Source: Bdellovibrionales bacterium (GTDB taxonomy: Bacteria; Bdellovibrionota; Bdellovibrionia; Bdellovibrionales; JAMPXM01). Taken from it: DNA of 64,000 bases. Positions within the stretch are counted from its first letter, which is position 1; each line of letters starts with the position of its first letter. The DNA lies in NCBI GenBank assembly GCA_005808505.1, contig SYLX01000231.1, forward strand, positions 260-64,259, read 5' to 3'. The translations under genes were made by a program, and so were the position numbers. This document shows, piece by piece, positions 1-64,000 of this stretch. The notes below the pieces were generated by a model. The model was not told the DNA's origin. It did not search any database and saw only the letters and a program-made list of their open reading frames with translations.

Positions 1-2303
1 TCGGGATCGTAACCGACCGATTCGATCGGCGTACTCGCGAGAAGATAAAGAGACGAAATACCAAGCGCGGCATCCGCGAATGCTGATTTCAAATTACGAA
101 CGGAGCTTGCTTGATCTTCTTCGAGATCCGAGAGCGGACGACCGAAGAGAAGGACCGAGAGAATTTGGTCATCCTCAAGTGGCGGGTCGCTCGCAAAGCG
201 CACTTGCGGATCCGCCGTATCGCCGAGAACGAGCATCACGATGTCGTAATCAAGATAGTGTACGGTAACTTGACCGTTCATGCGCTGCTGACCTGACTCC
301 AAAAGGTCCAAGCGCAGCTCTTCGAGCACGGCATTCCGGCGGAATAAATCGACCGGCGTTCGGCCGATTACGATTGAACCCGTAATCGGTGACGGCTCTT
401 GAGCGCGCGCTTGCTCCTCTTGACTTGGCTTCACGGGAACTTCGTTCGTGAGGCCCGAGGTCATTGCGGAAACCGATCCGCGAGCGTCGTCATCTAAGAG
501 CTCGCGATTTGTATCGGGGCGCGCGCGGTCATTGTAAACGATATCCAGATCGATCGGGATCGCGCTCTTAGTCAGATTCGTCGCGATCTGAATCGCCTGA
601 GGCTGCGTCGTCGCCACGCGAAGACGGAAGTCCATTGGTTCGCGAGGCTTCGGCTTCTCTGCGGTTTTCGCTTGCTTGATTGGGCCAAAGCGAGCGTCTG
701 GTGCAAAGCGCGGTGGAACTCGCAGATCGAAGCGAGGAGCCGAAAGCCTCAGACGATCGATGAAGAGCGTGGCGTTCGTTGAAGGAATGAGCGCCTCGTT
801 CTTCTTTGAGAGCCCCGTCTCCCCTTCAAAGCGCAAATGAATCGCTTGGAAACGCGAATCGAGACGTGTCGCAAGTTGATAGCGAAGAGCGCCTCCGCCC
901 TCATTGATATTCGCTTGCGCGCGCAAACCAATGCCGCCATCCAACACGTTGAGAGGAGCAGGTACGGCAAACGGCGTCCTTCTCAACAAATCAACGATGC
1001 GCTGGAACTTGTCGCCAAGAATCTCGAGCGAACCTTCGACGGAGTAGCGTGGATCTTTCTCCGGCTCCATCAGGAAACTTCCGGCGAGATTCGTTTTCGC
1101 CTTCACGATTCCTTTGTGATCGAGATCCAGATCAAATTCGAAGTCCGCCTCTTTCGTATCGCCAAAAAGAATCCGGGTTAGGCGAAGCTCAAACGCCGGC
1201 GCAAGCGTGAAGAAGTCGCGGTTCTGGAGAAGGCTTTTCTCCTGAAGCTGCAAACGAACTGTTTGGGGGCCGCAGGAGAGTGCGCCCGTTTTTTCATCGA
1301 CGTTTGCGCGGATTCCGCAATTCACGAAATCAAGGGCGCGGACCTGCGAACCTTGCGCCCCGAACTTTGATGAGAACTTTCCATTGAAGAGGGCTTCGCG
1401 CAGCGCCCCTTCCAAACGAGCTTCGCGGATCGCTTTGATTCCTTTGAACTTCGTGCCGATGCGGAAGTCGAGCGAACGCCACGACTCGATATCGGCGTCC
1501 GCTTTCAAGTCGATGCTGGTGCGCGCTTTTAGACGAACGTTTCCGTCAGCAAAGAGCTTCCAGATCCTGGGTCCTTCCCCTTGCGCACCGGGATCTTTTA
1601 GAAAATTTTCGGGACGAATGAGACGGATCAAGGCGCCAGCGCGAAGTGGCCCGCCATCGGCCGCAAACTCACGAAGCTCGGCCCGAATTTCACGTTCAGG
1701 TTCGTTGGTCGTGAGATCAAACGAAGCCCGATAGGCCGTGTCAGGATTTAATTTGAGCGCCATCGATTTGATCTCGATGTGACTTCCTTCGATTCGCCAC
1801 TTCGGGAGCACTTCTTTTCGCAAAAATTCTACTAGATCGAACTGACTGGGCTCTTCTTTCTTTTCGCTCTCGGGAAATTTCGTGACGTCGACATTGACGT
1901 CTCCGCCCGTCATGACGATCGGGTCGATCCACGCAAGCTGGGGCATCCAGAACGGAGCTCCTTCAGGTCGATCGGCGCTGAAGCCACCTGCAAGGCCAAG
2001 CCGAATATCGGCAAAGCACGTGTCGACCGCTTCACCTTCGTACCGCACACAGAGGTTCTTTGTTTGGAGCTTCAAGTATTTCGCAAACAAGCGATTTTCA
2101 GGGCGCAAAATTTCAAACTGCGCATCGTCGAATTTCAGTTCGACAGTTGCGGGCATCACCTTGGCGAGTGCCCACCGGATTCTATCGGGCCCGATTTTGA
2201 ACTCAGGCGTGACAAAGAAAAATCCTACCAAGCCGACCACGAGGGTCACGACTACGAGCAGGAGGACCGCGAGGACCTTGATCAAACCTTTCACGACTGC
2301 CAT
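1..2303 (-). CDS. tamB: TamB/AsmA-like translocation-assembly module protein (runs off the window's left edge)
   Basis: Missing from the ORF track, consistent with no stop before position 1. Manual translation from ATG at 2303 (overlapping the tamA TGA) gives MAVVKGLIKVLAVLLLVVVTLVVGLVGFFF, an N-terminal membrane anchor. The same frame near 1-300 reads DPQVRFASDPPLEDDQILSVLLFGRP, typical of the DUF490/TamB C-terminus. Confidence 0.8.
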   Translation of the reverse strand, partial: MAVVKGLIKVLAVLLLVVVTLVVGLVGFFFVTPEFKIGPDRIRWALAKVMPATVELKFDDAQFEILRPENRLFAKYLKLQTKNLCVRYEGEAVDTCFADIRLGLAGGFSADRPEGAPFWMPQLAWIDPIVMTGGDVNVDVTKFPESEKKEEPSQFDLVEFLRKEVLPKWRIEGSHIEIKSMALKLNPDTAYRASFDLTTNEPEREIRAELREFAADGGPLRAGALIRLIRPENFLKDPGAQGEGPRIWKLFADGNVRLKARTSIDLKADADIESWRSLDFRIGTKFKGIKAIREARLEGALREALFNGKFSSKFGAQGSQVRALDFVNCGIRANVDEKTGALSCGPQTVRLQLQEKSLLQNRDFFTLAPAFELRLTRILFGDTKEADFEFDLDLDHKGIVKAKTNLAGSFLMEPEKDPRYSVEGSLEILGDKFQRIVDLLRRTPFAVPAPLNVLDGGIGLRAQANINEGGGALRYQLATRLDSRFQAIHLRFEGETGLSKKNEALIPSTNATLFIDRLRLSAPRFDLRVPPRFAPDARFGPIKQAKTAEKPKPREPMDFRLRVATTQPQAIQIATNLTKSAIPIDLDIVYNDRARPDTNRELLDDDARGSVSAMTSGLTNEVPVKPSQEEQARAQEPSPITGSIVIGRTPVDLFRRNAVLEELRLDLLESGQQRMNGQVTVHYLDYDIVMLVLGDTADPQVRFASDPPLEDDQILSVLLFGRPLSDLEEDQASSVRNLKSAFADAALGISSLYLLASTPIESVGYDP

Positions 2304-4180
2304 CAGAACTCCTCTCCGAAGGTGAAGCCGAAACGGAAGTTTCTATCGTAGCCCTGGGACCCAGCCGGTTCTTCCAAAGCGAATCTCTGCGCAACGTACG
2401 CACGCAAGGTACCCACGGGGGATTCCCAACGTACGCCGAGACCTGGCGACATCAAAATGGGTTTTTCTAAAGCGAAAGATTTTCCGCCAAGTAAGCCCGC
2501 ATCTAAAAATCCGAAGACGTCCGCGCGCCGGAAGAGAACTTTATGCAAACGGGCTTCAAAACCGGTGGTTGCTCCCGAGAGAGCACCAAGACCTGAGCGA
2601 GGAAGACTTCGAGATTCAAACCCTCTTAAATCGCGCTCGCCACCGAGGAAAGTCAAAAAGCGGAGTGGGAGACGAGATTGAAGATCTCCGTCTTCCGGAG
2701 AGAAAACCGAGCTCAAGCTATAACGAAGACCGAGAATCAATAGCGGCGGATCATAGCGTCCGATGTCCCAAAGTTTTTCGCCGCTGATTTCCAGTCGTTG
2801 TGCAGTTACGGGCGAAGCCCAGCTTCTTTGCGTCGCTAGGAAAGCTCCTCGCACAAACTCCCCTTTGCGCGGGCTTGTATTGAAGAACTCGAAGTCGTGA
2901 CTGATCCACTCGGTGTTGACTTCCAAGAGTGCGAGCGAAGTATCCGAACCTTCGCCGCGGAAAATCCGCTGCGCTTGGTAAGAGGGACCCACGCGAACTT
3001 CCAGCTGACCGTCGGTGAACTCGTGATTCCAGCCGTGGAAAAGACCGGGCGCCACGTTTTCGAAGTCGCGGGCACTCTCAGCCGTGTGCTCGTACGTAAC
3101 GTTGGGTTCGAGAAATGACCTTGCCTCCGAGGTTGAGTAATACCAGCGGTAACGCGAGTTCAAGATCTGGCTGTTCACGTTCGGTTCGCGGTAAGACAAA
3201 TTGAGGCGAGCTTCCGCGGAGGAAGCACTCTCCCCGATTCGGTTCTGTCGAAGGATCACGCGCAAACGCGCGCCGCGGTCGTTGCTGTAGCCAGCACCGA
3301 CTCGAACCGTGCGCGAAGGACCAAGATTTACGTCACGAACAATGGTGACGGTTGCGGGCTGACCGGGCGAAGTCGGAAGCGGCTCGCATCGGGCCGAGAG
3401 AAGGAGCGTTTGTAGAAAACCGTCTTCTTGAGTGCGACGGCGTGTCAGCGAGATCAGTCGTTCGCGATAAACTTGGCCGACCTTAAAGGCGTTGTAGCGA
3501 TCGAGAACGCCGGGACGTAGCCCCGTGTCCCCCGTATCTTCAATGCCGCTGATAATGCGAAGTTCACCGGGCCTGAGTTCGACGACCGCTTCGCCCGTGA
3601 GAGGATCGGCACGGCTTTCTGCCGTCGCGCAGGCGTAGCCTTCGTCTTTGATCTGCGACAGCGCCCAACCTTGAAGATCGTTGAGTAGAGGCGGCGTAAG
3701 AGGTTGCCCGATGACGAGTCGGCGCGTGGGCGGAACCCATGTGGATGGTCCACCCGTGATCGTAAATTTCGATAATTTACTCTGCCCGCCCGGTCGAACA
3801 AACAGGATCTCGCCGTCTTGGATGAACTCAGGCTGGTGATGAGCCCGCGCCTGCAAAAATCCTTTTAGAAAATAAGCCGCTTGGTTGGGAGGAATAGTTG
3901 CCCAAGGCGTTCCCACGTTATCTTGCGTAGAGTCGCCGCAGAGAAGGCGAGTTTCCATCGGACCAAAATCAAAATCGCCGCGATTTTCCATGCGAATCGT
4001 GGGGCAAAGCTCGGCAAATGCACCCGCTTCGGGACGCGCGCGAAAACCCGGCTCAGAGCGAGGCAGAAGAGACGGCGTTGGAGCTCCTTCCTCAGGCGCT
4101 GGTGCTTCCTGCGCATGCGAACGGACCGAAGCCGCAAGCGCGAGGCTCACGGCAAAGAAAGCGAGAATAAAAAGTCTCAA
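2303..4180 (-). CDS. tamA: Omp85/TamA-family outer-membrane protein (POTRA domains + beta-barrel)
   Basis: Signal peptide; GGERDLRGF (VRGF-like) loop motif; GLGVRWESPVGTLR; terminal Phe; directly upstream of a TamB-like gene. Confidence 0.85.
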   Translation of the reverse strand: MRLFILAFFAVSLALAASVRSHAQEAPAPEEGAPTPSLLPRSEPGFRARPEAGAFAELCPTIRMENRGDFDFGPMETRLLCGDSTQDNVGTPWATIPPNQAAYFLKGFLQARAHHQPEFIQDGEILFVRPGGQSKLSKFTITGGPSTWVPPTRRLVIGQPLTPPLLNDLQGWALSQIKDEGYACATAESRADPLTGEAVVELRPGELRIISGIEDTGDTGLRPGVLDRYNAFKVGQVYRERLISLTRRRTQEDGFLQTLLLSARCEPLPTSPGQPATVTIVRDVNLGPSRTVRVGAGYSNDRGARLRVILRQNRIGESASSAEARLNLSYREPNVNSQILNSRYRWYYSTSEARSFLEPNVTYEHTAESARDFENVAPGLFHGWNHEFTDGQLEVRVGPSYQAQRIFRGEGSDTSLALLEVNTEWISHDFEFFNTSPRKGEFVRGAFLATQRSWASPVTAQRLEISGEKLWDIGRYDPPLLILGLRYSLSSVFSPEDGDLQSRLPLRFLTFLGGERDLRGFESRSLPRSGLGALSGATTGFEARLHKVLFRRADVFGFLDAGLLGGKSFALEKPILMSPGLGVRWESPVGTLRAYVAQRFALEEPAGSQGYDRNFRFGFTFGEEF

Positions 4181-6492
4181 GTGGTTCTCCTCAACCGTTT
4201 GATGAGTCGGGGCAGTAAGAATGAGAAGAGGCTCAGGGCAATCAAGACCCAGAGAAGTCCATACCAGCTTCGGGTATCTGACAAACCGACAGCTGAATTA
4301 GAAAGCAGTGTCAATGCGAGGACGCCAGGTGATAATCCGATCATCGTGCCGAGAACGTAATTACGCAGCGGCACGCGCAAACCGCCCGCAACGATCCCCA
4401 CGGCCGTAAAAGGGGCGATCGGAGCTAACCTTACGGCAACGACCGCCCAAACCCCGCCGCGGCTCATTTGATCTGAGAGTTTCTGCACCCAAGGTCGATT
4501 GAGAACTCGACTCTTCGACCAAGCCCAGTAACGACCAATGCCGTACATCGCAGTTGCCGAAAGCGTTGCGCCTGCGAGCGCCAGCACCACGGCTTGCTCC
4601 GCCGGAAACGCGATCGCAACTCCGAGGATCATGGCGGTAACTGGCACAAGGATCAGAGAACCAATCACAAAGCCGATGAGCACGACGGGAAACGCCCACG
4701 ACTGCTCGCGAAAGGCTGCAAGCTGCGATGCGATCTTTTCAGCATCCCAAGATCGAGACCACATCCATGCGTTCTCAACAAGCTGCGCCGGGCTCGGCCA
4801 GTTAGATAATGAAGCAGGCAGTCTTCCTTGCGCTTCAAGATGCGACATCAAGAAGAGTCCGAGGGTGACAACTAAAACAAGGGTAGCCGCCATCACGTGG
4901 CGCGCTCGCCAAAGACGATCGGCGAACCAACGCCGGATGCCGTTGGGCTCGCTCGGATCAACCCAATCTTTCGGCGGTGCAACTTTACGGACCCACTCTG
5001 GCACAGTCGGATGGATCGGCACTAAAGTCCGCTTACCACCTAAAAAAGATTCGACGGTTTTGACGAGCGAACCGTTGATTCTAAAACGCGCCTCGAATTC
5101 GTTACTCGCAACTCCTAGGTGTTCACCGAGAAGGTCCGCACGAAGTTTTGCAAACGCCTCGCGCACCTCTTTGCGACCCAGAGCTTCGACCGACAGATCG
5201 CATTCGGTATCAAGCCCCATGGAGCGTGAATTCATATTTGCGGAGCCGATGCGCAAGAAGACATCGTCAACCACCATCACTTTTGAGTGGACTTTGACGT
5301 AGCCCTCTTCAAGGCCGGGTACGATCGGATGATAAGCGCGGAAGCGGCCGAAGCGATCCGCTTTCTCGACGATGCGAAGAGCTTCTGATCGAAGGAGGCC
5401 CATCGTGCTCTCCTCAATCCACCCCGTCTGGTCGCGCGGAAGAACCATCACGAACTCAGGACCTTCTGGTTCTTTGAGCCGATCGGCGATCGCGTGCGCC
5501 ACGTCACTTGAGGTGAAGTACTGGTTCTCGATGTAAACGTACTTTCGAGCCGATCGAATCGCATCCAGGAAAAGCTTCTGCACTTCGCAGACAGGCGTTT
5601 GCGCGCCGAACGCTTTTTCAGCGTAGGCAAGTGGAAGCGTGCGCGAGATCGCAAACTCAACATCGCGCAAGTTTTCAGATGCACCCGCGGGCCACGGAGC
5701 TTGCGTGTTAGCTCGAGGTGCCGAGCGGTCCAACACCTCTCCGGTCGCCACTTTCCACCGCTCGCGAACCAGATCTCCGAGTGTTCGTGCAACTTCACCT
5801 TCCACGCAGAGCTGAACGTCATGGAAAGGTCCGTAGACGTGACCACCCGGATCCACCCGGCGCAGATCAACACCCTTGTGTTCGGGCGTATCCCAACGAC
5901 GCTGCGTAATATCGAGGCCACCCGAAAATGCAACTTGATCATCGACGACTACGATCTTCTGATGATGGCTAGCTAACGTCGGATGTTCGCGATCTAGAAC
6001 AAATCGGAGTCGATCCGTGGAAAGAGAAGAATATTTGAAGCTCGGCAGCCCTTCGCGCTCAAAGAGATAGATGAAAGCGAAGTCCCAGCTCAAAACATAG
6101 ATCCGGAGATCAGGTCTCGCATCGGTGAGGGCTTTTAAAAAAGTGCCGAGTTGAATCGACTCGCGCCATTCGTGACCGGGAACCGCTACGCCCTCTGGCC
6201 ACGGAAGCTCCGTGCGCGTATCCGTATCCCAACCGACGATAATGAGTTGCTTCTCGGCTTGCGCCGCGGCTTCTACAAAAGCGCGGAAGAAAGCATCGGC
6301 GTCGATCAAAAACGAGGCTCGTTTAGCCTTGCCAGCGAGCCAGAAATTTCTGTCGGGACGAAAGATCGATGATGGCAAAACGCTCGGCTCCTCGCTTTTC
6401 GCATGGCGTTTGAGGCGATGCAAACTGAGGGAGAAAAGAGAGTTCGCTAGCGGGTCGTTGATGGCTTCATTTTGAGTCTCTCCCGCTCTCAT
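4177..6492 (-). CDS. Phospholipase D/cardiolipin-synthase-like protein fused to a C-terminal VTT (DedA/SNARE-associated) membrane domain
   Basis: Two HKD motifs (HQKIVVVD, HSKVMVVD) with GGLD and GSAN. Hydrophobic C-terminus with RLAPIAPF...YVLGT, typical of VTT/DedA. Exact start uncertain. Confidence 0.88.
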   Translation of the reverse strand: MRAGETQNEAINDPLANSLFSLSLHRLKRHAKSEEPSVLPSSIFRPDRNFWLAGKAKRASFLIDADAFFRAFVEAAAQAEKQLIIVGWDTDTRTELPWPEGVAVPGHEWRESIQLGTFLKALTDARPDLRIYVLSWDFAFIYLFEREGLPSFKYSSLSTDRLRFVLDREHPTLASHHQKIVVVDDQVAFSGGLDITQRRWDTPEHKGVDLRRVDPGGHVYGPFHDVQLCVEGEVARTLGDLVRERWKVATGEVLDRSAPRANTQAPWPAGASENLRDVEFAISRTLPLAYAEKAFGAQTPVCEVQKLFLDAIRSARKYVYIENQYFTSSDVAHAIADRLKEPEGPEFVMVLPRDQTGWIEESTMGLLRSEALRIVEKADRFGRFRAYHPIVPGLEEGYVKVHSKVMVVDDVFLRIGSANMNSRSMGLDTECDLSVEALGRKEVREAFAKLRADLLGEHLGVASNEFEARFRINGSLVKTVESFLGGKRTLVPIHPTVPEWVRKVAPPKDWVDPSEPNGIRRWFADRLWRARHVMAATLVLVVTLGLFLMSHLEAQGRLPASLSNWPSPAQLVENAWMWSRSWDAEKIASQLAAFREQSWAFPVVLIGFVIGSLILVPVTAMILGVAIAFPAEQAVVLALAGATLSATAMYGIGRYWAWSKSRVLNRPWVQKLSDQMSRGGVWAVVAVRLAPIAPFTAVGIVAGGLRVPLRNYVLGTMIGLSPGVLALTLLSNSAVGLSDTRSWYGLLWVLIALSLFSFLLPRLIKRLRRTT

Positions 6493-6751
6493 GTGAATTG
6501 ATTAGCGGAACTCCAAGGAACGAGCAATAGACCAGGGACCGACTCGATCGGATGTGGCGAAATGACTACAAATCTACAGACGTTCGCCCATTCGAGGTCA
6601 CAGCGCGGAGGTACAAATCCTGTTGATGCCGAATTCACCCGCCTGAATTTTTGGCAATTCCGCAATAGAATCTCCACGCGAATCAAATGAGGCGCCCGCG
6701 GTTTTTTTTGCTACCGTCTGTCTCAGTGCTCAGCTCGATCGGCGTCAATGA

Positions 6752-6784
6752 CTGACTAGATCGGTCTGACTAGATCGGACTGAT
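6752..6784. repeat. 14-bp-period direct repeat CTGACTAGATCGG x2 plus a partial third copy, in a divergent intergenic region
   Basis: CTGACTAGATCGG at 6752-6764 and 6766-6778; CTGA restarts at 6780. Confidence 0.7.
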
Positions 6785-6863
6785 GCGACGGCGAGAGTTT
6801 TCCAGCAAGCCTGACGAAAACACCTGGCCGAAACACATTGTCTAAAACACCCGGAGGTACAGC

Positions 6864-7565
6864 TTGAAAAACGTGAAGGGACGCACGAAGCATTGGACGG
6901 TGATCCTTTTGGCGATCGGGATTGTATCTTCATTCGGCGCTTCAATCGTGCGCGGTCAGAGCGCGCGTCAACCGGAAGCAAAACTTCTCCCTGTCTCTAA
7001 ATCGCAAGCAACGGAAGTTGTCGGCGCTGACGTCGGTTCGATTTCTCTTTCGACCAATTCTTTGGGAACTAGCGGACCGAGGGAGCGAACTTCGAGCTAC
7101 GATGACCGACGAGTTTCCTCGCTTATCTGCACGATGAGTTCGTTTTTCTCCATCGATCCCGACGAGATCGTCGACAGCAAAGCGACTTTCGACGGACGCG
7201 GACTTTTAAGCTGCCGCAACGATCAAGGCTTCACGACGGAGCTTCCCGTTCTTGTCGACGTCTCGGCCGAGTTCGTCGGAAGCCAACGTGCACAGGGCGA
7301 GATCGCCGTCTCCGGAAACAGCTCGCCTTTTGTCATCCCTCGCGACGTCAATCAACTTCAAGATGCTTACGTGATTCGTTCTCCTGCGGTGACGACGGTA
7401 GCCGCGACGAACGAAGCCAACGACGCTTCACTTCTCTTGCGTGGTCTTCGCAACGATCTCGTGATGGAATTGAAATTGAACTCTCAAGCGAGCGATTTAA
7501 AGGCTTTGAAGATCACGAGCCTTCGCCTTCGCTTTGACGAAACGGCCCCTGATTTCGCGCCCTGA
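6864..7565 (+). CDS. Secreted hypothetical protein
   Basis: GGAGG RBS before the TTG start; hydrophobic N-terminal signal; 233 aa; two Cys. Confidence 0.7.
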   Translation: MKNVKGRTKHWTVILLAIGIVSSFGASIVRGQSARQPEAKLLPVSKSQATEVVGADVGSISLSTNSLGTSGPRERTSSYDDRRVSSLICTMSSFFSIDPDEIVDSKATFDGRGLLSCRNDQGFTTELPVLVDVSAEFVGSQRAQGEIAVSGNSSPFVIPRDVNQLQDAYVIRSPAVTTVAATNEANDASLLLRGLRNDLVMELKLNSQASDLKALKITSLRLRFDETAPDFAP

Positions 7566-7657
7566 CCTGGACCTTTTAAGGTTGTTTCTTCGTTCTGCCG
7601 ACTCCGGATCTTGAATCTCGCTTAAGCACGATTCAAACTGGAGTCGGAGGATCGCCG

Positions 7658-8080
7658 ATGCCATCACTACAGACTTCCCTTCTCGTTCTCGGTTTTTCGC
7701 TTTCGATCGCCTCGCCCGCCGTCGCGCAGGCTCCTAAAAAGAAAAGCAAAAATGAACAAGCCGAATCGGTGAAAACCCGCAAAGATTTGCTTGAGCAGAC
7801 GATCATGACGCTGAACAAAAACAAGAAGTGCCAAGTCGATGGCGAATGCGAAGCGCTCGAGATGGGCTCGAGAATTTGCGGCGGCCCAAGTCAGTACTTG
7901 ATTGTGTCGCTTTCGAATCCGCAGTTCTCTTCGGTGAAAGCAAAAGTCACTGAATACACGGCAGTTGAAAAGGAACTTAATCTCGTTGATCCGCCGAACG
8001 ATTGCCCACCGGCACCGAATCAGCCCGACCCGAAATGCTCAAAAGAAAAAGAAGAGTGCTACAACGGACCTCGGCGATAA
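7658..8080 (+). CDS. Small secreted Cys-rich hypothetical protein
   Basis: GGAGGA RBS; signal peptide ending AVA-QA; CxxDxxC...GSRICGGPxxY motif; six Cys. Confidence 0.78.
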   Translation: MPSLQTSLLVLGFSLSIASPAVAQAPKKKSKNEQAESVKTRKDLLEQTIMTLNKNKKCQVDGECEALEMGSRICGGPSQYLIVSLSNPQFSSVKAKVTEYTAVEKELNLVDPPNDCPPAPNQPDPKCSKEKEECYNGPRR

Positions 8081-8104
8081 ATCGCGCGCTCCCTTTAGGC
8101 CAGA

Positions 8105-9088
8105 TCAGCTAGGCAGATCAGTTACGAGCGGCCCGCTTTGCATATCGTACTTGAACAATCGATAGAGCTCTCGATTCACGGGCCCGATTTGACCGGGGCC
8201 TCCGCCGACCGCGCGGCTCTCAAAGAGCGTCACGGGTAAACAGTCGAGAGTTGTTCCGAGCATCATGGCCTCGGCCGCATTGAAAACATCTTCTTTCGTG
8301 ATGTGCGCGTTCCGCACGCTTCGCAAGATGCCTTTCGGAACGAGATGTTTTTCCGCAAGCTCCATCGCGCGAACAGCGGTGACTCCTTTGAGAGTTCGCG
8401 AAAATCCGGGGACAAGAAAATCCCCCTCTTTCGTGACGATCGCAAAGTTTTCGGTTGATGACTCCGCTAAATATCCGTTCTCGTCCTTGGAGACCGAGAA
8501 GTCGACACCGCGGTCCATCGCCTCTTTTTTCATGAGAACATTCGGAAGATAGTTGCAGCTCTTTACGGTAGCGAAAATCCCCTCTTTCACCGGGATGGAG
8601 CTCACCATCACGCTTACGCCTTTGTCGTACTTCTCCTGAAGCAAACTGCGAAGCGGCGTGATGACCAAGTAAACCTGCGCGGAGATGACCTCATAGGGGT
8701 TCGTCGTGAAACCTCCAGGACCTCGAGAGATGTAGAACCTCAGGAGAGCGTGGATCGCATTTGAAGCTTTCGTAGTCTCCACGCAGATCTCGCGTAACTC
8801 CTGAATGGAATGAGGAAGTTTGAGGCTCACCATTTCAGCTGAGCGCGCGAGCCGCTCCAAATGGCGATCGAGCGCGTAGATCTTGCAGTCGACGCATTTG
8901 ATCGCTTCAAAAACGCCATCCCCCCGATGAACCATGTGATCATCGATCGGAAGCATCATCAGCTCTGGGTCCGTCACGATGCCGCCGTACCAACTCGAGT
9001 ACATAGCCATGTAGTCTTTTCGTGAGGGATGAGGAGTCTGTTCCAACCGACGAACGACATCATCGAAGCTGAGCCGTGTGAGTGCCAT
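8105..9088 (-). CDS. PLP fold-type IV aminotransferase (D-amino-acid transaminase / ADC-lyase type)
   Basis: HRGDGVFE; HLERL..SA; catalytic Lys in VKSCNYL; LKGVT. Confidence 0.9.
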   Translation of the reverse strand: MALTRLSFDDVVRRLEQTPHPSRKDYMAMYSSWYGGIVTDPELMMLPIDDHMVHRGDGVFEAIKCVDCKIYALDRHLERLARSAEMVSLKLPHSIQELREICVETTKASNAIHALLRFYISRGPGGFTTNPYEVISAQVYLVITPLRSLLQEKYDKGVSVMVSSIPVKEGIFATVKSCNYLPNVLMKKEAMDRGVDFSVSKDENGYLAESSTENFAIVTKEGDFLVPGFSRTLKGVTAVRAMELAEKHLVPKGILRSVRNAHITKEDVFNAAEAMMLGTTLDCLPVTLFESRAVGGGPGQIGPVNRELYRLFKYDMQSGPLVTDLPS

Positions 9089-9229
9089 CTCTCTACCTCA
9101 TCTGTCTGCGGTTACGAGCTGATCTTCACTAAATTAAAACCTGGATCTTTTCCTTCAGCAACGCCCGTGTTTCGCAACGACCACTTACGATCGTTGACTT
9201 TGGCTACGTGCCCTCGGGACACTTGGGGA

Positions 9230-10036
9230 ATGGATTACCTACACGCCATCATCCTCGCCATCATCGAAGGCTTAACCGAGTACCTGCCGATCAGCTCAAC
9301 GGGGCATTTGATCATCGCATCCTCGCTCTTGGGGATTGCGGAAAAACCCTTCACCAAAGACTTCACGATCATCGTGCAATTTGGCGCGATCCTTTCGGTT
9401 TTGGTGCTTTACTGGCGACGCTTCGTCACCTCTCGCGAAATTTACTTTAAGCTTCTCGTCGCGTTTGCACCGGCGGCGGTCATCGGGCTTGCGGTCAAGA
9501 ACGTGATCGATCGGATCCTCGGTGACGTAACGGTCGTGGCCGTCGCACTTATCCTCGGTGGTCTAGTTCTGCTCGTAGTGGATCGGTTCTTTGCCGGTCA
9601 AGAAAAAGCACTTAAGGAATCCGGTAAAGGCACCGTGAACGAAATCACCTACAAACAAAGTCTCGTCATCGGACTTTTTCAATGTCTCGCTTTTATCCCT
9701 GGCGTGTCGCGCTCAGCCTCATCGATCGTCGGTGGTCTGTCGACAAAGCTGACCCGCGAAGCGGCGGCTGAATTTTCGTTTTTGCTCGCGGTGCCGACTT
9801 TGACGGCCGCAACGGGGCTCAAACTTCTTAAGCTCTACAAGACGATCGAAGTTGAGCAGATCTGGGTGATCGTTCTTGGTAATTTCGTCTCGTTCATCGT
9901 GGGTGCAATCACCATCAAACTCTTTCTCGGGTTTCTCACGCGCCACGGCTTTTTTGTTTTCGGGATCTATCGCATTCTCGTGGGCGCGTTGATCCTGGCG
10001 CTTCTGGCGAGCGGGTATCACCTGCAGTTGATGTAA
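9230..10036 (+). CDS. uppP: Undecaprenyl-diphosphate phosphatase
   Basis: IEGLTEYLPISSTGH, PGVSRS, AAEFSFLLAVP. Start moved to MDYLHA at 9230; the longer ORF overlaps the divergent gene. Confidence 0.95.
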   Translation: MDYLHAIILAIIEGLTEYLPISSTGHLIIASSLLGIAEKPFTKDFTIIVQFGAILSVLVLYWRRFVTSREIYFKLLVAFAPAAVIGLAVKNVIDRILGDVTVVAVALILGGLVLLVVDRFFAGQEKALKESGKGTVNEITYKQSLVIGLFQCLAFIPGVSRSASSIVGGLSTKLTREAAAEFSFLLAVPTLTAATGLKLLKLYKTIEVEQIWVIVLGNFVSFIVGAITIKLFLGFLTRHGFFVFGIYRILVGALILALLASGYHLQLM

Positions 10037-10067
10037 TTCACGGAATCGCGATCGCCGGAGGTGAGCC

Positions 10068-10490
10068 ATGGCAACCCAAGCCCCTGCCGCAAATCAAGAA
10101 AGCGCCGTCATTTTTTTCGATGGCGTTTGCGGGCTTTGCAACTGGAGTGTGGATTGGATCCTCAGTCACGACCGGCGCGGCTTTTACAAGTTCGCACCTC
10201 TTCAGGGAGATGCGGCCACTCGCTACCTAGAAGCGAGCGATCGCGAAGATCTCGACTCCGTTGTCGTCTTAAAGAATTCGAAACTGTACCGACGATCTGA
10301 GGCGGTCGTGGAAGTCCTTCGCGAGATGCCCCCACCTTGGAATTTGCTGGGCACCGGTCTCGCTTTTGTGCCTGGCTTTCTTCGAGATTTTGGCTACCGG
10401 TTGATCGCAAAGAATCGTTACCGACTCTTTGGAAAAAGAGAGACATGTCGCTTACCCACCCGTGAAGAGCGGGCCCGCTTTATCAATTAA
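10068..10490 (+). CDS. DCC1/DUF393 thiol-disulfide oxidoreductase (YuxK-like)
   Basis: FFDGVCGLCN (DxxCxxC), FAPLQG, IAKNRYRLFG; GGAGGTG RBS. Confidence 0.92.
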   Translation: MATQAPAANQESAVIFFDGVCGLCNWSVDWILSHDRRGFYKFAPLQGDAATRYLEASDREDLDSVVVLKNSKLYRRSEAVVEVLREMPPPWNLLGTGLAFVPGFLRDFGYRLIAKNRYRLFGKRETCRLPTREERARFIN

Positions 10491-10496
10491 TTGGAC

Positions 10497-13400
10497 TTAC
10501 TTTCCGGATGCTGGCGGCATTTCGTGCGACGTTGCTGCCGCATCATCGGCCCGCGAACCAATATACTTGAAGAAGTAGTGGTTCACCCACTCGCGGAAAC
10601 GATCGATGTACGAGAACGCTGCAGGCACCACCACAAGCGTGAGGAGCGTTGAGCTGATCGTTCCGCCAATGATCGCAACCCCGAGTGAAGTTCGCTGTTT
10701 AGACGCCTCGTTCAAACCTACCGCAACCGGAACCATACCCGCAATCAACGCGAAGCTCGTCATCAAGATTGGACGTAGACGCGTGCGGCCCGCTTCGATG
10801 ATCGCTTCGGCCCGCGATTTGCCCTCGTGCATGCGTTCGTTTGCGTAATCCACGAGAAGAATCGAGTTCTTGGTCGCAAGACCCAGGAGCATCACGCAAC
10901 CGATCATCGAGAACAAATCAAGCGACTGCCTCGTGATGAAGAGCGCAATCAACGCTCCGCAAATCGCGAGCGGGAAAACGAGCATAATCGCAAAAGGTGT
11001 GATCGGTGACTCGTAAAGGGATGCGAGAACCAAGTAGATGAACAAGATTCCGAGGCCCATCGCAACCAGCATGTTCACGATGAGCTCGCCGAAACGCTTG
11101 GCTTGCCCTTCGAAGCTGAAGGTCACGCCGAGTGGCGGCTTGATTTCTTCTTTCATCAAACGATTCACTTCCGTGATCGCACCCCCCATGCCGGGCCCAT
11201 CGGGCGCGACATCGGCCGAAATCTGAATGTAGCGGCTGCGGTTTTCGCGCAAGATCGTTGCCGGACCCGTTGTCGAAATCGGCTTCGCGACGGCCGAGAG
11301 CGGAACGAGATTTCCGTTGATGTTCGGGATCATCATGGTCGCAAAAGATTTCCGCAGATCGCGCTGGTCTTCGAGCATTCTCACGCGGACATCATACTCA
11401 CGATCGGCGACACGGAAGATGGCGGGCGTTTCGCCTTGGACTTGAACGCGAAGCTCACTTCCGAGGACGGCCGTTTGCACCCCGAGCTGTTCGGCACGAT
11501 TGCGATCGATATCCACTTGAATCTCGGGCTTTCCGGGACGGAAGCTCGTATCGACGTCTTTCAGCGAAGGGTGTTTTTTGATCTTCGCCAAAAGCTGGGA
11601 CGAGATATCTTCGATTTGCTTAAGATCTGCGCCTTTGATGTTTACGCTGAACGGACGCCCCTGCCCGCCTTGCTGACCACCGTCCCCTACCTGCGGGTTC
11701 GCGAAAGCATAGGGTTTCAGTTGCACGCGCAGCTTGTCTTTGAACTGAGACGTATTCATCGTCCGCTGTTTTGCGGGAACCATGTTGATGAAAATCTCGG
11801 CCGCATTGGCTTCCCCGTTACGATTGCCGATCGTGAGAACACTCTGGCGGACTTCCGGGTTCTTGCGAACAACTTCGTCAACTTTGTGACCGAGCTCGGC
11901 CATCGCGGTGAGCGAAGTTCCTGGAGGCAGATCAAGATTGATCTGCACTTCGCCGTTGTCCTGCGCGGGAATAAAGGTTTTCGGAATATACTTCCCGAGC
12001 GAGAGGCTAAAGACGAAAATCAAAATATTCGCGAAAATCACCGTCAGCGGCCAGCGAAGAACCCAGTGCAGAATTCGCTCGTAACCGTTTTCCAGCATGG
12101 TTTGGAAGCGGTCGAAGGCTTTGAGCATTTTCGTGTTCCAACGAAAGAGAAAGAACTGCTTTTTAGGAACATGCCCGTGCGCATGCTTTCCACCTAGGTA
12201 CGCCGACATCATCGGAGCGATCGTCAAGGCGTCGAAGAGCGAGATCAACATCGCAAAACAAATCGTGAGACCGAATTCTTTAAGGTACTGACCGACAATC
12301 CCTTGGAGGAATCCGATCGGACCGAAGACCGCAAGAATCGCAAACGTCGTCGCGACAACTGCGAGCGTTACTTCGGTGGTTCCGACAAGGGCGGCTTGGT
12401 GGGCTGTTTTTCCCATCTCGATGTGGCGGAAGATGTTTTCCCGCACGACGATCGCATCGTCGATCAAAAGACCGACCGCAAGCGAAAGCGCAAGCAAGCT
12501 CATGATGTTAACGGAGAATCCCGCAACCGCCATGAGGATGAAAGCACCAAGGAGAGAGTTTGGAAGAGCGAGCCCCGTGATGATGGTTGAGCGTCCGCTA
12601 CCCAAGAAGAAGTAAACGACCACGACGGTGAGAATGATCCCGATGATGATGGATTCTTCGACGTCGTAAACGTTCGCGCTGATGCGGGCGGCACCGTCGC
12701 GTACGATCGCAAGGCGCGGTTTACCGGGCTGATCTTTGATCTCTTCGTTGATGACTTCGATTTTCGCCTTGAGCGCGTCGACAACGGCGATCGTGTTCGC
12801 CTTTGATTGACGGAAGATGTAGAGAAGCAAAGATTTCTTACCGTCGACAAAAGTGCGCGAGGCTTCGTCTTGAAGGGTATCGACAACGTCCCCTAGTTGG
12901 TGGATCGATATCGGATTTTCGTTCCCCGCGAAACGAACGATCGTGGAGGCCACGGTTTCTAGATCGCGATACTCGCCGACCGAACGGAAGACGGTCTCTT
13001 TCGGACCTTTATCGATCTTTCCGACCGGAATATTTTTTCCGGCTGAGCCGATGACTTGGACAACTTGGTTCGCCGAAATCTCGCGCGCGCGCAAAGCTCC
13101 GCGATCAAGCTGAACCTGGATCTCACGCTTACGGCCGCCGAGGATATCAAGCTGACCGACTTTATCAACTTGCGTGAGCCGCGGTTTCACAACTTCGTTT
13201 GCAACATCGTAGAGTTCGCCGTCAGGCAAATCGGCATTGAGCGCTACGACTAAGATCGGCTGATCGGCCGGGTCAACACTTCGAATGATCGGCTCTTCGA
13301 TATCGTCGGGCAGACGGTTTCTTGCCGCCGCGACCCGGTCGCGGATCTGCTGTTCGGCGTACTTGACGTCGACTTTCAGATCGAATTCCACGATAATTTG

Positions 13401-13667
13401 GCTAACGCCCTCGCGGTTTTCCGAGCGCAGCGCTTCGATTCCGGCGACCGACGCGAGTTCGTCTTCAAGCGGTTTCGAAATCTGAGTTTCAATTTCTTGG
13501 GGTCCGGCGCCAGGATACGTCGTGCGGACCGTGACAACCGGGATCGTGACATCTGGAAAAAGATCGACAGGCAGTTTCGTAAGACTGATGTAACCAACGA
13601 TCAACATCAACACGACGACGCAGCTGATGAAGATGGGTCGCTTGATCGAGAGCGATGCTAAATTCAC
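10497..13667 (-). CDS. RND efflux transporter permease (AcrB/AcrD/AcrF family)
   Basis: 1056 aa; SIKRPIF; LPVDLFP; GLLIDDAIVVRENIFRH; KNSILLVD; RLRPILMT. Confidence 0.96.
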   Translation of the reverse strand: MNLASLSIKRPIFISCVVVLMLIVGYISLTKLPVDLFPDVTIPVVTVRTTYPGAGPQEIETQISKPLEDELASVAGIEALRSENREGVSQIIVEFDLKVDVKYAEQQIRDRVAAARNRLPDDIEEPIIRSVDPADQPILVVALNADLPDGELYDVANEVVKPRLTQVDKVGQLDILGGRKREIQVQLDRGALRAREISANQVVQVIGSAGKNIPVGKIDKGPKETVFRSVGEYRDLETVASTIVRFAGNENPISIHQLGDVVDTLQDEASRTFVDGKKSLLLYIFRQSKANTIAVVDALKAKIEVINEEIKDQPGKPRLAIVRDGAARISANVYDVEESIIIGIILTVVVVYFFLGSGRSTIITGLALPNSLLGAFILMAVAGFSVNIMSLLALSLAVGLLIDDAIVVRENIFRHIEMGKTAHQAALVGTTEVTLAVVATTFAILAVFGPIGFLQGIVGQYLKEFGLTICFAMLISLFDALTIAPMMSAYLGGKHAHGHVPKKQFFLFRWNTKMLKAFDRFQTMLENGYERILHWVLRWPLTVIFANILIFVFSLSLGKYIPKTFIPAQDNGEVQINLDLPPGTSLTAMAELGHKVDEVVRKNPEVRQSVLTIGNRNGEANAAEIFINMVPAKQRTMNTSQFKDKLRVQLKPYAFANPQVGDGGQQGGQGRPFSVNIKGADLKQIEDISSQLLAKIKKHPSLKDVDTSFRPGKPEIQVDIDRNRAEQLGVQTAVLGSELRVQVQGETPAIFRVADREYDVRVRMLEDQRDLRKSFATMMIPNINGNLVPLSAVAKPISTTGPATILRENRSRYIQISADVAPDGPGMGGAITEVNRLMKEEIKPPLGVTFSFEGQAKRFGELIVNMLVAMGLGILFIYLVLASLYESPITPFAIMLVFPLAICGALIALFITRQSLDLFSMIGCVMLLGLATKNSILLVDYANERMHEGKSRAEAIIEAGRTRLRPILMTSFALIAGMVPVAVGLNEASKQRTSLGVAIIGGTISSTLLTLVVVPAAFSYIDRFREWVNHYFFKYIGSRADDAAATSHEMPPASGK

Positions 13668-13690
13668 GGATTCAAATCCTTATCTGATTC

Positions 13691-15163
13691 TCAACGGTTC
13701 CGATTCGTGGAACCTGGATTGACGAGTTCATCGCGAGCCGCCGCAAGCTTGTTGAGCGTGATGTGGTAGTTGCCTACCGTACGTGCCCGCTCAAGCTGCG
13801 AATTGAAAAGTTCGTTGTAAGCCCGGATCAACTCAACCAGTGGTTGACGCCCTTGGCGATATGCCGTTTCGAGTTCACGCACGACGCGCGCTCGCAGCTC
13901 TACGGTTTCGGCCGCTGACTTTGCGATTGCGTATTGACTCACAACTTGTCTTTCAAGTGCCGACTGTTCGTCGCGGAGATTATCGAGTTCGACGGCAAGA
14001 TCATTTTCGGCCTGACGCAACTGAACTTCCGCATCGGTGACGTTACCGCGGTTGAGATCCGAATCGAGCGGCGATTCGAATTCGATACCGACGTAGTACG
14101 TTGGCTTCGTATTGGCCGTCATCTCGGCTAAACTTGCGCCGTTCTCATTTTCAACTCCGGTCGAACGAGCTCGAGCTACGAGATCGAAGCGCGCACTCGC
14201 GTTACTCTTTGCAGTACTCACGCGCCGCTCGGCATTGAGCTGACGAGTCGCGGCTGCGCGAATTTTTCGCAAGTTTGCCAAGTCCTTAGCGCGAAGCTGC
14301 GGAACCGGCGGGAGCTCCGCAGGAACTTCGAGCTCGACTTGTTCTTTTGTTTGAAACTGAATCGCGGTGAGCAATTTCTGCAGCGATTCGAGATACGCGG
14401 CTGAAGAGGACTTCACCTTTTGCTCGGCGCCCTCGAATTCCGCCTGTAGGCGGGGCAATTCACCTGGGGTCGATAAGTTAAAGCCTGCTTTGCGACGGAC
14501 GTTTTTAACAAGTTGCTCGTACTTTTCCCGCGCTGCGATGTTTTCCTTAAGCTGTCTCTCCGCGGTGTAGGTGTCCCAGTATAGAGTCATCGCATCGAGG
14601 AGGATTTGCTCGAGATCCTCTTCACGCGTTTCAAGAGCGGCATCGATTTCGGAGCGGCCGATGATCAGTCCCAACCGATCTGCGTAACCGAACGCGTTCC
14701 GCCAGAGGGCTTGGCGTACACCTACGCCCGCCGTGTTCAAGCTAACGTTGGCATCCAGTGCTGAACCCACTACGCGAGTGACGTTGTACTGCTCGTTTTG
14801 GAATTCGACGAGAAAGGTCGTACCCGTGCGAATTTTCTTTTCCAGCGAGGTGCTTACCGCGAAAGTTCGCGTTGCGAGATCATCATTCAAACGAACCGTT
14901 TGTGCTTCGGTGTACTGATAGTACGGACTCACTTTGAATTGAAAATCAAATACGCCGAGTGCTTGTTGCAACGTCAAATAAGCACGTTGGGCTTGAAGCT
15001 CGGCTCCGCGCGCACGACGGCCTTTGGTCAGCGCAAGGTCGACAACCGTTTGGGGCGAGAGCTTTACTGCCGCGAGCACCGGCGTCGCCATGGAAGACGC
15101 AAGGAGCGAAGTCAGGATCAAACTAGTTCTCAAGATGTTTCGTCCCGATGTACGAAGCTGCAT
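13691..15163 (-). CDS. TolC-family outer-membrane channel
   Basis: Signal peptide and helical TolC-like repeats (YRQGRQPLVEL). ATG at 15163 overlaps the upstream TAA; lies just upstream of the RND gene. Confidence 0.85.
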   Translation of the reverse strand: MQLRTSGRNILRTSLILTSLLASSMATPVLAAVKLSPQTVVDLALTKGRRARGAELQAQRAYLTLQQALGVFDFQFKVSPYYQYTEAQTVRLNDDLATRTFAVSTSLEKKIRTGTTFLVEFQNEQYNVTRVVGSALDANVSLNTAGVGVRQALWRNAFGYADRLGLIIGRSEIDAALETREEDLEQILLDAMTLYWDTYTAERQLKENIAAREKYEQLVKNVRRKAGFNLSTPGELPRLQAEFEGAEQKVKSSSAAYLESLQKLLTAIQFQTKEQVELEVPAELPPVPQLRAKDLANLRKIRAAATRQLNAERRVSTAKSNASARFDLVARARSTGVENENGASLAEMTANTKPTYYVGIEFESPLDSDLNRGNVTDAEVQLRQAENDLAVELDNLRDEQSALERQVVSQYAIAKSAAETVELRARVVRELETAYRQGRQPLVELIRAYNELFNSQLERARTVGNYHITLNKLAAARDELVNPGSTNRNR

Positions 15164-16080
15164 TACTGAAAGCCCCCTAAGATGCCGGCCACGATGTTTG
15201 ATTTTTGGATGTCGAATTGAGTCGAAGCATTTTGGACAGGAATGCGGTAATCGTATCCTGCGTACGCCGTCCATCGGTCAAAGAACTTGCGCTCGAAAGT
15301 CGCGCCTACGCTCGCGAAACGCACGGTGCCCGACATCGACGCAAATGCGGAATTCGATGATTGAGTCACGAGAAGTTGACCGTAGCCCAAAAGACCCCGC
15401 ACGCCCCAAAGTGATGAAGCAGATGGTGACCAACCTAGCTCTGCACCGGCTTGAGTTTTGAGCGAGTGGAGCTCGGTGTTCTCGATCGCAAGACCGGTCG
15501 GACTCGTGAGGTTAACGCGATGTTGAGCGTAACCAACCGAGCCGAAAAGCCCGAAGCTTGCGGCACCCTTCATTTCAAAATCGAGCGGGAGCCAACGCAG
15601 TTCAAGCGCGAGCATTGGTTTTGCCGAAAGGCCGTCGAGTTCGTAGGGCGTGAGTGTCGGAAGTTCAACTCGTCCCATGGGCTGATACATCTGCGCCGAT
15701 AAACCGATCTCGAAAAGTTTCGCTCCGAGAGGATTTTGAACCGGCTCGATTTTCGAGAGCACCGTCGCGGGCGTTGGTAAAACATCTCGAGATCGCGCAT
15801 CGGCGGGAATGATGAGTTCCGTTTGTGCCGCATCAGCCGTGGGCTTTTCGGGCGCCGCAGGTTTTGCCTTTGCAGCTCGCGCTTTCTTTCGCTCCACCGA
15901 TGCTTCAGGCCCCGTTCCTTGTCGACGAATGATCTTCGTCTTCGACGAAGTTTGCGAAGTCGTTTGAGCTTCGACCGAGTTGATTCCAATGACGACAAAG
16001 AGACTAAGAAGGACCGATTGGGCGACCCGAGTTGAAATTCGAGTCACTCGACCTGAAGAGATGCTCAGCGCCACGTTCAT
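15163..16080 (-). CDS. Putative outer-membrane beta-barrel protein
   Basis: Signal peptide, Ala/Pro/Lys-rich linker, alternating beta-strand pattern, C-terminus GILGGFQ; coupled to tolC by TAATG. Confidence 0.65.
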   Translation of the reverse strand: MNVALSISSGRVTRISTRVAQSVLLSLFVVIGINSVEAQTTSQTSSKTKIIRRQGTGPEASVERKKARAAKAKPAAPEKPTADAAQTELIIPADARSRDVLPTPATVLSKIEPVQNPLGAKLFEIGLSAQMYQPMGRVELPTLTPYELDGLSAKPMLALELRWLPLDFEMKGAASFGLFGSVGYAQHRVNLTSPTGLAIENTELHSLKTQAGAELGWSPSASSLWGVRGLLGYGQLLVTQSSNSAFASMSGTVRFASVGATFERKFFDRWTAYAGYDYRIPVQNASTQFDIQKSNIVAGILGGFQ

Positions 16081-16381
16081 GACGAACTCCCGCGACCAGA
16101 GGCTTGCGGCTTAAAGAAGCAAGCCAAAGAACGACCAAATATTTGAGGCTTGGTACCACGATAGTGCTACTAAACTTTGCGGTAGAACTGAAGGCGTTTC
16201 GTTTGGGATTCCGTTGGTTTGGGAAATCCTTCACTCACGACTTGCCATCGCCGGTGTCCTCACAAAGTCTTCGCAAATCACGCACGGCGAGTTCGCTTCG
16301 CTGGAACTCGAAATACCAGTTTTTCTCCACGCTTTTCCCGGCCGCTTGATTAATGCGGAAAAGGACGTTTTCATACCGCCG

Positions 16382-17083
16382 ATGTCTCATGAACCCCAAG
16401 ACCGCCTCATCGCAGACTCAACCCAACTAGGATCTGAAAACCCTCGTCGATTCTCAGAGACGCTGCACGCAATCCGCGAGAAAGCGAACGATACGAAGGT
16501 GGCAAGCAAACCAGAGGGTCGCCAGGGTCAAAACCTGACCCTTAACCACCTTCTTGAACTTGCGGGGCCTAAAGGCCACGTCTTCCTCATCGTCTTTCTG
16601 ATTTTGCCGTTTCTTCAACCCATTCCGCTGCCAGGCCTATCGACGTTGGTTGGTCTCTCGATCGCGATGCTTGGAATCTTTATGGCGCTCGAACGACCGC
16701 CTAAGCTCCCCGACCGTTTAGGTAAGGCCGGAATCGATGCGGACATCATACTCAGGATCTCCGGGGTACTCGAGTCGATCATGACCCGACTTGAAAAAAT
16801 TCTCCGCCCTCGAGGCCGTGCGCTCTTTCAGATGAGCTGGTTTCGGCGAGTGCACGGCGTTCTGCTCGTCATTCATGCGGCCTTGTTGTCGCTTCCACTC
16901 CCGATTCCACTTTCGAATTTTCTTCCCGCTTTCGTGGTCTTTTTGTTCGCGCTGGGCGTCCTCGAAGAAGACCTTTTGGTCCTTGTGGTCGGCTACATCG
17001 CGGCACTCGTAAATGCTGCTTTTTTCATCGCTTTGGTGGTGCTCCCCTACTTCGGCATCAAAGCGTCGCTCGCGAACGTCTAG
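16382..17083 (+). CDS. exoD: ExoD-family membrane protein
   Basis: LPFLQPIPLPGLST, LEKILRPR, LPLPIPLSNFLPA, GVLEEDL. Start taken at MSHEPQ. Confidence 0.88.
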   Translation: MSHEPQDRLIADSTQLGSENPRRFSETLHAIREKANDTKVASKPEGRQGQNLTLNHLLELAGPKGHVFLIVFLILPFLQPIPLPGLSTLVGLSIAMLGIFMALERPPKLPDRLGKAGIDADIILRISGVLESIMTRLEKILRPRGRALFQMSWFRRVHGVLLVIHAALLSLPLPIPLSNFLPAFVVFLFALGVLEEDLLVLVVGYIAALVNAAFFIALVVLPYFGIKASLANV

Positions 17084-17171
17084 AATGCGGCGCAAGGTGG
17101 ACGGCTTGGGCTAACTCTTGTCATGATCAGGAGGTGAAACTTTTGATTGCGACGCCTGGAGGAGGACATCC

Positions 17172-17825
17172 GTGTTTCCATTTGATCCGACCCTGAACAT
17201 GATCGCGCCGATGGTTGCGAATGATAAATCTGAAAAAGAAGAAAAAGGCTCTGATAAGCCTGAGAAGTCGACGGGCATGCAGGTTGAGCGCGAACTTTTC
17301 GAAGCGCGCATCGTCCTCATCTCTGCACCCGTGGATGCAAAGCTTGCTCACGCGGTGAATGCTAAGCTTTTGGCGCTCGAGCGTCACAATGACAAAGATC
17401 CGATCTATCTCTTCATCAACAGCCCGGGTGGCGAAGTTCACTCTGGCTTTTCGATCTTCGATTGTGCGCGCTTCGTAAAGCCGCCGGTTGCGACGGTCGT
17501 TACGGGTCTTGCTGCGAGCATGGGCTCGATCATCACTCTTTGCGCAAAACCAGAGCGTCGATTCGCATTTCCGAACTCGAAAATCCTCGTCCACCAACCG
17601 TTGATCTCGGGTCTCGGTGGCTCGGTTTCAGATATCGAGATTCACGCAAAAGATCTTCTCGAAACGAAAGATCGTATCATCGACATTTACGTGAAAGAGT
17701 GCAGCCGCTCGCGCGATGAAGTTAAAAAAGCCCTCGATCGCGACAACTGGATGAGTGCTGAGCAAGCCGTGAAATGGGGCCACATCTCGAAGATCGTCGC
17801 TTCGCGCGACGACCTGAAATTCTAG
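17172..17825 (+). CDS. clpP: ATP-dependent Clp protease proteolytic subunit (stand-alone paralogue)
   Basis: INSPGG, AASMG (Ser), HQP (His), DRDNW (Asp); GGAGGAGG RBS. Confidence 0.95.
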   Translation: MFPFDPTLNMIAPMVANDKSEKEEKGSDKPEKSTGMQVERELFEARIVLISAPVDAKLAHAVNAKLLALERHNDKDPIYLFINSPGGEVHSGFSIFDCARFVKPPVATVVTGLAASMGSIITLCAKPERRFAFPNSKILVHQPLISGLGGSVSDIEIHAKDLLETKDRIIDIYVKECSRSRDEVKKALDRDNWMSAEQAVKWGHISKIVASRDDLKF

Positions 17826-17850
17826 TTCGTTCAAGCTTTTTTAGGTTGGC

Positions 17851-18651
17851 CTAATTCAGGGCCAATCCCTCGCGGCCGATCCATTCGACCGCGACGCCAA
17901 ACGCCGGAGCCAGCGGTTGCAAGCTGCTCCGGTGTACGCCTGCCGCGTAAGTCCACCGCCAAGCTCCTTGTCGATGCCCGCCTACTAAAGAGATTCGCTC
18001 GCTGAAGCTTCCTGTTCCGTGAGCTTCGGTTCTTCTTCCGCCGAACCCTATGAAAAAGTCCTCGAGCATCGAGTTCGGAATCTTTTTTCCTGCCGTGTAG
18101 GTCTGCTCAAAAGTGCGATCGTAGCCACGGCGACCGATGAGAACAGCTCCGTCTTCGTAAAAATCTTCGCCGTCACCCGAAGGCCAGAAATCGGTCCACA
18201 CAAGATGCGTGACGACGAAGTAGCCTCTTGCTCCGAGAGTCAGATCGAGAGCCGCATACTTCGTGCGGAGATCTCCGTCACATTGATAGAGACTGCAATC
18301 CGTGTTGCCCGACTGATCTTTTGAACGATGCGTGATTGCGGAACCAAAGGTGAGACCTAGGAAGGAAACAGGGTAAACAGAAAGGAATGCGTCGGCCGCG
18401 TTGATTGAAATTGCGCTTGTGAGACGAACACCAGGCCGAAGATATCCGTAGAAAACTTCATCCGGGTTCGCGTAGTCGCCATAGAGCAGATGATTGGAGC
18501 CCGCTTCGGCGTAGCCAGCAGCACCGAAGGGCATCGAGCGAATTCCGAAGCCGGCGAAGTAATCGAGTCCGGAGTTTTTCTCAGCACCTCTGACCGGAAT
18601 CGCGCTGACAATCAAAGCGAGGCAGACCAAAAACTTTTGAATGAGAGTCAT
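17851..18651 (-). CDS. Secreted / outer-membrane hypothetical protein
   Basis: GGAGGAGG RBS before MTLIQK; signal peptide; aromatic beta-strand-like pattern. Confidence 0.7.
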   Translation of the reverse strand: MTLIQKFLVCLALIVSAIPVRGAEKNSGLDYFAGFGIRSMPFGAAGYAEAGSNHLLYGDYANPDEVFYGYLRPGVRLTSAISINAADAFLSVYPVSFLGLTFGSAITHRSKDQSGNTDCSLYQCDGDLRTKYAALDLTLGARGYFVVTHLVWTDFWPSGDGEDFYEDGAVLIGRRGYDRTFEQTYTAGKKIPNSMLEDFFIGFGGRRTEAHGTGSFSERISLVGGHRQGAWRWTYAAGVHRSSLQPLAPAFGVAVEWIGREGLALN

Positions 18652-18716
18652 GTCCTCCTCCAAATCACGGATCCAGAGCCTTGCATCCCTCGCGAGGCAA
18701 GGATAGAAGAATTCTT

Positions 18717-19673
18717 ATGTTGCGTGTTTTTTATTCCGACCGCATGACGATTCCCCTACCCGATGGTCACCGATTCCCGGTGGCGAAGTACAAAATGCTT
18801 CGCGAACAGTTAGTGAGTGAAGGTGTTTTGCGCGAAGAGGAAATTTTTGAATCTCCCTTCGCGACCCGCGAGCAAATTTGCCTCGCACACTCTGAGAATT
18901 ACGTTGATGGCATTTTGAATGGAACGGTCGATCCGCAAATTTTGAAGCGTGTGGGATTTCCCTGGACGCCCGGGCTTGTTCAGCGTTCGCTTGCAACGGT
19001 TGGCGGTTGCCTTGCCGCCGCACGTTCCGCGCTCGAATTCGGAGTCAGCGGAAACCTTGCGGGCGGCACGCACCATGCCCATCGCGACGCAGGAGAAGGC
19101 TACTGCGTGTTCAACGACATCGCGGTGAGTTTTTTGAATTTGCGAAGTGAAGGACTCATCAAGCGTGCGGCGATCATTGATCTCGATGTTCACCAAGGCA
19201 ACGGTAACTCGAGTATTCTCGGTGGCCGCGATGATGTTTTCATCTTCTCGATGCACGGAGCGAAGAACTATCCGTTCAGAAAAATTCCTTCAACGCTTGA
19301 TCTGAATCTTGCGGACGATACCGGTGACGAAGAGTTTTTGCGGTTGTTAGACGAAGCTCTTCCGCAAGTGTTTGCCTCTGAGCCCGAGATTGTTTTTTAT
19401 CAAGCCGGGGTCGACCCGCTGAAGGAAGACTCACTCGGCAAACTCTCACTCACGCACGAAGGCTTGATGGAGCGTGATCGAAAAGTTTTGAAGGCTTGCC
19501 GCGATCGCGGGATTCCCGTTTCGCTTTCGATGGGCGGCGGTTACGCAAAGCCAATTGAACTCACCGTGAAAGCTCACGTGGGAACGTACCGCATGGTGAA
19601 GGAAGTTTTTGGCGATCAGCTTCGCGGTGAGCGCCTTGCACATAAAGTGCGCTCACCGGAGCTTGGGATTTAA
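18717..19673 (+). CDS. Histone-deacetylase-family Zn-dependent deacylase
   Basis: GGTHHAH, GYCVFND, DLDVHQGNG, AGVD, GGGY. Confidence 0.94.
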   Translation: MLRVFYSDRMTIPLPDGHRFPVAKYKMLREQLVSEGVLREEEIFESPFATREQICLAHSENYVDGILNGTVDPQILKRVGFPWTPGLVQRSLATVGGCLAAARSALEFGVSGNLAGGTHHAHRDAGEGYCVFNDIAVSFLNLRSEGLIKRAAIIDLDVHQGNGNSSILGGRDDVFIFSMHGAKNYPFRKIPSTLDLNLADDTGDEEFLRLLDEALPQVFASEPEIVFYQAGVDPLKEDSLGKLSLTHEGLMERDRKVLKACRDRGIPVSLSMGGGYAKPIELTVKAHVGTYRMVKEVFGDQLRGERLAHKVRSPELGI

Positions 19674-21061
19674 TTGACGGTTTTTGCCGGAGATGAAGGA
19701 GCTGGCGCCGCAGGGGCTGGAGCAGGATCATTTGCTCCCGCTTTTTCCTGGGCACGATCTCGTCTGCGGCCTTTGATATAACCTTCGATTTGTTGCTGTT
19801 TCATGCACGCTTTTACGTAGTCATTCACGGATGCCACAAGCGATTTCATGTTTTCCCGTCTACCCTTGAGCGTTGGATCTAGAACGGAATCATCGGTCGT
19901 CATGTCGATCGCTAGGTGCGGTTTTGAGCCGGGATCGTTTTTGTCGTGCTTCGGATTCGGGACTTCGATTTCTTTGAGCGTTCCTTTGTCGTCGAACACA
20001 AGGCGGTTGAAGAGGTTGGCTTCGATTTCTTCCTGTTTCTCAAGATCGGTGCCGCCTTTAACGACGAGTCCTTTTTTGACTACGCTATCCGTCGGCGAAA
20101 ACTCCATCTTCACGGTGAACCAATCGGCCTGGCGGACCCATTTGCCGTTGGTGTACTTCACTTCGACGAGATCGGCGATGTACGTGTTTTCTTCTTTATC
20201 ACCAGGGGATGGGCACTCTTTCGCGGGACGCGCGAACCAATCCGTTTTTTCTTCCGTCAAGGTTTCACGAACGGTTTTTGCGGCGTTCACCGAAGGAGCG
20301 TTTCCAGTGAGTAGCGTTTTTTCTTTTTGCACGTTTTCCAAGTAGGCGGCGCAATATCCACCTAGGGTACTGCCGGCTTTTGTCGACGCCCAGCAGGTTG
20401 CGGATTCGAACGATTTCAAACCGATGTTCGTTGCGACCGTAAGAATAACAGGCGCCGCGATTTTGTGCTCGAGCATCCACGTCATGAAGGTGCCGATTCC
20501 CTTGCCCGCAACTGCAACCCAGGCGTTAGCCGGCGGAAGAGCCAGTTGAAGTAAAGCTGACTCGCGACGTTTCTTCTCGATCTCGATTTTCTTAACGAGC
20601 AGTTGGCTCTGCGAAAGCACCGACTTATTGGTAAGAACCCAGTCGATTCCGTTGACCTTGACGTTCGGCTTACCAAGATCGGGCCAATCGATTTTCATCG
20701 ACTCGTAGGTGCGCCATTTGAACTCCATCGTCGTCCCGTTAATGGCAAGCTTCGGTAGCTCGATGCCTTTGAGAAGTTCTTTGAGAATTTTGCGATCTGA
20801 GGTTGGTAATCTCGAGAGAATCAATCGATCGTAATCCTCAAGCGTCTCGATTTGATTGAAGCGATTCGCGAAGGCCGCGAGAACAGCTTCAGTCATGATG
20901 GTCTTTTGCGTTTCCGTGATGACGGGCGCTCGGTGTAAGCGAACTTTTCCTGGCGGTACCTGGCGCACGGAAGCAAGCTCGCGAAGAGCCTCACTCTGAG
21001 CCGGCAGCAAATTGACTGAAAAACCTACGAGAGCCGCGCAAAAAACAGACTTCGATCTCAT
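19670..21061 (-). CDS. Secreted hypothetical protein
   Basis: 463-aa ORF with signal peptide, internal hydrophobic segment and Pro/Ala-rich tail. Confidence 0.75.
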   Translation of the reverse strand: MRSKSVFCAALVGFSVNLLPAQSEALRELASVRQVPPGKVRLHRAPVITETQKTIMTEAVLAAFANRFNQIETLEDYDRLILSRLPTSDRKILKELLKGIELPKLAINGTTMEFKWRTYESMKIDWPDLGKPNVKVNGIDWVLTNKSVLSQSQLLVKKIEIEKKRRESALLQLALPPANAWVAVAGKGIGTFMTWMLEHKIAAPVILTVATNIGLKSFESATCWASTKAGSTLGGYCAAYLENVQKEKTLLTGNAPSVNAAKTVRETLTEEKTDWFARPAKECPSPGDKEENTYIADLVEVKYTNGKWVRQADWFTVKMEFSPTDSVVKKGLVVKGGTDLEKQEEIEANLFNRLVFDDKGTLKEIEVPNPKHDKNDPGSKPHLAIDMTTDDSVLDPTLKGRRENMKSLVASVNDYVKACMKQQQIEGYIKGRRRDRAQEKAGANDPAPAPAAPAPSSPAKTVN

Positions 21062-21245
21062 CGGACCCCACCAAAAAAAGACGCAACTGAACTTTGACTT
21101 TCATCATAGCTCACGAGGTGAAACGACCCTAGATCCACCCGCCCATCTCCCGACCTCGGTCTGGGATTCGGCCAGCGAAAACTGTTGTCTCCAAGAAGTC
21201 CAGTTGGCGCGAAACTTTACCGGCTTTCCGTTACACTATCTGCAG

Positions 21246-22247
21246 ATGGAAATTTCCGTATTTATCAATAGCCGCGCCGGCCGCGCGGACCGGGAACTCA
21301 TTGAAAAAGCGGTGCGCACGGCGCTCTTTCGTTGCAAGCTTCGTTTTCTCACGCCGACGAGCATTCCAGAGCTTCAAGCAAACGTTTTAGAGGAAGCAAA
21401 GACCGCCGACGCGTTGATGATCTGCGGCGGCGACGGCACATTAAACGCCGCCCTCCAGCCGCTCTTAAGCGCGCGCGAGACGTTTGAACGTTTTCCGACG
21501 ATCTGCCCTCTTCCCGTCGGCACGGCGAACGATTTCGCCCAAGAGCTCGGAATCGGTCACCGCATCGAACGAGCCGCGCGCCTTGTTCTTGAGGGTGAAA
21601 TCCAAGACGTAGATGTCTTGCAAGTGACTTCGGGTAATAACGAGGCCTTCATGCTGACCAACGGTGGGCTCGGAGTTCCTGCCGAAACGGCTGATCTCGT
21701 AAATCGGTTCCGCAAGTGGCTTGTCGAAACTTCGGAATGCGATGATGTTAAAGCTCACTGGCGCCCGGTGCTTCAGCTCGGAAAACACGCGGTGAAAAAA
21801 GCGGGCTCACGGATTTACGAGCTGACACTCGCGGGGAAGTTGACCCAGTGGTCGATTAACGATTGGAAAGTCGAAGTCGAAATCCCTGGGCAAACGATCC
21901 TCACGACTCACGCACCGTTCATCATGATCAATAATCAAAAGGTCCTCGGAGCCAATTACCAAGCGGCCCCTCTGACGGCGAACAACGACGGCACGTTTAA
22001 CATCATGCTCGTGACCGCCCTCACGTTGGCTGATCAAGCGAAAACGCTGATGAAGATTCGCAAGGGCGAAATCCCGAGCGAAATGGATTGTCCCCGCTTC
22101 GAGGCTTCGGAATGCACGATTCGTCGTCGCGGCGTGCGGCCCCTGACATTCTTCGGTGATGGCGAAATTCTCCACCGCGAGGTTGAAGAAGTTCATGTCC
22201 GCTGTTTGCACCGCGCGCTTCCAGTCTTTGTAAGAGGTGCGGCGTGA
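21246..22247 (+). CDS. Diacylglycerol/sphingosine-kinase-family lipid kinase (YegS/DgkB-like)
   Basis: FINSRAG, GGDGT, LPVGTANDFA, GDGE. Start at MEISVF. Confidence 0.9.
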   Translation: MEISVFINSRAGRADRELIEKAVRTALFRCKLRFLTPTSIPELQANVLEEAKTADALMICGGDGTLNAALQPLLSARETFERFPTICPLPVGTANDFAQELGIGHRIERAARLVLEGEIQDVDVLQVTSGNNEAFMLTNGGLGVPAETADLVNRFRKWLVETSECDDVKAHWRPVLQLGKHAVKKAGSRIYELTLAGKLTQWSINDWKVEVEIPGQTILTTHAPFIMINNQKVLGANYQAAPLTANNDGTFNIMLVTALTLADQAKTLMKIRKGEIPSEMDCPRFEASECTIRRRGVRPLTFFGDGEILHREVEEVHVRCLHRALPVFVRGAA

Positions 22248-23269
22248 AGCGTCTTCAAATTCTCGTAACGGGCGGAACAGGTTTCCTTGGTAAATACGTG
22301 ATGCCTCTTCTCGCTGCGGACTCTTCGGTGCACGCGACGGGACTTTCACGTTCGCAACCCGAAACTCTCCGTGGTGATCTCACGAAGTGGGACGGCGGAA
22401 TCGATGCTTCAAGTCTGCGCGGTGCCTTCGATGTTCTGCTGCACATGGCTGGACATTACGATTTGCGCGCGACGCAAGAAGAAGCATTTCTTCACAACAT
22501 CGCCGGCACTCACAACGCGCTTTCGCTCGCGCAGAAGGCGGAGATTCCGCACATCGTCCACATCTCGACGGTTGCCGTGACGATGAGTCGATCAGGACAG
22601 CGCAAACCCCTTGGCCCTGAGGAACTCGACGTGATCGGCGATTGGCCGGACGCCTACGCTGAAAGTAAAGCGCACGCGGAAAAAATCGTGCGGAGTTGGG
22701 ACTCGATACACTTTAAATCTCGGTTGATTCTCCGCCTCGGAGTTCTCACTGGCGACACGCAAGGCGGCGCGATCCCGCGCATCGATGGGCCGTATCACAC
22801 GGTCGAAAGCTTTCAGCGATTGCGAAAGTTCATCGAAAAAATTCCGGGCCCCGTCCCACTGCCGGGTCGCCGTGGTCGACGACTTCCGATGGTTCCCGTA
22901 GATCGTGCGGCTGAAGCGATTGTGTCGCTTCTCCTCCGCTCGCGGAAAGAAAAATGGGAAGGTACCAAAAGCCTTTACGTCGTGAGCGATCGAGGTCCCA
23001 CGGCCGAAGAACTTTTTCGTTCAACCTTCCGGCACATCGGCCTTCCTCGCGATGTGCAACTTCTTTCGGAACTCCCCTACGGCCTGGTGAAGTCCGCGGC
23101 AGAAAAGCTTACCGGTTTGCCTGCAGAGGAGCTTGAATACGTTTTGCGTTTCCCTCGGTTTGACTTAAGCGAAACCCGGAGCCTTTTGGGCGCGGAATGG
23201 TGCCCGGAGTTCTCTGACTACGAAGCTGCATTCTGGAGAGGCTATGAGTCGTACGTACAGAATCGCTGA
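22244..23269 (+). CDS. Extended SDR; fatty acyl/thioester reductase-like (male-sterility/AcrA1 N-domain type)
   Basis: VTGGTGFLG, HMAGHYDL, YAESK (YxxxK), GDTQGG..RIDGPY; GTGA overlap with the kinase. Confidence 0.8.
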   Translation: MKRLQILVTGGTGFLGKYVMPLLAADSSVHATGLSRSQPETLRGDLTKWDGGIDASSLRGAFDVLLHMAGHYDLRATQEEAFLHNIAGTHNALSLAQKAEIPHIVHISTVAVTMSRSGQRKPLGPEELDVIGDWPDAYAESKAHAEKIVRSWDSIHFKSRLILRLGVLTGDTQGGAIPRIDGPYHTVESFQRLRKFIEKIPGPVPLPGRRGRRLPMVPVDRAAEAIVSLLLRSRKEKWEGTKSLYVVSDRGPTAEELFRSTFRHIGLPRDVQLLSELPYGLVKSAAEKLTGLPAEELEYVLRFPRFDLSETRSLLGAEWCPEFSDYEAAFWRGYESYVQNR

Positions 23270-25391
23270 GCTTTCATTCGGCTCCAGCCGCTGGGATTCT
23301 TCTTACTCCTTCGACATCCACATCGATCGCTTCGAGGTGCAGCGCTTTGGCTGCGAATTCTCGGTGCCGATGGTGAAGTCTTTGATTCAAAGTCTTCGCT
23401 CGCAAGTTGATGCGTTTGCGATTACGTCTCTACCGAAAGAAATTCGTTTCGATGATCGCACTTACGTCCACCGCCAAACCCTCGAAGTCATGTCGACGCC
23501 GTCGAGCGTTCCGATCTGTAGCGGCGAGCGATTGAAGGAGCTTGCGAACATCAATGGTCTCTCGCTTGCGATCAAAGAGAAGCGCATTGTACCGCAGGAC
23601 GGAATTTATTTTCCGTTAGGACTCTTGAATCTTGAGTGTGCGAAGTTTCTCCACGAAAAACACAACGCGCGTTTACTGTATGGCGATCTCGCTTCGCTCT
23701 TTGGAATCCCGGTCATCGCGGATCCGCACTCGAAGATTCTCGCGGCGGTAAAATTTGGTTTGCACGCGGCGAACCTCACGGATCTCAAGAAGCTGGCACC
23801 GGGCCAGTCCTCGCGAGCGCGACGCTACATGGGAGCTGCGAGCTCTCTCGTTTCACTTCGCGACGTGCGCCACATCTTCGTGGACCTGCCGGTACTCTTG
23901 CTTTTTGAGCCCGCCCTTGAATTTGTGCGCGGAAAAGACATCATCGTTCCGTACTCGCATCCGCGCATGGAAGAAGCTCTCGCTCCTTATAAACCGGCGT
24001 CTATTCAGAGCTTGTTCCCCGAGAATTTTAAATGGATTCATCCCTACCTGAATTACTCAGTATTGGATGCGGCCTTGCGACTTTCGAACGGCGTGGATGC
24101 GCCTCTTTCGCTCGAAGCGTGGGAAGAGTTGCTCCAGACGAAGACGGAAGTCACGCAGGCGACGAAGCGCTACATTTTGGGTGCTCGTCCCTCAACCCAA
24201 GTGAAGGTCACCCAACGCGTTCGCAAATTCACTCGTCGAATCAACGCGGAACGCGAACCCGATTTCGCATTCGTGGTTCATTGCCTTTCGTATGATCACC
24301 TCTTCCGCGCGCCCGTCGTGGGACCGCTTTTAAAGCGCGCACCTCCGGAGTGGAACCCCGTCATTGAGAAGAACATCGCCAAACTTCCCGGCATCGTCTA
24401 CGGACGTGCAAGTGGAATCGTGAGCCGCAAAACCGGCCGCGAAACGACCGGAATTTTGTACGGTCTTTTCGCGACTCCGAAGATCATGCGCGAAGAACCG
24501 CCGGAAGTGACGTACGAAAAGATTGAGAAGCTGTGCTATCACGCAGCTGAACAAGGTGCGAAGATCATCGGACTCGGCGCATACACAAAAGTTGTGGGTG
24601 ATGCGGGCGCCACGATCAATCGCAATAGTCCGATCCCGGTCACCACAGGGAATTCTTTGTCGGCGTCCGCCACCCTTTGGGCTTTGTACGAAGCCGTGAA
24701 GAAAATGGATTTGCTCGTGCGCGATCCCGAGTCGGGCCGCTTCGACGCTACGGCGTGCGTGATTGGTGCGACGGGTTCCATCGGAAAAGTTTCGGCAAAG
24801 CTCTTGAGCATGGACTACAAGCGGCTTTGTTTAGTGGCTCCTCGCATGGAGCGGTTGCTCGAATTGAAAGCTGAGATCGAAATTCTGTCGCCCGGCTGCG
24901 AAGTCACCGTCTCTACAAAAGCAAACGACGTTGCCGCTGGCATCGACGTTTTGGTCACAACGACTTCAGCTTTTGATCAGAAGATCGTGGACGTCGAACA
25001 GCTGAAGCCTGGGTGCGTCGTCTGCGATTGCTCGCGGCCGTTGGATTTTACTTTGGAAGATGCGATTAAGCGCCCCGACATCTTGATCATCGAGTCTGGC
25101 GAAGTGATTTTGCCTGGCTCCGGCCGGCAGTTCAACTGTGACCTGGGACTTCCCGGTAACGTCGTGTTTGCGTGTCTCGGCGAGACGGCGTTGTTGTCGA
25201 TGGAGGGCTTGCACGAACCGTTCACACTCGGACGAGAAATCGAGTGGTCGAAGGTTCGACGCATCGACCACCTTGCGCGCGAACATGGAGTGGAGCTCGC
25301 GGCGATCACGGGCCTGCACGGCCTGATTACCGACAAAGAAATTGCGCTCACCCGAAAACTTGCGCTCGAACGCCGCCGTCGTGCGGGTTGA
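23244..25391 (+). CDS. Two-domain protein with a C-terminal acyl-ACP-reductase-like (COG5322) NAD(P)-dependent domain
   Basis: FAFVVH, IIGLGAYTKVVGD, VTTGNS, GATGSIG, DCSRP, FACLGETALL. N-terminal half uncharacterised (LSFGSSRWD...VDAFAI). Confidence 0.78.
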   Translation: MSRTYRIAELSFGSSRWDSSYSFDIHIDRFEVQRFGCEFSVPMVKSLIQSLRSQVDAFAITSLPKEIRFDDRTYVHRQTLEVMSTPSSVPICSGERLKELANINGLSLAIKEKRIVPQDGIYFPLGLLNLECAKFLHEKHNARLLYGDLASLFGIPVIADPHSKILAAVKFGLHAANLTDLKKLAPGQSSRARRYMGAASSLVSLRDVRHIFVDLPVLLLFEPALEFVRGKDIIVPYSHPRMEEALAPYKPASIQSLFPENFKWIHPYLNYSVLDAALRLSNGVDAPLSLEAWEELLQTKTEVTQATKRYILGARPSTQVKVTQRVRKFTRRINAEREPDFAFVVHCLSYDHLFRAPVVGPLLKRAPPEWNPVIEKNIAKLPGIVYGRASGIVSRKTGRETTGILYGLFATPKIMREEPPEVTYEKIEKLCYHAAEQGAKIIGLGAYTKVVGDAGATINRNSPIPVTTGNSLSASATLWALYEAVKKMDLLVRDPESGRFDATACVIGATGSIGKVSAKLLSMDYKRLCLVAPRMERLLELKAEIEILSPGCEVTVSTKANDVAAGIDVLVTTTSAFDQKIVDVEQLKPGCVVCDCSRPLDFTLEDAIKRPDILIIESGEVILPGSGRQFNCDLGLPGNVVFACLGETALLSMEGLHEPFTLGREIEWSKVRRIDHLAREHGVELAAITGLHGLITDKEIALTRKLALERRRRAG

Positions 25392-25440
25392 GGATTCGGG
25401 CCGGGGCGTGGTTTCGGGGTTATGATTGCGCGTCGCATCC

Positions 25441-25465
25441 CGGAAAGGTGCCAGGCACCTTTTCG
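25441..25465. repeat. REP-like palindrome AAAGGTGCC-A-GGCACCTTT between convergent genes
   Basis: Perfect 9-bp arms at 25444-25452 and 25454-25462 with a 1-nt centre; extends imperfectly to 25441/25465. Confidence 0.7.
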
Positions 25466-25485
25466 CGGGCCCCCAGCCCCAACGC

Positions 25486-26712
25486 TCAACTCCGCAACAA
25501 CTCTGGAATCGACTTCCGCACAAGCCGCACGATCGGGATCAACGACGCGATCACCGTCGTCACCGCAGGCAAGAGCAAAGCTTGCAGATAGTGTTGCCCT
25601 TGGATCTCCAAGAAGATCCGGAACTCGCGTGTGATCCCGGGTCCGGGCGGCATCGGGATGCCGCTGCGGAAGGCGAGGCGATCCAAGAGAACCGCGATCA
25701 CAATCCCGACAATGCCACCCGCCACGCCAAGAAACGCGCTCTCACACAACAAAATGCGGAACAAACGACCGCGGCTCTCACCGTTTGCGCGCAATGCACC
25801 GACTTCGCCCGCGCGCTCGAGAAGTCCGACAGCAATCGTGTTGAAGATCCCAAGCGCCACGATCAAAAGCATGATCGAGCGAATGAAGCTGAATTGACTC
25901 TCCAGGAACTTCACCGCGTTTTTGTAGTAGACCGCATCGAGGTCATCGAACGGTTTCGCGTCAAGCTCCGGAAGAGCCGCGGTGATCGCCGCGTGCGCAG
26001 TCGGCCACGCCTCAACGCCGCTCGTCTGAATCGCGAAGTGCTCAACGCGATCCGTATCTAAAAGGCTTTGCGCACGATCAAGATCAATGCGGAAGAAGGA
26101 GTCATCAAACTCTTTCGAACCCGTATGAAAGATCCCGCGAACCGTGAGCTCTAGGCCGTTCATCTGACCATGAACGGTCTGCCCAAGCACAGTGACGAGG
26201 TCCCCAACTTTCAATCCCAAACTCTCCGCCAATCCGCGACCGAGGATGATCTCGTCGGAACCCTCCGCGGAGCCTTCAAGATCACTTCCGGAGATGAAGT
26301 TCATCGCCGTGAAAAACGTGCGCTCGCGATTGGGGAGAATGCCCTCACCACGACCGGCGAGCGTAAGGCCACCCTTCATGAGGAAGGCGTAAAAACTCAA
26401 ACGCGGAAAGACTTCAATAACTTGGCCGGTCGCCTTCAACTTCTTCTCGACGTCTTCCCGACCCGAGATCCAAGTCTTCCACGGCTCCTCAGTCTTTTTA
26501 TCGTAGTAGCCCTTGGGAAAAACATAACCATGGCCGTAGCGGACACGAATCGTGTTCTCGCGGTACTGGTTCATGATGCCTTCGTTGAAGCCTTGATAAA
26601 TCAAAAGTCCCGCGGCGCCGAGCGCTACAGTGAGAAGGCTTGCCGCCGTTCGACGTGGATTCCGAAAGAGATTGCGCCAGGCGAGGAGAACAAGCGTCGT
26701 AAGTGAATTCAT
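25486..26712 (-). CDS. ABC transporter permease, MacB/FtsX/LolE family
   Basis: AWRNLFRNPRRT; one TM, a large periplasmic loop, then three TMs; ERAGEVGALRANG. Confidence 0.92.
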   Translation of the reverse strand: MNSLTTLVLLAWRNLFRNPRRTAASLLTVALGAAGLLIYQGFNEGIMNQYRENTIRVRYGHGYVFPKGYYDKKTEEPWKTWISGREDVEKKLKATGQVIEVFPRLSFYAFLMKGGLTLAGRGEGILPNRERTFFTAMNFISGSDLEGSAEGSDEIILGRGLAESLGLKVGDLVTVLGQTVHGQMNGLELTVRGIFHTGSKEFDDSFFRIDLDRAQSLLDTDRVEHFAIQTSGVEAWPTAHAAITAALPELDAKPFDDLDAVYYKNAVKFLESQFSFIRSIMLLIVALGIFNTIAVGLLERAGEVGALRANGESRGRLFRILLCESAFLGVAGGIVGIVIAVLLDRLAFRSGIPMPPGPGITREFRIFLEIQGQHYLQALLLPAVTTVIASLIPIVRLVRKSIPELLRS

Positions 26713-27395
26713 GTCGACGCTCCTTTCTCCAAGAGACCATCCCGAAGTGTGAACAAAGTTTCCGCGTACGAAACGAGGTGCGTATCGTGGGTCGAAAAGA
26801 TGAAACTCACGCCTTCTTTTTTCTGAAGATCTTTGAAGACGCCAATGATTGTTTCGCTCGTTGCGCGATCCAAATTCGCTGTGGGCTCGTCAGCAAGAAT
26901 GACCTTCGGTCGTTTTGCCAATGCACGTGCGATCGCAACTCGTTGTCGTTGTCCGCCTGAAAGCTCACCCGGTCTCTTGTGTCTGTGTTCAAAGAGCCCA
27001 AGCTTCGCGAGAGTTTCTTCTCCACGAGCCAACGCTTCTTTCTTCGACAGACCGAGCGGGCCGAGAAAATAGGTTGTGTTCTCAAGCGCTGAGAGTGTCG
27101 GAATCAAATAGAAAGCTTGGAAAACGAAACCGAGATCCGCAAGCCGCATCGACTGAAGATCGTTCTCACCGAGTGCACTTACGTCGCGCCCTAGAAATTC
27201 AATCTTCCCGGCGTGCGGCTGATCGAGAAGCCCGAGCAAGTTGAGCAAGGTCGTCTTACCACTTCCCGATGGACCTACGAGGCAAACGAAGGAGTTCTGT
27301 GGTACCGACAAAGTGACACCTTTTAAAACCGGGACTTTCGTTTTCCCCCAGTCGTATCCGTATCCAAGTGAACTGATTTTGTAGAGTTCCGTCAT
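26709..27395 (-). CDS. ABC transporter ATP-binding protein, LolD-like
   Basis: GPSGSGKT, LSGGQRQRVAIARAL, ADEPTANLD, STHD. Start at MTELYK after GAGG. Confidence 0.95.
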   Translation of the reverse strand: MTELYKISSLGYGYDWGKTKVPVLKGVTLSVPQNSFVCLVGPSGSGKTTLLNLLGLLDQPHAGKIEFLGRDVSALGENDLQSMRLADLGFVFQAFYLIPTLSALENTTYFLGPLGLSKKEALARGEETLAKLGLFEHRHKRPGELSGGQRQRVAIARALAKRPKVILADEPTANLDRATSETIIGVFKDLQKKEGVSFIFSTHDTHLVSYAETLFTLRDGLLEKGAST

Positions 27396-27530
27396 CCTAG
27401 ACCTCGGGACGAAGAGGAAGGCAAAAAGCAGGTACAGTTTAGGGCGGTGATCTCCGAAACACGAGTCGAGTTTCTCACTCGAAGCTTCGCAACGATGCGG
27501 AAGACTTGTAGAATCAGGCCTTGAAGGAGC

Positions 27531-28286
27531 TTGAGCCAAATGAATATGCAATTCGCAGTTACGCCCATGGGATTCCTCATCTGCAGCGCAATTGCCACGG
27601 CGCTCGCTTCCAGCTTCATACCCGAAGCCTCGCTCGCCGGCAAAAGCAACGGCGAACAGATGCTCGCGAAAGCCGACCATATCCGCAATCCCTCAAGTTC
27701 CTACCGCATGCGCATTGGCGTAAAAAGCGAAGACGATGAACGCGAATTTGACGTCTTTCTCAAAGGCACCGACAAGACCTTGATCGTGGCTAAAGAGCCA
27801 GCCCGCATGCGCGGACAAAACATGCTCATGCTCGATCGCGACTTCTACGCTTACGTTCCGAACTTGAAGAAATCTCTTCGCCTGAGTCTGTCGCAGAAGA
27901 TGATGGGACTTGTCGCTAACGGCGACATCGCGCGAACACGCTGGTCAGGCGATTACACCGTTTTCGTTGAAAAGGGCGACGCCAAAGAAACGCAGATGCT
28001 CCTAAACGGCACGAAGAAGAATCTCACTTACCAAAAAATTCGTCTCTGGCTAGACACCTCAACGTCACGACCTCTTCGCGCGGAATACCTTTCACTCAAT
28101 GGTAAAGCCGTTTTGAAAAAAGCGGCTTTTGAGGAATACAAAACTCTCGCGGGAAGCCAACGCCCCAGCCGCATTCGTATCGAAGACGCCGGCGGCAAAC
28201 AGAGCACGATCGTGATTCAAGATATGGAATCGAGCGATCTCGACGAGAGCACCTTCACGCTCGCGAATTTAGAGAAAGCAAAGTAA
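27531..28286 (+). CDS. LolA-like outer-membrane lipoprotein-sorting periplasmic protein
   Basis: Signal peptide; GQNMLM; YVPNLKKSLRLS..QKMMG..ANGDI; YQKIRLW. Start may be 27540. Confidence 0.85.
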   Translation: MSQMNMQFAVTPMGFLICSAIATALASSFIPEASLAGKSNGEQMLAKADHIRNPSSSYRMRIGVKSEDDEREFDVFLKGTDKTLIVAKEPARMRGQNMLMLDRDFYAYVPNLKKSLRLSLSQKMMGLVANGDIARTRWSGDYTVFVEKGDAKETQMLLNGTKKNLTYQKIRLWLDTSTSRPLRAEYLSLNGKAVLKKAAFEEYKTLAGSQRPSRIRIEDAGGKQSTIVIQDMESSDLDESTFTLANLEKAK

Positions 28287-29416
28287 TGCGCATTTGGGGG
28301 TCAGCCGTCACGCTCACCTCCTTGCTTTTTGCGACCGCACATCCGTGTCTCACCTGGGCGCAATCGACTTCAGCCAAAAAGAGAAATCCTTGGGAAGTCT
28401 CGGCCGTGCTGAACCCGCGACTCACGGCACTTCAAGCCAACGAAGGCGAGTTTTCTCGCGCGACGTTTCTTAAGTCTTCGCTCACCGCAAAAAAGGGCGG
28501 CTTCGGATTGTTCGCCGAAGGATTTGTAGAACACGATTTTGCGGAGTGGGACAAACAACCAACAGCGCTCGCATTACCCGAGCTCCGCAAATCGCGGGAC
28601 ACGGGTTACCTCCAAGAAGCTTATCTCGAGTATCAATACTCGCGCGTATCGATTCGCGCAGGTCGCCAGTCCGTGCGCTGGAGTCAGTCGTGGACCCTTC
28701 CGTCACTTGATGTGTTCACCGCGAGAAGATGGAACCGGCTCTTTCTTGATCCGTTACCTGAGCAGCTCGTACATTCGGATGGTGTACTCCTCAGCTACGC
28801 GGCGTCCGACATCGAGGCCGATCTCTTTCAAGTGATTCAGCCAGCGGAGAACTCTTTTCCCGAACCTCTCCCGAACGAAACACGCAAGCCCGAAGCGCAA
28901 ACCGGCGCGCGGATCAAAGCGCGCGTAAAGGGCTTTGACGTCATGCTCATGGGACGAATCAAGCCGAACGAAGTTCTAGGCGGAGCCGCCCTTAGCTACG
29001 CGCTTGATTGTTGCGTTCTCAAAGTTGAAGGCGGCAAAGTCGAAGCCAGCAAAGGATTTTTCATCGCGGGTGTCGATGTCTTCCTAGGAGATTTCTCGTT
29101 TCAACCGCAAGCGACTTGGTTTCAAGATCCCGTGCTCACAAACAAGGATATCGAAACGATCTTGTACGCCCCCCTTCGCTATACTTGGGGCCGCACGACG
29201 TTCGAGGCTCAATACTTCCGTTACATCGAACGCGAGGATCAATTTGCTTCGGCCTTGATCAGCCGAGATCTTGGCGAGTGGGCGAAGAGTTCTTTCAAAA
29301 TTTCAGCATTCATTCAAAACTACGAAGGTCGCGACGACCGACTCTTTGGCATCTACCGATTGCAGACAAGCGGAACGGTCGGCGGCATCTCGCTCGACAT
29401 CCTAACGTCGTTATAA
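28286..29416 (+). CDS. Putative outer-membrane beta-barrel partner of the LolA-like protein
   Basis: Signal peptide; LQEAYLEY...RAGRQSVRWS...DVF; TAATG coupling. Confidence 0.7.
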   Translation: MRIWGSAVTLTSLLFATAHPCLTWAQSTSAKKRNPWEVSAVLNPRLTALQANEGEFSRATFLKSSLTAKKGGFGLFAEGFVEHDFAEWDKQPTALALPELRKSRDTGYLQEAYLEYQYSRVSIRAGRQSVRWSQSWTLPSLDVFTARRWNRLFLDPLPEQLVHSDGVLLSYAASDIEADLFQVIQPAENSFPEPLPNETRKPEAQTGARIKARVKGFDVMLMGRIKPNEVLGGAALSYALDCCVLKVEGGKVEASKGFFIAGVDVFLGDFSFQPQATWFQDPVLTNKDIETILYAPLRYTWGRTTFEAQYFRYIEREDQFASALISRDLGEWAKSSFKISAFIQNYEGRDDRLFGIYRLQTSGTVGGISLDILTSL

Positions 29417-29426
29417 CGAGGGAAAA

Positions 29427-30518
29427 ATGGCGTACTTCGAAGGCCTTAACTATTCACTCTCAAACGAAGACACCCGCATCGAACACACGTTACTACCGGA
29501 GGGCGCGGAGCGCGTTTTCTCGATTTGCGGCTCGGGCGCACGTGTACTCCCCTTGGTTGCGAAAAACCCCATGCGCCTTGATTGCGTTGATCTCTCGCGG
29601 GAGCAGCTTCTCCTGTGCGAATTGCGCCTCGCCGCTGCCAAAGCTCTTTCGAACGAAGAGTATCTTTTCTTCCTCGGATACCGCGGCGGAGTTTTCTCAA
29701 ACTCTGTAGTGGCGGACAAGCGTTCAACCCTCTTTGATCGATTAAAACTTTCCCCCGAAGCCCATCAATTCTGGGCCGAGAGACGCCAAGGCTGGGAGCC
29801 GCGTGGTTTCATTTTCTTGGGAAAGTGGGAATCCCATTTTCAAAACTTGGGAAAGATCTTTCGCAATATCCTTCGGCTCGATATGCGGCCGATCTTCGAA
29901 GCCCACAGTCTCGATGAGCAACGAAGACTCTTCGAGAAGCACTGGAAGCCTCGCGTATTCGCTACCTTCTTAAAAGTCGCGGCGAGCGAATACGTCTTCA
30001 ACAAGTTTCTTTATAAAGGGCATTTCTCGGGCGCAACCGAATCACGTACCGAGGCTCGCTCCCCGTCTACATTCATTGAAGAAGAGTTCACCCGCATCTT
30101 CAAAACTACCCTCGTTCGCAAGAACTACTTTATGCAAATTCTCTTCCTCGGCGGCATCTACTACGAAGAAGGCCTGCCGATCGAAGCGCAACCGATGTGT
30201 CTGGATAAAGTCCGCAGCTCAAAGACAGAGGTGAGTTTCTTGACCGAAAACCTCATTGAAGTTTTGAAGCGAGAAACTTACGACTTCGTCTCGCTTTCGG
30301 ACACGATCTCGTATCTGCCGCATGACCTTGCGAGTTCGATTCTGCAACTGTTACCCGCAAATACGAAATCCGGCGCGCAGATGATCATTCGATCGTTTTT
30401 GCGTAAACCTCCGGGCTTGAACACCGAAGGATGGCGCGAGGAAATCGAGCTCAACGAGTGGGCAAAGAAGCTCGACACCACGGCCGTCTACGATTTCGAT
30501 ATCTTCTCAAAACTTTGA
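29427..30518 (+). CDS. DUF3419/BtaA-family SAM-dependent 3-amino-3-carboxypropyl transferase-like protein
   Basis: NYSLSNED, FSICGSGARVL, VDLSREQL.LCELRLAA, GKWE, VSLSD. Confidence 0.82.
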   Translation: MAYFEGLNYSLSNEDTRIEHTLLPEGAERVFSICGSGARVLPLVAKNPMRLDCVDLSREQLLLCELRLAAAKALSNEEYLFFLGYRGGVFSNSVVADKRSTLFDRLKLSPEAHQFWAERRQGWEPRGFIFLGKWESHFQNLGKIFRNILRLDMRPIFEAHSLDEQRRLFEKHWKPRVFATFLKVAASEYVFNKFLYKGHFSGATESRTEARSPSTFIEEEFTRIFKTTLVRKNYFMQILFLGGIYYEEGLPIEAQPMCLDKVRSSKTEVSFLTENLIEVLKRETYDFVSLSDTISYLPHDLASSILQLLPANTKSGAQMIIRSFLRKPPGLNTEGWREEIELNEWAKKLDTTAVYDFDIFSKL

Positions 30519-30533
30519 TTTCGAAGCCCTGGA

Positions 30534-31577
30534 TCAGAGCAGCTTAGAAAATAGCGTGTACTCGTGCTCCCAGAGGAGGCTTCCTTTTTTCGCAAAGGAT
30601 TCACTCTGGGCGCCGGTTTTTACGAGCGCGGTGATGTATTTGTTCACACCTTTTTTGAGAGCCTTTTCGGCCGCAAGGTACGCCACCGCATTAGAGATAC
30701 CTTTGCCGCGAGCTTGCGGAACTACAGCTGTACTCTTGAGTACAAGGTGCCCCTGATCTTCGTAGCAGAAGAAAAAGCCAACGCCTTTGCCGTCTTTATC
30801 GAACGCGATGTGCGAGAGCGAAAGATCAGATTTCCCGGCGATAGGAACGTAGAGGGCGCGGAAGACTTCAAACGGAATTGGCTCGAACAGAAAATTGTCC
30901 TTAAAGCCTTGGCTGCTGATTTCGTAAAGAACTGGAACATCCTTCTCGAGGAACTGAATTGGTTCCACCGTGCGGAAGGTGTATCCCGCAGCTAGCGCCC
31001 CGTCATAAGCAGGTTTTGTCTTCGCCGCGAACGCATCGAGTTCGCCGTGCGCTTTGGTGGCGTAAAGTTCGCATGTTTCGTAACCAGCGGACTTCCAGAT
31101 GTCGACGTATTCCGGAGGGTTCACCGGCTCCCAGCCAAAAAATAAATCTTGTTTATCAATATTTTGCGAGGTGCGGAATCGATACGGGAACCAAGTGTTG
31201 AAGTTCATCGGACCGTAAGCTGTCTTAACACCTTTAGCTTTGAGCCACGATTCGGCCGCTTCGAGCAATTTACCTCCCGCTTCAATGCCGGCGGGGGTAG
31301 TCAGGTCACATTCAAAAAATCCGATGGCGCCTTCGTCCGCCTTCGTTGCGGAAACGTTTGCGCCGATGCGTCCCAACGCGCGACCGAGATCGTCTTCAAC
31401 GATCCAGAATTCTTTTGCAAACTTCGTTGGCTGACAAATAAAGCCGATCCACACGGGAAAAGGAAGAAGACCCGTGCGGTACGGAGCTTGACGTACACCC
31501 TCCTGAAGCTTCGAGAATGAAGTCAAAAACCGATCGAAGTCAGCGCCGGCAAGATTTGAAAAACACTTCAGCCGCAT
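30534..31577 (-). CDS. Tandem GNAT N-acyltransferase (YghO-like)
   Basis: GRIGA, IGFFEC, AAESWLK..G....GPMN, EPVNPPEY, C-terminal VVPQARGKGIS acyl-CoA motif A. Confidence 0.82.
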   Translation of the reverse strand: MRLKCFSNLAGADFDRFLTSFSKLQEGVRQAPYRTGLLPFPVWIGFICQPTKFAKEFWIVEDDLGRALGRIGANVSATKADEGAIGFFECDLTTPAGIEAGGKLLEAAESWLKAKGVKTAYGPMNFNTWFPYRFRTSQNIDKQDLFFGWEPVNPPEYVDIWKSAGYETCELYATKAHGELDAFAAKTKPAYDGALAAGYTFRTVEPIQFLEKDVPVLYEISSQGFKDNFLFEPIPFEVFRALYVPIAGKSDLSLSHIAFDKDGKGVGFFFCYEDQGHLVLKSTAVVPQARGKGISNAVAYLAAEKALKKGVNKYITALVKTGAQSESFAKKGSLLWEHEYTLFSKLL

Positions 31578-31594
31578 GATCTAAAAACCCTTCT

Positions 31595-34405
31595 TTAAAC
31601 CGCTTTTGTCTCGTTCGCGCCACTTGCGGCGGAAGAAACTGACTCATCCGTTCCGAGAATGCGGACTTCACCGCGCGCACCATCAATGCGCACACGCATC
31701 CCCGTCTTGAGCTTCTTCATAAGCCCTCCGGTGATGCCCACGATTGTGGGAAGACCCAGTTCCCGGGCGACGACCGCCGAGTGCGACAACAAGCTGCCTC
31801 GTTCGATCAAGAGCCCAGAGCACGATGGATAGAGCGGCACCCAACCTGGATCCGTACGCTCCGTCACGAGAATCTGTCCTTCAAGACCTTCCGCATCTTT
31901 GACTTCGCGTACGACGCGCACCACCCCCTCGACGACGCCGGGGCAGCAGGGTGTGCCGATCAAAACATTCGGATCGGTTGAAACCGGACGCTCAGAGCGC
32001 ATGAGATCTTGTTCAACCAGAACTTGGGCGTAAGGAAGACTCACACCCACCGCTCCCGTCGTGAGGAAGCGATCAGGCGGAGGAAGACCTTTATCAAACT
32101 TTTTAAACTCTTCTTTACGAAGACGCGCGAGCGTCTTGAGATCGATTTGAACCGTTCGTCCTTCGTTGAACGCAATCAGTTCTTCAACCGTGAGATAGAA
32201 GACATCGCGCGGCTGATCGAGAAGACCGAGGCGATAAAAGTTCTCGCCCATCGCGCGGAACAAACGGCGCGCAATTCCGAAGACTTTCGTGCGCGCAAAA
32301 CGCAAGTTCTCGCGATTTCGCACGGCTTTGCGCGTTTGTTTTACGATCCAGAAATACGCATGGCGGCGTACAAACGAGAGCTTTGCACCGACCTCTTTTT
32401 CAGCTTTCGCGCGGATTTCGCGCTCACGCTCTTCCATCTTGCGGATATCGTAAGATTTCGTTTTGACGTAGCTTACGATCGACGAAATTGCGAACGCCGG
32501 ATCATCGTGAAGATCGTTTTCTTCAAGCTTCAATTCATTGATACAACGGAAGCCGTAGCGATCTAAGAAGTCGAAAATCAAAGCGCCGAATTCCGGGAAC
32601 TTTCTTTTTTCGCTGAGCTCTATCCAAATCACCGAAGCGTGAGTCGAGAGGAACCACTCGCGAACAGGCCCGCCGGTTTGATCGATCTTCTCCGCGATTC
32701 GCATGAGCGTCTTTGTTGGCTCGGTGCTCTCGAGATCTCCCTCACCACAGAGTAAGTCGTTTTGAAGAGATGAGCCCACGTCACCGCTCGCAACCCACTT
32801 CTCCGTGAGCTTCTTCAAAACACCAAAGAAGACCATGCAAAGATAGTCGTTGATAATCGGCGCCTGCCACTTCTTTAGAAGCTGCTCTTCAAGCTCGTGA
32901 TAGCTCTCGATCTGTTGGCTCAAAGAAAGAGCTTTAAAATCGCGCTTACGTGCAGCTTCGTAGACGTTTAAAAAGTGCGACTGGAATCCGCCCACGATCG
33001 AATCGATGCGACGAAAACGCGAGAGCGTTTGGAAGCCTAATCCAATCTTGTGAGCAACGCTGTACCGAGGCGGATTTTTTACGAATTCAAAAAGTCCCGC
33101 GATTTGTTGCGCAACATCGGGACGGAGCCCTTGTCGCACGCCCATCATCGTCTCCATGAAACCTTTATTGGAGGACGAGCCTGGCAACATCAAAACGAGT
33201 TTGTACCAGTTGATGAGGTTGTAATAAACGCGGCCGCGGATGAGACCGAGCATATTGCGGAACATCGGTTCCCGCTCTTCGATGAGAGACGCCGGAACGC
33301 CCATGACTTGGCAAAACTGGATGTAAACTTGGCGGTAAGCGCGGCTTGCAAACGAAAAAGTGAGCGGGGTTGTGACTCCGCTATAGCTCTCCACGATGTT
33401 CGAGTTATCCCAAAGAATCGGTTCAGCGCCGCGCACGGAATCGAGATAAAATAGATCGGGCGGCAGATTCGTGATCGCGCGCGTTTGTACGCAATAGAGC
33501 TTCCCGGCCTCGAATGCCCACTCTAAATCCTGCGGAGCACCTAACTTTTCTTCGAGGAGCAACGCAAGCTTTGCGACTTCGACGACTTGCTGGTCCGTGA
33601 GGGATGAGACCTTTGCATGCTCGGCAGTTACTTTTACAACGTGAAGTCCGCCTTCAGGAGCCTGGCGAAAAGATTCCGATTTTTCAAGGATCTCGGCTTT
33701 GATCGCCATCGAGGATCGATCGACATCGTAGGTATCGGCATCGAGAGCGCCACTGACGAGACCCTCACCTAAGCCGTAAACGGAGCTGATGAGGAGACTC
33801 TGCCGATCCAGCGACCGAATCGGATTTCGTGAGAAGGCGACGCCGCTGGATTCCGCATTGACCATTTTTTGAATGACCACACCCACGTGGATCGGCCACA
33901 GCGGCAGCCCACGCTCCAGGCGATAACTGAGCGCGCGCTCGCTGAAACCAGAAGCCCAGCATTTTTTCAGAGAGAATAAAATTTCGGATTTCGATTTTTG
34001 AAAGAGATAGCTTGAGAACTGACCTGCAAATGAGTTTTCGGCTGAGTCCTCATCAAGTCCACTTGAGCGGACGGCAACGAAATGGTCATCGAGCCCGAGT
34101 CGCTTGAGCTCAGATTCGATGGCTTGCGAGACCTCGGGACTGACCGAACAGCCCACGATTCTTTTTTCAGCTTCTTGCGAGAACGAGCGAAGTCTTTCGG
34201 GCGTGATCTCGCCTTCCGTGATCGAAGCGAGGAAATCCTCGATCATGTTGCCTTTGATGAATCGGGCCATCGCTTCACTCGAAACGCAGAACCACGCCGG
34301 CACCGGTGCTCCCAAACGCGCAAGGTGTGCCATATTGCGGGCTTTCCCGCCCCCTAGGAGCGAGAAAGACTCGATCGAGTCATCGGATTTCAAGATGAAA
34401 TTCAT
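31595..34405 (-). CDS. PEP-utilizing enzyme of the PigC/rifampin-phosphotransferase architecture
   Basis: GGKA, VAVRSS..EDS..SFAGQ, QDLEWA, QTRAIT; large central domain; C-terminal TDPGW and SHSAVVARE (phospho-His). Confidence 0.92.
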   Translation of the reverse strand: MNFILKSDDSIESFSLLGGGKARNMAHLARLGAPVPAWFCVSSEAMARFIKGNMIEDFLASITEGEITPERLRSFSQEAEKRIVGCSVSPEVSQAIESELKRLGLDDHFVAVRSSGLDEDSAENSFAGQFSSYLFQKSKSEILFSLKKCWASGFSERALSYRLERGLPLWPIHVGVVIQKMVNAESSGVAFSRNPIRSLDRQSLLISSVYGLGEGLVSGALDADTYDVDRSSMAIKAEILEKSESFRQAPEGGLHVVKVTAEHAKVSSLTDQQVVEVAKLALLLEEKLGAPQDLEWAFEAGKLYCVQTRAITNLPPDLFYLDSVRGAEPILWDNSNIVESYSGVTTPLTFSFASRAYRQVYIQFCQVMGVPASLIEEREPMFRNMLGLIRGRVYYNLINWYKLVLMLPGSSSNKGFMETMMGVRQGLRPDVAQQIAGLFEFVKNPPRYSVAHKIGLGFQTLSRFRRIDSIVGGFQSHFLNVYEAARKRDFKALSLSQQIESYHELEEQLLKKWQAPIINDYLCMVFFGVLKKLTEKWVASGDVGSSLQNDLLCGEGDLESTEPTKTLMRIAEKIDQTGGPVREWFLSTHASVIWIELSEKRKFPEFGALIFDFLDRYGFRCINELKLEENDLHDDPAFAISSIVSYVKTKSYDIRKMEEREREIRAKAEKEVGAKLSFVRRHAYFWIVKQTRKAVRNRENLRFARTKVFGIARRLFRAMGENFYRLGLLDQPRDVFYLTVEELIAFNEGRTVQIDLKTLARLRKEEFKKFDKGLPPPDRFLTTGAVGVSLPYAQVLVEQDLMRSERPVSTDPNVLIGTPCCPGVVEGVVRVVREVKDAEGLEGQILVTERTDPGWVPLYPSCSGLLIERGSLLSHSAVVARELGLPTIVGITGGLMKKLKTGMRVRIDGARGEVRILGTDESVSSAASGANETKAV

Positions 34406-34447
34406 GTTGCGTTTCCTGTCGGCAGTTCTTATTTGGCGTTCGGGCTG

Positions 34448-35305
34448 TCAACGCAACAAGCCGAGCCAATACGAAAACGCGATTCCCCATATGTGGAAGA
34501 GAAGCGAAAGGGTCGCGAGTCCTTCTGTTAGCTTGAAGGCAGATGGCGACTTGAACAAGCGAATTGCGCTCACCAAAACCAAGACTTCGGCCCACCACAT
34601 CCAGAGACCTAGCCCTAAGCCTTGCGCGCCGATCGCCGCGACGGCGTTGCAAACTAACAAAATCAGAAACACTTTTCTGATGCCGTACACGGCGAGGTAC
34701 GTCCGCTGGAGTTCGTGGGCGGAGGGATCAAGCTTTCGCGAGACTTCGTAAGAGAAAAACGCGCCTAAAACTGCGAGTGCGAAAAACCACGCCGCAGCGG
34801 CCGATGGGGCTTGCGCCGAATGACAACTCACCGCAAATAGGCAAACGGGAACCAATATGAGTTGGTGCGAAATGGCGTAAAGGAGAGGACGTTTCGCTAG
34901 CCACTCCCCTAAACAAAATTCCTTGTACATCAGCCATAGCCAGACCGTGACGATGGCAAGCAATACACCTGCGGTGACGGACGTGATCAAACTCACAACG
35001 AGCGCATAAGTGAAAAGAGCTGTGGTGAATATAGGTATCTGCTTCGCCACTCTCTTCGCATCTAGAACGCCCCGAGGAAGCGGTCGCTCCGGATGAACGA
35101 TCAAATCTTTTTCGTAATCTTTGAGTTCATCCATCAGGCGCAGGATGAAAAAGAAACCCAATAAACCAAAGAAGGTCAGAGCACTTGGTCCGACGCGAAA
35201 GCCAGGTGCGGCTAAGAAATTTCCGGAAAGGCTGATACCACCGACAAGAAGGGCATAGACCGGGAGAGGAAAACGTTCTTTGATGTAAATCAGCCAGCTT
35301 GCCAT
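34448..35305 (-). CDS. UbiA-family prenyltransferase
   Basis: Multi-TM; RLMDELKDYEKD (DxxxDxxxD); ERPLPRG; YEVSRK. Confidence 0.88.
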   Translation of the reverse strand: MASWLIYIKERFPLPVYALLVGGISLSGNFLAAPGFRVGPSALTFFGLLGFFFILRLMDELKDYEKDLIVHPERPLPRGVLDAKRVAKQIPIFTTALFTYALVVSLITSVTAGVLLAIVTVWLWLMYKEFCLGEWLAKRPLLYAISHQLILVPVCLFAVSCHSAQAPSAAAAWFFALAVLGAFFSYEVSRKLDPSAHELQRTYLAVYGIRKVFLILLVCNAVAAIGAQGLGLGLWMWWAEVLVLVSAIRLFKSPSAFKLTEGLATLSLLFHIWGIAFSYWLGLLR

Positions 35306-36723
35306 GGTTTCCTCGTTTTTGCCGAAGCCGCCCGGTCAATGCGGGCGCGGTGTCGTCGGTCACGCTGAATTTCAACTTCAAACAGTCGACTCGAAGCCTC
35401 GAGCGCTAAAAGTTTTTCGACTTCTTTACGTTTAGCACGATCAATATCAACACAGATCTCGAATCGCCCGTCGGTCTCGATGACGAACGCTTTGCTTGAT
35501 CCGAGGAGCGAGTAAACTTTTTGCTCAAGGTCAAAGCTCCTTGGGCTTTGCCCCGATCGCCCCGCGTACCACCACCCGCTCTCATCGGTCCGCACGCGGT
35601 CGCCCATGGAGTGCCACACGCGGCCCTCGGCGTCTTTTCGTTTGTGAAGGCGGTTTTCTTCTTCCCCACCGATGTAGAGCGGACAAACGTGAGGCCCCGC
35701 AACCCAGAGATTATCAGCTTCGATCTTCGCACTTATCGCGGAGACCGGTTGACCAAGCGAAAGAGCTTGGAAGTAGCCACGATCCCGCGAGCGACGAACG
35801 GATTCGCGTGCATCGATGAGACTCACCGGCTCCGCTTCGCTTGAGCCGTAGATGTGAACGACTTCGGATTCCGGGAAATGTTGAAACGCGTTTTCAAAAA
35901 TCCAACAATCCGTGAGGGCACCACCTACGTGAATCGACTCTAAACTCGGCAAACGGCAGGTCTGCATGAGCTTGAGTAGAAACGCAGGCCCACAGGTGAG
36001 CGACTCCGGACGCAAATCTTTCGGAAGACTCTCAAGCCAACGTAGATCTTTATTTCTCCATTTCGGTGGAACAAGAATCGTTCCCCGCCCCGACGCCAAA
36101 TTCGCGAGTGCAAAATTCGCGAAGATGCAGAGATCTGGGCCCGCATGATCCTCGAGATGAAGCGCACTCGAGAGGATGCGGTGTTGCTCGATCATGTATC
36201 CCTGGCCGCGCACGACGCCTTTGGGCTCGCCCGTCGTTCCGCTCGTGAAGGTCAGAATGCCAGGAGTTTCCGGAGCGACTCTGATGATTTCAAGAGGAGA
36301 GTTCGTTTCGCCATCGATAGAGCTTGCGTGAAGCCATTTGGGAATCTCGCGCGCCGCCTTTAGCCGCGCGCCCCAAAGCCAGCCGAGCGTCGCCGCCGAA
36401 AAGATCTTTGGCTTTGCGAGACGCAGAACCTTATTGATTCGCTCAACCGGCATCCACGGCTCAACGAGAACCGCCGTTGCTCCCGTCGCTAAAATTCCAA
36501 TGACAGATGCATACAGGCGAGGACTCAGATGATCGATCAATAGAACCGAGTCGCCAGGCGCAAGGCCTGCGCGTCGGTATACGGCTTGTGCGTAGGATCC
36601 CCGTTTTAAAAGTTCACCAAAAGAAACGCCTTCGGAAAACGGCAGCTGAATGGCCATCTTCTCCGGGTGTTCCTGTGCATGCTGCTTGAAGAGTTCGACC
36701 GCATTCAGAACTGCTTTTTGCAC
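35290..36723 (-). CDS. AMP-dependent acyl ligase (OleC-like)
   Basis: FTSGTTGEPKG, YGSSEAEP, WHSMGD, DRRHRARIDR. Confidence 0.88.
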   Translation of the reverse strand: MQKAVLNAVELFKQHAQEHPEKMAIQLPFSEGVSFGELLKRGSYAQAVYRRAGLAPGDSVLLIDHLSPRLYASVIGILATGATAVLVEPWMPVERINKVLRLAKPKIFSAATLGWLWGARLKAAREIPKWLHASSIDGETNSPLEIIRVAPETPGILTFTSGTTGEPKGVVRGQGYMIEQHRILSSALHLEDHAGPDLCIFANFALANLASGRGTILVPPKWRNKDLRWLESLPKDLRPESLTCGPAFLLKLMQTCRLPSLESIHVGGALTDCWIFENAFQHFPESEVVHIYGSSEAEPVSLIDARESVRRSRDRGYFQALSLGQPVSAISAKIEADNLWVAGPHVCPLYIGGEEENRLHKRKDAEGRVWHSMGDRVRTDESGWWYAGRSGQSPRSFDLEQKVYSLLGSSKAFVIETDGRFEICVDIDRAKRKEVEKLLALEASSRLFEVEIQRDRRHRARIDRAASAKTRKPWQAG

Positions 36724-37033
36724 GCCTCTCCCTTTTTCGCGTGCATGAGCAGGCGAAAATCGTCGCTCTCGCTCAGAACTTCGCCGACGTCACGGTCGAC
36801 TCTCGCCCGATTCGCAAACGATTCCGTCGCTCACGGTCGAAGCCTCAACGACAGTAGTTCTGCACGGTTACCTTGCGATGAAGTGTCTATTTTCTCTTCA
36901 ATCGGGAAAAAAGGAGAGTCCGGTTTCTTTCTTGCTACCTCTCCCAGCGTCGAGTTTCGTAAGCACGATGCCGACAAATCTTGGGCGAGTTGTCTGCGCA
37001 AGATTTCATTGAGCCTTCAAACGGGATTTGATT

Positions 37034-37798
37034 ATGCGTAAGCCGAAACGAAATTGGAGCCTGGCTACTGTCGTGGCGACTACTTTGATGGCCGCCGTCG
37101 GTATCGGCGCCACGTCGACGGCCGAAGCCAAAACAGCTCGCAACTGCTTCCGCGATCACCTTCGCGACGCAATCGAAATCAACCGTGCGCGACTCCCTCT
37201 TTACGCCGAACTCACGAACTCCGAATCGATTCCAGTTTCGATGAAGCTGATAGCGCTCGAAAAGCTCACGCTCGCGGCTTCAAAAGTGAAGTCGACCTAC
37301 GGCATAGCTGTAGCTCCCTATCGGAAAGCCGGCGTCGATATCCTCTGCGAGAATTTCGTCGATATGCGACAGATCCCTGCTTTTCACGATAGGTACGCTG
37401 CCGGCGCACCTGATCTATCGACTTTTGTGCAGCCGCATGGCTCGGATATCCGCAAGCGGATCCGCGTTGGTCTATCTAAGAAGGGTTTTCCTGGAGCGTA
37501 CGCGGAAGCAGTCAAAGCTCTGCGCCAGATCGAAGACGAACCGCGTTTCAACTGCATGTTGCGCCATACTCTCGAGTCGATCGCACGCATCGCTGCCTAT
37601 GCGCCCAATCAGGAGGCGCGCGCTAAACGAAAAGGACTTCCCTCACCTGCTCGCATCTCGAAAGAGTTGATCGAGGATCACTTGATCATGCTGCGCCAGG
37701 TAATGGATTTAGATTGGAAGGCGGCATCCATCCAAGCGAGCGGAGTTCCGATCCTCTGCCAAGATGTGCCGCCAATCCAGTACTCTACTGCTCGCTAA
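37034..37798 (+). CDS. Secreted hypothetical protein
   Basis: Signal peptide ending AEA; four Cys; about 254 aa. Confidence 0.75.
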   Translation: MRKPKRNWSLATVVATTLMAAVGIGATSTAEAKTARNCFRDHLRDAIEINRARLPLYAELTNSESIPVSMKLIALEKLTLAASKVKSTYGIAVAPYRKAGVDILCENFVDMRQIPAFHDRYAAGAPDLSTFVQPHGSDIRKRIRVGLSKKGFPGAYAEAVKALRQIEDEPRFNCMLRHTLESIARIAAYAPNQEARAKRKGLPSPARISKELIEDHLIMLRQVMDLDWKAASIQASGVPILCQDVPPIQYSTAR

Positions 37799-38045
37799 AG
37801 CGATCTTTTTCGGCTGAGGGATGATGACCAGGACTACCCATGGTCGGTTGTCCTTCGCTCATCGGACCCTGCTTTTGATTGGATTCTAAGATCTCGTTCG
37901 GATTTACGTCGTTCTCGATGTATTCCTCTTGAGGCTCTTTAAAGACACCAAACCAATTTGCATCACTGCTTTCCGGTTTGTTTCCGGGTTGAGTTCCATC
38001 TCCCGGCTTTGCGCCGCGACTTTTGCTGCGATTATGGCCTTGCAT
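37785..38045 (-). CDS. Small hydrophilic hypothetical protein
   Basis: GAGGAGG RBS just upstream of the ATG; 86 aa, low complexity. Confidence 0.55.
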   Translation of the reverse strand: MQGHNRSKSRGAKPGDGTQPGNKPESSDANWFGVFKEPQEEYIENDVNPNEILESNQKQGPMSEGQPTMGSPGHHPSAEKDRFSEQ

Positions 38046-38262
38046 CGTGCCTCCTCATTTTCACCGCTGCGGATTATCCATCATCTAGCGCAAAAGCTTC
38101 CTGCAGAGCCGATCAAGGAAGTATTTAGTTTTCACCGCAACGATTTCGACTCTCCTCAATTTAGCTAACAGCTAGACCATAGTCCGGAGATTTCCGAACT
38201 CACATCTTCGCCCTCGACAGAAGGCCGTGAGTCGCAGGACGCTCTTGCGTGGAGGGGGCTTC

Positions 38263-39555
38263 ATGAAAAACAAAATTCTTCAGCAGTTTTCACAAGGAAC
38301 AGCGAAAACCGCACTTGCCGTTTTGGCCATGGGCTTTTTAGCTCATTCAGTCGAAGCGCAGGCGCAAACTCTCGTACGTGGCGAGCAGTCCAGCCGAGAG
38401 TTAAAGCCAATCTTGGCCGACATTGAAATGCTCGAAAAGATCGGCGCCGTGATCGAAGCGCGGCAAGTAGAAACAGGTGTCGGGTTCGCACGGGTCTCGC
38501 CCGCTCAGGAGGCAGAACTCAGTCGCCTTTCGCACGAGAAGGGGCGCTGCGGAGGATTTGAGGCTCTTCCCGACTCGAATCTCGATGCGCGCAGTCCCTT
38601 GCTGACGCACGCCTTCGGTCAACTTGCCGAACAAGAAGCGCGCAATCGTCGGTTCGTTCCTTCGACAGCGCATTTCCGCTCGCTCCGTCAGAATGCGACG
38701 ATCGAGAAAGCGGTTTCGGAAGTTTCGGAAGCTAACCTTCGCGCTACGGTGGAGCTCCTCTCGAACTACGAGTCGCGCGTGCATACGGCTTCGAATCCAA
38801 ACGTTCACGTTGAAGCTTTGAAGACGCGACTAGAAGAAATGCTCAAATCGTCTTCGTTACCTACGCAAATCGATTTGATTTCACACTCATCGACTCGCCA
38901 GAAATCTTTACGCGTTCGTCTCACGGGCTCAAAACGTCCTTCGGAGATCGTGGTCCTTGGTGGGCATCTCGACTCCATCAATCAAAGTTGGTTTGGCGGC
39001 GGTCGCAATGCTCCCGGCGCTGACGACAACGCTTCAGGCTCAGCGAACTTGGTTGAAGCCTTGCGCATTTTACTCACGCAAGCGCAACCCGAACGCACAA
39101 TCGAAATTTTCTGGTATGCGGGTGAAGAAGGCGGGCTCCTTGGTTCAGCGGAAATCGCCCGTTCGTATAAGTCGGAGAACAAAGACGTCATCGCAGCTCT
39201 CCAGCTCGACATGACGCTTTTTCCCGGTGAAGGCGAATTCGTCCTGGGTTCGATGACGGATTTTACAAGCGCTTGGTTCCGTTCCTACTTTGAAACCCTC
39301 AACGGCTATTACATTAAGGCTCGAATCGTCGAAGACAAATGCGGTTACGGCTGCAGCGACCACGCGTCGTGGCACAAGCAAGGTTACCCCGCTCTGATGC
39401 CGTTCGAGGCTACGTTCAACCGGATGAATCACAACATTCACACGGCTAAAGACATCATCGACTCAAACTCAAGCTTCCGCCACTCAGCGATGTTCTCGAA
39501 GATCGCCGTGGCGATTGCGATGGACCTCGGCAATTCGACGCTTCGTCAACCTTAA
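38263..39555 (+). CDS. Secreted leucyl aminopeptidase, peptidase M28 family
   Basis: GGHLDS, PGADDNASG, AGEEGGL, QLDM, CGYGCSDHASW; signal peptide and propeptide. Confidence 0.94.
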   Translation: MKNKILQQFSQGTAKTALAVLAMGFLAHSVEAQAQTLVRGEQSSRELKPILADIEMLEKIGAVIEARQVETGVGFARVSPAQEAELSRLSHEKGRCGGFEALPDSNLDARSPLLTHAFGQLAEQEARNRRFVPSTAHFRSLRQNATIEKAVSEVSEANLRATVELLSNYESRVHTASNPNVHVEALKTRLEEMLKSSSLPTQIDLISHSSTRQKSLRVRLTGSKRPSEIVVLGGHLDSINQSWFGGGRNAPGADDNASGSANLVEALRILLTQAQPERTIEIFWYAGEEGGLLGSAEIARSYKSENKDVIAALQLDMTLFPGEGEFVLGSMTDFTSAWFRSYFETLNGYYIKARIVEDKCGYGCSDHASWHKQGYPALMPFEATFNRMNHNIHTAKDIIDSNSSFRHSAMFSKIAVAIAMDLGNSTLRQP

Positions 39556-39582
39556 GCTCGCGAAAGCTTAAATCGGATCCTT

Positions 39583-39621
39583 AAGCGGTGGCGCCTCATC
39601 GAGAGGACCGCCGCTTTTTTT
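39583..39621 (+). terminator. Rho-independent terminator
   Basis: AAGCGGTGG...CCGCCGCTT stem followed by a T tract, after the aminopeptidase. Confidence 0.8.
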
Positions 39622-39675
39622 ATGCGAATCGAAATAAAATCGGCGCTGCCTAATTCACGCTGCTCGTTCATTTTT

Positions 39676-39695
39676 ATTTAGCTAATTCGCTAAAT
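39676..39695. promoter_or_regulatory. Palindromic operator ATTTAGC-N6-GCTAAAT, copy 1
   Basis: Perfect 7-bp arms, identical to the copy at 39802. Confidence 0.72.
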
Positions 39696-39801
39696 CTGGT
39701 TTTATGATTTTTTTGATCGGTTGATGAACAGCGACGCTCCTCGAACTGTTGAAGGATTCTCAGGACGACGAATCCTGTCGAGCAAAGTGATGAGAAAAGA
39801 C

Positions 39802-39821
39802 ATTTAGCAGCGAGGCTAAAT
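39802..39821. promoter_or_regulatory. Palindromic operator ATTTAGC-N6-GCTAAAT, copy 2
   Basis: Perfect 7-bp arms ending immediately before the ArsR ATG at 39822. Confidence 0.75.
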
Positions 39822-40193
39822 ATGGCAACAGCGGTCATGAAGCCAATTCTAAATTCTTTGTCTGAGCCTTCTGCCAAACCGGCATCAAAATCCGCGAGCA
39901 AGCCAACCAGCAAAACGGAGCAAGAACTCCGCGACTTTGAAGCGGTGTTCGCCGCGTTGTCTCATGCCTCAAGGCGAGTGATTCTCGTCGTTTTGAACTC
40001 GCGTGGAGGAAAGATGACAGCAGGAGAAATTGCCAAAAGCTTCTCCTGCGCGTGGCCGACCACGACAAGGCATCTCAAAGTTCTCGAAGCGGCAGGCCTT
40101 GTTCACGTTTGGCGCGAGGGACGCGAAATTTTTTACGCCCTCGATCGCGAAAGACTTAAAATCATTGAAAATTGGATGAACTGGTTTCGTTGA
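39822..40193 (+). CDS. ArsR/SmtB-family transcriptional regulator
   Basis: VFAALSHASRR.IL, MTAGEIA..F..AWPTTTRHLKVLEAAGLV, REGREIFY.L. Confidence 0.92.
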   Translation: MATAVMKPILNSLSEPSAKPASKSASKPTSKTEQELRDFEAVFAALSHASRRVILVVLNSRGGKMTAGEIAKSFSCAWPTTTRHLKVLEAAGLVHVWREGREIFYALDRERLKIIENWMNWFR

Positions 40194-40197
40194 ATCG

Positions 40198-40524
40198 TTA
40201 GTCTTCGCGTTCTGTCGAGAACAGAAGCGGGTAACCCGCCGTCCGCGCATATTGATTGCACTGACGCGCTTTCGTTTCGGCGATGTCGCGCGTGTACTTC
40301 TCAACAACCCCGATCCCGTAATTGTGCGCAAGGAGCATGATGCGAGTCGCTTCCGTATCGCGCTTGTTGAAGTACTTTTTCAGGACTTCAACAACGAAGC
40401 TTCTAGGCGTTACGGGATCGTTGTGAACAACGACGACGTAAAACGAAGGCGTCTTCGTCGCCTCACGAGTTTTTTCCTTACTGCGATCTTTGATTTCAAA
40501 ATCGAATGAACCTGATCCCGCCAT
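40198..40524 (-). CDS. clpS: ATP-dependent Clp protease adaptor ClpS
   Basis: YVVVVHND..TP..FVVEVL, MLLAH..G, RDIAETK, GYPL. Confidence 0.92.
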   Translation of the reverse strand: MAGSGSFDFEIKDRSKEKTREATKTPSFYVVVVHNDPVTPRSFVVEVLKKYFNKRDTEATRIMLLAHNYGIGVVEKYTRDIAETKARQCNQYARTAGYPLLFSTERED

Positions 40525-40612
40525 GTGACGGATTCTAATCAGATTCGCTCTCTCTCGCCAGCGAGAAAAGATGCTGTTGCGTTCATCTTAAGATAGGCGC
40601 AAATTAGGCCAG

Positions 40613-41791
40613 ATGAGTCGGCACCAAGTCGAAGTTCTCACCTCTTTTTCCCAAATTACAGCTCAAGAGTGGCAAAGCCTTGATCGGGGCGACTTTATTT
40701 TTGCCGATTACGGTTTTCTAACCTCGCTTGAGGATGGAGGAGCGTTAGGACGGAGAACAGGGTGGTACCCACAGATCCTTGTTCTCAAAGAAGACGGCAA
40801 CGTTCGCGCGGCCTGCCCGATTTTTCTTCGCTCCAATAGCTACGGCGAATATATTTTCGACTGGTCATGGGCGAACGCCTCGGAGCAGGCTGGTCACGCC
40901 TACTACCCGAAACTTACCAGCGCCATTCCGTTTACCCCGGCAACCGGCCACAAATTCCTTATCCATCCTGATGAGAACGCTGAGCTAGCACGGGATCTGC
41001 TTACGGAGGCCGCCATTGGACTCGCGAGCCGCACTCATTCAAACTCCGTTCACTTCCTGTTCACGACTCCGGAAGAAAACGCGCAATTAGAAAAGGCCGA
41101 GTTCGTGATCCGTGAGAGCTACCAATTCCATTGGCGAAACCCAGGGTGGCGCGACTTTCAAGATTTTCTCGATGCTTTCAGATCGAAGCGGCGATCCGAG
41201 ATTCGCCGTGAACGCGACGCCGTTCGAAGCCTTCCGCTCAAGATCGAAACCTTGACGGGCTCGGAACTCACGGTGGAACACGCGGGAATCATGCACGCTT
41301 TTTACGTTTCAACCGTAAGGAAGATGGGCGGAATCACTTATCTGACGCGAAGTTTTTTCGAGCAACTCTTTGCGCGGTTGTCCTCTAACATCCTCTTTGT
41401 GGTGGCTTATGAGGGAGAAAAGCCGGTCGCGGGAGCCATCAACTTATTTTCGGGGAAAACACTGTTCGGCAGACACTGGGGCTGTGCGGAGGAGTACCGC
41501 AATCTTCACTTCGAAGTTTGTTATTACCGCGCAATCGATTGGGCGCTCGCCAATGGCGTAACTCTATTTGAAGCCGGCGCGCAAGGTGAGCATAAGTTCA
41601 ATCGCGGCTTTACGCCGAACCTCTGTTACTCGGCCCATCGTCTCTTTCATGAGCCCTTGCATCGAGCCGTTACATCCTTTATTGAAGAAGAAAAGACCGC
41701 CATTCGCGAGCTTTTCGCCGATTACGAAGCGCACGATCCCTTCAAGCGAGAAGTGGTAGCCACCTCGCCGAGGCTAGAAAACGGGCGTTGA
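40613..41791 (+). CDS. FemAB-like GNAT protein (DUF482)
   Basis: SYGEYIFDWSWA, YYPKL..AIPFTPATG, QFHW.N, LHFEVCYY, FEAGAQGEHK. Confidence 0.92.
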   Translation: MSRHQVEVLTSFSQITAQEWQSLDRGDFIFADYGFLTSLEDGGALGRRTGWYPQILVLKEDGNVRAACPIFLRSNSYGEYIFDWSWANASEQAGHAYYPKLTSAIPFTPATGHKFLIHPDENAELARDLLTEAAIGLASRTHSNSVHFLFTTPEENAQLEKAEFVIRESYQFHWRNPGWRDFQDFLDAFRSKRRSEIRRERDAVRSLPLKIETLTGSELTVEHAGIMHAFYVSTVRKMGGITYLTRSFFEQLFARLSSNILFVVAYEGEKPVAGAINLFSGKTLFGRHWGCAEEYRNLHFEVCYYRAIDWALANGVTLFEAGAQGEHKFNRGFTPNLCYSAHRLFHEPLHRAVTSFIEEEKTAIRELFADYEAHDPFKREVVATSPRLENGR

Positions 41792-41823
41792 AAAGATTCA
41801 CTTTCATTCCTCAGAGGATGTCC

Positions 41824-42120
41824 ATGAGCGAGCAGAAACCACCGAATCAACCTTTCGAAGTGATGACCGGCTTTTGGCTCGATCTAAAACCTCACGCCGA
41901 ACGCGATGCTGTTTTCGTAGTCGCTCAAGATCTCGATCTCCTTGACGTTGGAACGACGATCGCAAAAGACGACGTCAAGCAAGTCACCGCGTGGATTCAA
42001 AACGGCGAACTAGCTCGACCGACCAGCGTCGCGATGGAAACCTGGGACACTCAACAAGCTAAAGTCTTTCGGTTTTTGATCGTGCAGCCCTATGTCTTGA
42101 TCCAAGAGGGCGGACACTGA
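41824..42120 (+). CDS. DUF2288-family protein
   Basis: W.DLKPHAERDAVFVV..DLDL, DDVKQV..WI, IVQPYVLIQE. Confidence 0.85.
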   Translation: MSEQKPPNQPFEVMTGFWLDLKPHAERDAVFVVAQDLDLLDVGTTIAKDDVKQVTAWIQNGELARPTSVAMETWDTQQAKVFRFLIVQPYVLIQEGGH

Positions 42121-42217
42121 CGGCAGCTCGGAACGCGATTTCTTCTCAACAACTCGTCTCAAGTTGGCATCCGCGGCACCGATAAATTCTTCACCTCGTC
42201 ACGTGAAGGATCACACG

Positions 42218-42907
42218 ATGCTGGAAAACGGCCGCCCCTCCTCTCCCGCTACTTCTTATTCTTTTGAACAACTTCTCGGATGGTTTGGGCGCTTCACACC
42301 GCAGTTTAAATTCCGATTGCAATCTCTGCGTCGACAGCTCACGGCGGATCAATTCGACAACTTCGTTCGCGAGAGTTTGAGCGTGTTCCGCGCAATGATG
42401 GTGGAGCTAGCGCGTGTTCCCAAAGGGCCCGAACGCGCTCGAAAGGTCTATCAACTGATCGATCAAGAGTTTCGCGCAACTCCACCCACCGGGATCTCGT
42501 GCGCAGCCGGTTGCGGTGCTTGCTGCCGATCTTTTCCTAAACAAATCACCGATGACGAAGCGGATCTTCTCTCATCCCTCGTAAAGAGCGGTGAAGCCGC
42601 GATCGACCGCGAGGAATTAACTCGTCAAGTGGAAGCCCTGAACTCGAATGATCCCGTTCTTCGCAAGTCCGCAGAAGGTGCGCCATGCATCTTCCTAGGA
42701 GCAGACAATAAATGCGGCGTTTATGCAGATCGACCCGGCGTCTGCCGCAAGTACCACGTCACGAGCCCAGCTTCGCAGTGCTCAACCGAAGGCCAAGGCG
42801 TCGTTCCTCGCATCGATCTGATGCCGGAGCTGATCGTAAGCGCGTCGATGAGCCTTCCCGACAACGGAATTGGATTCATGCCTGTGAAGATCAACGAGCG
42901 GCTTTAA
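42218..42907 (+). CDS. YkgJ-family Cys-cluster (Fe-S/Zn) protein
   Basis: CAAGCGACC, CIFL...CGVY..RP.VCR. Confidence 0.88.
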   Translation: MLENGRPSSPATSYSFEQLLGWFGRFTPQFKFRLQSLRRQLTADQFDNFVRESLSVFRAMMVELARVPKGPERARKVYQLIDQEFRATPPTGISCAAGCGACCRSFPKQITDDEADLLSSLVKSGEAAIDREELTRQVEALNSNDPVLRKSAEGAPCIFLGADNKCGVYADRPGVCRKYHVTSPASQCSTEGQGVVPRIDLMPELIVSASMSLPDNGIGFMPVKINERL

Positions 42908-42909
42908 AT

Positions 42910-44109
42910 TCAAGGCTTCTCTTCGTAGCGGCGAAACCAATTCGGTTCGGCAATACCGAGCACGATGAAGATCACCGCACTCCCTACTTTCGGATGCGCT
43001 TCGAGATGCTCGATCGTCATGACTTTGAAGGGAAGCTCGGGCGCTGATTCATGCGCTTCTTCCCCTTCGCCTTTCAGACTCATCCGCGAAACTTCAGCGA
43101 AGATGTCTTTTCCGGGCTTAAACATGCCTTGAAAGTTTGGATCCGCCCACGCGCGACGAAGATAGCTCGGACGACAAGTCGATTCCGTATCTCTGACGAG
43201 CTTATCAAAGCGCGCAAACTCGGCCGGAAAATGCGGTTGCACGATCCGTCTCGCCATCAGGTGTGTCAGAATCGATTCCCCGATTCTCGTGCACAATCCA
43301 ACTTGAAATTTCATGCCCTTTTCAAATGCCGTGTTCGACAAGCGTATGTCGGTAAGCACCTGCTGAGCAAAGAAGTAGCGTTTAGCGGCCTCGCGCGCGG
43401 GCGCAAACGCCGCCGTCGTTCCCGTCGCGATGCCGACGATTCCCTGGATCGCGGTAGCGGTCATCGCGGCTACAAGATTATCCGTCGACATGATCAACCG
43501 CGCGAGTTGCTCAACGTCCCGCACGGCGTTTTTCATGTCATGATCGTCGCGGCCTTTGAGCAACCGGATTTTCGCCCACTGAGTCAGCTGTGAGTAATTG
43601 GGAAGCGGCGACATAACGAGAACGTAGTCTGCATCCGGTCCAAAATGCGGAGGATGAAGGTCGTAGCTCCAGTGATCGAACTCATGAAGCTTCTTCATCC
43701 AATCGATGTCGATCTTTGTTTGCTCCCAATCGATCTTCGCTTTCGAGTACCAATCTGATGTTTTCAGAAGGTCGGTTACTTCGATCGGAAGTGCTAGCTT
43801 GCCGTAACTTTCTTCAGCACCAGACCATCCGACCTGTGCGTTAAGGAAGGGCCCAGCGTCAGCCTTGCCGTGGGAGTTCGCTGAGTAGAGGGAGTTTTTG
43901 GAGAGAAGTTTTTCATCATCTGAAAAAGCAACGAAGTGCTTTTCGAACTCAGGCTCTGGGCTTCGCGCGATGTAGGTCATCATGGCTTGGCGGCCGGGTT
44001 CTTCAAGGATCCATCCCGCGATCTGAAATCGCAGGAACCACATGGCAACCAGGATGAGGCCGCTAAACAAAAAGAGACCAATGAAGATGCGGAAAAGCTT
44101 TTTTTTCAT
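42910..44109 (-). CDS. Membrane-anchored hypothetical protein
   Basis: N-terminal basic stretch plus TM helix; 399-aa ORF. Confidence 0.75.
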   Translation of the reverse strand: MKKKLFRIFIGLFLFSGLILVAMWFLRFQIAGWILEEPGRQAMMTYIARSPEPEFEKHFVAFSDDEKLLSKNSLYSANSHGKADAGPFLNAQVGWSGAEESYGKLALPIEVTDLLKTSDWYSKAKIDWEQTKIDIDWMKKLHEFDHWSYDLHPPHFGPDADYVLVMSPLPNYSQLTQWAKIRLLKGRDDHDMKNAVRDVEQLARLIMSTDNLVAAMTATAIQGIVGIATGTTAAFAPAREAAKRYFFAQQVLTDIRLSNTAFEKGMKFQVGLCTRIGESILTHLMARRIVQPHFPAEFARFDKLVRDTESTCRPSYLRRAWADPNFQGMFKPGKDIFAEVSRMSLKGEGEEAHESAPELPFKVMTIEHLEAHPKVGSAVIFIVLGIAEPNWFRRYEEKP

Positions 44110-44131
44110 TTGCTCTCTAGTCTCGCAAACG

Positions 44132-44156
44132 AAAAGGGCGGGCTCAAGCCCACCCT
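44132..44156 (-). terminator. Probable intrinsic terminator
   Basis: Minus strand AGGGTGGGC-TTGA-GCCCGCCCT followed by TTT, downstream of 44196..44606. Confidence 0.55.
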
Positions 44157-44195
44157 CCCTCGATCACGTCGAAAACTGGACCTCGGAACTCTTTG

Positions 44196-44606
44196 TTAGA
44201 GTTCTTCCGAAATGGTCTTCGTCCATTCCTTTGACCGCTCTTTGACCTTCTTCACGCTGATGTTGAATTTATGGCAAATGGTCAGGATGCCGTTTTCGAA
44301 GGTTGTATCCTTGGGCTCATAGCCTTTGGAGCCATCTACGATCACTTTCTTCAGCTTGCGCTTGAGAGCTGCGCGTCCGATCTCGTCTACGCAAATATTT
44401 TCGAGCGCTTCGACGAGCGGCTGAAAGTAAACGGCTTCGTAGTTTTCAAAGTAGGTTTTTTTATCCTCGACCGTTTCGTCGAGTAGCGTATCCCACTTCA
44501 CCTCGATGTAGACGTCAAAGCCCGCGGCTTTGTCGATCCGCTTTTGCCACTTCTCGAACATTTTTTCTTGGAACTCTTGGCTGATTCGCTTTTGTGCTAA
44601 ACCCAT
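44196..44606 (-). CDS. Conserved-looking hypothetical protein
   Basis: GAAGGAG RBS; 136-aa globular sequence (MGLAQKR...VYFQPL.EAL..IC.DE.GR.AL). Confidence 0.8.
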   Translation of the reverse strand: MGLAQKRISQEFQEKMFEKWQKRIDKAAGFDVYIEVKWDTLLDETVEDKKTYFENYEAVYFQPLVEALENICVDEIGRAALKRKLKKVIVDGSKGYEPKDTTFENGILTICHKFNISVKKVKERSKEWTKTISEEL

Positions 44607-44807
44607 TCTTTCTCCTTCAGATGAGCTGTCACTTGATTGAATCGTCTTTTTTACCCTGAGCCCAGAACAAAGCAGTCGAAATCTCGATCTGATGCTGTCG
44701 AACTTTCTGACGCCTCATTTCAGATGTGAAAGATCGAAGGATGTCCTCAGAACGAGAACTGCTTGTTTGGTTAACCCTGAACTTGACTGCATTTAGGGCG
44801 GCAGTTT

Positions 44808-45575
44808 TTAGAGCCGATTGGCCTTAAGGCGCTTGAGGACTTCTGGATTGCGAAGGTCATTTAAAACATCAAGGCTCGCGAGTTGGCGGTCCGCCCAAAC
44901 CTTTAGTGATCCAACGTGCATCTTTCCTGAGCAGACACGAAAGCGCAGCGCGAGATTCACGTCGTAAAATTCAAGCCACTCGATATGCTCGTCGATCAGA
45001 GTCGCGTAACGTAGGGCCCTTCGCGTTAGCCGGAATGCGCGCAGCTCTTCTATTTGAACTTTTCGACGAAAGAACCAGAAGAACCAAGGCCTCCTTACCA
45101 GGGCACCGTTTACAATCTGAAAGGAAGTGGCGTCGCGAAGAGCAACCATGCCAATGGGGACCAGCACGAAGATAAAGCCTGCGTTGGGCCCGAAAATCTG
45201 TGCGGCATGTAGCATAAAGAACATGAAAAACGAAAAGCTGACGAAGATCAGGAAGACCGCGATCTGTGCTTGCGTCGTGAGCCTAAACGAAGCCTGTTTG
45301 AGACCTTTCCGCGATGGCTGTTCGGACATCTGCGGGAGAAGCGCATCAAGGTCGGCCCGGACGATGTTCTCGGTCTGCCTCGAGAGGCGATAAACTTTTG
45401 CGGCCAAAACTAAAGCACCGAGACCTACGAAACCAAGGATGATCTGTAGAACCAGTTCATCAATGAAAAATGCGAGACTACAGAACGACCACGTCAGGAA
45501 TAAAAGCATTACTAGCTTCCACCGAGCCCGTCGAAAAAAGCGGCGAATGTTCAATTCCCGAGTTCTCACATCCAT
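44808..45575 (-). CDS. Hypothetical membrane protein (about 4 TM)
   Basis: Two pairs of hydrophobic helices. Confidence 0.65.
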   Translation of the reverse strand: MDVRTRELNIRRFFRRARWKLVMLLFLTWSFCSLAFFIDELVLQIILGFVGLGALVLAAKVYRLSRQTENIVRADLDALLPQMSEQPSRKGLKQASFRLTTQAQIAVFLIFVSFSFFMFFMLHAAQIFGPNAGFIFVLVPIGMVALRDATSFQIVNGALVRRPWFFWFFRRKVQIEELRAFRLTRRALRYATLIDEHIEWLEFYDVNLALRFRVCSGKMHVGSLKVWADRQLASLDVLNDLRNPEVLKRLKANRL

Positions 45576-45615
45576 GGCTCAATTATGGCACAGATGCGAA
45601 CACGAAAGAAAGACA

Positions 45616-46317
45616 TCAGCGGTGTTTCGTGACGCCAACCCGTTCACAGTTCCCGTAAACAGGACATGTCGAGCAATGTGGGAGGGTTCCCGTGCAAACG
45701 TGCTTGCCGAAGGGCACGAGAAGCTCGTTGATTTCAACCCAATGCTTTCGCGGAAGTTTTTGCGTTAGCGCATTCAAAGATTTTTCCGGAGTTGAAGCCG
45801 CGACGTAGCCCCACCGATTCGTGATGCGATGGACGTGGATATCGACTCCAATCGCCGGCACGCCGCACGCAATGCCCAATACAAGATTCGCGCATTTCGG
45901 ACCCACACCCGGAAGATCGGTGAGTTCTTCGAAGTTTCGAGGCTCATGCCCCCTCTCTTGAATTGCTTGCGCAATTTTTCGAAGAGTTGAAACCTTCTGA
46001 TGCGCGAACGTACAGGTATGAATGCATCCGTAGATTTCCTCATCGCTTAGCTTCAGAAGCTCTTGCGGAGTTCGCGCGCGCTCGAAAAGCTCGATGGAGG
46101 CCGGCAAGCTTGTTTCATCTAAAGTGCGGATCGAAAGCACGCACGCACAGAGCTGTTCAAAAACGCTATCGTAACCCTGTTCGTGGAGCTCAAAGAGCGT
46201 AGCGCGAGGATAAGGCGCAATCGAGCGACGTATCGCTTGTAACATGCGCGGAATAGGATGCTGAACTTCGGTGGTCGGCGTCTCGGTTCTCACGCAGGCA
46301 AGCTTGCCTAATCGCAC
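45616..46317 (-). CDS. nth: Endonuclease III / HhH-GPD DNA glycosylase, paralogue 1
   Basis: LPGVGPKCA, VDIHVHRI, Cx6Cx2Cx5C [4Fe-4S] motif. Confidence 0.9.
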   Translation of the reverse strand: MRLGKLACVRTETPTTEVQHPIPRMLQAIRRSIAPYPRATLFELHEQGYDSVFEQLCACVLSIRTLDETSLPASIELFERARTPQELLKLSDEEIYGCIHTCTFAHQKVSTLRKIAQAIQERGHEPRNFEELTDLPGVGPKCANLVLGIACGVPAIGVDIHVHRITNRWGYVAASTPEKSLNALTQKLPRKHWVEINELLVPFGKHVCTGTLPHCSTCPVYGNCERVGVTKHR

Positions 46318-46381
46318 TCGACGGAGCCATGAAGGATCCGAGAAGAGGTTGTGGTATTTTATTTACCCAAGCCCACCGGGC

Positions 46382-48985
46382 TTAAATCGCCTCGATCGCC
46401 TCAAGCCTGAGAACGGGCCGCCCATCTGCTGCGCGCGTGGCTTCCACGTCCATCGTGACCACGAGTTGCCAGTCGTTGTGGGCATCAACATCAACAAGCG
46501 TCTGTTCAATACGCCAATTACCATTTTCTTGAGCGCCGTCTTCCTGAATCCGAGTGTTGTGCGCCCGTCGAGCTTCGGTATCCGTGCGAAGTCTTGAATG
46601 CCCGGCTTCTTTGTAAGCTTTGATGACGTCTTCAAGCCGCGCGACTGTCCAAAGGGCTCCCTCACGATCCGTCGGCTCTCCCCCGCCGCGCCAAGCACCA
46701 AGCACGGCGATGGCTTCTTCCAAATCGCCGGTCGCAAAAGCCCGAACGAAGCGGAAGACCTCGTTCATGATGCGAATTCGCATTTGCTTTCGGTCCGCCA
46801 AAGGATCAAGAGGCTTACGTGCAGCCGTAAGTGCCGACTCACCTTGCGAACGCGAGACGTGATTTGGATTGCGGAGACGCTCCCACTCATCGATGAGACT
46901 TGAGTCGATATTTCGCACAATCGAATCAAAGTACTCGGTGATTGCGTCGACTTCATCGGTTTTAGCCGCTGCCGGAACCGTTTGCTCAAGAGCACGATAG
47001 ACATCACTGAGGTATCGCAACAGTAAACCCTCAGCCCGCTGCAGTTCGTACTCTCGCACGTACTCCGCGAAGCTTTGGTAGGTCTCGTACATTTCACGCG
47101 CGATCGACTTCGGGCGGATGTTCTCGCTTCCAACCCAAGGATGTTTATCGGAGAACTCGTTGAACGTTGAGTAGATAAAGTCGCGAAGAGGTTTGGGATG
47201 CTCGCATTTCTCGAGCTCCTCCATTCGTTCTTCGTACTCCATGCCGGCTTCTTTCATCTCCTGCATGCGAATCGTCTTCACTCGATCGAGCTGCTTGCGA
47301 AGAATGAGATCGGGGCTTTCCAGGATAGACTCAACAAGCGTCAACACATCTAGTGCGTACGTTTCGCCAGCCGCATCAAGGAGCGCAAGCGTATCGATCA
47401 AGTAGAGCGAGAGCGATTGATTGAGCGAGAAGTCGTCCTGCAGGTCGACGTTCACGCGAACCTTTTTCTGCCCGCGCCGCGCTCCTGGAATCAATTCGAC
47501 AAGTTTTCGATCGAGAAGAGACCGGAAGAGCGTAAAAGCCAATTTCCGATGTTTCTTCTTATTGGGTTCTGATTCGTGCGATTTGCGGATCAATTCTCGA
47601 GTCGCCAGGCAACCATCCTCAGTTTCGCGCGAAAGCAGATTCAAGAGCATGCCGTGCGAGACGCTGAATCGCGACTGCAAGGATTCGGGTTTTCCGTTCA
47701 CCAAACGATTGAAGGTGCCTTCATCCCAATTGACGAACCCACGTTCGGGAGGCTTCGCCTTTACGATCTTCTTCGCTTTCTTTGGATCCGCCTTCGCTTT
47801 CGCTTCAAGCTTTTTATTCTCGATCACGTGTTCGGGCGCTTGAACAGCCACCCGACCTTCGTTATCGAAGCCTTTTCGGCCCGCGCGTCCCGCGATTTGG
47901 TGGAAGTCGCGTGTGCTCAAGATCCCCGTCTTTTCACCGTCGTACTTACAGAGCTTCGTAAAAAGAACCGTGCGAATCGGAATATTCACGCCGACTCCCA
48001 GGGTATCCGTTCCGCAGATCACTTTGAGGAGACCGGTTTGCGCTAGTTTCTCTACGAGCACTCGGTATTTCGGCAAGAGTCCGGCGTGATGTAATCCAAC
48101 CCCGTGCTTCAAGAACTTTTGAATTTCTTTTCCGTAGGGCGAGGAGAAGTCGACACCATAGATCGCATCTGCAATTGCCTTCTTCTGCTCTTTCGTACTG
48201 AAGTCGACGCTCATCAAATTCTGCGCTTCTTCAGCAGCTTCTCGCTGCGTGAAGCACACAAGGTACACGGGCGCTGAGCCATGATCGATCAACTCTTTGA
48301 TCGTTTCGTGCAGCGGAGTTTCGCGGTACTCGTGGCGCAGAGGCACGGGGCGCTCGACGCGCGAAACGATCGTCGTCTCGCGCCCGTTGAGCGCCGTAAG
48401 TTCTTGCTGGAAAAAGTCCATCTCCCCGAGCGTTGCCGACATCAAGAGAAAACGCGTGCGCGGGAGGGCCAAGAGCGGAACTTGCCACGCAACTCCGCGT
48501 TCACGATCCGAGTAATAGTGGAACTCGTCCATGATGACGTCATCCACCTTCGCATTTTCGCCTTCACGATAAGCCATATTGGCGAGAATTTCGGCCGTAC
48601 AGCAGAGAATCGGCGCATCGCGATTGACGCTGCCGTCTCCCGTCGACATTCCAACTTGGTCTGGACCGAATTCTTTCGAGAGCGCGAGGAATTTCTCGTT
48701 CACAAGAGCTTTGATAGGACACGTGTAAATCGAACGCTTCCCCATCGCGAGGGAGTGAAAATGCAATGCCATCGCCACTAGGCTTTTACCGGAGCCGGTC
48801 GGCGTATTCAGAATGACGTTGTGGCCTTCGAAGAGTGCGAGAATGGCCTCTTCCTGTGCGGGATAAAGTTCAAGACCCTTTTCAGACGCGAACTCCAAGA
48901 ATCGATCGAGCACGAGTTCGTTGGTCAGCTCCTCAAATTTCGGGAGACGATGAAACAGCGGAAAGTTGTTTTTTGAACCACTCAT
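46382..48985 (-). CDS. Ski2/HelY-like DEAD/DEAH-box helicase (DUF3516 type)
   Basis: [30 protein letters not shown]. Confidence 0.93.
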
Positions 48986-50031
48986 TTGGCGGTCCGATTC
49001 GGGCCACTCATCGAGCCTGCCGCATCACCGGACTTCAACTCATCGATTCGAACTCCGTAGACAACGAGCGACCCTTTCGAATCTGTCCGTACAACTTCGC
49101 CGTCAAAGTAAACGAGAGAAGCCGGATCGCTGCCGATCACACCTTGGATTCGGTCACCGATCTTCAAATCATTTTCGAGACTTGGATTCACATCTCGCAT
49201 CAGGAGACCGAACTGATTGTAATTGAGCGTTTCGTAGTCGCTCGGTCGCTCCCCTTTGCGACCTGCTGAAACCGGGAGCTTGCCTGAAAAACGCATGGAG
49301 ATACGCGCAGGCTCATTGGGATCCTTGGGATAGAGCGCGGTTTCCCGACGTGAGAGCTTTTCAACTTGGTGAACGATGCGGCCAGGAAATTCCATAGCCG
49401 TGAGCTTTCCATCGTAAACGCAACCGGTGTCAAGGTTGATTCGATTCGGCTGCACATCGACTTCACGCACGGGCGTGTGGCCATGCACAACGACTTTTTC
49501 CCAGGGGTAGTGACTATTCAAGAACGGATAGCGACTCCACAACATGTGCAGCTCGTGTTGTTTTTCGTCGAGCGTAGAGAGTGGTTGATTCGGCACACCG
49601 GCGTGAACAAAGAAATACTTTTCAGTTTCGTAAGAGAGCTTGAGGCCCCGAAAAAAATCCACGTGGGATTGAGGCATCTCGATGGAGCCTTCCGGGCCCG
49701 CGTAGTTTGCAAGCGTGCTCGTGCCTCCATTGAGAACAAAGAGCCCAGCTCCAGGCGATTCGGGATGCTCAAGAAAGTCGAGAAACATGGCTTCGTGATT
49801 GCCTTTGAGCGCTACGACTTCGCAACGCTCCTTTAACCGAATCACGGTCTCGACGACTTGGCGTGAGTCAGGTCCGCGATCGACGTAATCGCCGAGGAAG
49901 ACGACGAGATCTTCTTTTTGGATATTGAGCTTCATGAGCAGAGCTTCGAGCTCACGCGCACAGCCGTGAACGTCGCCTATGGCGAAGATGCGTCGGTCTC
50001 GATTCTGGACATTTTTCTGATCCGCTTGCAT
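48982..50031 (-). CDS. PPP-family metallophosphoesterase (Ser/Thr phosphatase-like) with a C-terminal PilZ-like domain
   Basis: GDVHG, GDYVDRG, GNHE, HAG, HGHT, DTG; C-terminal RISMR and NYNQFG motifs. Confidence 0.88.
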
Positions 50032-50084
50032 GATCCCCAGTTTACGGAAATCGCGCTTCCCTGGGAAGCAAGAAGGTCACGCAA

Positions 50085-50855
50085 ATGGCTCAACTCAAAC
50101 CGGAGATCCTAGCCCTCGGGCACGGCTGGATCGCGATCGACAAACCTGCGGGCATGAGCGTTCATAATGACGCAGACGGTAGCGATGCGATCCAAATCGT
50201 TCGGACTTGGCTCGAATCGAGTGATCCCGAAGCATTGAAAGCGGCTACCGCAACCCATTGGGAAAAAGCGAAATTTCCTCCGGCGCCCGTTCACCGGCTC
50301 GATCGCGAAACGAGCGGCATCCTCCTCCTGGCCACACGTCGAGACGAGGCAACTAAGCTTCAGCAAGCCATGGAAAAACGCGAAAGCCGGAAGATTTATC
50401 GCGCCATCTTGCGAGGAAAACTCCGCGAAGAAAGCGGCAAGTGGCATTGGCCTTTGAGCGACAAAGCCGAAGGACGCATGAACCCACAAGGCAAAGCTGC
50501 AGATCGCAAAGACTGTGAGACGCGCTTCCGGGTTTTGAGAGCGAACGACCACTTAAGTGAGATTGAGCTCGAACTCATAACGGGTCGCCAACACCAGATC
50601 CGCCGACATGCAGCCCTCGCAAAACATGCAGTCGTCGGCGACAAACGTTACGGAGATATGAAGCACTCAAATTTAATCGCGAAACTCTTCGGCGTTGAAC
50701 GCATGCTCTTGCACGCGTCGTCTCTGGAAATTTACATTGGCGAAACGTCTTATTTGAAAGTCGAAGCTCCCTTGCCCGATGAATTCTCGAAAGTGTTTGG
50801 AGTCCCGTCAGCGCAAGCCACATCAACGGTGCGGCCGGATCGAAAAGAGGGTTGA
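50085..50855 (+). CDS. RluA-family pseudouridine synthase
   Basis: DKPAG, HRLDRETSG, TGRQHQIRRH, GDKRYG, LLHA. Confidence 0.94.
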   Translation: MAQLKPEILALGHGWIAIDKPAGMSVHNDADGSDAIQIVRTWLESSDPEALKAATATHWEKAKFPPAPVHRLDRETSGILLLATRRDEATKLQQAMEKRESRKIYRAILRGKLREESGKWHWPLSDKAEGRMNPQGKAADRKDCETRFRVLRANDHLSEIELELITGRQHQIRRHAALAKHAVVGDKRYGDMKHSNLIAKLFGVERMLLHASSLEIYIGETSYLKVEAPLPDEFSKVFGVPSAQATSTVRPDRKEG

Positions 50856-50857
50856 AG

Positions 50858-51691
50858 ATGACAAAAAACGAGCGCGTCGAATTTGTTTTGAAGAGACTGA
50901 ATGAACTTTATCCCGATCCACCGGTCCCTCTTGATCACACGGATGCCTACACGCTTCTTATCGCGGTTTTGCTGTCAGCACAGTGTACGGATGTTCGCGT
51001 GAACCTGGTAACGCCTCACCTCTTCACCCGTGCGAAACGCCCTGAGGATATGGTCAAAATTCCCGTCGAGGAGATCCAAGCCATCATTCGCCCGTGCGGA
51101 CTTAGCCCGCAAAAGGCGAAAGCGATTGCGGGCCTCTCAAGAATTCTTCTGGATGAGCACGCAGGCCAAGTTCCCAACACTCTTGAAGCTCTCGAAAGGC
51201 TTCCTGGAGTGGGACACAAGACAGCGCAAGTCGTGATGGCGCAAGCTTTCGGTGTACCGTCTTTTCCGGTCGACACGCACATACACCGACTCGCTCATCG
51301 CTGGGGCCTCAGCGACGGGAAAAGCGTCGATCGAACCGAGAGAGATTTGAAGTCCGCGTTTCCCGAAGCCACTTGGAATAAGCTGCACTTGCAGATTATT
51401 TTCTACGGACGCGAGCACTGCACGGCCCGAGGTTGCGACGGAACCGTTTGCGAAATTTGCCGCACGCTATTTCCCAAACGAAAGACGCCGCTTGCGAATG
51501 CGTCAGGAAAAAAACCGCGCGCGAAAGATTCGTCTGAGTCGGTCACTCTGATGACCGCGAAAAAAGCACAACAGAAAGTCGTCAAAGCCGTTCGTGGAGC
51601 GAAAAAGCTGGCCAAAGCGACAGCGACTCCCGTCCGGAAAGCACTCTCCAAAACAAAAAGCTCGACCAAAGCCTTGCGCTCAACCCGCTAA
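50858..51691 (+). CDS. nth: Endonuclease III, paralogue 2, with a Lys/Ala-rich tail
   Basis: LLSAQCTD.RVN, LPGVGHKTA, PVDTHIHR. Start could be the TTG at 50852. Confidence 0.92.
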   Translation: MTKNERVEFVLKRLNELYPDPPVPLDHTDAYTLLIAVLLSAQCTDVRVNLVTPHLFTRAKRPEDMVKIPVEEIQAIIRPCGLSPQKAKAIAGLSRILLDEHAGQVPNTLEALERLPGVGHKTAQVVMAQAFGVPSFPVDTHIHRLAHRWGLSDGKSVDRTERDLKSAFPEATWNKLHLQIIFYGREHCTARGCDGTVCEICRTLFPKRKTPLANASGKKPRAKDSSESVTLMTAKKAQQKVVKAVRGAKKLAKATATPVRKALSKTKSSTKALRSTR

Positions 51692-51877
51692 AAGCCTTGC
51701 TCAGAGCGCTTTTCACGCGACCGAAGTCCAGTTTGGTTCCATTTTGGAGCTTAGCTGTTCCCTAATTTAATTTCCCCTCGTTAGGCTGGTTGAGGCGGAA
51801 AAATCCGAGGGGGATTTTTCTCGCCGCACACCAAGCAACTGCATCACGCAGCTATGGACATCTTGAGGGGGAAATCC

Positions 51878-52786
51878 ATGCGAGTTTCGACTCTTAAACT
51901 AGCGGCCTTCGCCGCGGTCGCGCTCACAGCGACAAGCTTTGCGTCGACGGGTCACGATCACACGCTCTGCTCGGGCTTTGTTCCTGAAAACGACATGAAG
52001 ATTCCGGTCGGGCAAGTTCGCTCGCTCAATCGCATGGACACTCCTACAGCCGGCATCAGCGAAGAGCAATTCAACCAAGTCATCGACCGCGTTGAAAAAC
52101 TCTATGCTGCAGAATTCACCGAAGCTGGAGCAAAACTCCAAGCCAATCGCAAGTGGAATGACCCCACGGTTAACGCCAGCGCGCAACAATCGGGCACGAC
52201 TTGGATCATCAACATGTACGGCGGACTCGCTCGCCACGCGGCGATCAACGTTGAAGGTTTCGCCCTCGTCGCCTGCCACGAAATCGGGCACCATATCGGT
52301 GGCGCGCCGAAAAAAGAAAGCTGGTGGGGCAGCGCTTGGGCGACAAATGAAGGCGGTTCGGATTACTTCGCGACTCTGAAATGCTTGCGCAAGTATTTCG
52401 CGGAAGACGACAACGAGACTATCATTGCCAACACCCAGATCGAACCTCTCGTTCAATCGAACTGCGAAACGCAATTTGCAACTCGGCAAGACCAACTCAT
52501 CTGCATGCGCAGCTCGATTGCGGGCATGAGCGTAGCCACGCTTTTCATGGATCTTCGCAAGGAGACAAAGCAGCCTAAGTTCGATACTCCCGATACGAAA
52601 GTTGTGCGCCAGATGGACCACAACCATCCCGGAACGCAGTGCCGTCTCGACACATACTTCCAAGGTGCGATTTGCAAAGTGGACGTCTCGGCTCGGTTGA
52701 GCAACTCGGATTACCGCGAAGGCTCTTGCGCGGCCCCCGTTGACACGGTTGGTTTGCGTCCTCTCTGCTGGTTCAAGCCCGACTAA
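51878..52786 (+). CDS. Secreted HExxH zinc metalloprotease-like protein (M48-like)
   Basis: Signal peptide; VNASA; CHEIGHH; NEGGSDYFA; HP..QCRL. Confidence 0.78.
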   Translation: MRVSTLKLAAFAAVALTATSFASTGHDHTLCSGFVPENDMKIPVGQVRSLNRMDTPTAGISEEQFNQVIDRVEKLYAAEFTEAGAKLQANRKWNDPTVNASAQQSGTTWIINMYGGLARHAAINVEGFALVACHEIGHHIGGAPKKESWWGSAWATNEGGSDYFATLKCLRKYFAEDDNETIIANTQIEPLVQSNCETQFATRQDQLICMRSSIAGMSVATLFMDLRKETKQPKFDTPDTKVVRQMDHNHPGTQCRLDTYFQGAICKVDVSARLSNSDYREGSCAAPVDTVGLRPLCWFKPD

Positions 52787-52815
52787 GGCGCTTGGACAAC
52801 GATTCAAGGATTTCT

Positions 52816-52847
52816 AAAGCCGAGGGGGCGACTCCCTCGGCTTTTTT
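52816..52847 (+). terminator. Rho-independent terminator
   Basis: AAAGCCGAGGG...CCCTCGGCTTT stem running into a T tract. Confidence 0.9.
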
Positions 52848-52896
52848 GTTTCTTCCGATGCTTTAGGGGGCATGCTACACTCAACCTTTTCTCCTA

Positions 52897-55800
52897 ATGG
52901 AAAGGTCCGACGCTTTGGCGGGTGTACGTCTCATAGCCGTTCTCTTCTGCGAACCCGAAGCTTTGCGCTTCACGGGCGAACGATTGAAGAGCGTGTTTGA
53001 TCTCCCCGATTCGATTCCTGCAAGTCGGCCGCTTCTTGACGGCGAACTTGAGGCCAACTTCGTTTCGGCCCACTTGCGAGCAGCTGATGTGCCGCTCGCC
53101 TTTCACAGAGAATCACACGTTGGCACTTCCACGACCGGCCCCGGAAGTTTTACAAGTCGTCACGAAATGGCTTTAAAGCTCGAAGCTTACGGTCGAAAAC
53201 TTCAGTACCTCTTTAGCGACGACTTGATCCTCACCGGTCATCAAGTTCTCTTCCATCCCTACTCAAAGTTCGTTCCTCGCCATCTTCTTCCACTGAGCGT
53301 GAACGTCACGGGGGATCTTCGCTCGCGTCCGCGCTATGGTCGTTTAAGTGCGTGGCAGATCGAGGCCGATCAAGTTCTGATGAGCGTGATGCTCGCCGCC
53401 GCTCGCGCTTCGCGGCTTGCAGCCATGAGCGACGAGATGGACCCGCTGTCGCTTTATTTTTGTCACGATGATCTCACACACGAACCGCGCCAAGCTTTGC
53501 GTTTAGAAAGCGTTGAGATCGGCGGCGAAGAATGGGGACCTTGGCGGCTTTCGTCAGCCATCCATGAACCCCACTCGGGTGTTCATTACGGACGCGCCCG
53601 CATTGAACTTGATCCTGATGAACTCGGTGACTTGCACGGTCTTGCGGAGAGTTTCTTTCTTGATCGCGAGCGCCGAAAAATTTTGTTTCACGGATTCACC
53701 GATCAACTCAGTCGCCTACGCGCTACTTTGCCTACGCATTCAAGCGGTGAACAAACGGGTCTCTCGATTCACCTCTCGGGCCATGCGCAGATCCAAGCGG
53801 CCATCTCGGAAGTCGATGAACTCATCTTCGGCGATGCAGATTTGAGCGACGGGCGACATGCACTGAAGGTTCACCCCGCTTCGTTTGAGGTAGCGTCGGA
53901 AAAAGTTCGACCGAAACTTTCGATGACGGGTGATGGAAGCTTCCGCTTTCAAGCTGTGATTGAAACTCCCACGATTCGCTGGGAGGCCCATGGCCTCCCC
54001 CAGAGCATGGCGTATCTGCTCCTGAATTTGCAGCAAGGACTGGGCGCGACGACCGGTTATTCAAATACGCAAATCGCGCACGCCCGCAAAGGCGCCAAGC
54101 GCGAGCGCGATATGAAGATTTTAAAAAGCGTCGGCACGGCGATTTTGATCTTTTTCGACGCCGCGAATTTTGCGCTCGGCCTGCCGCTCTCGGATGGGAC
54201 GAAAGCTTCAAGCGAGAAAGAAGTTTGCGAATCGCTCTTCAATCGGCTTGGCTCCTTGATCTTGAAATCAGAGGGTTGGCCCACTCAGACCGGTAGCCTC
54301 GCGGAGCTCTGCTCAAAGAACGTGACGACATTGATCGAAGGCTTCGTCAAACAAGTCGCGATGGATTTTCAAGGACGTGCGATTTCGCTCTTCCTCCCGG
54401 AAGGCGAGCTTCGCGTACAAGGTCTCTCTCGTCCGATCGCCTTGTTGTTTCACGCGATGGTCGCAGATCTTGCGCAGAATACGAACGGCACCTGCTTTAC
54501 GAAAGCGCGCGCGAAGTACTTTGATGACTTCATGAATGGTCGGGCACATCCGGAACGTGAAGACATGGCGCTTCGCCATGAGGTTGCGCCTGAGGTTGCA
54601 GCCCGTATGGTTTATCAGCCCGGTATCAACGAGCGCTACCGGGCCCCTGAAGCGAGTCATCCTCCGCGCGGTGAACATTTGTTGGGGCTTCTGAATCAAG
54701 GTTTTGACATCACCATCGACGGGAAAGTCGTCGAAGAATTCAACGCCAACGAGTTCCGCCCCGAATTCACGATCCGTGATGCAGACGGAACACTCGGCCC
54801 AGATGAGGCGGTTCCTACCGGCGGACACAAGATCAACTGGTTTGAACTTCATCCGAAATTTTTCTTTAAGGGTGTCGAAATCTCGGGCGAGCAAGCACAG
54901 AAGCTCTCGCGCGAAGGCTTACTTGAGTTCAACGGAACTCTATACCGCGTGAAGAAACAAGATCTTCCTTCGCTCCAGCGGCTGACACGCTTCTGGGCGA
55001 GCATTCAGTCTAACGATGCGCGACTGCCTAAGTCGAAACGTCGCAAGACGGAAGAAACGTACTATCAACTTCCTCGCAGCCAAACTCTCGAGCTACTCGC
55101 CCTGCGCGCGACAGGCGTGAAAATGCGAGGCGGCGCACGCTGGGATGAAGTCACGAAGTTTTACGACTCTCTCGACCAACCTCGCGAGAATCTAGAGCTG
55201 CCCGACTCCTTCAAGACGAATCTGCAGCCGTATCAAGTGACGGGCGTCCAATGGATTGCCGACCTCCACAATCTAGGTTTAGGCGGAATTCTTGCCGATG
55301 ACATGGGCCTCGGCAAGACGGTCACGAGTCTCGCTTTCCTGGAGCTACTTCGCGCTCAGGGGCGAATGGGTCATTGCTTGGTCGTCGTCCCGACTTCGCT
55401 CACCTACAATTGGCTATCGGAAGCCCAACGCTTTGCCCCCGAGATGAAGATGAGTATCTTCGCTGGTCGCGAGAGCGATGCGATGTTCGATTTCCTAAGG
55501 GAGAACGAGCAAGGAGTCGTCGTCTGCACGTACGGTCTTCTTCAGGAGCATGTTGAGGTCTTCCAACAAGTGCGCTGGTCGCTTCTGATATTGGACGAGG
55601 CTCAGAATCTCAAGAACATCACGACAAAGCGAACGACGGCGGCGAGAAAACTCGATGCCGCATTCAAACTTTGCCTGACCGGAACGCCTCTTGAAAACCA
55701 TTACGGCGAGCTTTATTCACTCTTTGATCTGATCGTCCCGAGCTCGCTCGGAGATCTTGCGTTCTTCCGCGAAAAGTACGTGAATCCCGTGCGCGTGCTT

Positions 55801-56628
55801 CGTGAAGATATCGATTTCTTGAAGTTAAAGACAAAGCCTCTACTGCTTCGCCGCACGAAATCGCAAGTCCTCCACCAATTGCCACCGAAAGTTGAGACGA
55901 CGGTCAAATTGCCCTTTGATGAAGACCAACGGCGCATTTACCGCGACATCGCTTCGAGCTATAACGAACAAGTCCAGATGCAAATCGCTCGTCAAGGCGA
56001 AGCGAAGAGTCAGCTGCAGATGTTGACGGCTCTTTTGCGTTTGCGCCAAGTTTGTTCGGATCCAGCCTCTATTCCGGGAGTTCGGTACGAAGGTGAGCCT
56101 CCTAAGATTTCGACTTTGCTCGAAGCCATCCGGGAGCTCACCGAAGGTGGGGCGAGCGCTTTGATCTTCACGCAGTTTTTGGCGACGTACGAGCGGATTC
56201 GCGCAGCACTCACGGAAGCCGGCGTCCGCCATTACGATATCAACGGTGCCGATTCGAGGCTCAATCGTGAGAAAAAGCTCCGCGCTTTCCAAGATGAGGA
56301 AAAAGGTGCCGTCATGCTCATGACGCTGAAAACCGGCGGCGTGGGACTCAATCTCGTGAAAGCAAGCTACATCTTTCACGTTGAACCTTGGTGGAATCCG
56401 GCGGTTGAAAACCAAGCGACCGACCGCGCCCACCGCATTGGTCAGACTAAAACCGTGCAAGTCTATCGCTACATCATCAAAGATTCGGTCGAAGAGAAGA
56501 TCGAGCTTTTAAAAGACATTAAGTCGAAGCGATTCGATGCGCTCTTTGCGGTGAGCGAAGCCGACACGGAACTGGCGAATGGTTCAAGCGCGTTGACGCA
56601 AAAAGATTTCGAATTCCTCCTGAGCTAA
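52897..56628 (+). CDS. SNF2-family helicase/ATPase with a long N-terminal region
   Basis: ILADDMGLGKT, DEAQ, TGTPLEN, LRRTK, GGVGLNL, PWWNPAVENQATDRAHRIGQ. Confidence 0.95.
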   Translation: MERSDALAGVRLIAVLFCEPEALRFTGERLKSVFDLPDSIPASRPLLDGELEANFVSAHLRAADVPLAFHRESHVGTSTTGPGSFTSRHEMALKLEAYGRKLQYLFSDDLILTGHQVLFHPYSKFVPRHLLPLSVNVTGDLRSRPRYGRLSAWQIEADQVLMSVMLAAARASRLAAMSDEMDPLSLYFCHDDLTHEPRQALRLESVEIGGEEWGPWRLSSAIHEPHSGVHYGRARIELDPDELGDLHGLAESFFLDRERRKILFHGFTDQLSRLRATLPTHSSGEQTGLSIHLSGHAQIQAAISEVDELIFGDADLSDGRHALKVHPASFEVASEKVRPKLSMTGDGSFRFQAVIETPTIRWEAHGLPQSMAYLLLNLQQGLGATTGYSNTQIAHARKGAKRERDMKILKSVGTAILIFFDAANFALGLPLSDGTKASSEKEVCESLFNRLGSLILKSEGWPTQTGSLAELCSKNVTTLIEGFVKQVAMDFQGRAISLFLPEGELRVQGLSRPIALLFHAMVADLAQNTNGTCFTKARAKYFDDFMNGRAHPEREDMALRHEVAPEVAARMVYQPGINERYRAPEASHPPRGEHLLGLLNQGFDITIDGKVVEEFNANEFRPEFTIRDADGTLGPDEAVPTGGHKINWFELHPKFFFKGVEISGEQAQKLSREGLLEFNGTLYRVKKQDLPSLQRLTRFWASIQSNDARLPKSKRRKTEETYYQLPRSQTLELLALRATGVKMRGGARWDEVTKFYDSLDQPRENLELPDSFKTNLQPYQVTGVQWIADLHNLGLGGILADDMGLGKTVTSLAFLELLRAQGRMGHCLVVVPTSLTYNWLSEAQRFAPEMKMSIFAGRESDAMFDFLRENEQGVVVCTYGLLQEHVEVFQQVRWSLLILDEAQNLKNITTKRTTAARKLDAAFKLCLTGTPLENHYGELYSLFDLIVPSSLGDLAFFREKYVNPVRVLREDIDFLKLKTKPLLLRRTKSQVLHQLPPKVETTVKLPFDEDQRRIYRDIASSYNEQVQMQIARQGEAKSQLQMLTALLRLRQVCSDPASIPGVRYEGEPPKISTLLEAIRELTEGGASALIFTQFLATYERIRAALTEAGVRHYDINGADSRLNREKKLRAFQDEEKGAVMLMTLKTGGVGLNLVKASYIFHVEPWWNPAVENQATDRAHRIGQTKTVQVYRYIIKDSVEEKIELLKDIKSKRFDALFAVSEADTELANGSSALTQKDFEFLLS

Positions 56629-56639
56629 ACTCAGAGCCC

Positions 56640-56679
56640 AAATAAAAACGGCCACCGCAACGGGTGGCCGTTTTTATTT
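56640..56679. terminator. Bidirectional intrinsic terminator
   Basis: AAATAAAAACGGCCACC-GCAACG-GGTGGCCGTTTTTATTT, a perfect 17-bp inverted repeat between convergent genes. Confidence 0.92.
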
Positions 56680-56690
56680 AGATCCCCGTG

Positions 56691-56795
56691 AGGGGATGCT
56701 TCTTTGCAGCTCCGCAAGGAATCCTTCTGTGCGGCCCTTCAAGGGATCTTTCTCTGCGGCCCCATAAGGGATCTTTCTCTGCGGCCCCTTAAGGG
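56691..56795. repeat. 25-bp tandem repeat x4 plus partial (consensus AAGGGATCTTTCTCTGCGGCCCCNN)
   Basis: Units start at 56691, 56716, 56741 and 56766; AAGGG restarts at 56791; no spacers. Confidence 0.88.
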
Positions 56796-57364
56796 CCGAC
56801 GTAATCCACTTCAACGGCGATCGAACAGGTTGGATCGCTTCCGTAACTCTCGCACTTCACGTACGGAGTCATGGCTCCAGAATCCCCTTGCGCCACTTGG
56901 AAGCCAAAGAGCAGTTCGCGCAGTTTTTCCGCGTCGGCGCCCGTCTTCACCGTGCGCTTGCGGCCCTTTACGCTCTCAGGTTGGTTGAAGAACTCGCAAT
57001 TTGAAACCATGTCCTCGCCATTCTTTGTCGGCTTCATCGAGCAAGTTAAATCAAATACGGCGAGTGATTTGCCGTCCGTTTTTTTAACTTCCTTTGCTCC
57101 GACTTTCAAAAGCGCTTGGTAGAGTTGCGGGCTACGTGCGGGCTTCTCCGCTGGAGCACCTTCCGGAGTCTCCGGAGACTTTGCAACTGGAGCCGTTTGC
57201 GCCGTGGGTTTCGCGGCAGCGGCGTTTGCTTCCGGTTTTGCCGCACCGGATTTTGTCGCACACGCGGGAGCGATTCCCAGTAGCGAAATCATGACCATCG
57301 CCGTCGTCGCCGACATGAGAGCTGTTCCAAGTCCTTGCGCTTTAACTGCTTTGCTAATTTTCAT
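56789..57364 (-). CDS. Putative lipoprotein / secreted protein
   Basis: GGAGG RBS before MKISK; hydrophobic segment ending APAC; Ala/Pro linker; Cys-containing domain. Confidence 0.72.
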   Translation of the reverse strand: MKISKAVKAQGLGTALMSATTAMVMISLLGIAPACATKSGAAKPEANAAAAKPTAQTAPVAKSPETPEGAPAEKPARSPQLYQALLKVGAKEVKKTDGKSLAVFDLTCSMKPTKNGEDMVSNCEFFNQPESVKGRKRTVKTGADAEKLRELLFGFQVAQGDSGAMTPYVKCESYGSDPTCSIAVEVDYVGP

Positions 57365-57403
57365 TTTGCCTCCACGGCGTTGGTTTCTTTCGAACTCCAA
57401 ACT

Positions 57404-58339
57404 TCAGTAGCGAACCCGTACTTCAATATCCGTTTTTGCCGGCGGATGGTAAGCCATGATGCCGCGCTCAACGCAAGATCTTAGGCGATCCGAAAAGCCA
57501 TTGGCTTCCTGACGATCCTTCATCTCCGCAAAACGCCCTTGCTTGTAGAGAGCCGTGTATTCAAGGCGACCAAAACGCAACGGATCCGCAACGCCTTCGT
57601 CTTTTGCACAAGTCTTTAGGGAGTTGATCAGTGGCTCGAGAGTTTTCTGCGGATCCGAAATGCCTTTTGCGTAGACATCGAAGCCTTCAAGATTTTCTCC
57701 GCTCTCGATCATCTTGCGATCGATTGGCTTGCCCGTGAACCCTGAGATGTAGGTCATCCCTTCCGGATTGATGCTTGAGGCGGCTTGCGTAAAAGCCTGA
57801 GCGCTATCTGCTCGAGGGGCTTTTCGAACGGTGTCGAGATTGCCATTTTTGAATTCAAGCGAGAGGCGACCGATATAACTAATTTGGCCAGCTTCGATGC
57901 GAAAGCCTTCTTTGAAGACGTCATCCAGATCCCAAACTTTTGAAATGCCGCAACCGAGACGACCCGTTTTGTACGTTCCTGGATCTAGTTTCTCGAAGAC
58001 CGTATTTTGCCCGGCTTTGACATTAACAAAATAACTCTTTTTATTTTCGGTGTTGATGAAACGCCAACGGCAGGCGGCATCGTTTGCGAGGCCTGTTCCC
58101 TTTAATTCCGCGATCAACAACACCGCGCCATCACCTTGGCCCGCACGCGAAGCCGGGACCGGTAAAACATTTTTTGTTTGTATGTTCTCGCCCCCGCGCT
58201 CAGGAGCCGTGGAAACTGTTTCGCAACCCGTTAGGCCGAACGCTGCAACTAACGATCCCGCAAAGAAGAGAAGAGAAGTACGGAGCAACAAGTTTCGTCG
58301 ACGTTGCAAACGCGTCGCGCGATGAATTGAGAACGTCAT
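57404..58339 (-). CDS. Putative lipoprotein
   Basis: Lipobox LTGC after a hydrophobic helix. Confidence 0.75.
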   Translation of the reverse strand: MTFSIHRATRLQRRRNLLLRTSLLFFAGSLVAAFGLTGCETVSTAPERGGENIQTKNVLPVPASRAGQGDGAVLLIAELKGTGLANDAACRWRFINTENKKSYFVNVKAGQNTVFEKLDPGTYKTGRLGCGISKVWDLDDVFKEGFRIEAGQISYIGRLSLEFKNGNLDTVRKAPRADSAQAFTQAASSINPEGMTYISGFTGKPIDRKMIESGENLEGFDVYAKGISDPQKTLEPLINSLKTCAKDEGVADPLRFGRLEYTALYKQGRFAEMKDRQEANGFSDRLRSCVERGIMAYHPPAKTDIEVRVRY

Positions 58340-58417
58340 GCTGAAAGTCTCCCTGAATCAATGAGTCGAGCCTACAAGCCCGACATGGTCGCTTGAATCA
58401 GAGGATCGATCAAGAGC

Positions 58418-59179
58418 TTAACGCGAAGCGGATTCGGCTTTCGTCTTTGCTTCAGAGAGTCGCAGCGAAAGCGGTCGCATCAACCACCGTCGAATAAATG
58501 GGACTTCCTTGCGATAATCGAAGTCATGACCTTTTGAAAATTCGCGGTAAAGAACCGGAACTTCGCCCGCCAAGAGTTGGGAGACGTCTTGACGGATTTC
58601 ACGCGGAAAAATCACTCGATCCCGCGTTCCGTGGGTGAGGAGCCAGGGTGTTCGCAGCGCACCGGAGTTCAGGGCTTTCTGACGCCAGCCCTTAAAAAAC
58701 CAGACGTAGCCGCTGACACCAACCAAACCGCCAAAAGAATGCGGATGATTCAACACGAGATCACAAGCAACAAGGCACCCTTGCGAGTGTCCCAACCAGA
58801 AGAGATCTTCCGACTTCCAACCAGCTTTATTGAGCTCGCGCACCAAACGAAATAAGCGTGCGCGAGTTTCCCGGATGCTGCGCCCATGCCTAGGCTCCGA
58901 AGGGTACCAACTAAAACCGTCGAGGTATTTCTTCGGAGCTTGAAGCAGCAGGTAGTTCATGCCGGGCGCATTGAGCTCTTCACGCAGGCTTTCGAAAGAA
59001 CGCAGGCTGTCGCCTTTGCCGTGAAGCACGATCATGAGTTTCTGCCGCGCACGAGGGATTGTCCCCGTCGCCGGTACCCACGCCGCTTCGAAGAGTTTCG
59101 TTTGAAACTCTCGAAGCCCCGCCTTCGCATCGCTCATCCGTTTCGAGTTCGCACTCAAGGAAAAAGCCATACCCGCCAT
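58418..59179 (-). CDS. Alpha/beta hydrolase (phospholipase/carboxylesterase family)
   Basis: LHGKGD, GHSQG nucleophile, HGTRD, GH. Confidence 0.9.
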   Translation of the reverse strand: MAGMAFSLSANSKRMSDAKAGLREFQTKLFEAAWVPATGTIPRARQKLMIVLHGKGDSLRSFESLREELNAPGMNYLLLQAPKKYLDGFSWYPSEPRHGRSIRETRARLFRLVRELNKAGWKSEDLFWLGHSQGCLVACDLVLNHPHSFGGLVGVSGYVWFFKGWRQKALNSGALRTPWLLTHGTRDRVIFPREIRQDVSQLLAGEVPVLYREFSKGHDFDYRKEVPFIRRWLMRPLSLRLSEAKTKAESASR

Positions 59180-59394
59180 CTTGTCCTAAATTGGAATGGC
59201 GTGATCCTACCATAACGAAGGCGGAAACACCCGATTCGGATTCCTGGATCTTGATCTTTGAAAAGAATCCTCCCAAAATCTTCTTCACTGAACAAAACTT
59301 TGGCAGCCCGGCGACCTAACCCGTGCGCAACGGGCCTGTAAATGCTCGCAGCTTCAGGTGCTTCACTTAATTGACTTCGATAGAGGAGACTTCC

Positions 59395-60060
59395 ATGCGT
59401 TCGACGATGACAAAGCCGATGTTTGGCAAATCGATGACCCTAACCTTTTTGGCCGTGGCCGTCGCCACGGGCTGCACGTCCCCCGGTAAAAAAACCGCGA
59501 TCGGCGCTGGCGTCGGTGCCGCGGCCGGTGCCGCCGTGGGCGCCATTATCGGACACCAAACAGGTGCTCGTGGACAAGGAGCTCTCATCGGGGGCGCTGT
59601 CGGTGGACTCCTTGGGGGGACGATCGGCAATCGCCTCGACAAACAGGCAAAAGAGCTTGCCGCCATCGCGGAAACGAAGCGGACCGAGCAAGGGATCATC
59701 ACGAAGCTCAAAAGCGATATCCTCTTCGACACGGGTAAATCGGATCTCAAGCCTACTGCGACCACGAATCTCGCGAAGATGTCTGAGATCTTGAAGAAGT
59801 ATCCTGAAAACGTGCTTCGCATTAAAGGCTACACAGACAATACCGGCTCAAAGAAACGCAACCTCGAGCTCTCGCAAGACCGAGCTGATTCCGTTCGCAA
59901 GCAACTCGTCGCCGGCGGAATTCCTGCAAATACAATTTCGGTTGTGGGCCTTGCCGACGCCGATCCGATCGCGCCGAACACATCTCCCGACGGTCGTTCC
60001 CAAAACCGCCGCGTGGAAGTTGAGATCAGCGTCGACGAAAGCAAAGTCCCCCAAAGCTAA
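59395..60060 (+). CDS. OmpA-family lipoprotein with glycine zipper (YiaD-like)
   Basis: ATGC lipobox; Gly zipper; FDTGKS, GYTDNTG, LSQDRA, NRRVE. Confidence 0.94.
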   Translation: MRSTMTKPMFGKSMTLTFLAVAVATGCTSPGKKTAIGAGVGAAAGAAVGAIIGHQTGARGQGALIGGAVGGLLGGTIGNRLDKQAKELAAIAETKRTEQGIITKLKSDILFDTGKSDLKPTATTNLAKMSEILKKYPENVLRIKGYTDNTGSKKRNLELSQDRADSVRKQLVAGGIPANTISVVGLADADPIAPNTSPDGRSQNRRVEVEISVDESKVPQS

Positions 60061-60214
60061 ACGCACGCTACGCGTTCCAAGTTGAGGCTATTGACCTCAA
60101 GCGCCGGCGCTTTGGCCCGGCGCTCTCGTAGAATTTAGCAAAATGTGCATGGCCCTTTGCCTCACTGACCCCGTTTCGCTTATCGCTTGAGGAAACGGAT
60201 CAGAGAGGAGCCAC

Positions 60215-60529
60215 ATGCGAAAACGCAAGCACAGCCGCAAACAAACCAACCGCCGCTCTCGCATCACTCATTATCAGCCAGGAAAGCGTCGCAAAACTTT
60301 CGTACGCTTTGCGATGGCGCTTGTTGGATTGATGGCGATTTCATTGATCTTCCAAGGCTACAACTCACGCGCCACGGCAGGCCAGCCGCGCGCAAGCTCA
60401 TCGGGAACATCGCAAGCGCAGTCGAAATCGGAGCAAAAAGAAAATCCCCTTAAGCTTAAATCTATTCGAGTCGTTCCGAGTCAGGACGCAAAAGCCAGCG
60501 AGAAAGACAAAGCTTCGCTTGTAAAGTAA
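60215..60529 (+). CDS. Small basic bitopic membrane protein
   Basis: GAGGAG RBS; Arg/Lys-rich N-terminus; one TM. Confidence 0.65.
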   Translation: MRKRKHSRKQTNRRSRITHYQPGKRRKTFVRFAMALVGLMAISLIFQGYNSRATAGQPRASSSGTSQAQSKSEQKENPLKLKSIRVVPSQDAKASEKDKASLVK

Positions 60530-60557
60530 GCGACGCTCGCGGGAGACTCGTTACCAC

Positions 60558-61628
60558 GTGACTGCTCCCTACTCCCATCATGCCGTTCGCGAACTTGCCT
60601 GGGCTTTCGAGGGCCCGGGGCTTCTTGCGCATGACGTCTTTCACTCTAACGTCGAATCTGACGCTACGATGCGCCAATGGGTCGAACGCCACCGCGCACG
60701 GATCAACGCGCTAGAGCAAGATCCAACTCCCCTCTTGCGTTACCTATCAGGCGTTGCGATCTACGACCGACTCGGTCGCTACTTCGAAGCACTCCTTCGT
60801 TACTTCCTCGTGGAAGTCGAAGGAGTCTCGAAACTGCTTACAAACCTTCAGGTAAGGGAAAAGAAAGCCACGATCGGTGAACTTGATCTCGTCTTTCTCT
60901 CAGCGAGTCTGGCTTCAGTGCGCGCGCGACATTGGGAAGCGAGCGTAAAGTTTTACCTCTGCACGGCACTCGATGAAGACGAAGCCCGAGAGGAACGCTT
61001 CTTCATGGGCACCCTCGTAGAGGATCGGTTAGATCGAAAACTCCATAAGCTTTTGGAAAAGCAGTTGAAGCTTCCGCTTCTACCGGCAGCTCACGCGCTC
61101 CTTTCGGAGGCGGGCTTGGCATCACCAGAGAGCCGCGCGCTGCTCAAAGGCTTTCTCTATTACGCAAGCGATAAGGATTGGAAAACGTACCCGCATCCTT
61201 CCACGATTTCGGTCAATCATGTTCACGGCTGGTGGACGACTTCCGATAAACTTTGTTTGCCGCGAGAATCATCGCAATCACGCTACATCTTGCTGGAACC
61301 CGCAAGGTGGCTTGCACCTTATTACGGCTGGATCCCGTGCAACAACGTTCTCACCCGAGAATCTCTTTCGGATCTTGTGCGAGAGGTTTTCTCAGGCCCT
61401 ACGACCGAACGCTCGGTCTTTCGCGAGATGATGGTGGCCGAAGTCGAGCCGGAAGCCGAAGCCGATGGGACTCTTCGTGTGCGGGAACTCAGTCGCGGCA
61501 ACATCCTCCACGCCGAGTGGCCGAAACTTGCGCGAACGGCTTCCGAACCCGACGAAGGGTTGACGAGGTTTCTTACCGCGCTCAGAATATCGGAAGACCA
61601 TTCGACTTCCAGAACAGAGCCCAATTAA
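60558..61628 (+). CDS. DUF1853-family protein
   Basis: VRELAW, RLGRYFE.L, TIGELD, HWE..VKFYL, D.LDRKL, GWW. Confidence 0.88.
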   Translation: MTAPYSHHAVRELAWAFEGPGLLAHDVFHSNVESDATMRQWVERHRARINALEQDPTPLLRYLSGVAIYDRLGRYFEALLRYFLVEVEGVSKLLTNLQVREKKATIGELDLVFLSASLASVRARHWEASVKFYLCTALDEDEAREERFFMGTLVEDRLDRKLHKLLEKQLKLPLLPAAHALLSEAGLASPESRALLKGFLYYASDKDWKTYPHPSTISVNHVHGWWTTSDKLCLPRESSQSRYILLEPARWLAPYYGWIPCNNVLTRESLSDLVREVFSGPTTERSVFREMMVAEVEPEAEADGTLRVRELSRGNILHAEWPKLARTASEPDEGLTRFLTALRISEDHSTSRTEPN

Positions 61629-61653
61629 TAGGGCGTAATCAACAGGTACGATC

Positions 61654-62148
61654 ATGAGCGGCATCCGAATTTTCTTCACCGGCGGCACCTTCGATAAAGA
61701 ATACGACGAGATTAACGGGCGACTTTTCTTTAAAGACTCCCACGTGCCCGAGATGTTGCGTCTGGGCCGATGCCATTTGCCGATTGAACTCCGGACTCTC
61801 ATGATGGTCGATAGCCTTGAGATGACCGATGAAGATCGCAATCTCATTTTAGAAAGCTGCCGCAAGGCCAAAGAAGATCGCATCGTGATCACGCACGGAA
61901 CAGATACCATGGACGAAACCGCGCGCGTCTTGGGAGGAGCGGGCCTTCAGAAAACCATCGTTCTCACGGGCGCTATGGTGCCTTACAAATTTGGAAGTTC
62001 GGATGGACTCTTCAATCTCGGAAGCTCGCTTGCCTTCGCGCAAACGCTTCCGCACGGCGTGTACGTCGTCATGAACGGCCGTTACTTCAACTGGGACAAC
62101 GTTCAAAAAGATCGCCGTACCGGCGAATTCCGGGAGAAGACCAAGTGA
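61654..62148 (+). CDS. Short asparaginase/glutaminase-domain protein
   Basis: TGGTFDK, DS, HGTDT, LTGAM.P, SDGLFNLG; C-terminal domain absent. Confidence 0.9.
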   Translation: MSGIRIFFTGGTFDKEYDEINGRLFFKDSHVPEMLRLGRCHLPIELRTLMMVDSLEMTDEDRNLILESCRKAKEDRIVITHGTDTMDETARVLGGAGLQKTIVLTGAMVPYKFGSSDGLFNLGSSLAFAQTLPHGVYVVMNGRYFNWDNVQKDRRTGEFREKTK

Positions 62149-62921
62149 AGAATCGTCGCTGGGTCATCAAAGCTGGTAGCAACATGGTTTGCAGTGGCGG
62201 GCCGCTCCTTCTTCGCTCTTGGATGGCGCAGGTAGCGCAACTCCGCAAACAGCACGCCATCGAAGTGATCTGGGTCACCTCGGGCGCCATTCCCTCGGCG
62301 GTCGATCGTACGAGCTATAAAAAAAGGGAAAAATCGCTTCCTGAGAAACAAGCTTTAAGTGCCATCGGACAGCCGATCGTAATGGATCTCTACAACTTAG
62401 CGCTGAACGCGCAAGGACTTCTCGGTGCGCAAGTGTTGCTCACGGCAGGCGATATGCAAGAGAGCAAACGTCGCCGAAATTTGCAAAACACTCTCGAGCA
62501 ACTTCTAAAGTGGCAAGCGGTGCCGATCCTCAATGAGAACGACGCGGTTGCGACCGCCGAAATCAAGTTCGGCGATAACGATACTTTGTCTTCGATGATC
62601 GCGCGGATGATGAAGGCCGAACGCTTGGTGCTTTTGACCGACGTCGATGGACTCTACGATAGCGATCCGCGGAAAAATAAGACTGCTAAACTCATCGATT
62701 ACCGCCGAAAAGTTTCGTCTGAGGATTTCGCAAAAGCCGGTAAAAGAGGCGGTAGCTCACGCGGAACCGGCGGAATGTATTCAAAACTTCTTGCGGCCGA
62801 AAACGCGCTAAAAGGCGGTATCGTCACTCACCTTGTTCGTGGGGATGTGCCGTCGAACCTTCTCCTCTTGGCTCAAGGCAAGCGTCTCGGCACCCAAATC
62901 GGAGGCCGCCTCGATGCCTGA
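62145..62921 (+). CDS. proB: Glutamate 5-kinase (no PUA domain)
   Basis: VIKAGS, VTSGAI, NENDAV, FGDNDTL, GTGGM.SKL.AA. Confidence 0.95.
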   Translation: MKNRRWVIKAGSNMVCSGGPLLLRSWMAQVAQLRKQHAIEVIWVTSGAIPSAVDRTSYKKREKSLPEKQALSAIGQPIVMDLYNLALNAQGLLGAQVLLTAGDMQESKRRRNLQNTLEQLLKWQAVPILNENDAVATAEIKFGDNDTLSSMIARMMKAERLVLLTDVDGLYDSDPRKNKTAKLIDYRRKVSSEDFAKAGKRGGSSRGTGGMYSKLLAAENALKGGIVTHLVRGDVPSNLLLLAQGKRLGTQIGGRLDA

Positions 62922-64000
62922 AGAGAAAAACGAAATCCCAAAAACGATCGCCGAAAGTTTTTTTCAACTGCGTCTGGCAGCGAGGACTCTCCGCAAACTC
63001 GAAGGCGAGAAGAAAAATCAAGCGCTCGAAGCTCTCGCCGACCGTGTCTTAGCGGAGACTCAAAATCTCCTTAAAGCCAACAAAGAAGATCTCGCGAGGC
63101 TACCGCAGGACACAGCTTCCGCTTTCCGCGACCGGCTGACTCTTGATGAAAAAAGAATCGCCCAGATGGTCGAGAGCTTGCGTCAAGTTGCGAAGCTTCC
63201 AGACCCCGTCAGTGAGGTGGTAGAAGAACGGAGTCTTGCAAATGGTCTTCGCTTAAAGCGCGTCAGGTCACCATTTGGGGTGATCTTTATGATCTTTGAA
63301 TCACGTCCTAACGTTGTGCTAGAGGCGTTCTCCCTTGCCTTTAAGGCGGGCAATGCGATTGCTTTACGCGGCGGCTCGGAATCGAAATCGACTGCCCAGG
63401 CGCTCTACACATTGATGAATGAAGTTATGCGGGAGCGCGACATCAGACCCACACCGTTTTTTGGGATGAACGACTACGACCGCTCGCTGGTTGAAAAGCT
63501 TTTGCGTCAGAAGGCGTGGATTGACGTAGTCGTGCCGCGTGGAGGCGATCGCCTCATCGATTTTGTCGAAAAAACGGCCGTTATGCCGATCATCAAAAAC
63601 GATCGCGGTCTTTGCCACGCCTACGTGGACGACGAAGCCGATCTCGAAATGGCCGTGAAGATCGTGGCGAATGCAAAAACCCAGCGACCGGGCGTCTGTA
63701 ATTCGTTGGAGACGGTGCTTGTGCACGAGAAGGTCGCAAGCCGTTTTCTTCCCGACTTGTTCCGTGCGACGACGACAACTGGACTTCAATTTCGCGTCGA
63801 CTCCGAATCGCGGCAACATTTGCCGGAAGCGGAAACAGTTTCAGCAGCGCAACCCAAAGATTGGGACACCGAACATCTTGACCTGATCTTGAACGTTGCG
63901 GTTGTCAAAAGCTTAGAACACGCCATTGAACACATCGAGAGTCACGGCTCGCGCCACTCAGAAACCATCATCACCACATCTGAGGAAAAAGCGCGTCGTT
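62914..64000 (+). CDS. proA: Gamma-glutamyl phosphate reductase (runs off the window's right edge)
   Basis: Manual translation from ATG at 62914 (MPEEKNEIP...) contains FESRPNV, LRGGSE, VPRGG and NAKTQRPGVCNSLET. Confidence 0.95.
   Translation, partial: MPEEKNEIPKTIAESFFQLRLAARTLRKLEGEKKNQALEALADRVLAETQNLLKANKEDLARLPQDTASAFRDRLTLDEKRIAQMVESLRQVAKLPDPVSEVVEERSLANGLRLKRVRSPFGVIFMIFESRPNVVLEAFSLAFKAGNAIALRGGSESKSTAQALYTLMNEVMRERDIRPTPFFGMNDYDRSLVEKLLRQKAWIDVVVPRGGDRLIDFVEKTAVMPIIKNDRGLCHAYVDDEADLEMAVKIVANAKTQRPGVCNSLETVLVHEKVASRFLPDLFRATTTTGLQFRVDSESRQHLPEAETVSAAQPKDWDTEHLDLILNVAVVKSLEHAIEHIESHGSRHSETIITTSEEKARR

Follow-up and report, generated by a model that had tools for sequence, protein, structure and literature searches.

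A cluster of twelve genes at positions 21246-36723 of the window, a stretch of 64,000 nucleotides from a Bdellovibrionota MAG, has in our estimate about an even chance of being one dedicated system, in which an amphiphilic, membrane-anchored metabolite is made and handed to the outer membrane. No published description of such a cluster was found in the literature, in line with an earlier note on this DNA whose author knew of no characterised pathway of this composition. As that note had claimed, the genes form four tightly packed units in which they overlap or nearly abut, namely g1-g2-g3 (+), g5-g4 (-), g6-g7-g8 (+) and g12-g11-g10-g9 (-), and all 12 open reading frames are present at the positions and on the strands listed here, together with a conserved neighbour (g13) lying just beyond the interval considered earlier.

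21246 to 22247, + strand: g1, soluble lipid-kinase-like enzyme (DAGK_cat and YegS_C)
22244 to 23269, + strand: g2, extended-SDR thioester/aldehyde reductase (NAD_binding_4, "male sterility" type)
23244 to 25391, + strand: g3, two-domain protein of 715 aa, N-terminal alpha/beta part and C-terminal PigE-N/AAR-type part
25486 to 26712, - strand: g4, MacB/LolCE-type ABC permease (FtsX and periplasmic MacB_PCD)
26709 to 27395, - strand: g5, ABC ATPase of the LolD/MacB/DevA type (PF00005, 4e-32)
27531 to 28286, + strand: g6, LolA-like periplasmic protein (LolA_like, PF17131, 1.3e-33)
28286 to 29416, + strand: g7, outer-membrane beta-barrel, DUF1302-like by predicted fold alone
29427 to 30518, + strand: g8, DUF3419 protein of the BtaA family, SAM-dependent-transferase fold (PF11899, 1.9e-53)
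30534 to 31577, - strand: g9, tandem-GNAT N-acyl(aminoacyl)transferase (PF00583, 7e-8, C-terminal half)
31595 to 34405, - strand: g10, PEP-synthase-like phosphotransferase (PPDK_N, PF01326, 4e-70; PEP-utilizers, PF00391, 4e-20)
34448 to 35305, - strand: g11, UbiA-superfamily intramembrane transferase (NCBIfam PRK13592, 5e-12; DGGGP synthase, 7e-7)
35290 to 36723, - strand: g12, adenylate-forming (ANL) ligase (PF00501, 1.4e-29)
37028 to 37798, + strand: g13, candidate 13th member, 256 aa with a signal/anchor segment, divergent from g12

Most of the families named earlier were recovered when the proteins were assigned with Pfam and NCBIfam profiles. The g1 protein matches PF00781 (5e-20) and PF19279 (7e-10) and, under the equivalog cut-offs, the YegS/BmrU family of NCBIfam; its closest solved structures are YegS, BmrU and DgkB (4e-10), and its GGDG motif is conserved in 34/34 aligned homologues. 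Its reading frame is open to a possible start at 21012, and homologues align only from residue 79, agreeing with the start at 21246. The g2 reductase matches PF07993 (8e-24), PRK07201 (5.5e-38) and a thioester-reductase domain (2e-20) of NCBIfam, with the MxaA terminal reductase (4u7w, 1e-6) as closest solved structure and with Y138 and K142 conserved in 35/35 homologues. The description of g3 as an acyl-ACP-reductase-like fusion holds for its C-terminal ~370 aa, an acyl-ACP-reductase/PigE-N-type thioester reductase of which residues 341-704 match positions 2-354 of NCBIfam PigE (1.5e-44; AAR, 2.6e-14) and which resembles PigE (4ppm, 8.5e-20) and AAR (6jzq, 1.5e-9) in the PDB. Its catalytic Cys644, aligned with AAR Cys294 (located via the C294S entry 6jzz), is conserved in 42/42 homologues. 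In the AF2 model (pLDDT 77), the N-terminal ~320 aa fold into two alpha/beta lobes, a domain without assigned function that matches "quinate 5-dehydrogenase-like" proteins in the Atlas (TM 0.73-0.74) and whose top PDB matches have TM values of only 0.3-0.4.

The g12 and g11 genes overlap by 16 bases, and natural ligase-UbiA fusions exist: 10 of the best 150 g11 representatives are 746-778 aa long with the g11 part C-terminal, the N-terminus was of the AMP-binding type in 4/4 fusion proteins tested, and one of the fusions (P0242) shares 46% identity with g12 across 475 aa. NCBIfam relates g12 to PRK09274 (2e-45), the amino-acid-adenylation domain (7e-23) and OleC (1e-21), and its closest solved structures are NRPS A domains (1.5e-13), DltA and FadD10; the nearest solved relatives adenylate amino acids and are not fatty-acid ligases. 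At several loci P450 genes are found along with g12. The g11 protein, in which a transmembrane scan found 8 hydrophobic segments, has no Pfam match of its own, and its earlier assignment to UbiA is upheld by PRK13592 and by homologues that carry PF01040. Its PDB matches are DGGGP synthase (6m31, 1.3e-5) and chlorophyll synthase. Its motif RLMDExKDYxxD...RPLPRG is invariant, but where UbiA enzymes have their second Asp-rich motif it has Y-E-x-x-R-K, which leaves classical prenyl transfer uncertain.

The g10 protein, of the PigC/RedH/rifampicin-phosphotransferase kind, comprises an ATP-grasp domain, an unmatched central domain and a swivelling His domain, scores 901 bits against NCBIfam NF004881 (cut-off 883) and has His875 conserved in 69/69 homologues. 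Its closest solved relative, Listeria RPH (5fbs, 7e-81, end domains only), phosphorylates rifampicin. The AF2 model of g9 (pLDDT 89.7) narrows the earlier GNAT call to a tandem GNAT, the best Foldseek matches all being of that type: MAB_4324 (1e-14, TM 0.61), glucosamine N-acetyltransferase, the clavulanate tandem GNAT, MshD and FemX. The substrates of these structural neighbours are amino sugars and small amines rather than lipids. The assertion that all enzyme families of the cluster have acyl, prenyl or lipid substrates was too strong in view of the relatives of g9, g10 and g12. The g8 gene is present as a single copy in the genome and its glycine-rich loop (G37) is conserved in 65/65 homologues; it has no solved relative, with only a weak methyltransferase-like match at its C-terminus, and no BtaB-type methyltransferase gene accompanies it. 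As for a possible analogy of g9 with bacterial ceramide synthase, the cluster holds no serine-palmitoyltransferase-type gene. The catalytic residues of the cluster enzymes are intact. The g13 protein has no Pfam or NCBIfam match and no PDB relative; its homologues, with conserved H, R, Y and E positions and an "RH..ES" motif, adjoin the cluster in 8 loci, the distant L080, L096, L099 and L111 among them.

Transport would be carried out by g4 to g7. The permease g4 matches PF02687 (9e-17), PF12704 (3e-12) and, far under the cut-off, NCBIfam lolCE (5e-28), and the ATPase g5 matches LolD (2.4e-60; 203.8 bits vs a cut-off of 307.75) and DevA (1.4e-52); translation of g5 probably begins at the ATG at 27395, not at the first start codon of the frame at 27680. 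The N-terminal signal/anchor segment of g6 has its hydrophobic stretch at residues 8-27. Without a match in Pfam or NCBIfam, g7 is identified as a barrel by structure only, its predicted fold matching DUF1302 clusters of the Atlas (TM 0.82). In related loci g6 always precedes g7. The modelled g6-g7 complex (ipSAE 0.76 vs 0.31 for the best control) reaches a score mark attained by 58 of 80 complexes of known structure and, among 110 mismatched pairs, by 2; three runs share at least 90% of contacts and the partners have pLDDT values of at least 81. This modelling supports an interaction between the LolA-like protein and the barrel and, having passed its controls, speaks for the envelope-spanning transport module that had been proposed. 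In Pseudomonas, DUF1302/DUF1329 pairs cofit with an inner-membrane transporter, and P. putida mutants in them have fitness defects on fatty esters, according to the excerpted text of bioRxiv 10.1101/2020.07.04.188060.

The view that the four units make up one conserved system is borne out by their co-inheritance in relatives and by co-localisation that persists at 25-60% identity despite shuffled gene order. Orthologues of g3, g8, g10 and g11 occur in the same 8/40 relatives (G004, G006, G009, G015, G017, G020, G024 and G039) and were not found in the other 32. The cluster recurs at 42 Bdellovibrionota genome loci, cultured Bdellovibrio strains included, such related genomes being samples that are not independent of one another. 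At these loci g3 is present in 37 (four of the five misses are contigs shorter than 3.5 kb) and g10 in 27, at times relocated directly upstream of g1. Two complete Bdellovibrio loci (L032 and L034) have g1-g8 and lack g10-g12 within 10 kb.

A search with the g11 profile yielded 80 metagenome loci with G+C contents of 32-67%. Since loci were detected by tblastn with the window's own proteins, the counts, which depend on the seed gene, are lower bounds. The start of g10 lies at most 1.5 kb after g11 in 44 of the 51 metagenome loci with room for it, and the end of g12 at most 1.5 kb before g11 in 34/44, the three genes being side by side at almost all of these loci. Among the 25 well-flanked metagenome loci, with at least 5 kb on each side, g10 occurs in 23, g12 in 21, DUF3419 and the tandem GNAT in 17 each, the ABC pair in 8, the LolA-like and barrel-like genes in 6 each, g1 in 7, g3 in 6 and g2 in 5. 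Near-complete sets in other orders are found in L062 (entirely on one strand), L080, L090, L096 and L135. The twelve genes thus recur, at the 42 genome loci and at many of the 80 metagenome loci, but not as one invariant set. The core is g12-g11-g10 with DUF3419 and GNAT genes. Exchangeable accessories to it are the kinase/reductase and export modules; as g1-g3 and the export genes turn up in only some quarter to a third of well-flanked metagenome loci, the core chemistry does not need them. An HMG-CoA reductase gene lies beside DUF3419 or g10 in seven loci without g1-g3 (L071, L072, L081, L107, L119, G027 and G001) and is fused to an APH-type kinase in all of these except L081 and L119. In G001 and G027, genomes of the same order as the host, g3 was not found genome-wide. 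Judged from sequence, this fusion is a stand-in for genes 1-3 in some loci.

Taken together, the family functions would add up to a prenylated or ether-linked, aminocarboxypropylated, N-acylated lipid, as first suggested, and such a product is plausible on sequence grounds. In the mechanism that we propose, g11 would act at the membrane, joining a diphosphate-activated chain, most likely an isoprenoid, to an acceptor that bears a carboxylate; alternatively, it might use a diphosphate produced within the pathway. The carboxylate of the same molecule would be activated by g12 as an acyl-AMP or thioester and reduced by g3 to the aldehyde and then by g2 to the primary alcohol, a reduction that an HMG-CoA-reductase-like enzyme may perform in other lineages. 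g1 and g10 would phosphorylate hydroxyls, with the fused APH-type kinase possibly replacing g1 in those lineages. g8 would move the 3-amino-3-carboxypropyl group from SAM onto a hydroxyl, and g9 would N-acylate the new amine. The LolCDE/MacB-type g4/g5 would lift the product out of the inner membrane, g6 would ferry it through the periplasm and the g6-g7 complex would insert or release it at the outer membrane. We counted against this reading the limited spread of g1-g3 and the export module among well-flanked metagenome loci, the proximity of g12 to amino-acid-adenylating domains and of g9 to amino-sugar and small-amine GNATs, as well as the lack of any carrier protein gene among the cluster genes, the two loci without g10-g12 and the missing second motif of g11.

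It is unlikely that the product is instead a diffusible secondary metabolite, e.g., a prenylated or alkylated pigment, signal or antibiotic pumped out by a MacB-type system. Such a pathway would follow a prodiginine/tambjamine-like logic of acid activation, conversion of a thioester to an aldehyde and ATP-driven condensation by a PigC-like enzyme. The PigC/RedH kind of g10, the homology of g3, over its C-terminal half, to the reductase domain of PigE (which reduces a thioester to an aldehyde, according to the excerpted text of PMC8341465), the P450 genes and the patchy, accessory distribution among relatives are consistent with it. However, the scores fall far under family cut-offs (g10: PigC 320 vs 1300, with RedH at 332 and Rph at 358 also far below theirs; g3: PigE 152 vs 850), Pfam and NCBIfam revealed no aminotransferase, pyrrole-forming or PKS/NRPS genes in the cluster, the LolA-like chaperone and barrel fit a water-insoluble cargo, and, with a UbiA-type membrane enzyme fused to the ligase, the chemistry is located in the membrane.

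The UbiA superfamily includes transferases such as decaprenyl-phosphate phosphoribosyltransferase. If g11 were of that kind, it would transfer a diphosphate-activated head group to polyprenyl phosphate and prenylate no acceptor, and the cluster would supply an envelope glycoconjugate with a carrier or head group linked to polyprenyl phosphate, which we consider quite unlikely. The retained first Mg/diphosphate motif and the altered second one, from which an unusual donor or acceptor may follow, would suit this role, and two kinds of kinase could yield a small diphosphate-activated head group; yet glycosyltransferases, flippases and sugar-nucleotide enzymes are absent from the cluster and its recurrent accessory genes, and by sequence g11 comes closest to ether-lipid and chlorophyll prenyltransferases.

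There is only a slim chance that the system takes up and remodels foreign lipids, from prey or the environment, by import through the barrel and LolA-like protein and salvage by ligase, kinases and reductases. The host phylum is predatory, the P. putida phenotypes would agree, and a lipid kinase and acyl-activating enzymes are consistent with salvage. Against this, MacB/LolCDE-type transporters are exporters or extractors, enzymes of the DUF3419 and UbiA types serve biosynthesis, the g10-g12 core stands without transport genes in about two thirds of well-flanked metagenome loci, and this core has also turned up in records labelled Acidobacteriota, Polyangiaceae and Chlamydiales. That two or more operons with no relation to each other lie together here by chance is very improbable and strongly disfavoured: the units do alternate in orientation, promoter-like and terminator-like sites around them are not above chance and modules are separable in some loci, but four genes from three units share an identical phyletic pattern in 40 relatives, and the genes remain together at 25-60% identity in varied orders, single-strand arrangements included. 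For a dedicated system of synthesis and export, the product would most likely be an undescribed membrane lipid carried to the outer membrane.

The region at 21246-36723 comprises 12 ORFs, here named g1 to g12, which are tightly packed into four units, the starts of g1 and g5 being likely at 21246 and 27395. The 12 genes in four units described in an earlier note on this sequence were borne out by the ORFs together with Pfam and NCBIfam family searches. G+C content is even along the whole window, which lies on contig 218 of a 5.05-Mb assembly of 269 contigs (93% complete, 7% contamination).

Units of the cluster
Unit 1, + strand: g1 (kinase), g2 and g3 (reductases); g1 and g2 overlap by 4 bases, g2 and g3 by 26 bases
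Unit 2, - strand: g5 (ABC ATPase), g4 (ABC permease); 4-base overlap
Unit 3, + strand: g6 (LolA-like protein), g7 (barrel), g8 (DUF3419 protein); g6 and g7 overlap by 1 base, followed by a 10-base gap
Unit 4, - strand: g12 (ANL ligase), g11 (UbiA-like protein), g10 (PEP-synthase-like protein), g9 (tandem GNAT protein); 16-base overlap of g12 with g11, then gaps of 42 and 17 bases

A known family was found for each gene, for g7 by structure only, and g10 alone reached the score of a characterised orthologue group. The catalytic residues of g1, g2, g3, g10 and g11 are kept in all detected homologues, detection resting on the proteins of the window and on the seed genes g8 and g11. Scans of the sequence found neither promoter-like sites (3 observed vs 6.6 expected) nor terminator-like sites (20 observed vs 24.2 expected) above chance; the single promoter-like site just upstream of g6 and the single terminator-like site just after g3 are not significant. 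Among the related loci, a flanking 463-aa protein (19670-21061) has no match, a flanking deacetylase-like gene recurs in one locus and an M28 peptidase gene in two. These flanking genes were excluded from the system because they are not recurrent neighbours. Four other features of the window were recorded:

37028-37798, + strand: g13, a 256-aa protein with a signal/anchor segment
40613-41791, + strand: FemAB_like protein (PF04339, 1.3e-131) with a GNAT-type domain, 3.9 kb past the cluster
4177-6492, - strand: 771-aa protein with two phospholipase-D motifs and a C-terminal VTT/DedA membrane domain, a further lipid-related gene of the window
10497-15274, - strand: AcrB-type RND pump (1056 aa) and outer-membrane efflux protein, the pump being apparently unrelated to the cluster

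Homologues of g13 adjoin the cluster in 8 loci, distant ones included, and conserve His, Arg, Tyr and Glu positions and an 'RH..ES' block. The protein matches no Pfam or NCBIfam family and no solved relative; it may be a thirteenth member of the system.

g12 and g11, together with g10, form the apparent core of the cluster. The polytopic membrane protein g11 has 8 hydrophobic segments and an invariant block, RLMDExKDYxxD...RPLPRG. Two stretches within it, D59-E60-x-x-D63-x-x-x-D67 and RPLPRG, show no variation, either among 17 aligned sequences or across 95 of 95 tblastn matches; D59, E60, K62, D63 and D67 are kept in all 95. This first Asp-rich motif is a conservative N-to-D and D-to-E variant of the UbiA motif (N/D)DxxDxxxD. 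The second Asp-rich motif of UbiA (DxxxD) is absent from g11, which has Y-E187-x-x-R190-K191 instead; there the E is kept in 87 of 88 sequences and the R and K in 88 of 88, and the next Asp is not conserved. The window protein itself has no Pfam match (PF01040) at E 0.01; many of its homologues at 41-58% identity carry PF01040. Its NCBIfam match is to prenyltransferase PRK13592 (5e-12); among solved structures, DGGGP synthase and chlorophyll synthase are the closest to it. g11 resembles the UbiA-superfamily prenyltransferases in its 8 hydrophobic segments and in a first Asp-rich motif with RPLPRG after it, but diverges from them in the replaced second motif and in its fusion to an adenylating ligase in some organisms.

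Such ligase-UbiA fusions (746-778 aa, the g11 part being C-terminal) account for 10 of the best 150 g11 representatives, the family counting 143 representatives at E <=1e-30 in a 50%-clustered library. All four fusions that were scanned (P0242, P0246, P0278 and P0375) have an AMP-binding N-terminus, and P0242 is 46% identical to g12 over 475 residues; PF01040 scores in the fusion proteins reach up to 42 bits, around the cut-off of 34.2. We know of no such architecture among characterised UbiA-superfamily members. The free-standing g12 belongs to the AMP-binding family, and its nearest solved structures are NRPS adenylation domains, DltA and FadD10. These natural fusions make it very probable that a single molecule is the target, at the membrane, of both the g12-type ligase and the g11-type enzyme.

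The third protein, g10, combines PPDK_N (PF01326) with the PEP-utilizers mobile domain (PF00391), that is, an ATP-grasp and a swivelling His domain, and its His875 is kept in 69 of 69 homologues. It reaches the NCBIfam equivalog NF004881 (901 bits vs a cut-off of 883), which bears only the generic name 'phosphoenolpyruvate synthase' and whose cut-off was reached in none of 14 model genomes. Its nearest solved structure is Listeria rifampicin phosphotransferase (RPH; 5fbs, 7e-81), aligned over the ATP-grasp and His domains only; the central substrate domain matched no solved relative. While g10 shares the conserved catalytic His with RPH, its genomic context is biosynthetic and its central domain does not align.

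Conservation beyond close relatives was followed in metagenome loci gathered with a profile of g11 relatives, of which the best 80 of 300 (32-67% G+C) were considered. Among these best 80 of 300, 51 loci extend 2 kb or more past g11, and in 44 of them g10 starts no further than 1.5 kb after g11; 44 loci extend 1.5 kb or more ahead of g11, and in 34 of them g12 ends no further than 1.5 kb before it. Labels on the g11 relatives include Polyangiaceae, Oligoflexales, Acidobacteriota, Chlamydiales and Silvanigrellaceae, these being metagenome-bin labels only.

Cluster genes in the 25 metagenome loci with at least 5 kb on both sides, from the best 80 of 300; all counts are lower bounds
g10: at least 23 of 25
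g12: at least 21 of 25
DUF3419: at least 17 of 25
Tandem GNAT: at least 17 of 25
ABC pair: at least 8 of 25
g1: at least 7 of 25
g3: at least 6 of 25
LolA-like: at least 6 of 25
Barrel-like: at least 6 of 25
g2: at least 5 of 25
P450: at least 4 of 25
Formyltransferase-like: at least 4 of 25
HMG-CoA reductase: at least 2 of 25

A divergent DUF3419 gene in one locus (L092) was missed by tblastn and detected by Pfam only. Five loci (L062, L080, L090, L096 and L135) carry nearly the whole set at 23-56% identity in differing orders, all set genes of L062 lying on one strand. The units are thus co-located in other genomes rather than unlinked, and the single system that the earlier note had proposed therefore stands as far as linkage goes. 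A cytochrome P450 gene was also observed in distant versions of the cluster, namely L081, L092, L096, L099, L103 and L104 (e.g., L104:2773-4245); in L081, L092, L096 and L104 its end coincides with the start of the g12 homologue or lies immediately ahead of it. This position hints at hydroxylation of a hydrophobic intermediate.

Within genome assemblies, the 42 loci with a close g8 relative are all labelled Bdellovibrionota, Bdellovibrionales, Bdellovibrionaceae, Pseudobdellovibrionaceae or Bdellovibrio, with cultured Bdellovibrio strains represented by complete genomes. A search of 40 relatives detected orthologues of g8 (55-68% identity), g3 (52-70%), g11 (44-52%) and g10 (60-76%) in one identical set of 8 and in none of the other 32; the 40 are not independent samples, 10 of them are less than 90% complete or more than 5% contaminated, and the g8 match in one (G017) is a 99-residue piece at a contig end. 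Six contigs from the 8 genomes keep the gene set and order of the window to their ends, with the ABC pair missing in two of the six.

Across the 42 loci, g1-g2-g3 and g6-g7-g8 are contiguous nearly everywhere, and g3 was detected in 37, four of the five misses being contigs below 3.5 kb. The ABC pair is relocated or absent in some. g10 is present in 27 of the 42 (42-44% identity in Bdellovibrio-type loci) and relocated directly upstream of g1 in 7, and g10-g12 are absent within 10 kb in two full-length loci (L032 and L034). Of these loci, only those of the clade nearest the window carry the GNAT gene g9; in the cluster of Bdellovibrio bacteriovorus, genes for an alpha/beta-hydrolase-ligase fusion, a formyltransferase-like protein and a further ligase are present instead. 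In that nearest clade a PF01663 type I phosphodiesterase/nucleotide pyrophosphatase gene lies between the DUF3419 and GNAT genes (L019:13767-15365; L025:5216-6931; also L021-L023), and a small NAD_binding_10 protein is encoded in these same loci in place of or beside the ABC pair. In one of them, L019 from a Bdellovibrionales MAG, g3 is also separated from the ABC permease gene by an inserted ORF of 470 aa that contains an ADP-ribosyltransferase exoenzyme domain (L019:4704-6116, - strand; PF03496, 1.6e-11).

The DUF3419 protein g8 (PF11899, 1.9e-53, residues 4-355) is encoded by a single-copy gene and keeps a glycine-rich SAM-type loop; DUF3419 was absent from all 14 model genomes searched. 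Like BtaA of the DGTS betaine-lipid pathway, g8 belongs to DUF3419, and a plausible activity would be aminocarboxypropyl transfer from SAM onto the hydroxyl of a lipid. Unlike in the BtaA/BtaB pathway, the cluster and its neighbours have no methyltransferase family match, hence no BtaB-type partner, and the genes around g8 encode reductases, kinases, an ANL ligase and a UbiA-type enzyme, none of which takes part in making DGTS. In several lineages DUF3419 is followed by proteins of about 450 aa, for which no relation to one another or to the 463-aa protein of the window could be detected. Pfam places the C-terminal half of g9 in the GNAT family, and its structure model (pLDDT 89.7) is a tandem GNAT with MAB_4324, a glucosamine N-acetyltransferase, the clavulanate tandem GNAT, MshD and FemX as structural neighbours. 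Unlike bacterial sphingolipid clusters, the 12 genes and the flanks examined contain no serine palmitoyltransferase-type aminotransferase.

The first unit encodes a lipid kinase, g1 (DAGK_cat and YegS_C; nearest solved structures YegS, BmrU and DgkB), whose GGDG motif is kept in 34 of 34 homologues, and two reductases. g2 is of the NAD_binding_4 thioester-reductase type, like NRPS terminal reductases, with the MxaA terminal reductase as nearest solved relative and Tyr138 and Lys142 kept in 35 of 35 homologues. In the 715-aa g3, residues 341-704 match the PigE N-terminal domain (1.5e-44) and cyanobacterial acyl-ACP reductase (AAR), and the C-terminal domain aligns with the solved PigE (4ppm, 8.5e-20) and AAR (6jzq). 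A Rossmann motif is present, and Cys644 in 'FACLGET', kept in 42 of 42 homologues, corresponds to Cys294 of AAR, the position occupied by Ser in the C294S entry. Scores stay below the equivalog cut-offs for both AAR (53 vs 450) and PigE (152 vs 850). The N-terminal ~320 residues resemble, by structural match, free-standing proteins of about 300 aa labelled 'quinate 5-dehydrogenase', and similar fusions of about 700 aa exist in Pseudomonadota; a model-based fold search (pLDDT 77) found no close solved fold for this domain, only TM 0.3-0.4 to two-lobed alpha/beta proteins, AAR included. g3 resembles AAR in its catalytic Cys and Rossmann motif but differs in the additional N-terminal domain, and, unlike AAR/fatty acyl reductase systems, the cluster has neither an aldehyde-deformylating oxygenase nor a wax synthase. 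Its C-terminal half is homologous to the thioester-reductase domain of the prodiginine enzyme PigE, without the aminotransferase domain of the latter; the accessible text of PMC8341465 reports thioester reduction demonstrated for that domain. Judging from their families, g3 and g2 could together convert a thioester to an alcohol.

HMG-CoA reductase converts a thioester into a primary alcohol by four-electron reduction. A gene for this enzyme adjoins DUF3419 or g10 in seven loci devoid of g1-g3, namely L071, L072, L081, L107, L119 and those of the relatives' genomes G027 and G001. The latter two belong to the same order as the window organism and have no g3 orthologue genome-wide. In L071, L072, L107, G027 and G001 the reductase is fused to an APH-type kinase, and in L119 an ordinary acyl-CoA synthetase precedes it. 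Fusions of HMG-CoA reductase with an APH/EcKL kinase (~820-910 aa), an architecture that we do not recall from characterised enzymes, were located beside DUF3419 or g10 homologues in loci without g1-g3:

L071:15451-18180, HMG-CoA reductase-kinase fusion
L072:437-2902, HMG-CoA reductase-kinase fusion
L139:12575-14887, HMG-CoA reductase-kinase fusion
L140:7212-9683, HMG-CoA reductase-kinase fusion

On our reading of these loci, which are small in number and limited in their flanks, one conversion, from a thioester through an alcohol to a phosphate ester, would be supplied twice by unrelated enzymes. Alternatively, the HMG-CoA reductase beside the cluster may represent ordinary mevalonate supply. 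A universal route from acid through alcohol to diphosphate feeding g11 was also considered, and is weakened by the occurrence of reductase and kinase genes in a minority of well-flanked loci.

The remaining genes form a transport module. g4 contains FtsX (PF02687) and the MacB periplasmic domain (PF12704), g5 is an ABC ATPase (PF00005) matching LolD, DevA and MacB best, and g6 is a LolA_like protein (PF17131) with a signal/anchor segment. All missed the Lol equivalog scores (lolCE 98 vs 362, LolD 204 vs 308, LolA1 17 vs 100). g7 is a DUF1302-type outer-membrane barrel by structure (TM 0.82 over residues 5-374), without a PF06980 sequence match (no Pfam family at E 0.01). g6 lies directly upstream of g7 in all related loci that reach it. 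A complex of mature g6 with g7, modelled with our own alignments, scored 0.76 vs 0.31 for the best control, a mark attained by 58 of 80 solved complexes but by just 2 of 110 mismatched pairs; three runs share at least 90% of contacts, with partner pLDDT of at least 81. The model supports binding of g6 to g7. Since its contacts are drawn from stretches along the entire barrel sequence, we infer that the LolA-like protein would sit at or in the mouth of the barrel.

As in LolCDE-LolA-LolB, the cluster encodes a periplasmic protein of the LolA fold along with a LolD-like ATPase and a MacB-fold permease that has a periplasmic domain. Unlike in the Lol system, g6 falls in LolA_like PF17131 instead of the LolA family itself, the partner in the outer membrane is a DUF1302-like barrel and not LolB, and the transport genes lie in a biosynthetic cluster, many versions of which lack them. 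The available text of 10.1101/2020.07.04.188060 describes Pseudomonas DUF1302/DUF1329 pairs as cofit with an inner-membrane transporter and their function as debated. The g7/g6 pair likewise places an outer-membrane barrel next to a LolA-fold protein, but the transporter of the cluster is a MacB-type ABC system and not an RND protein.

Taken together, we rate the cluster as one for the biosynthesis of a lipid or metabolite that has its own exporter, with a real chance that the product is a new lipid class. In general terms, a dedicated pathway for a membrane-anchored metabolite delivered to the outer membrane by the Lol-like module has, in our estimation, about an even chance of being correct. 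The metabolite would have a probably isoprenoid or alkyl chain and carry a SAM-derived, N-acylated amino-acid group. g11 and g12 would perform the central membrane step, g3 and g2 (or the HMG-CoA-reductase-like enzyme) would reduce an activated carboxylate, and g1 (or the APH-type kinase) and g10 would phosphorylate hydroxyls. g8 would attach the aminocarboxypropyl group and g9 acylate it, the Lol-like module handing the product to the outer membrane.

The cluster could instead make a diffusible prodiginine-like secondary metabolite. g10 does have the three-domain architecture of PigC (RedH, TamQ), with ATP-grasp, central and swivel-His domains, but unlike prodiginine and tambjamine systems the cluster has no bipyrrole genes, and its PigC and PigE scores are far below the cut-offs (for g10, PigC 320/1300, RedH 332/1350, Rph 358/999); we find this unlikely. 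A polyprenyl-phosphate-linked envelope precursor appears rather improbable, and lipid uptake and salvage quite improbable. That 12 genes linked across so many loci are a chance juxtaposition is very improbable.

The dedicated pathway can be stated more specifically, as a joint reading that we hold only tentatively: the cluster would be the gene set for an unrecognised class of bacterial envelope lipid. The lipid would be a non-glycerol one, anchored by a UbiA-type enzyme in tandem with, and sometimes fused to, an adenylating ligase, with a SAM-derived, N-acylated amino acid as head group. It would have its own Lol-like delivery route ending in a LolA-like/DUF1302-like outer-membrane complex, a Lol-type pathway for non-protein cargo. 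The thioester-alcohol-phosphate module would have been invented twice, as g1-g3 or as the HMG-CoA-reductase/APH kinase fusion, and the distribution of the system would take in, besides Bdellovibrionota, lineages carrying the labels Myxococcota, Acidobacteriota and Chlamydiales.

Full-text literature searches, which covered few subscription journals, yielded no description of the gene set, and to our knowledge the combination matches no pathway. If the reading is true, a widespread lipid pathway would have been overlooked because the usual model bacteria lack it. It would also provide functions for DUF3419 proteins outside betaine-lipid synthesis, for a PigC/RPH-type phosphotransferase outside pigments and drug resistance, for the ANL-UbiA enzyme pair or fusion, and for LolA-like/DUF1302-like outer-membrane pairs. 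As cultured Bdellovibrio strains carry a version of the cluster, knock-outs combined with lipidomics are feasible. The product may also be relevant to the construction or masking of the outer membrane in predatory bacteria.
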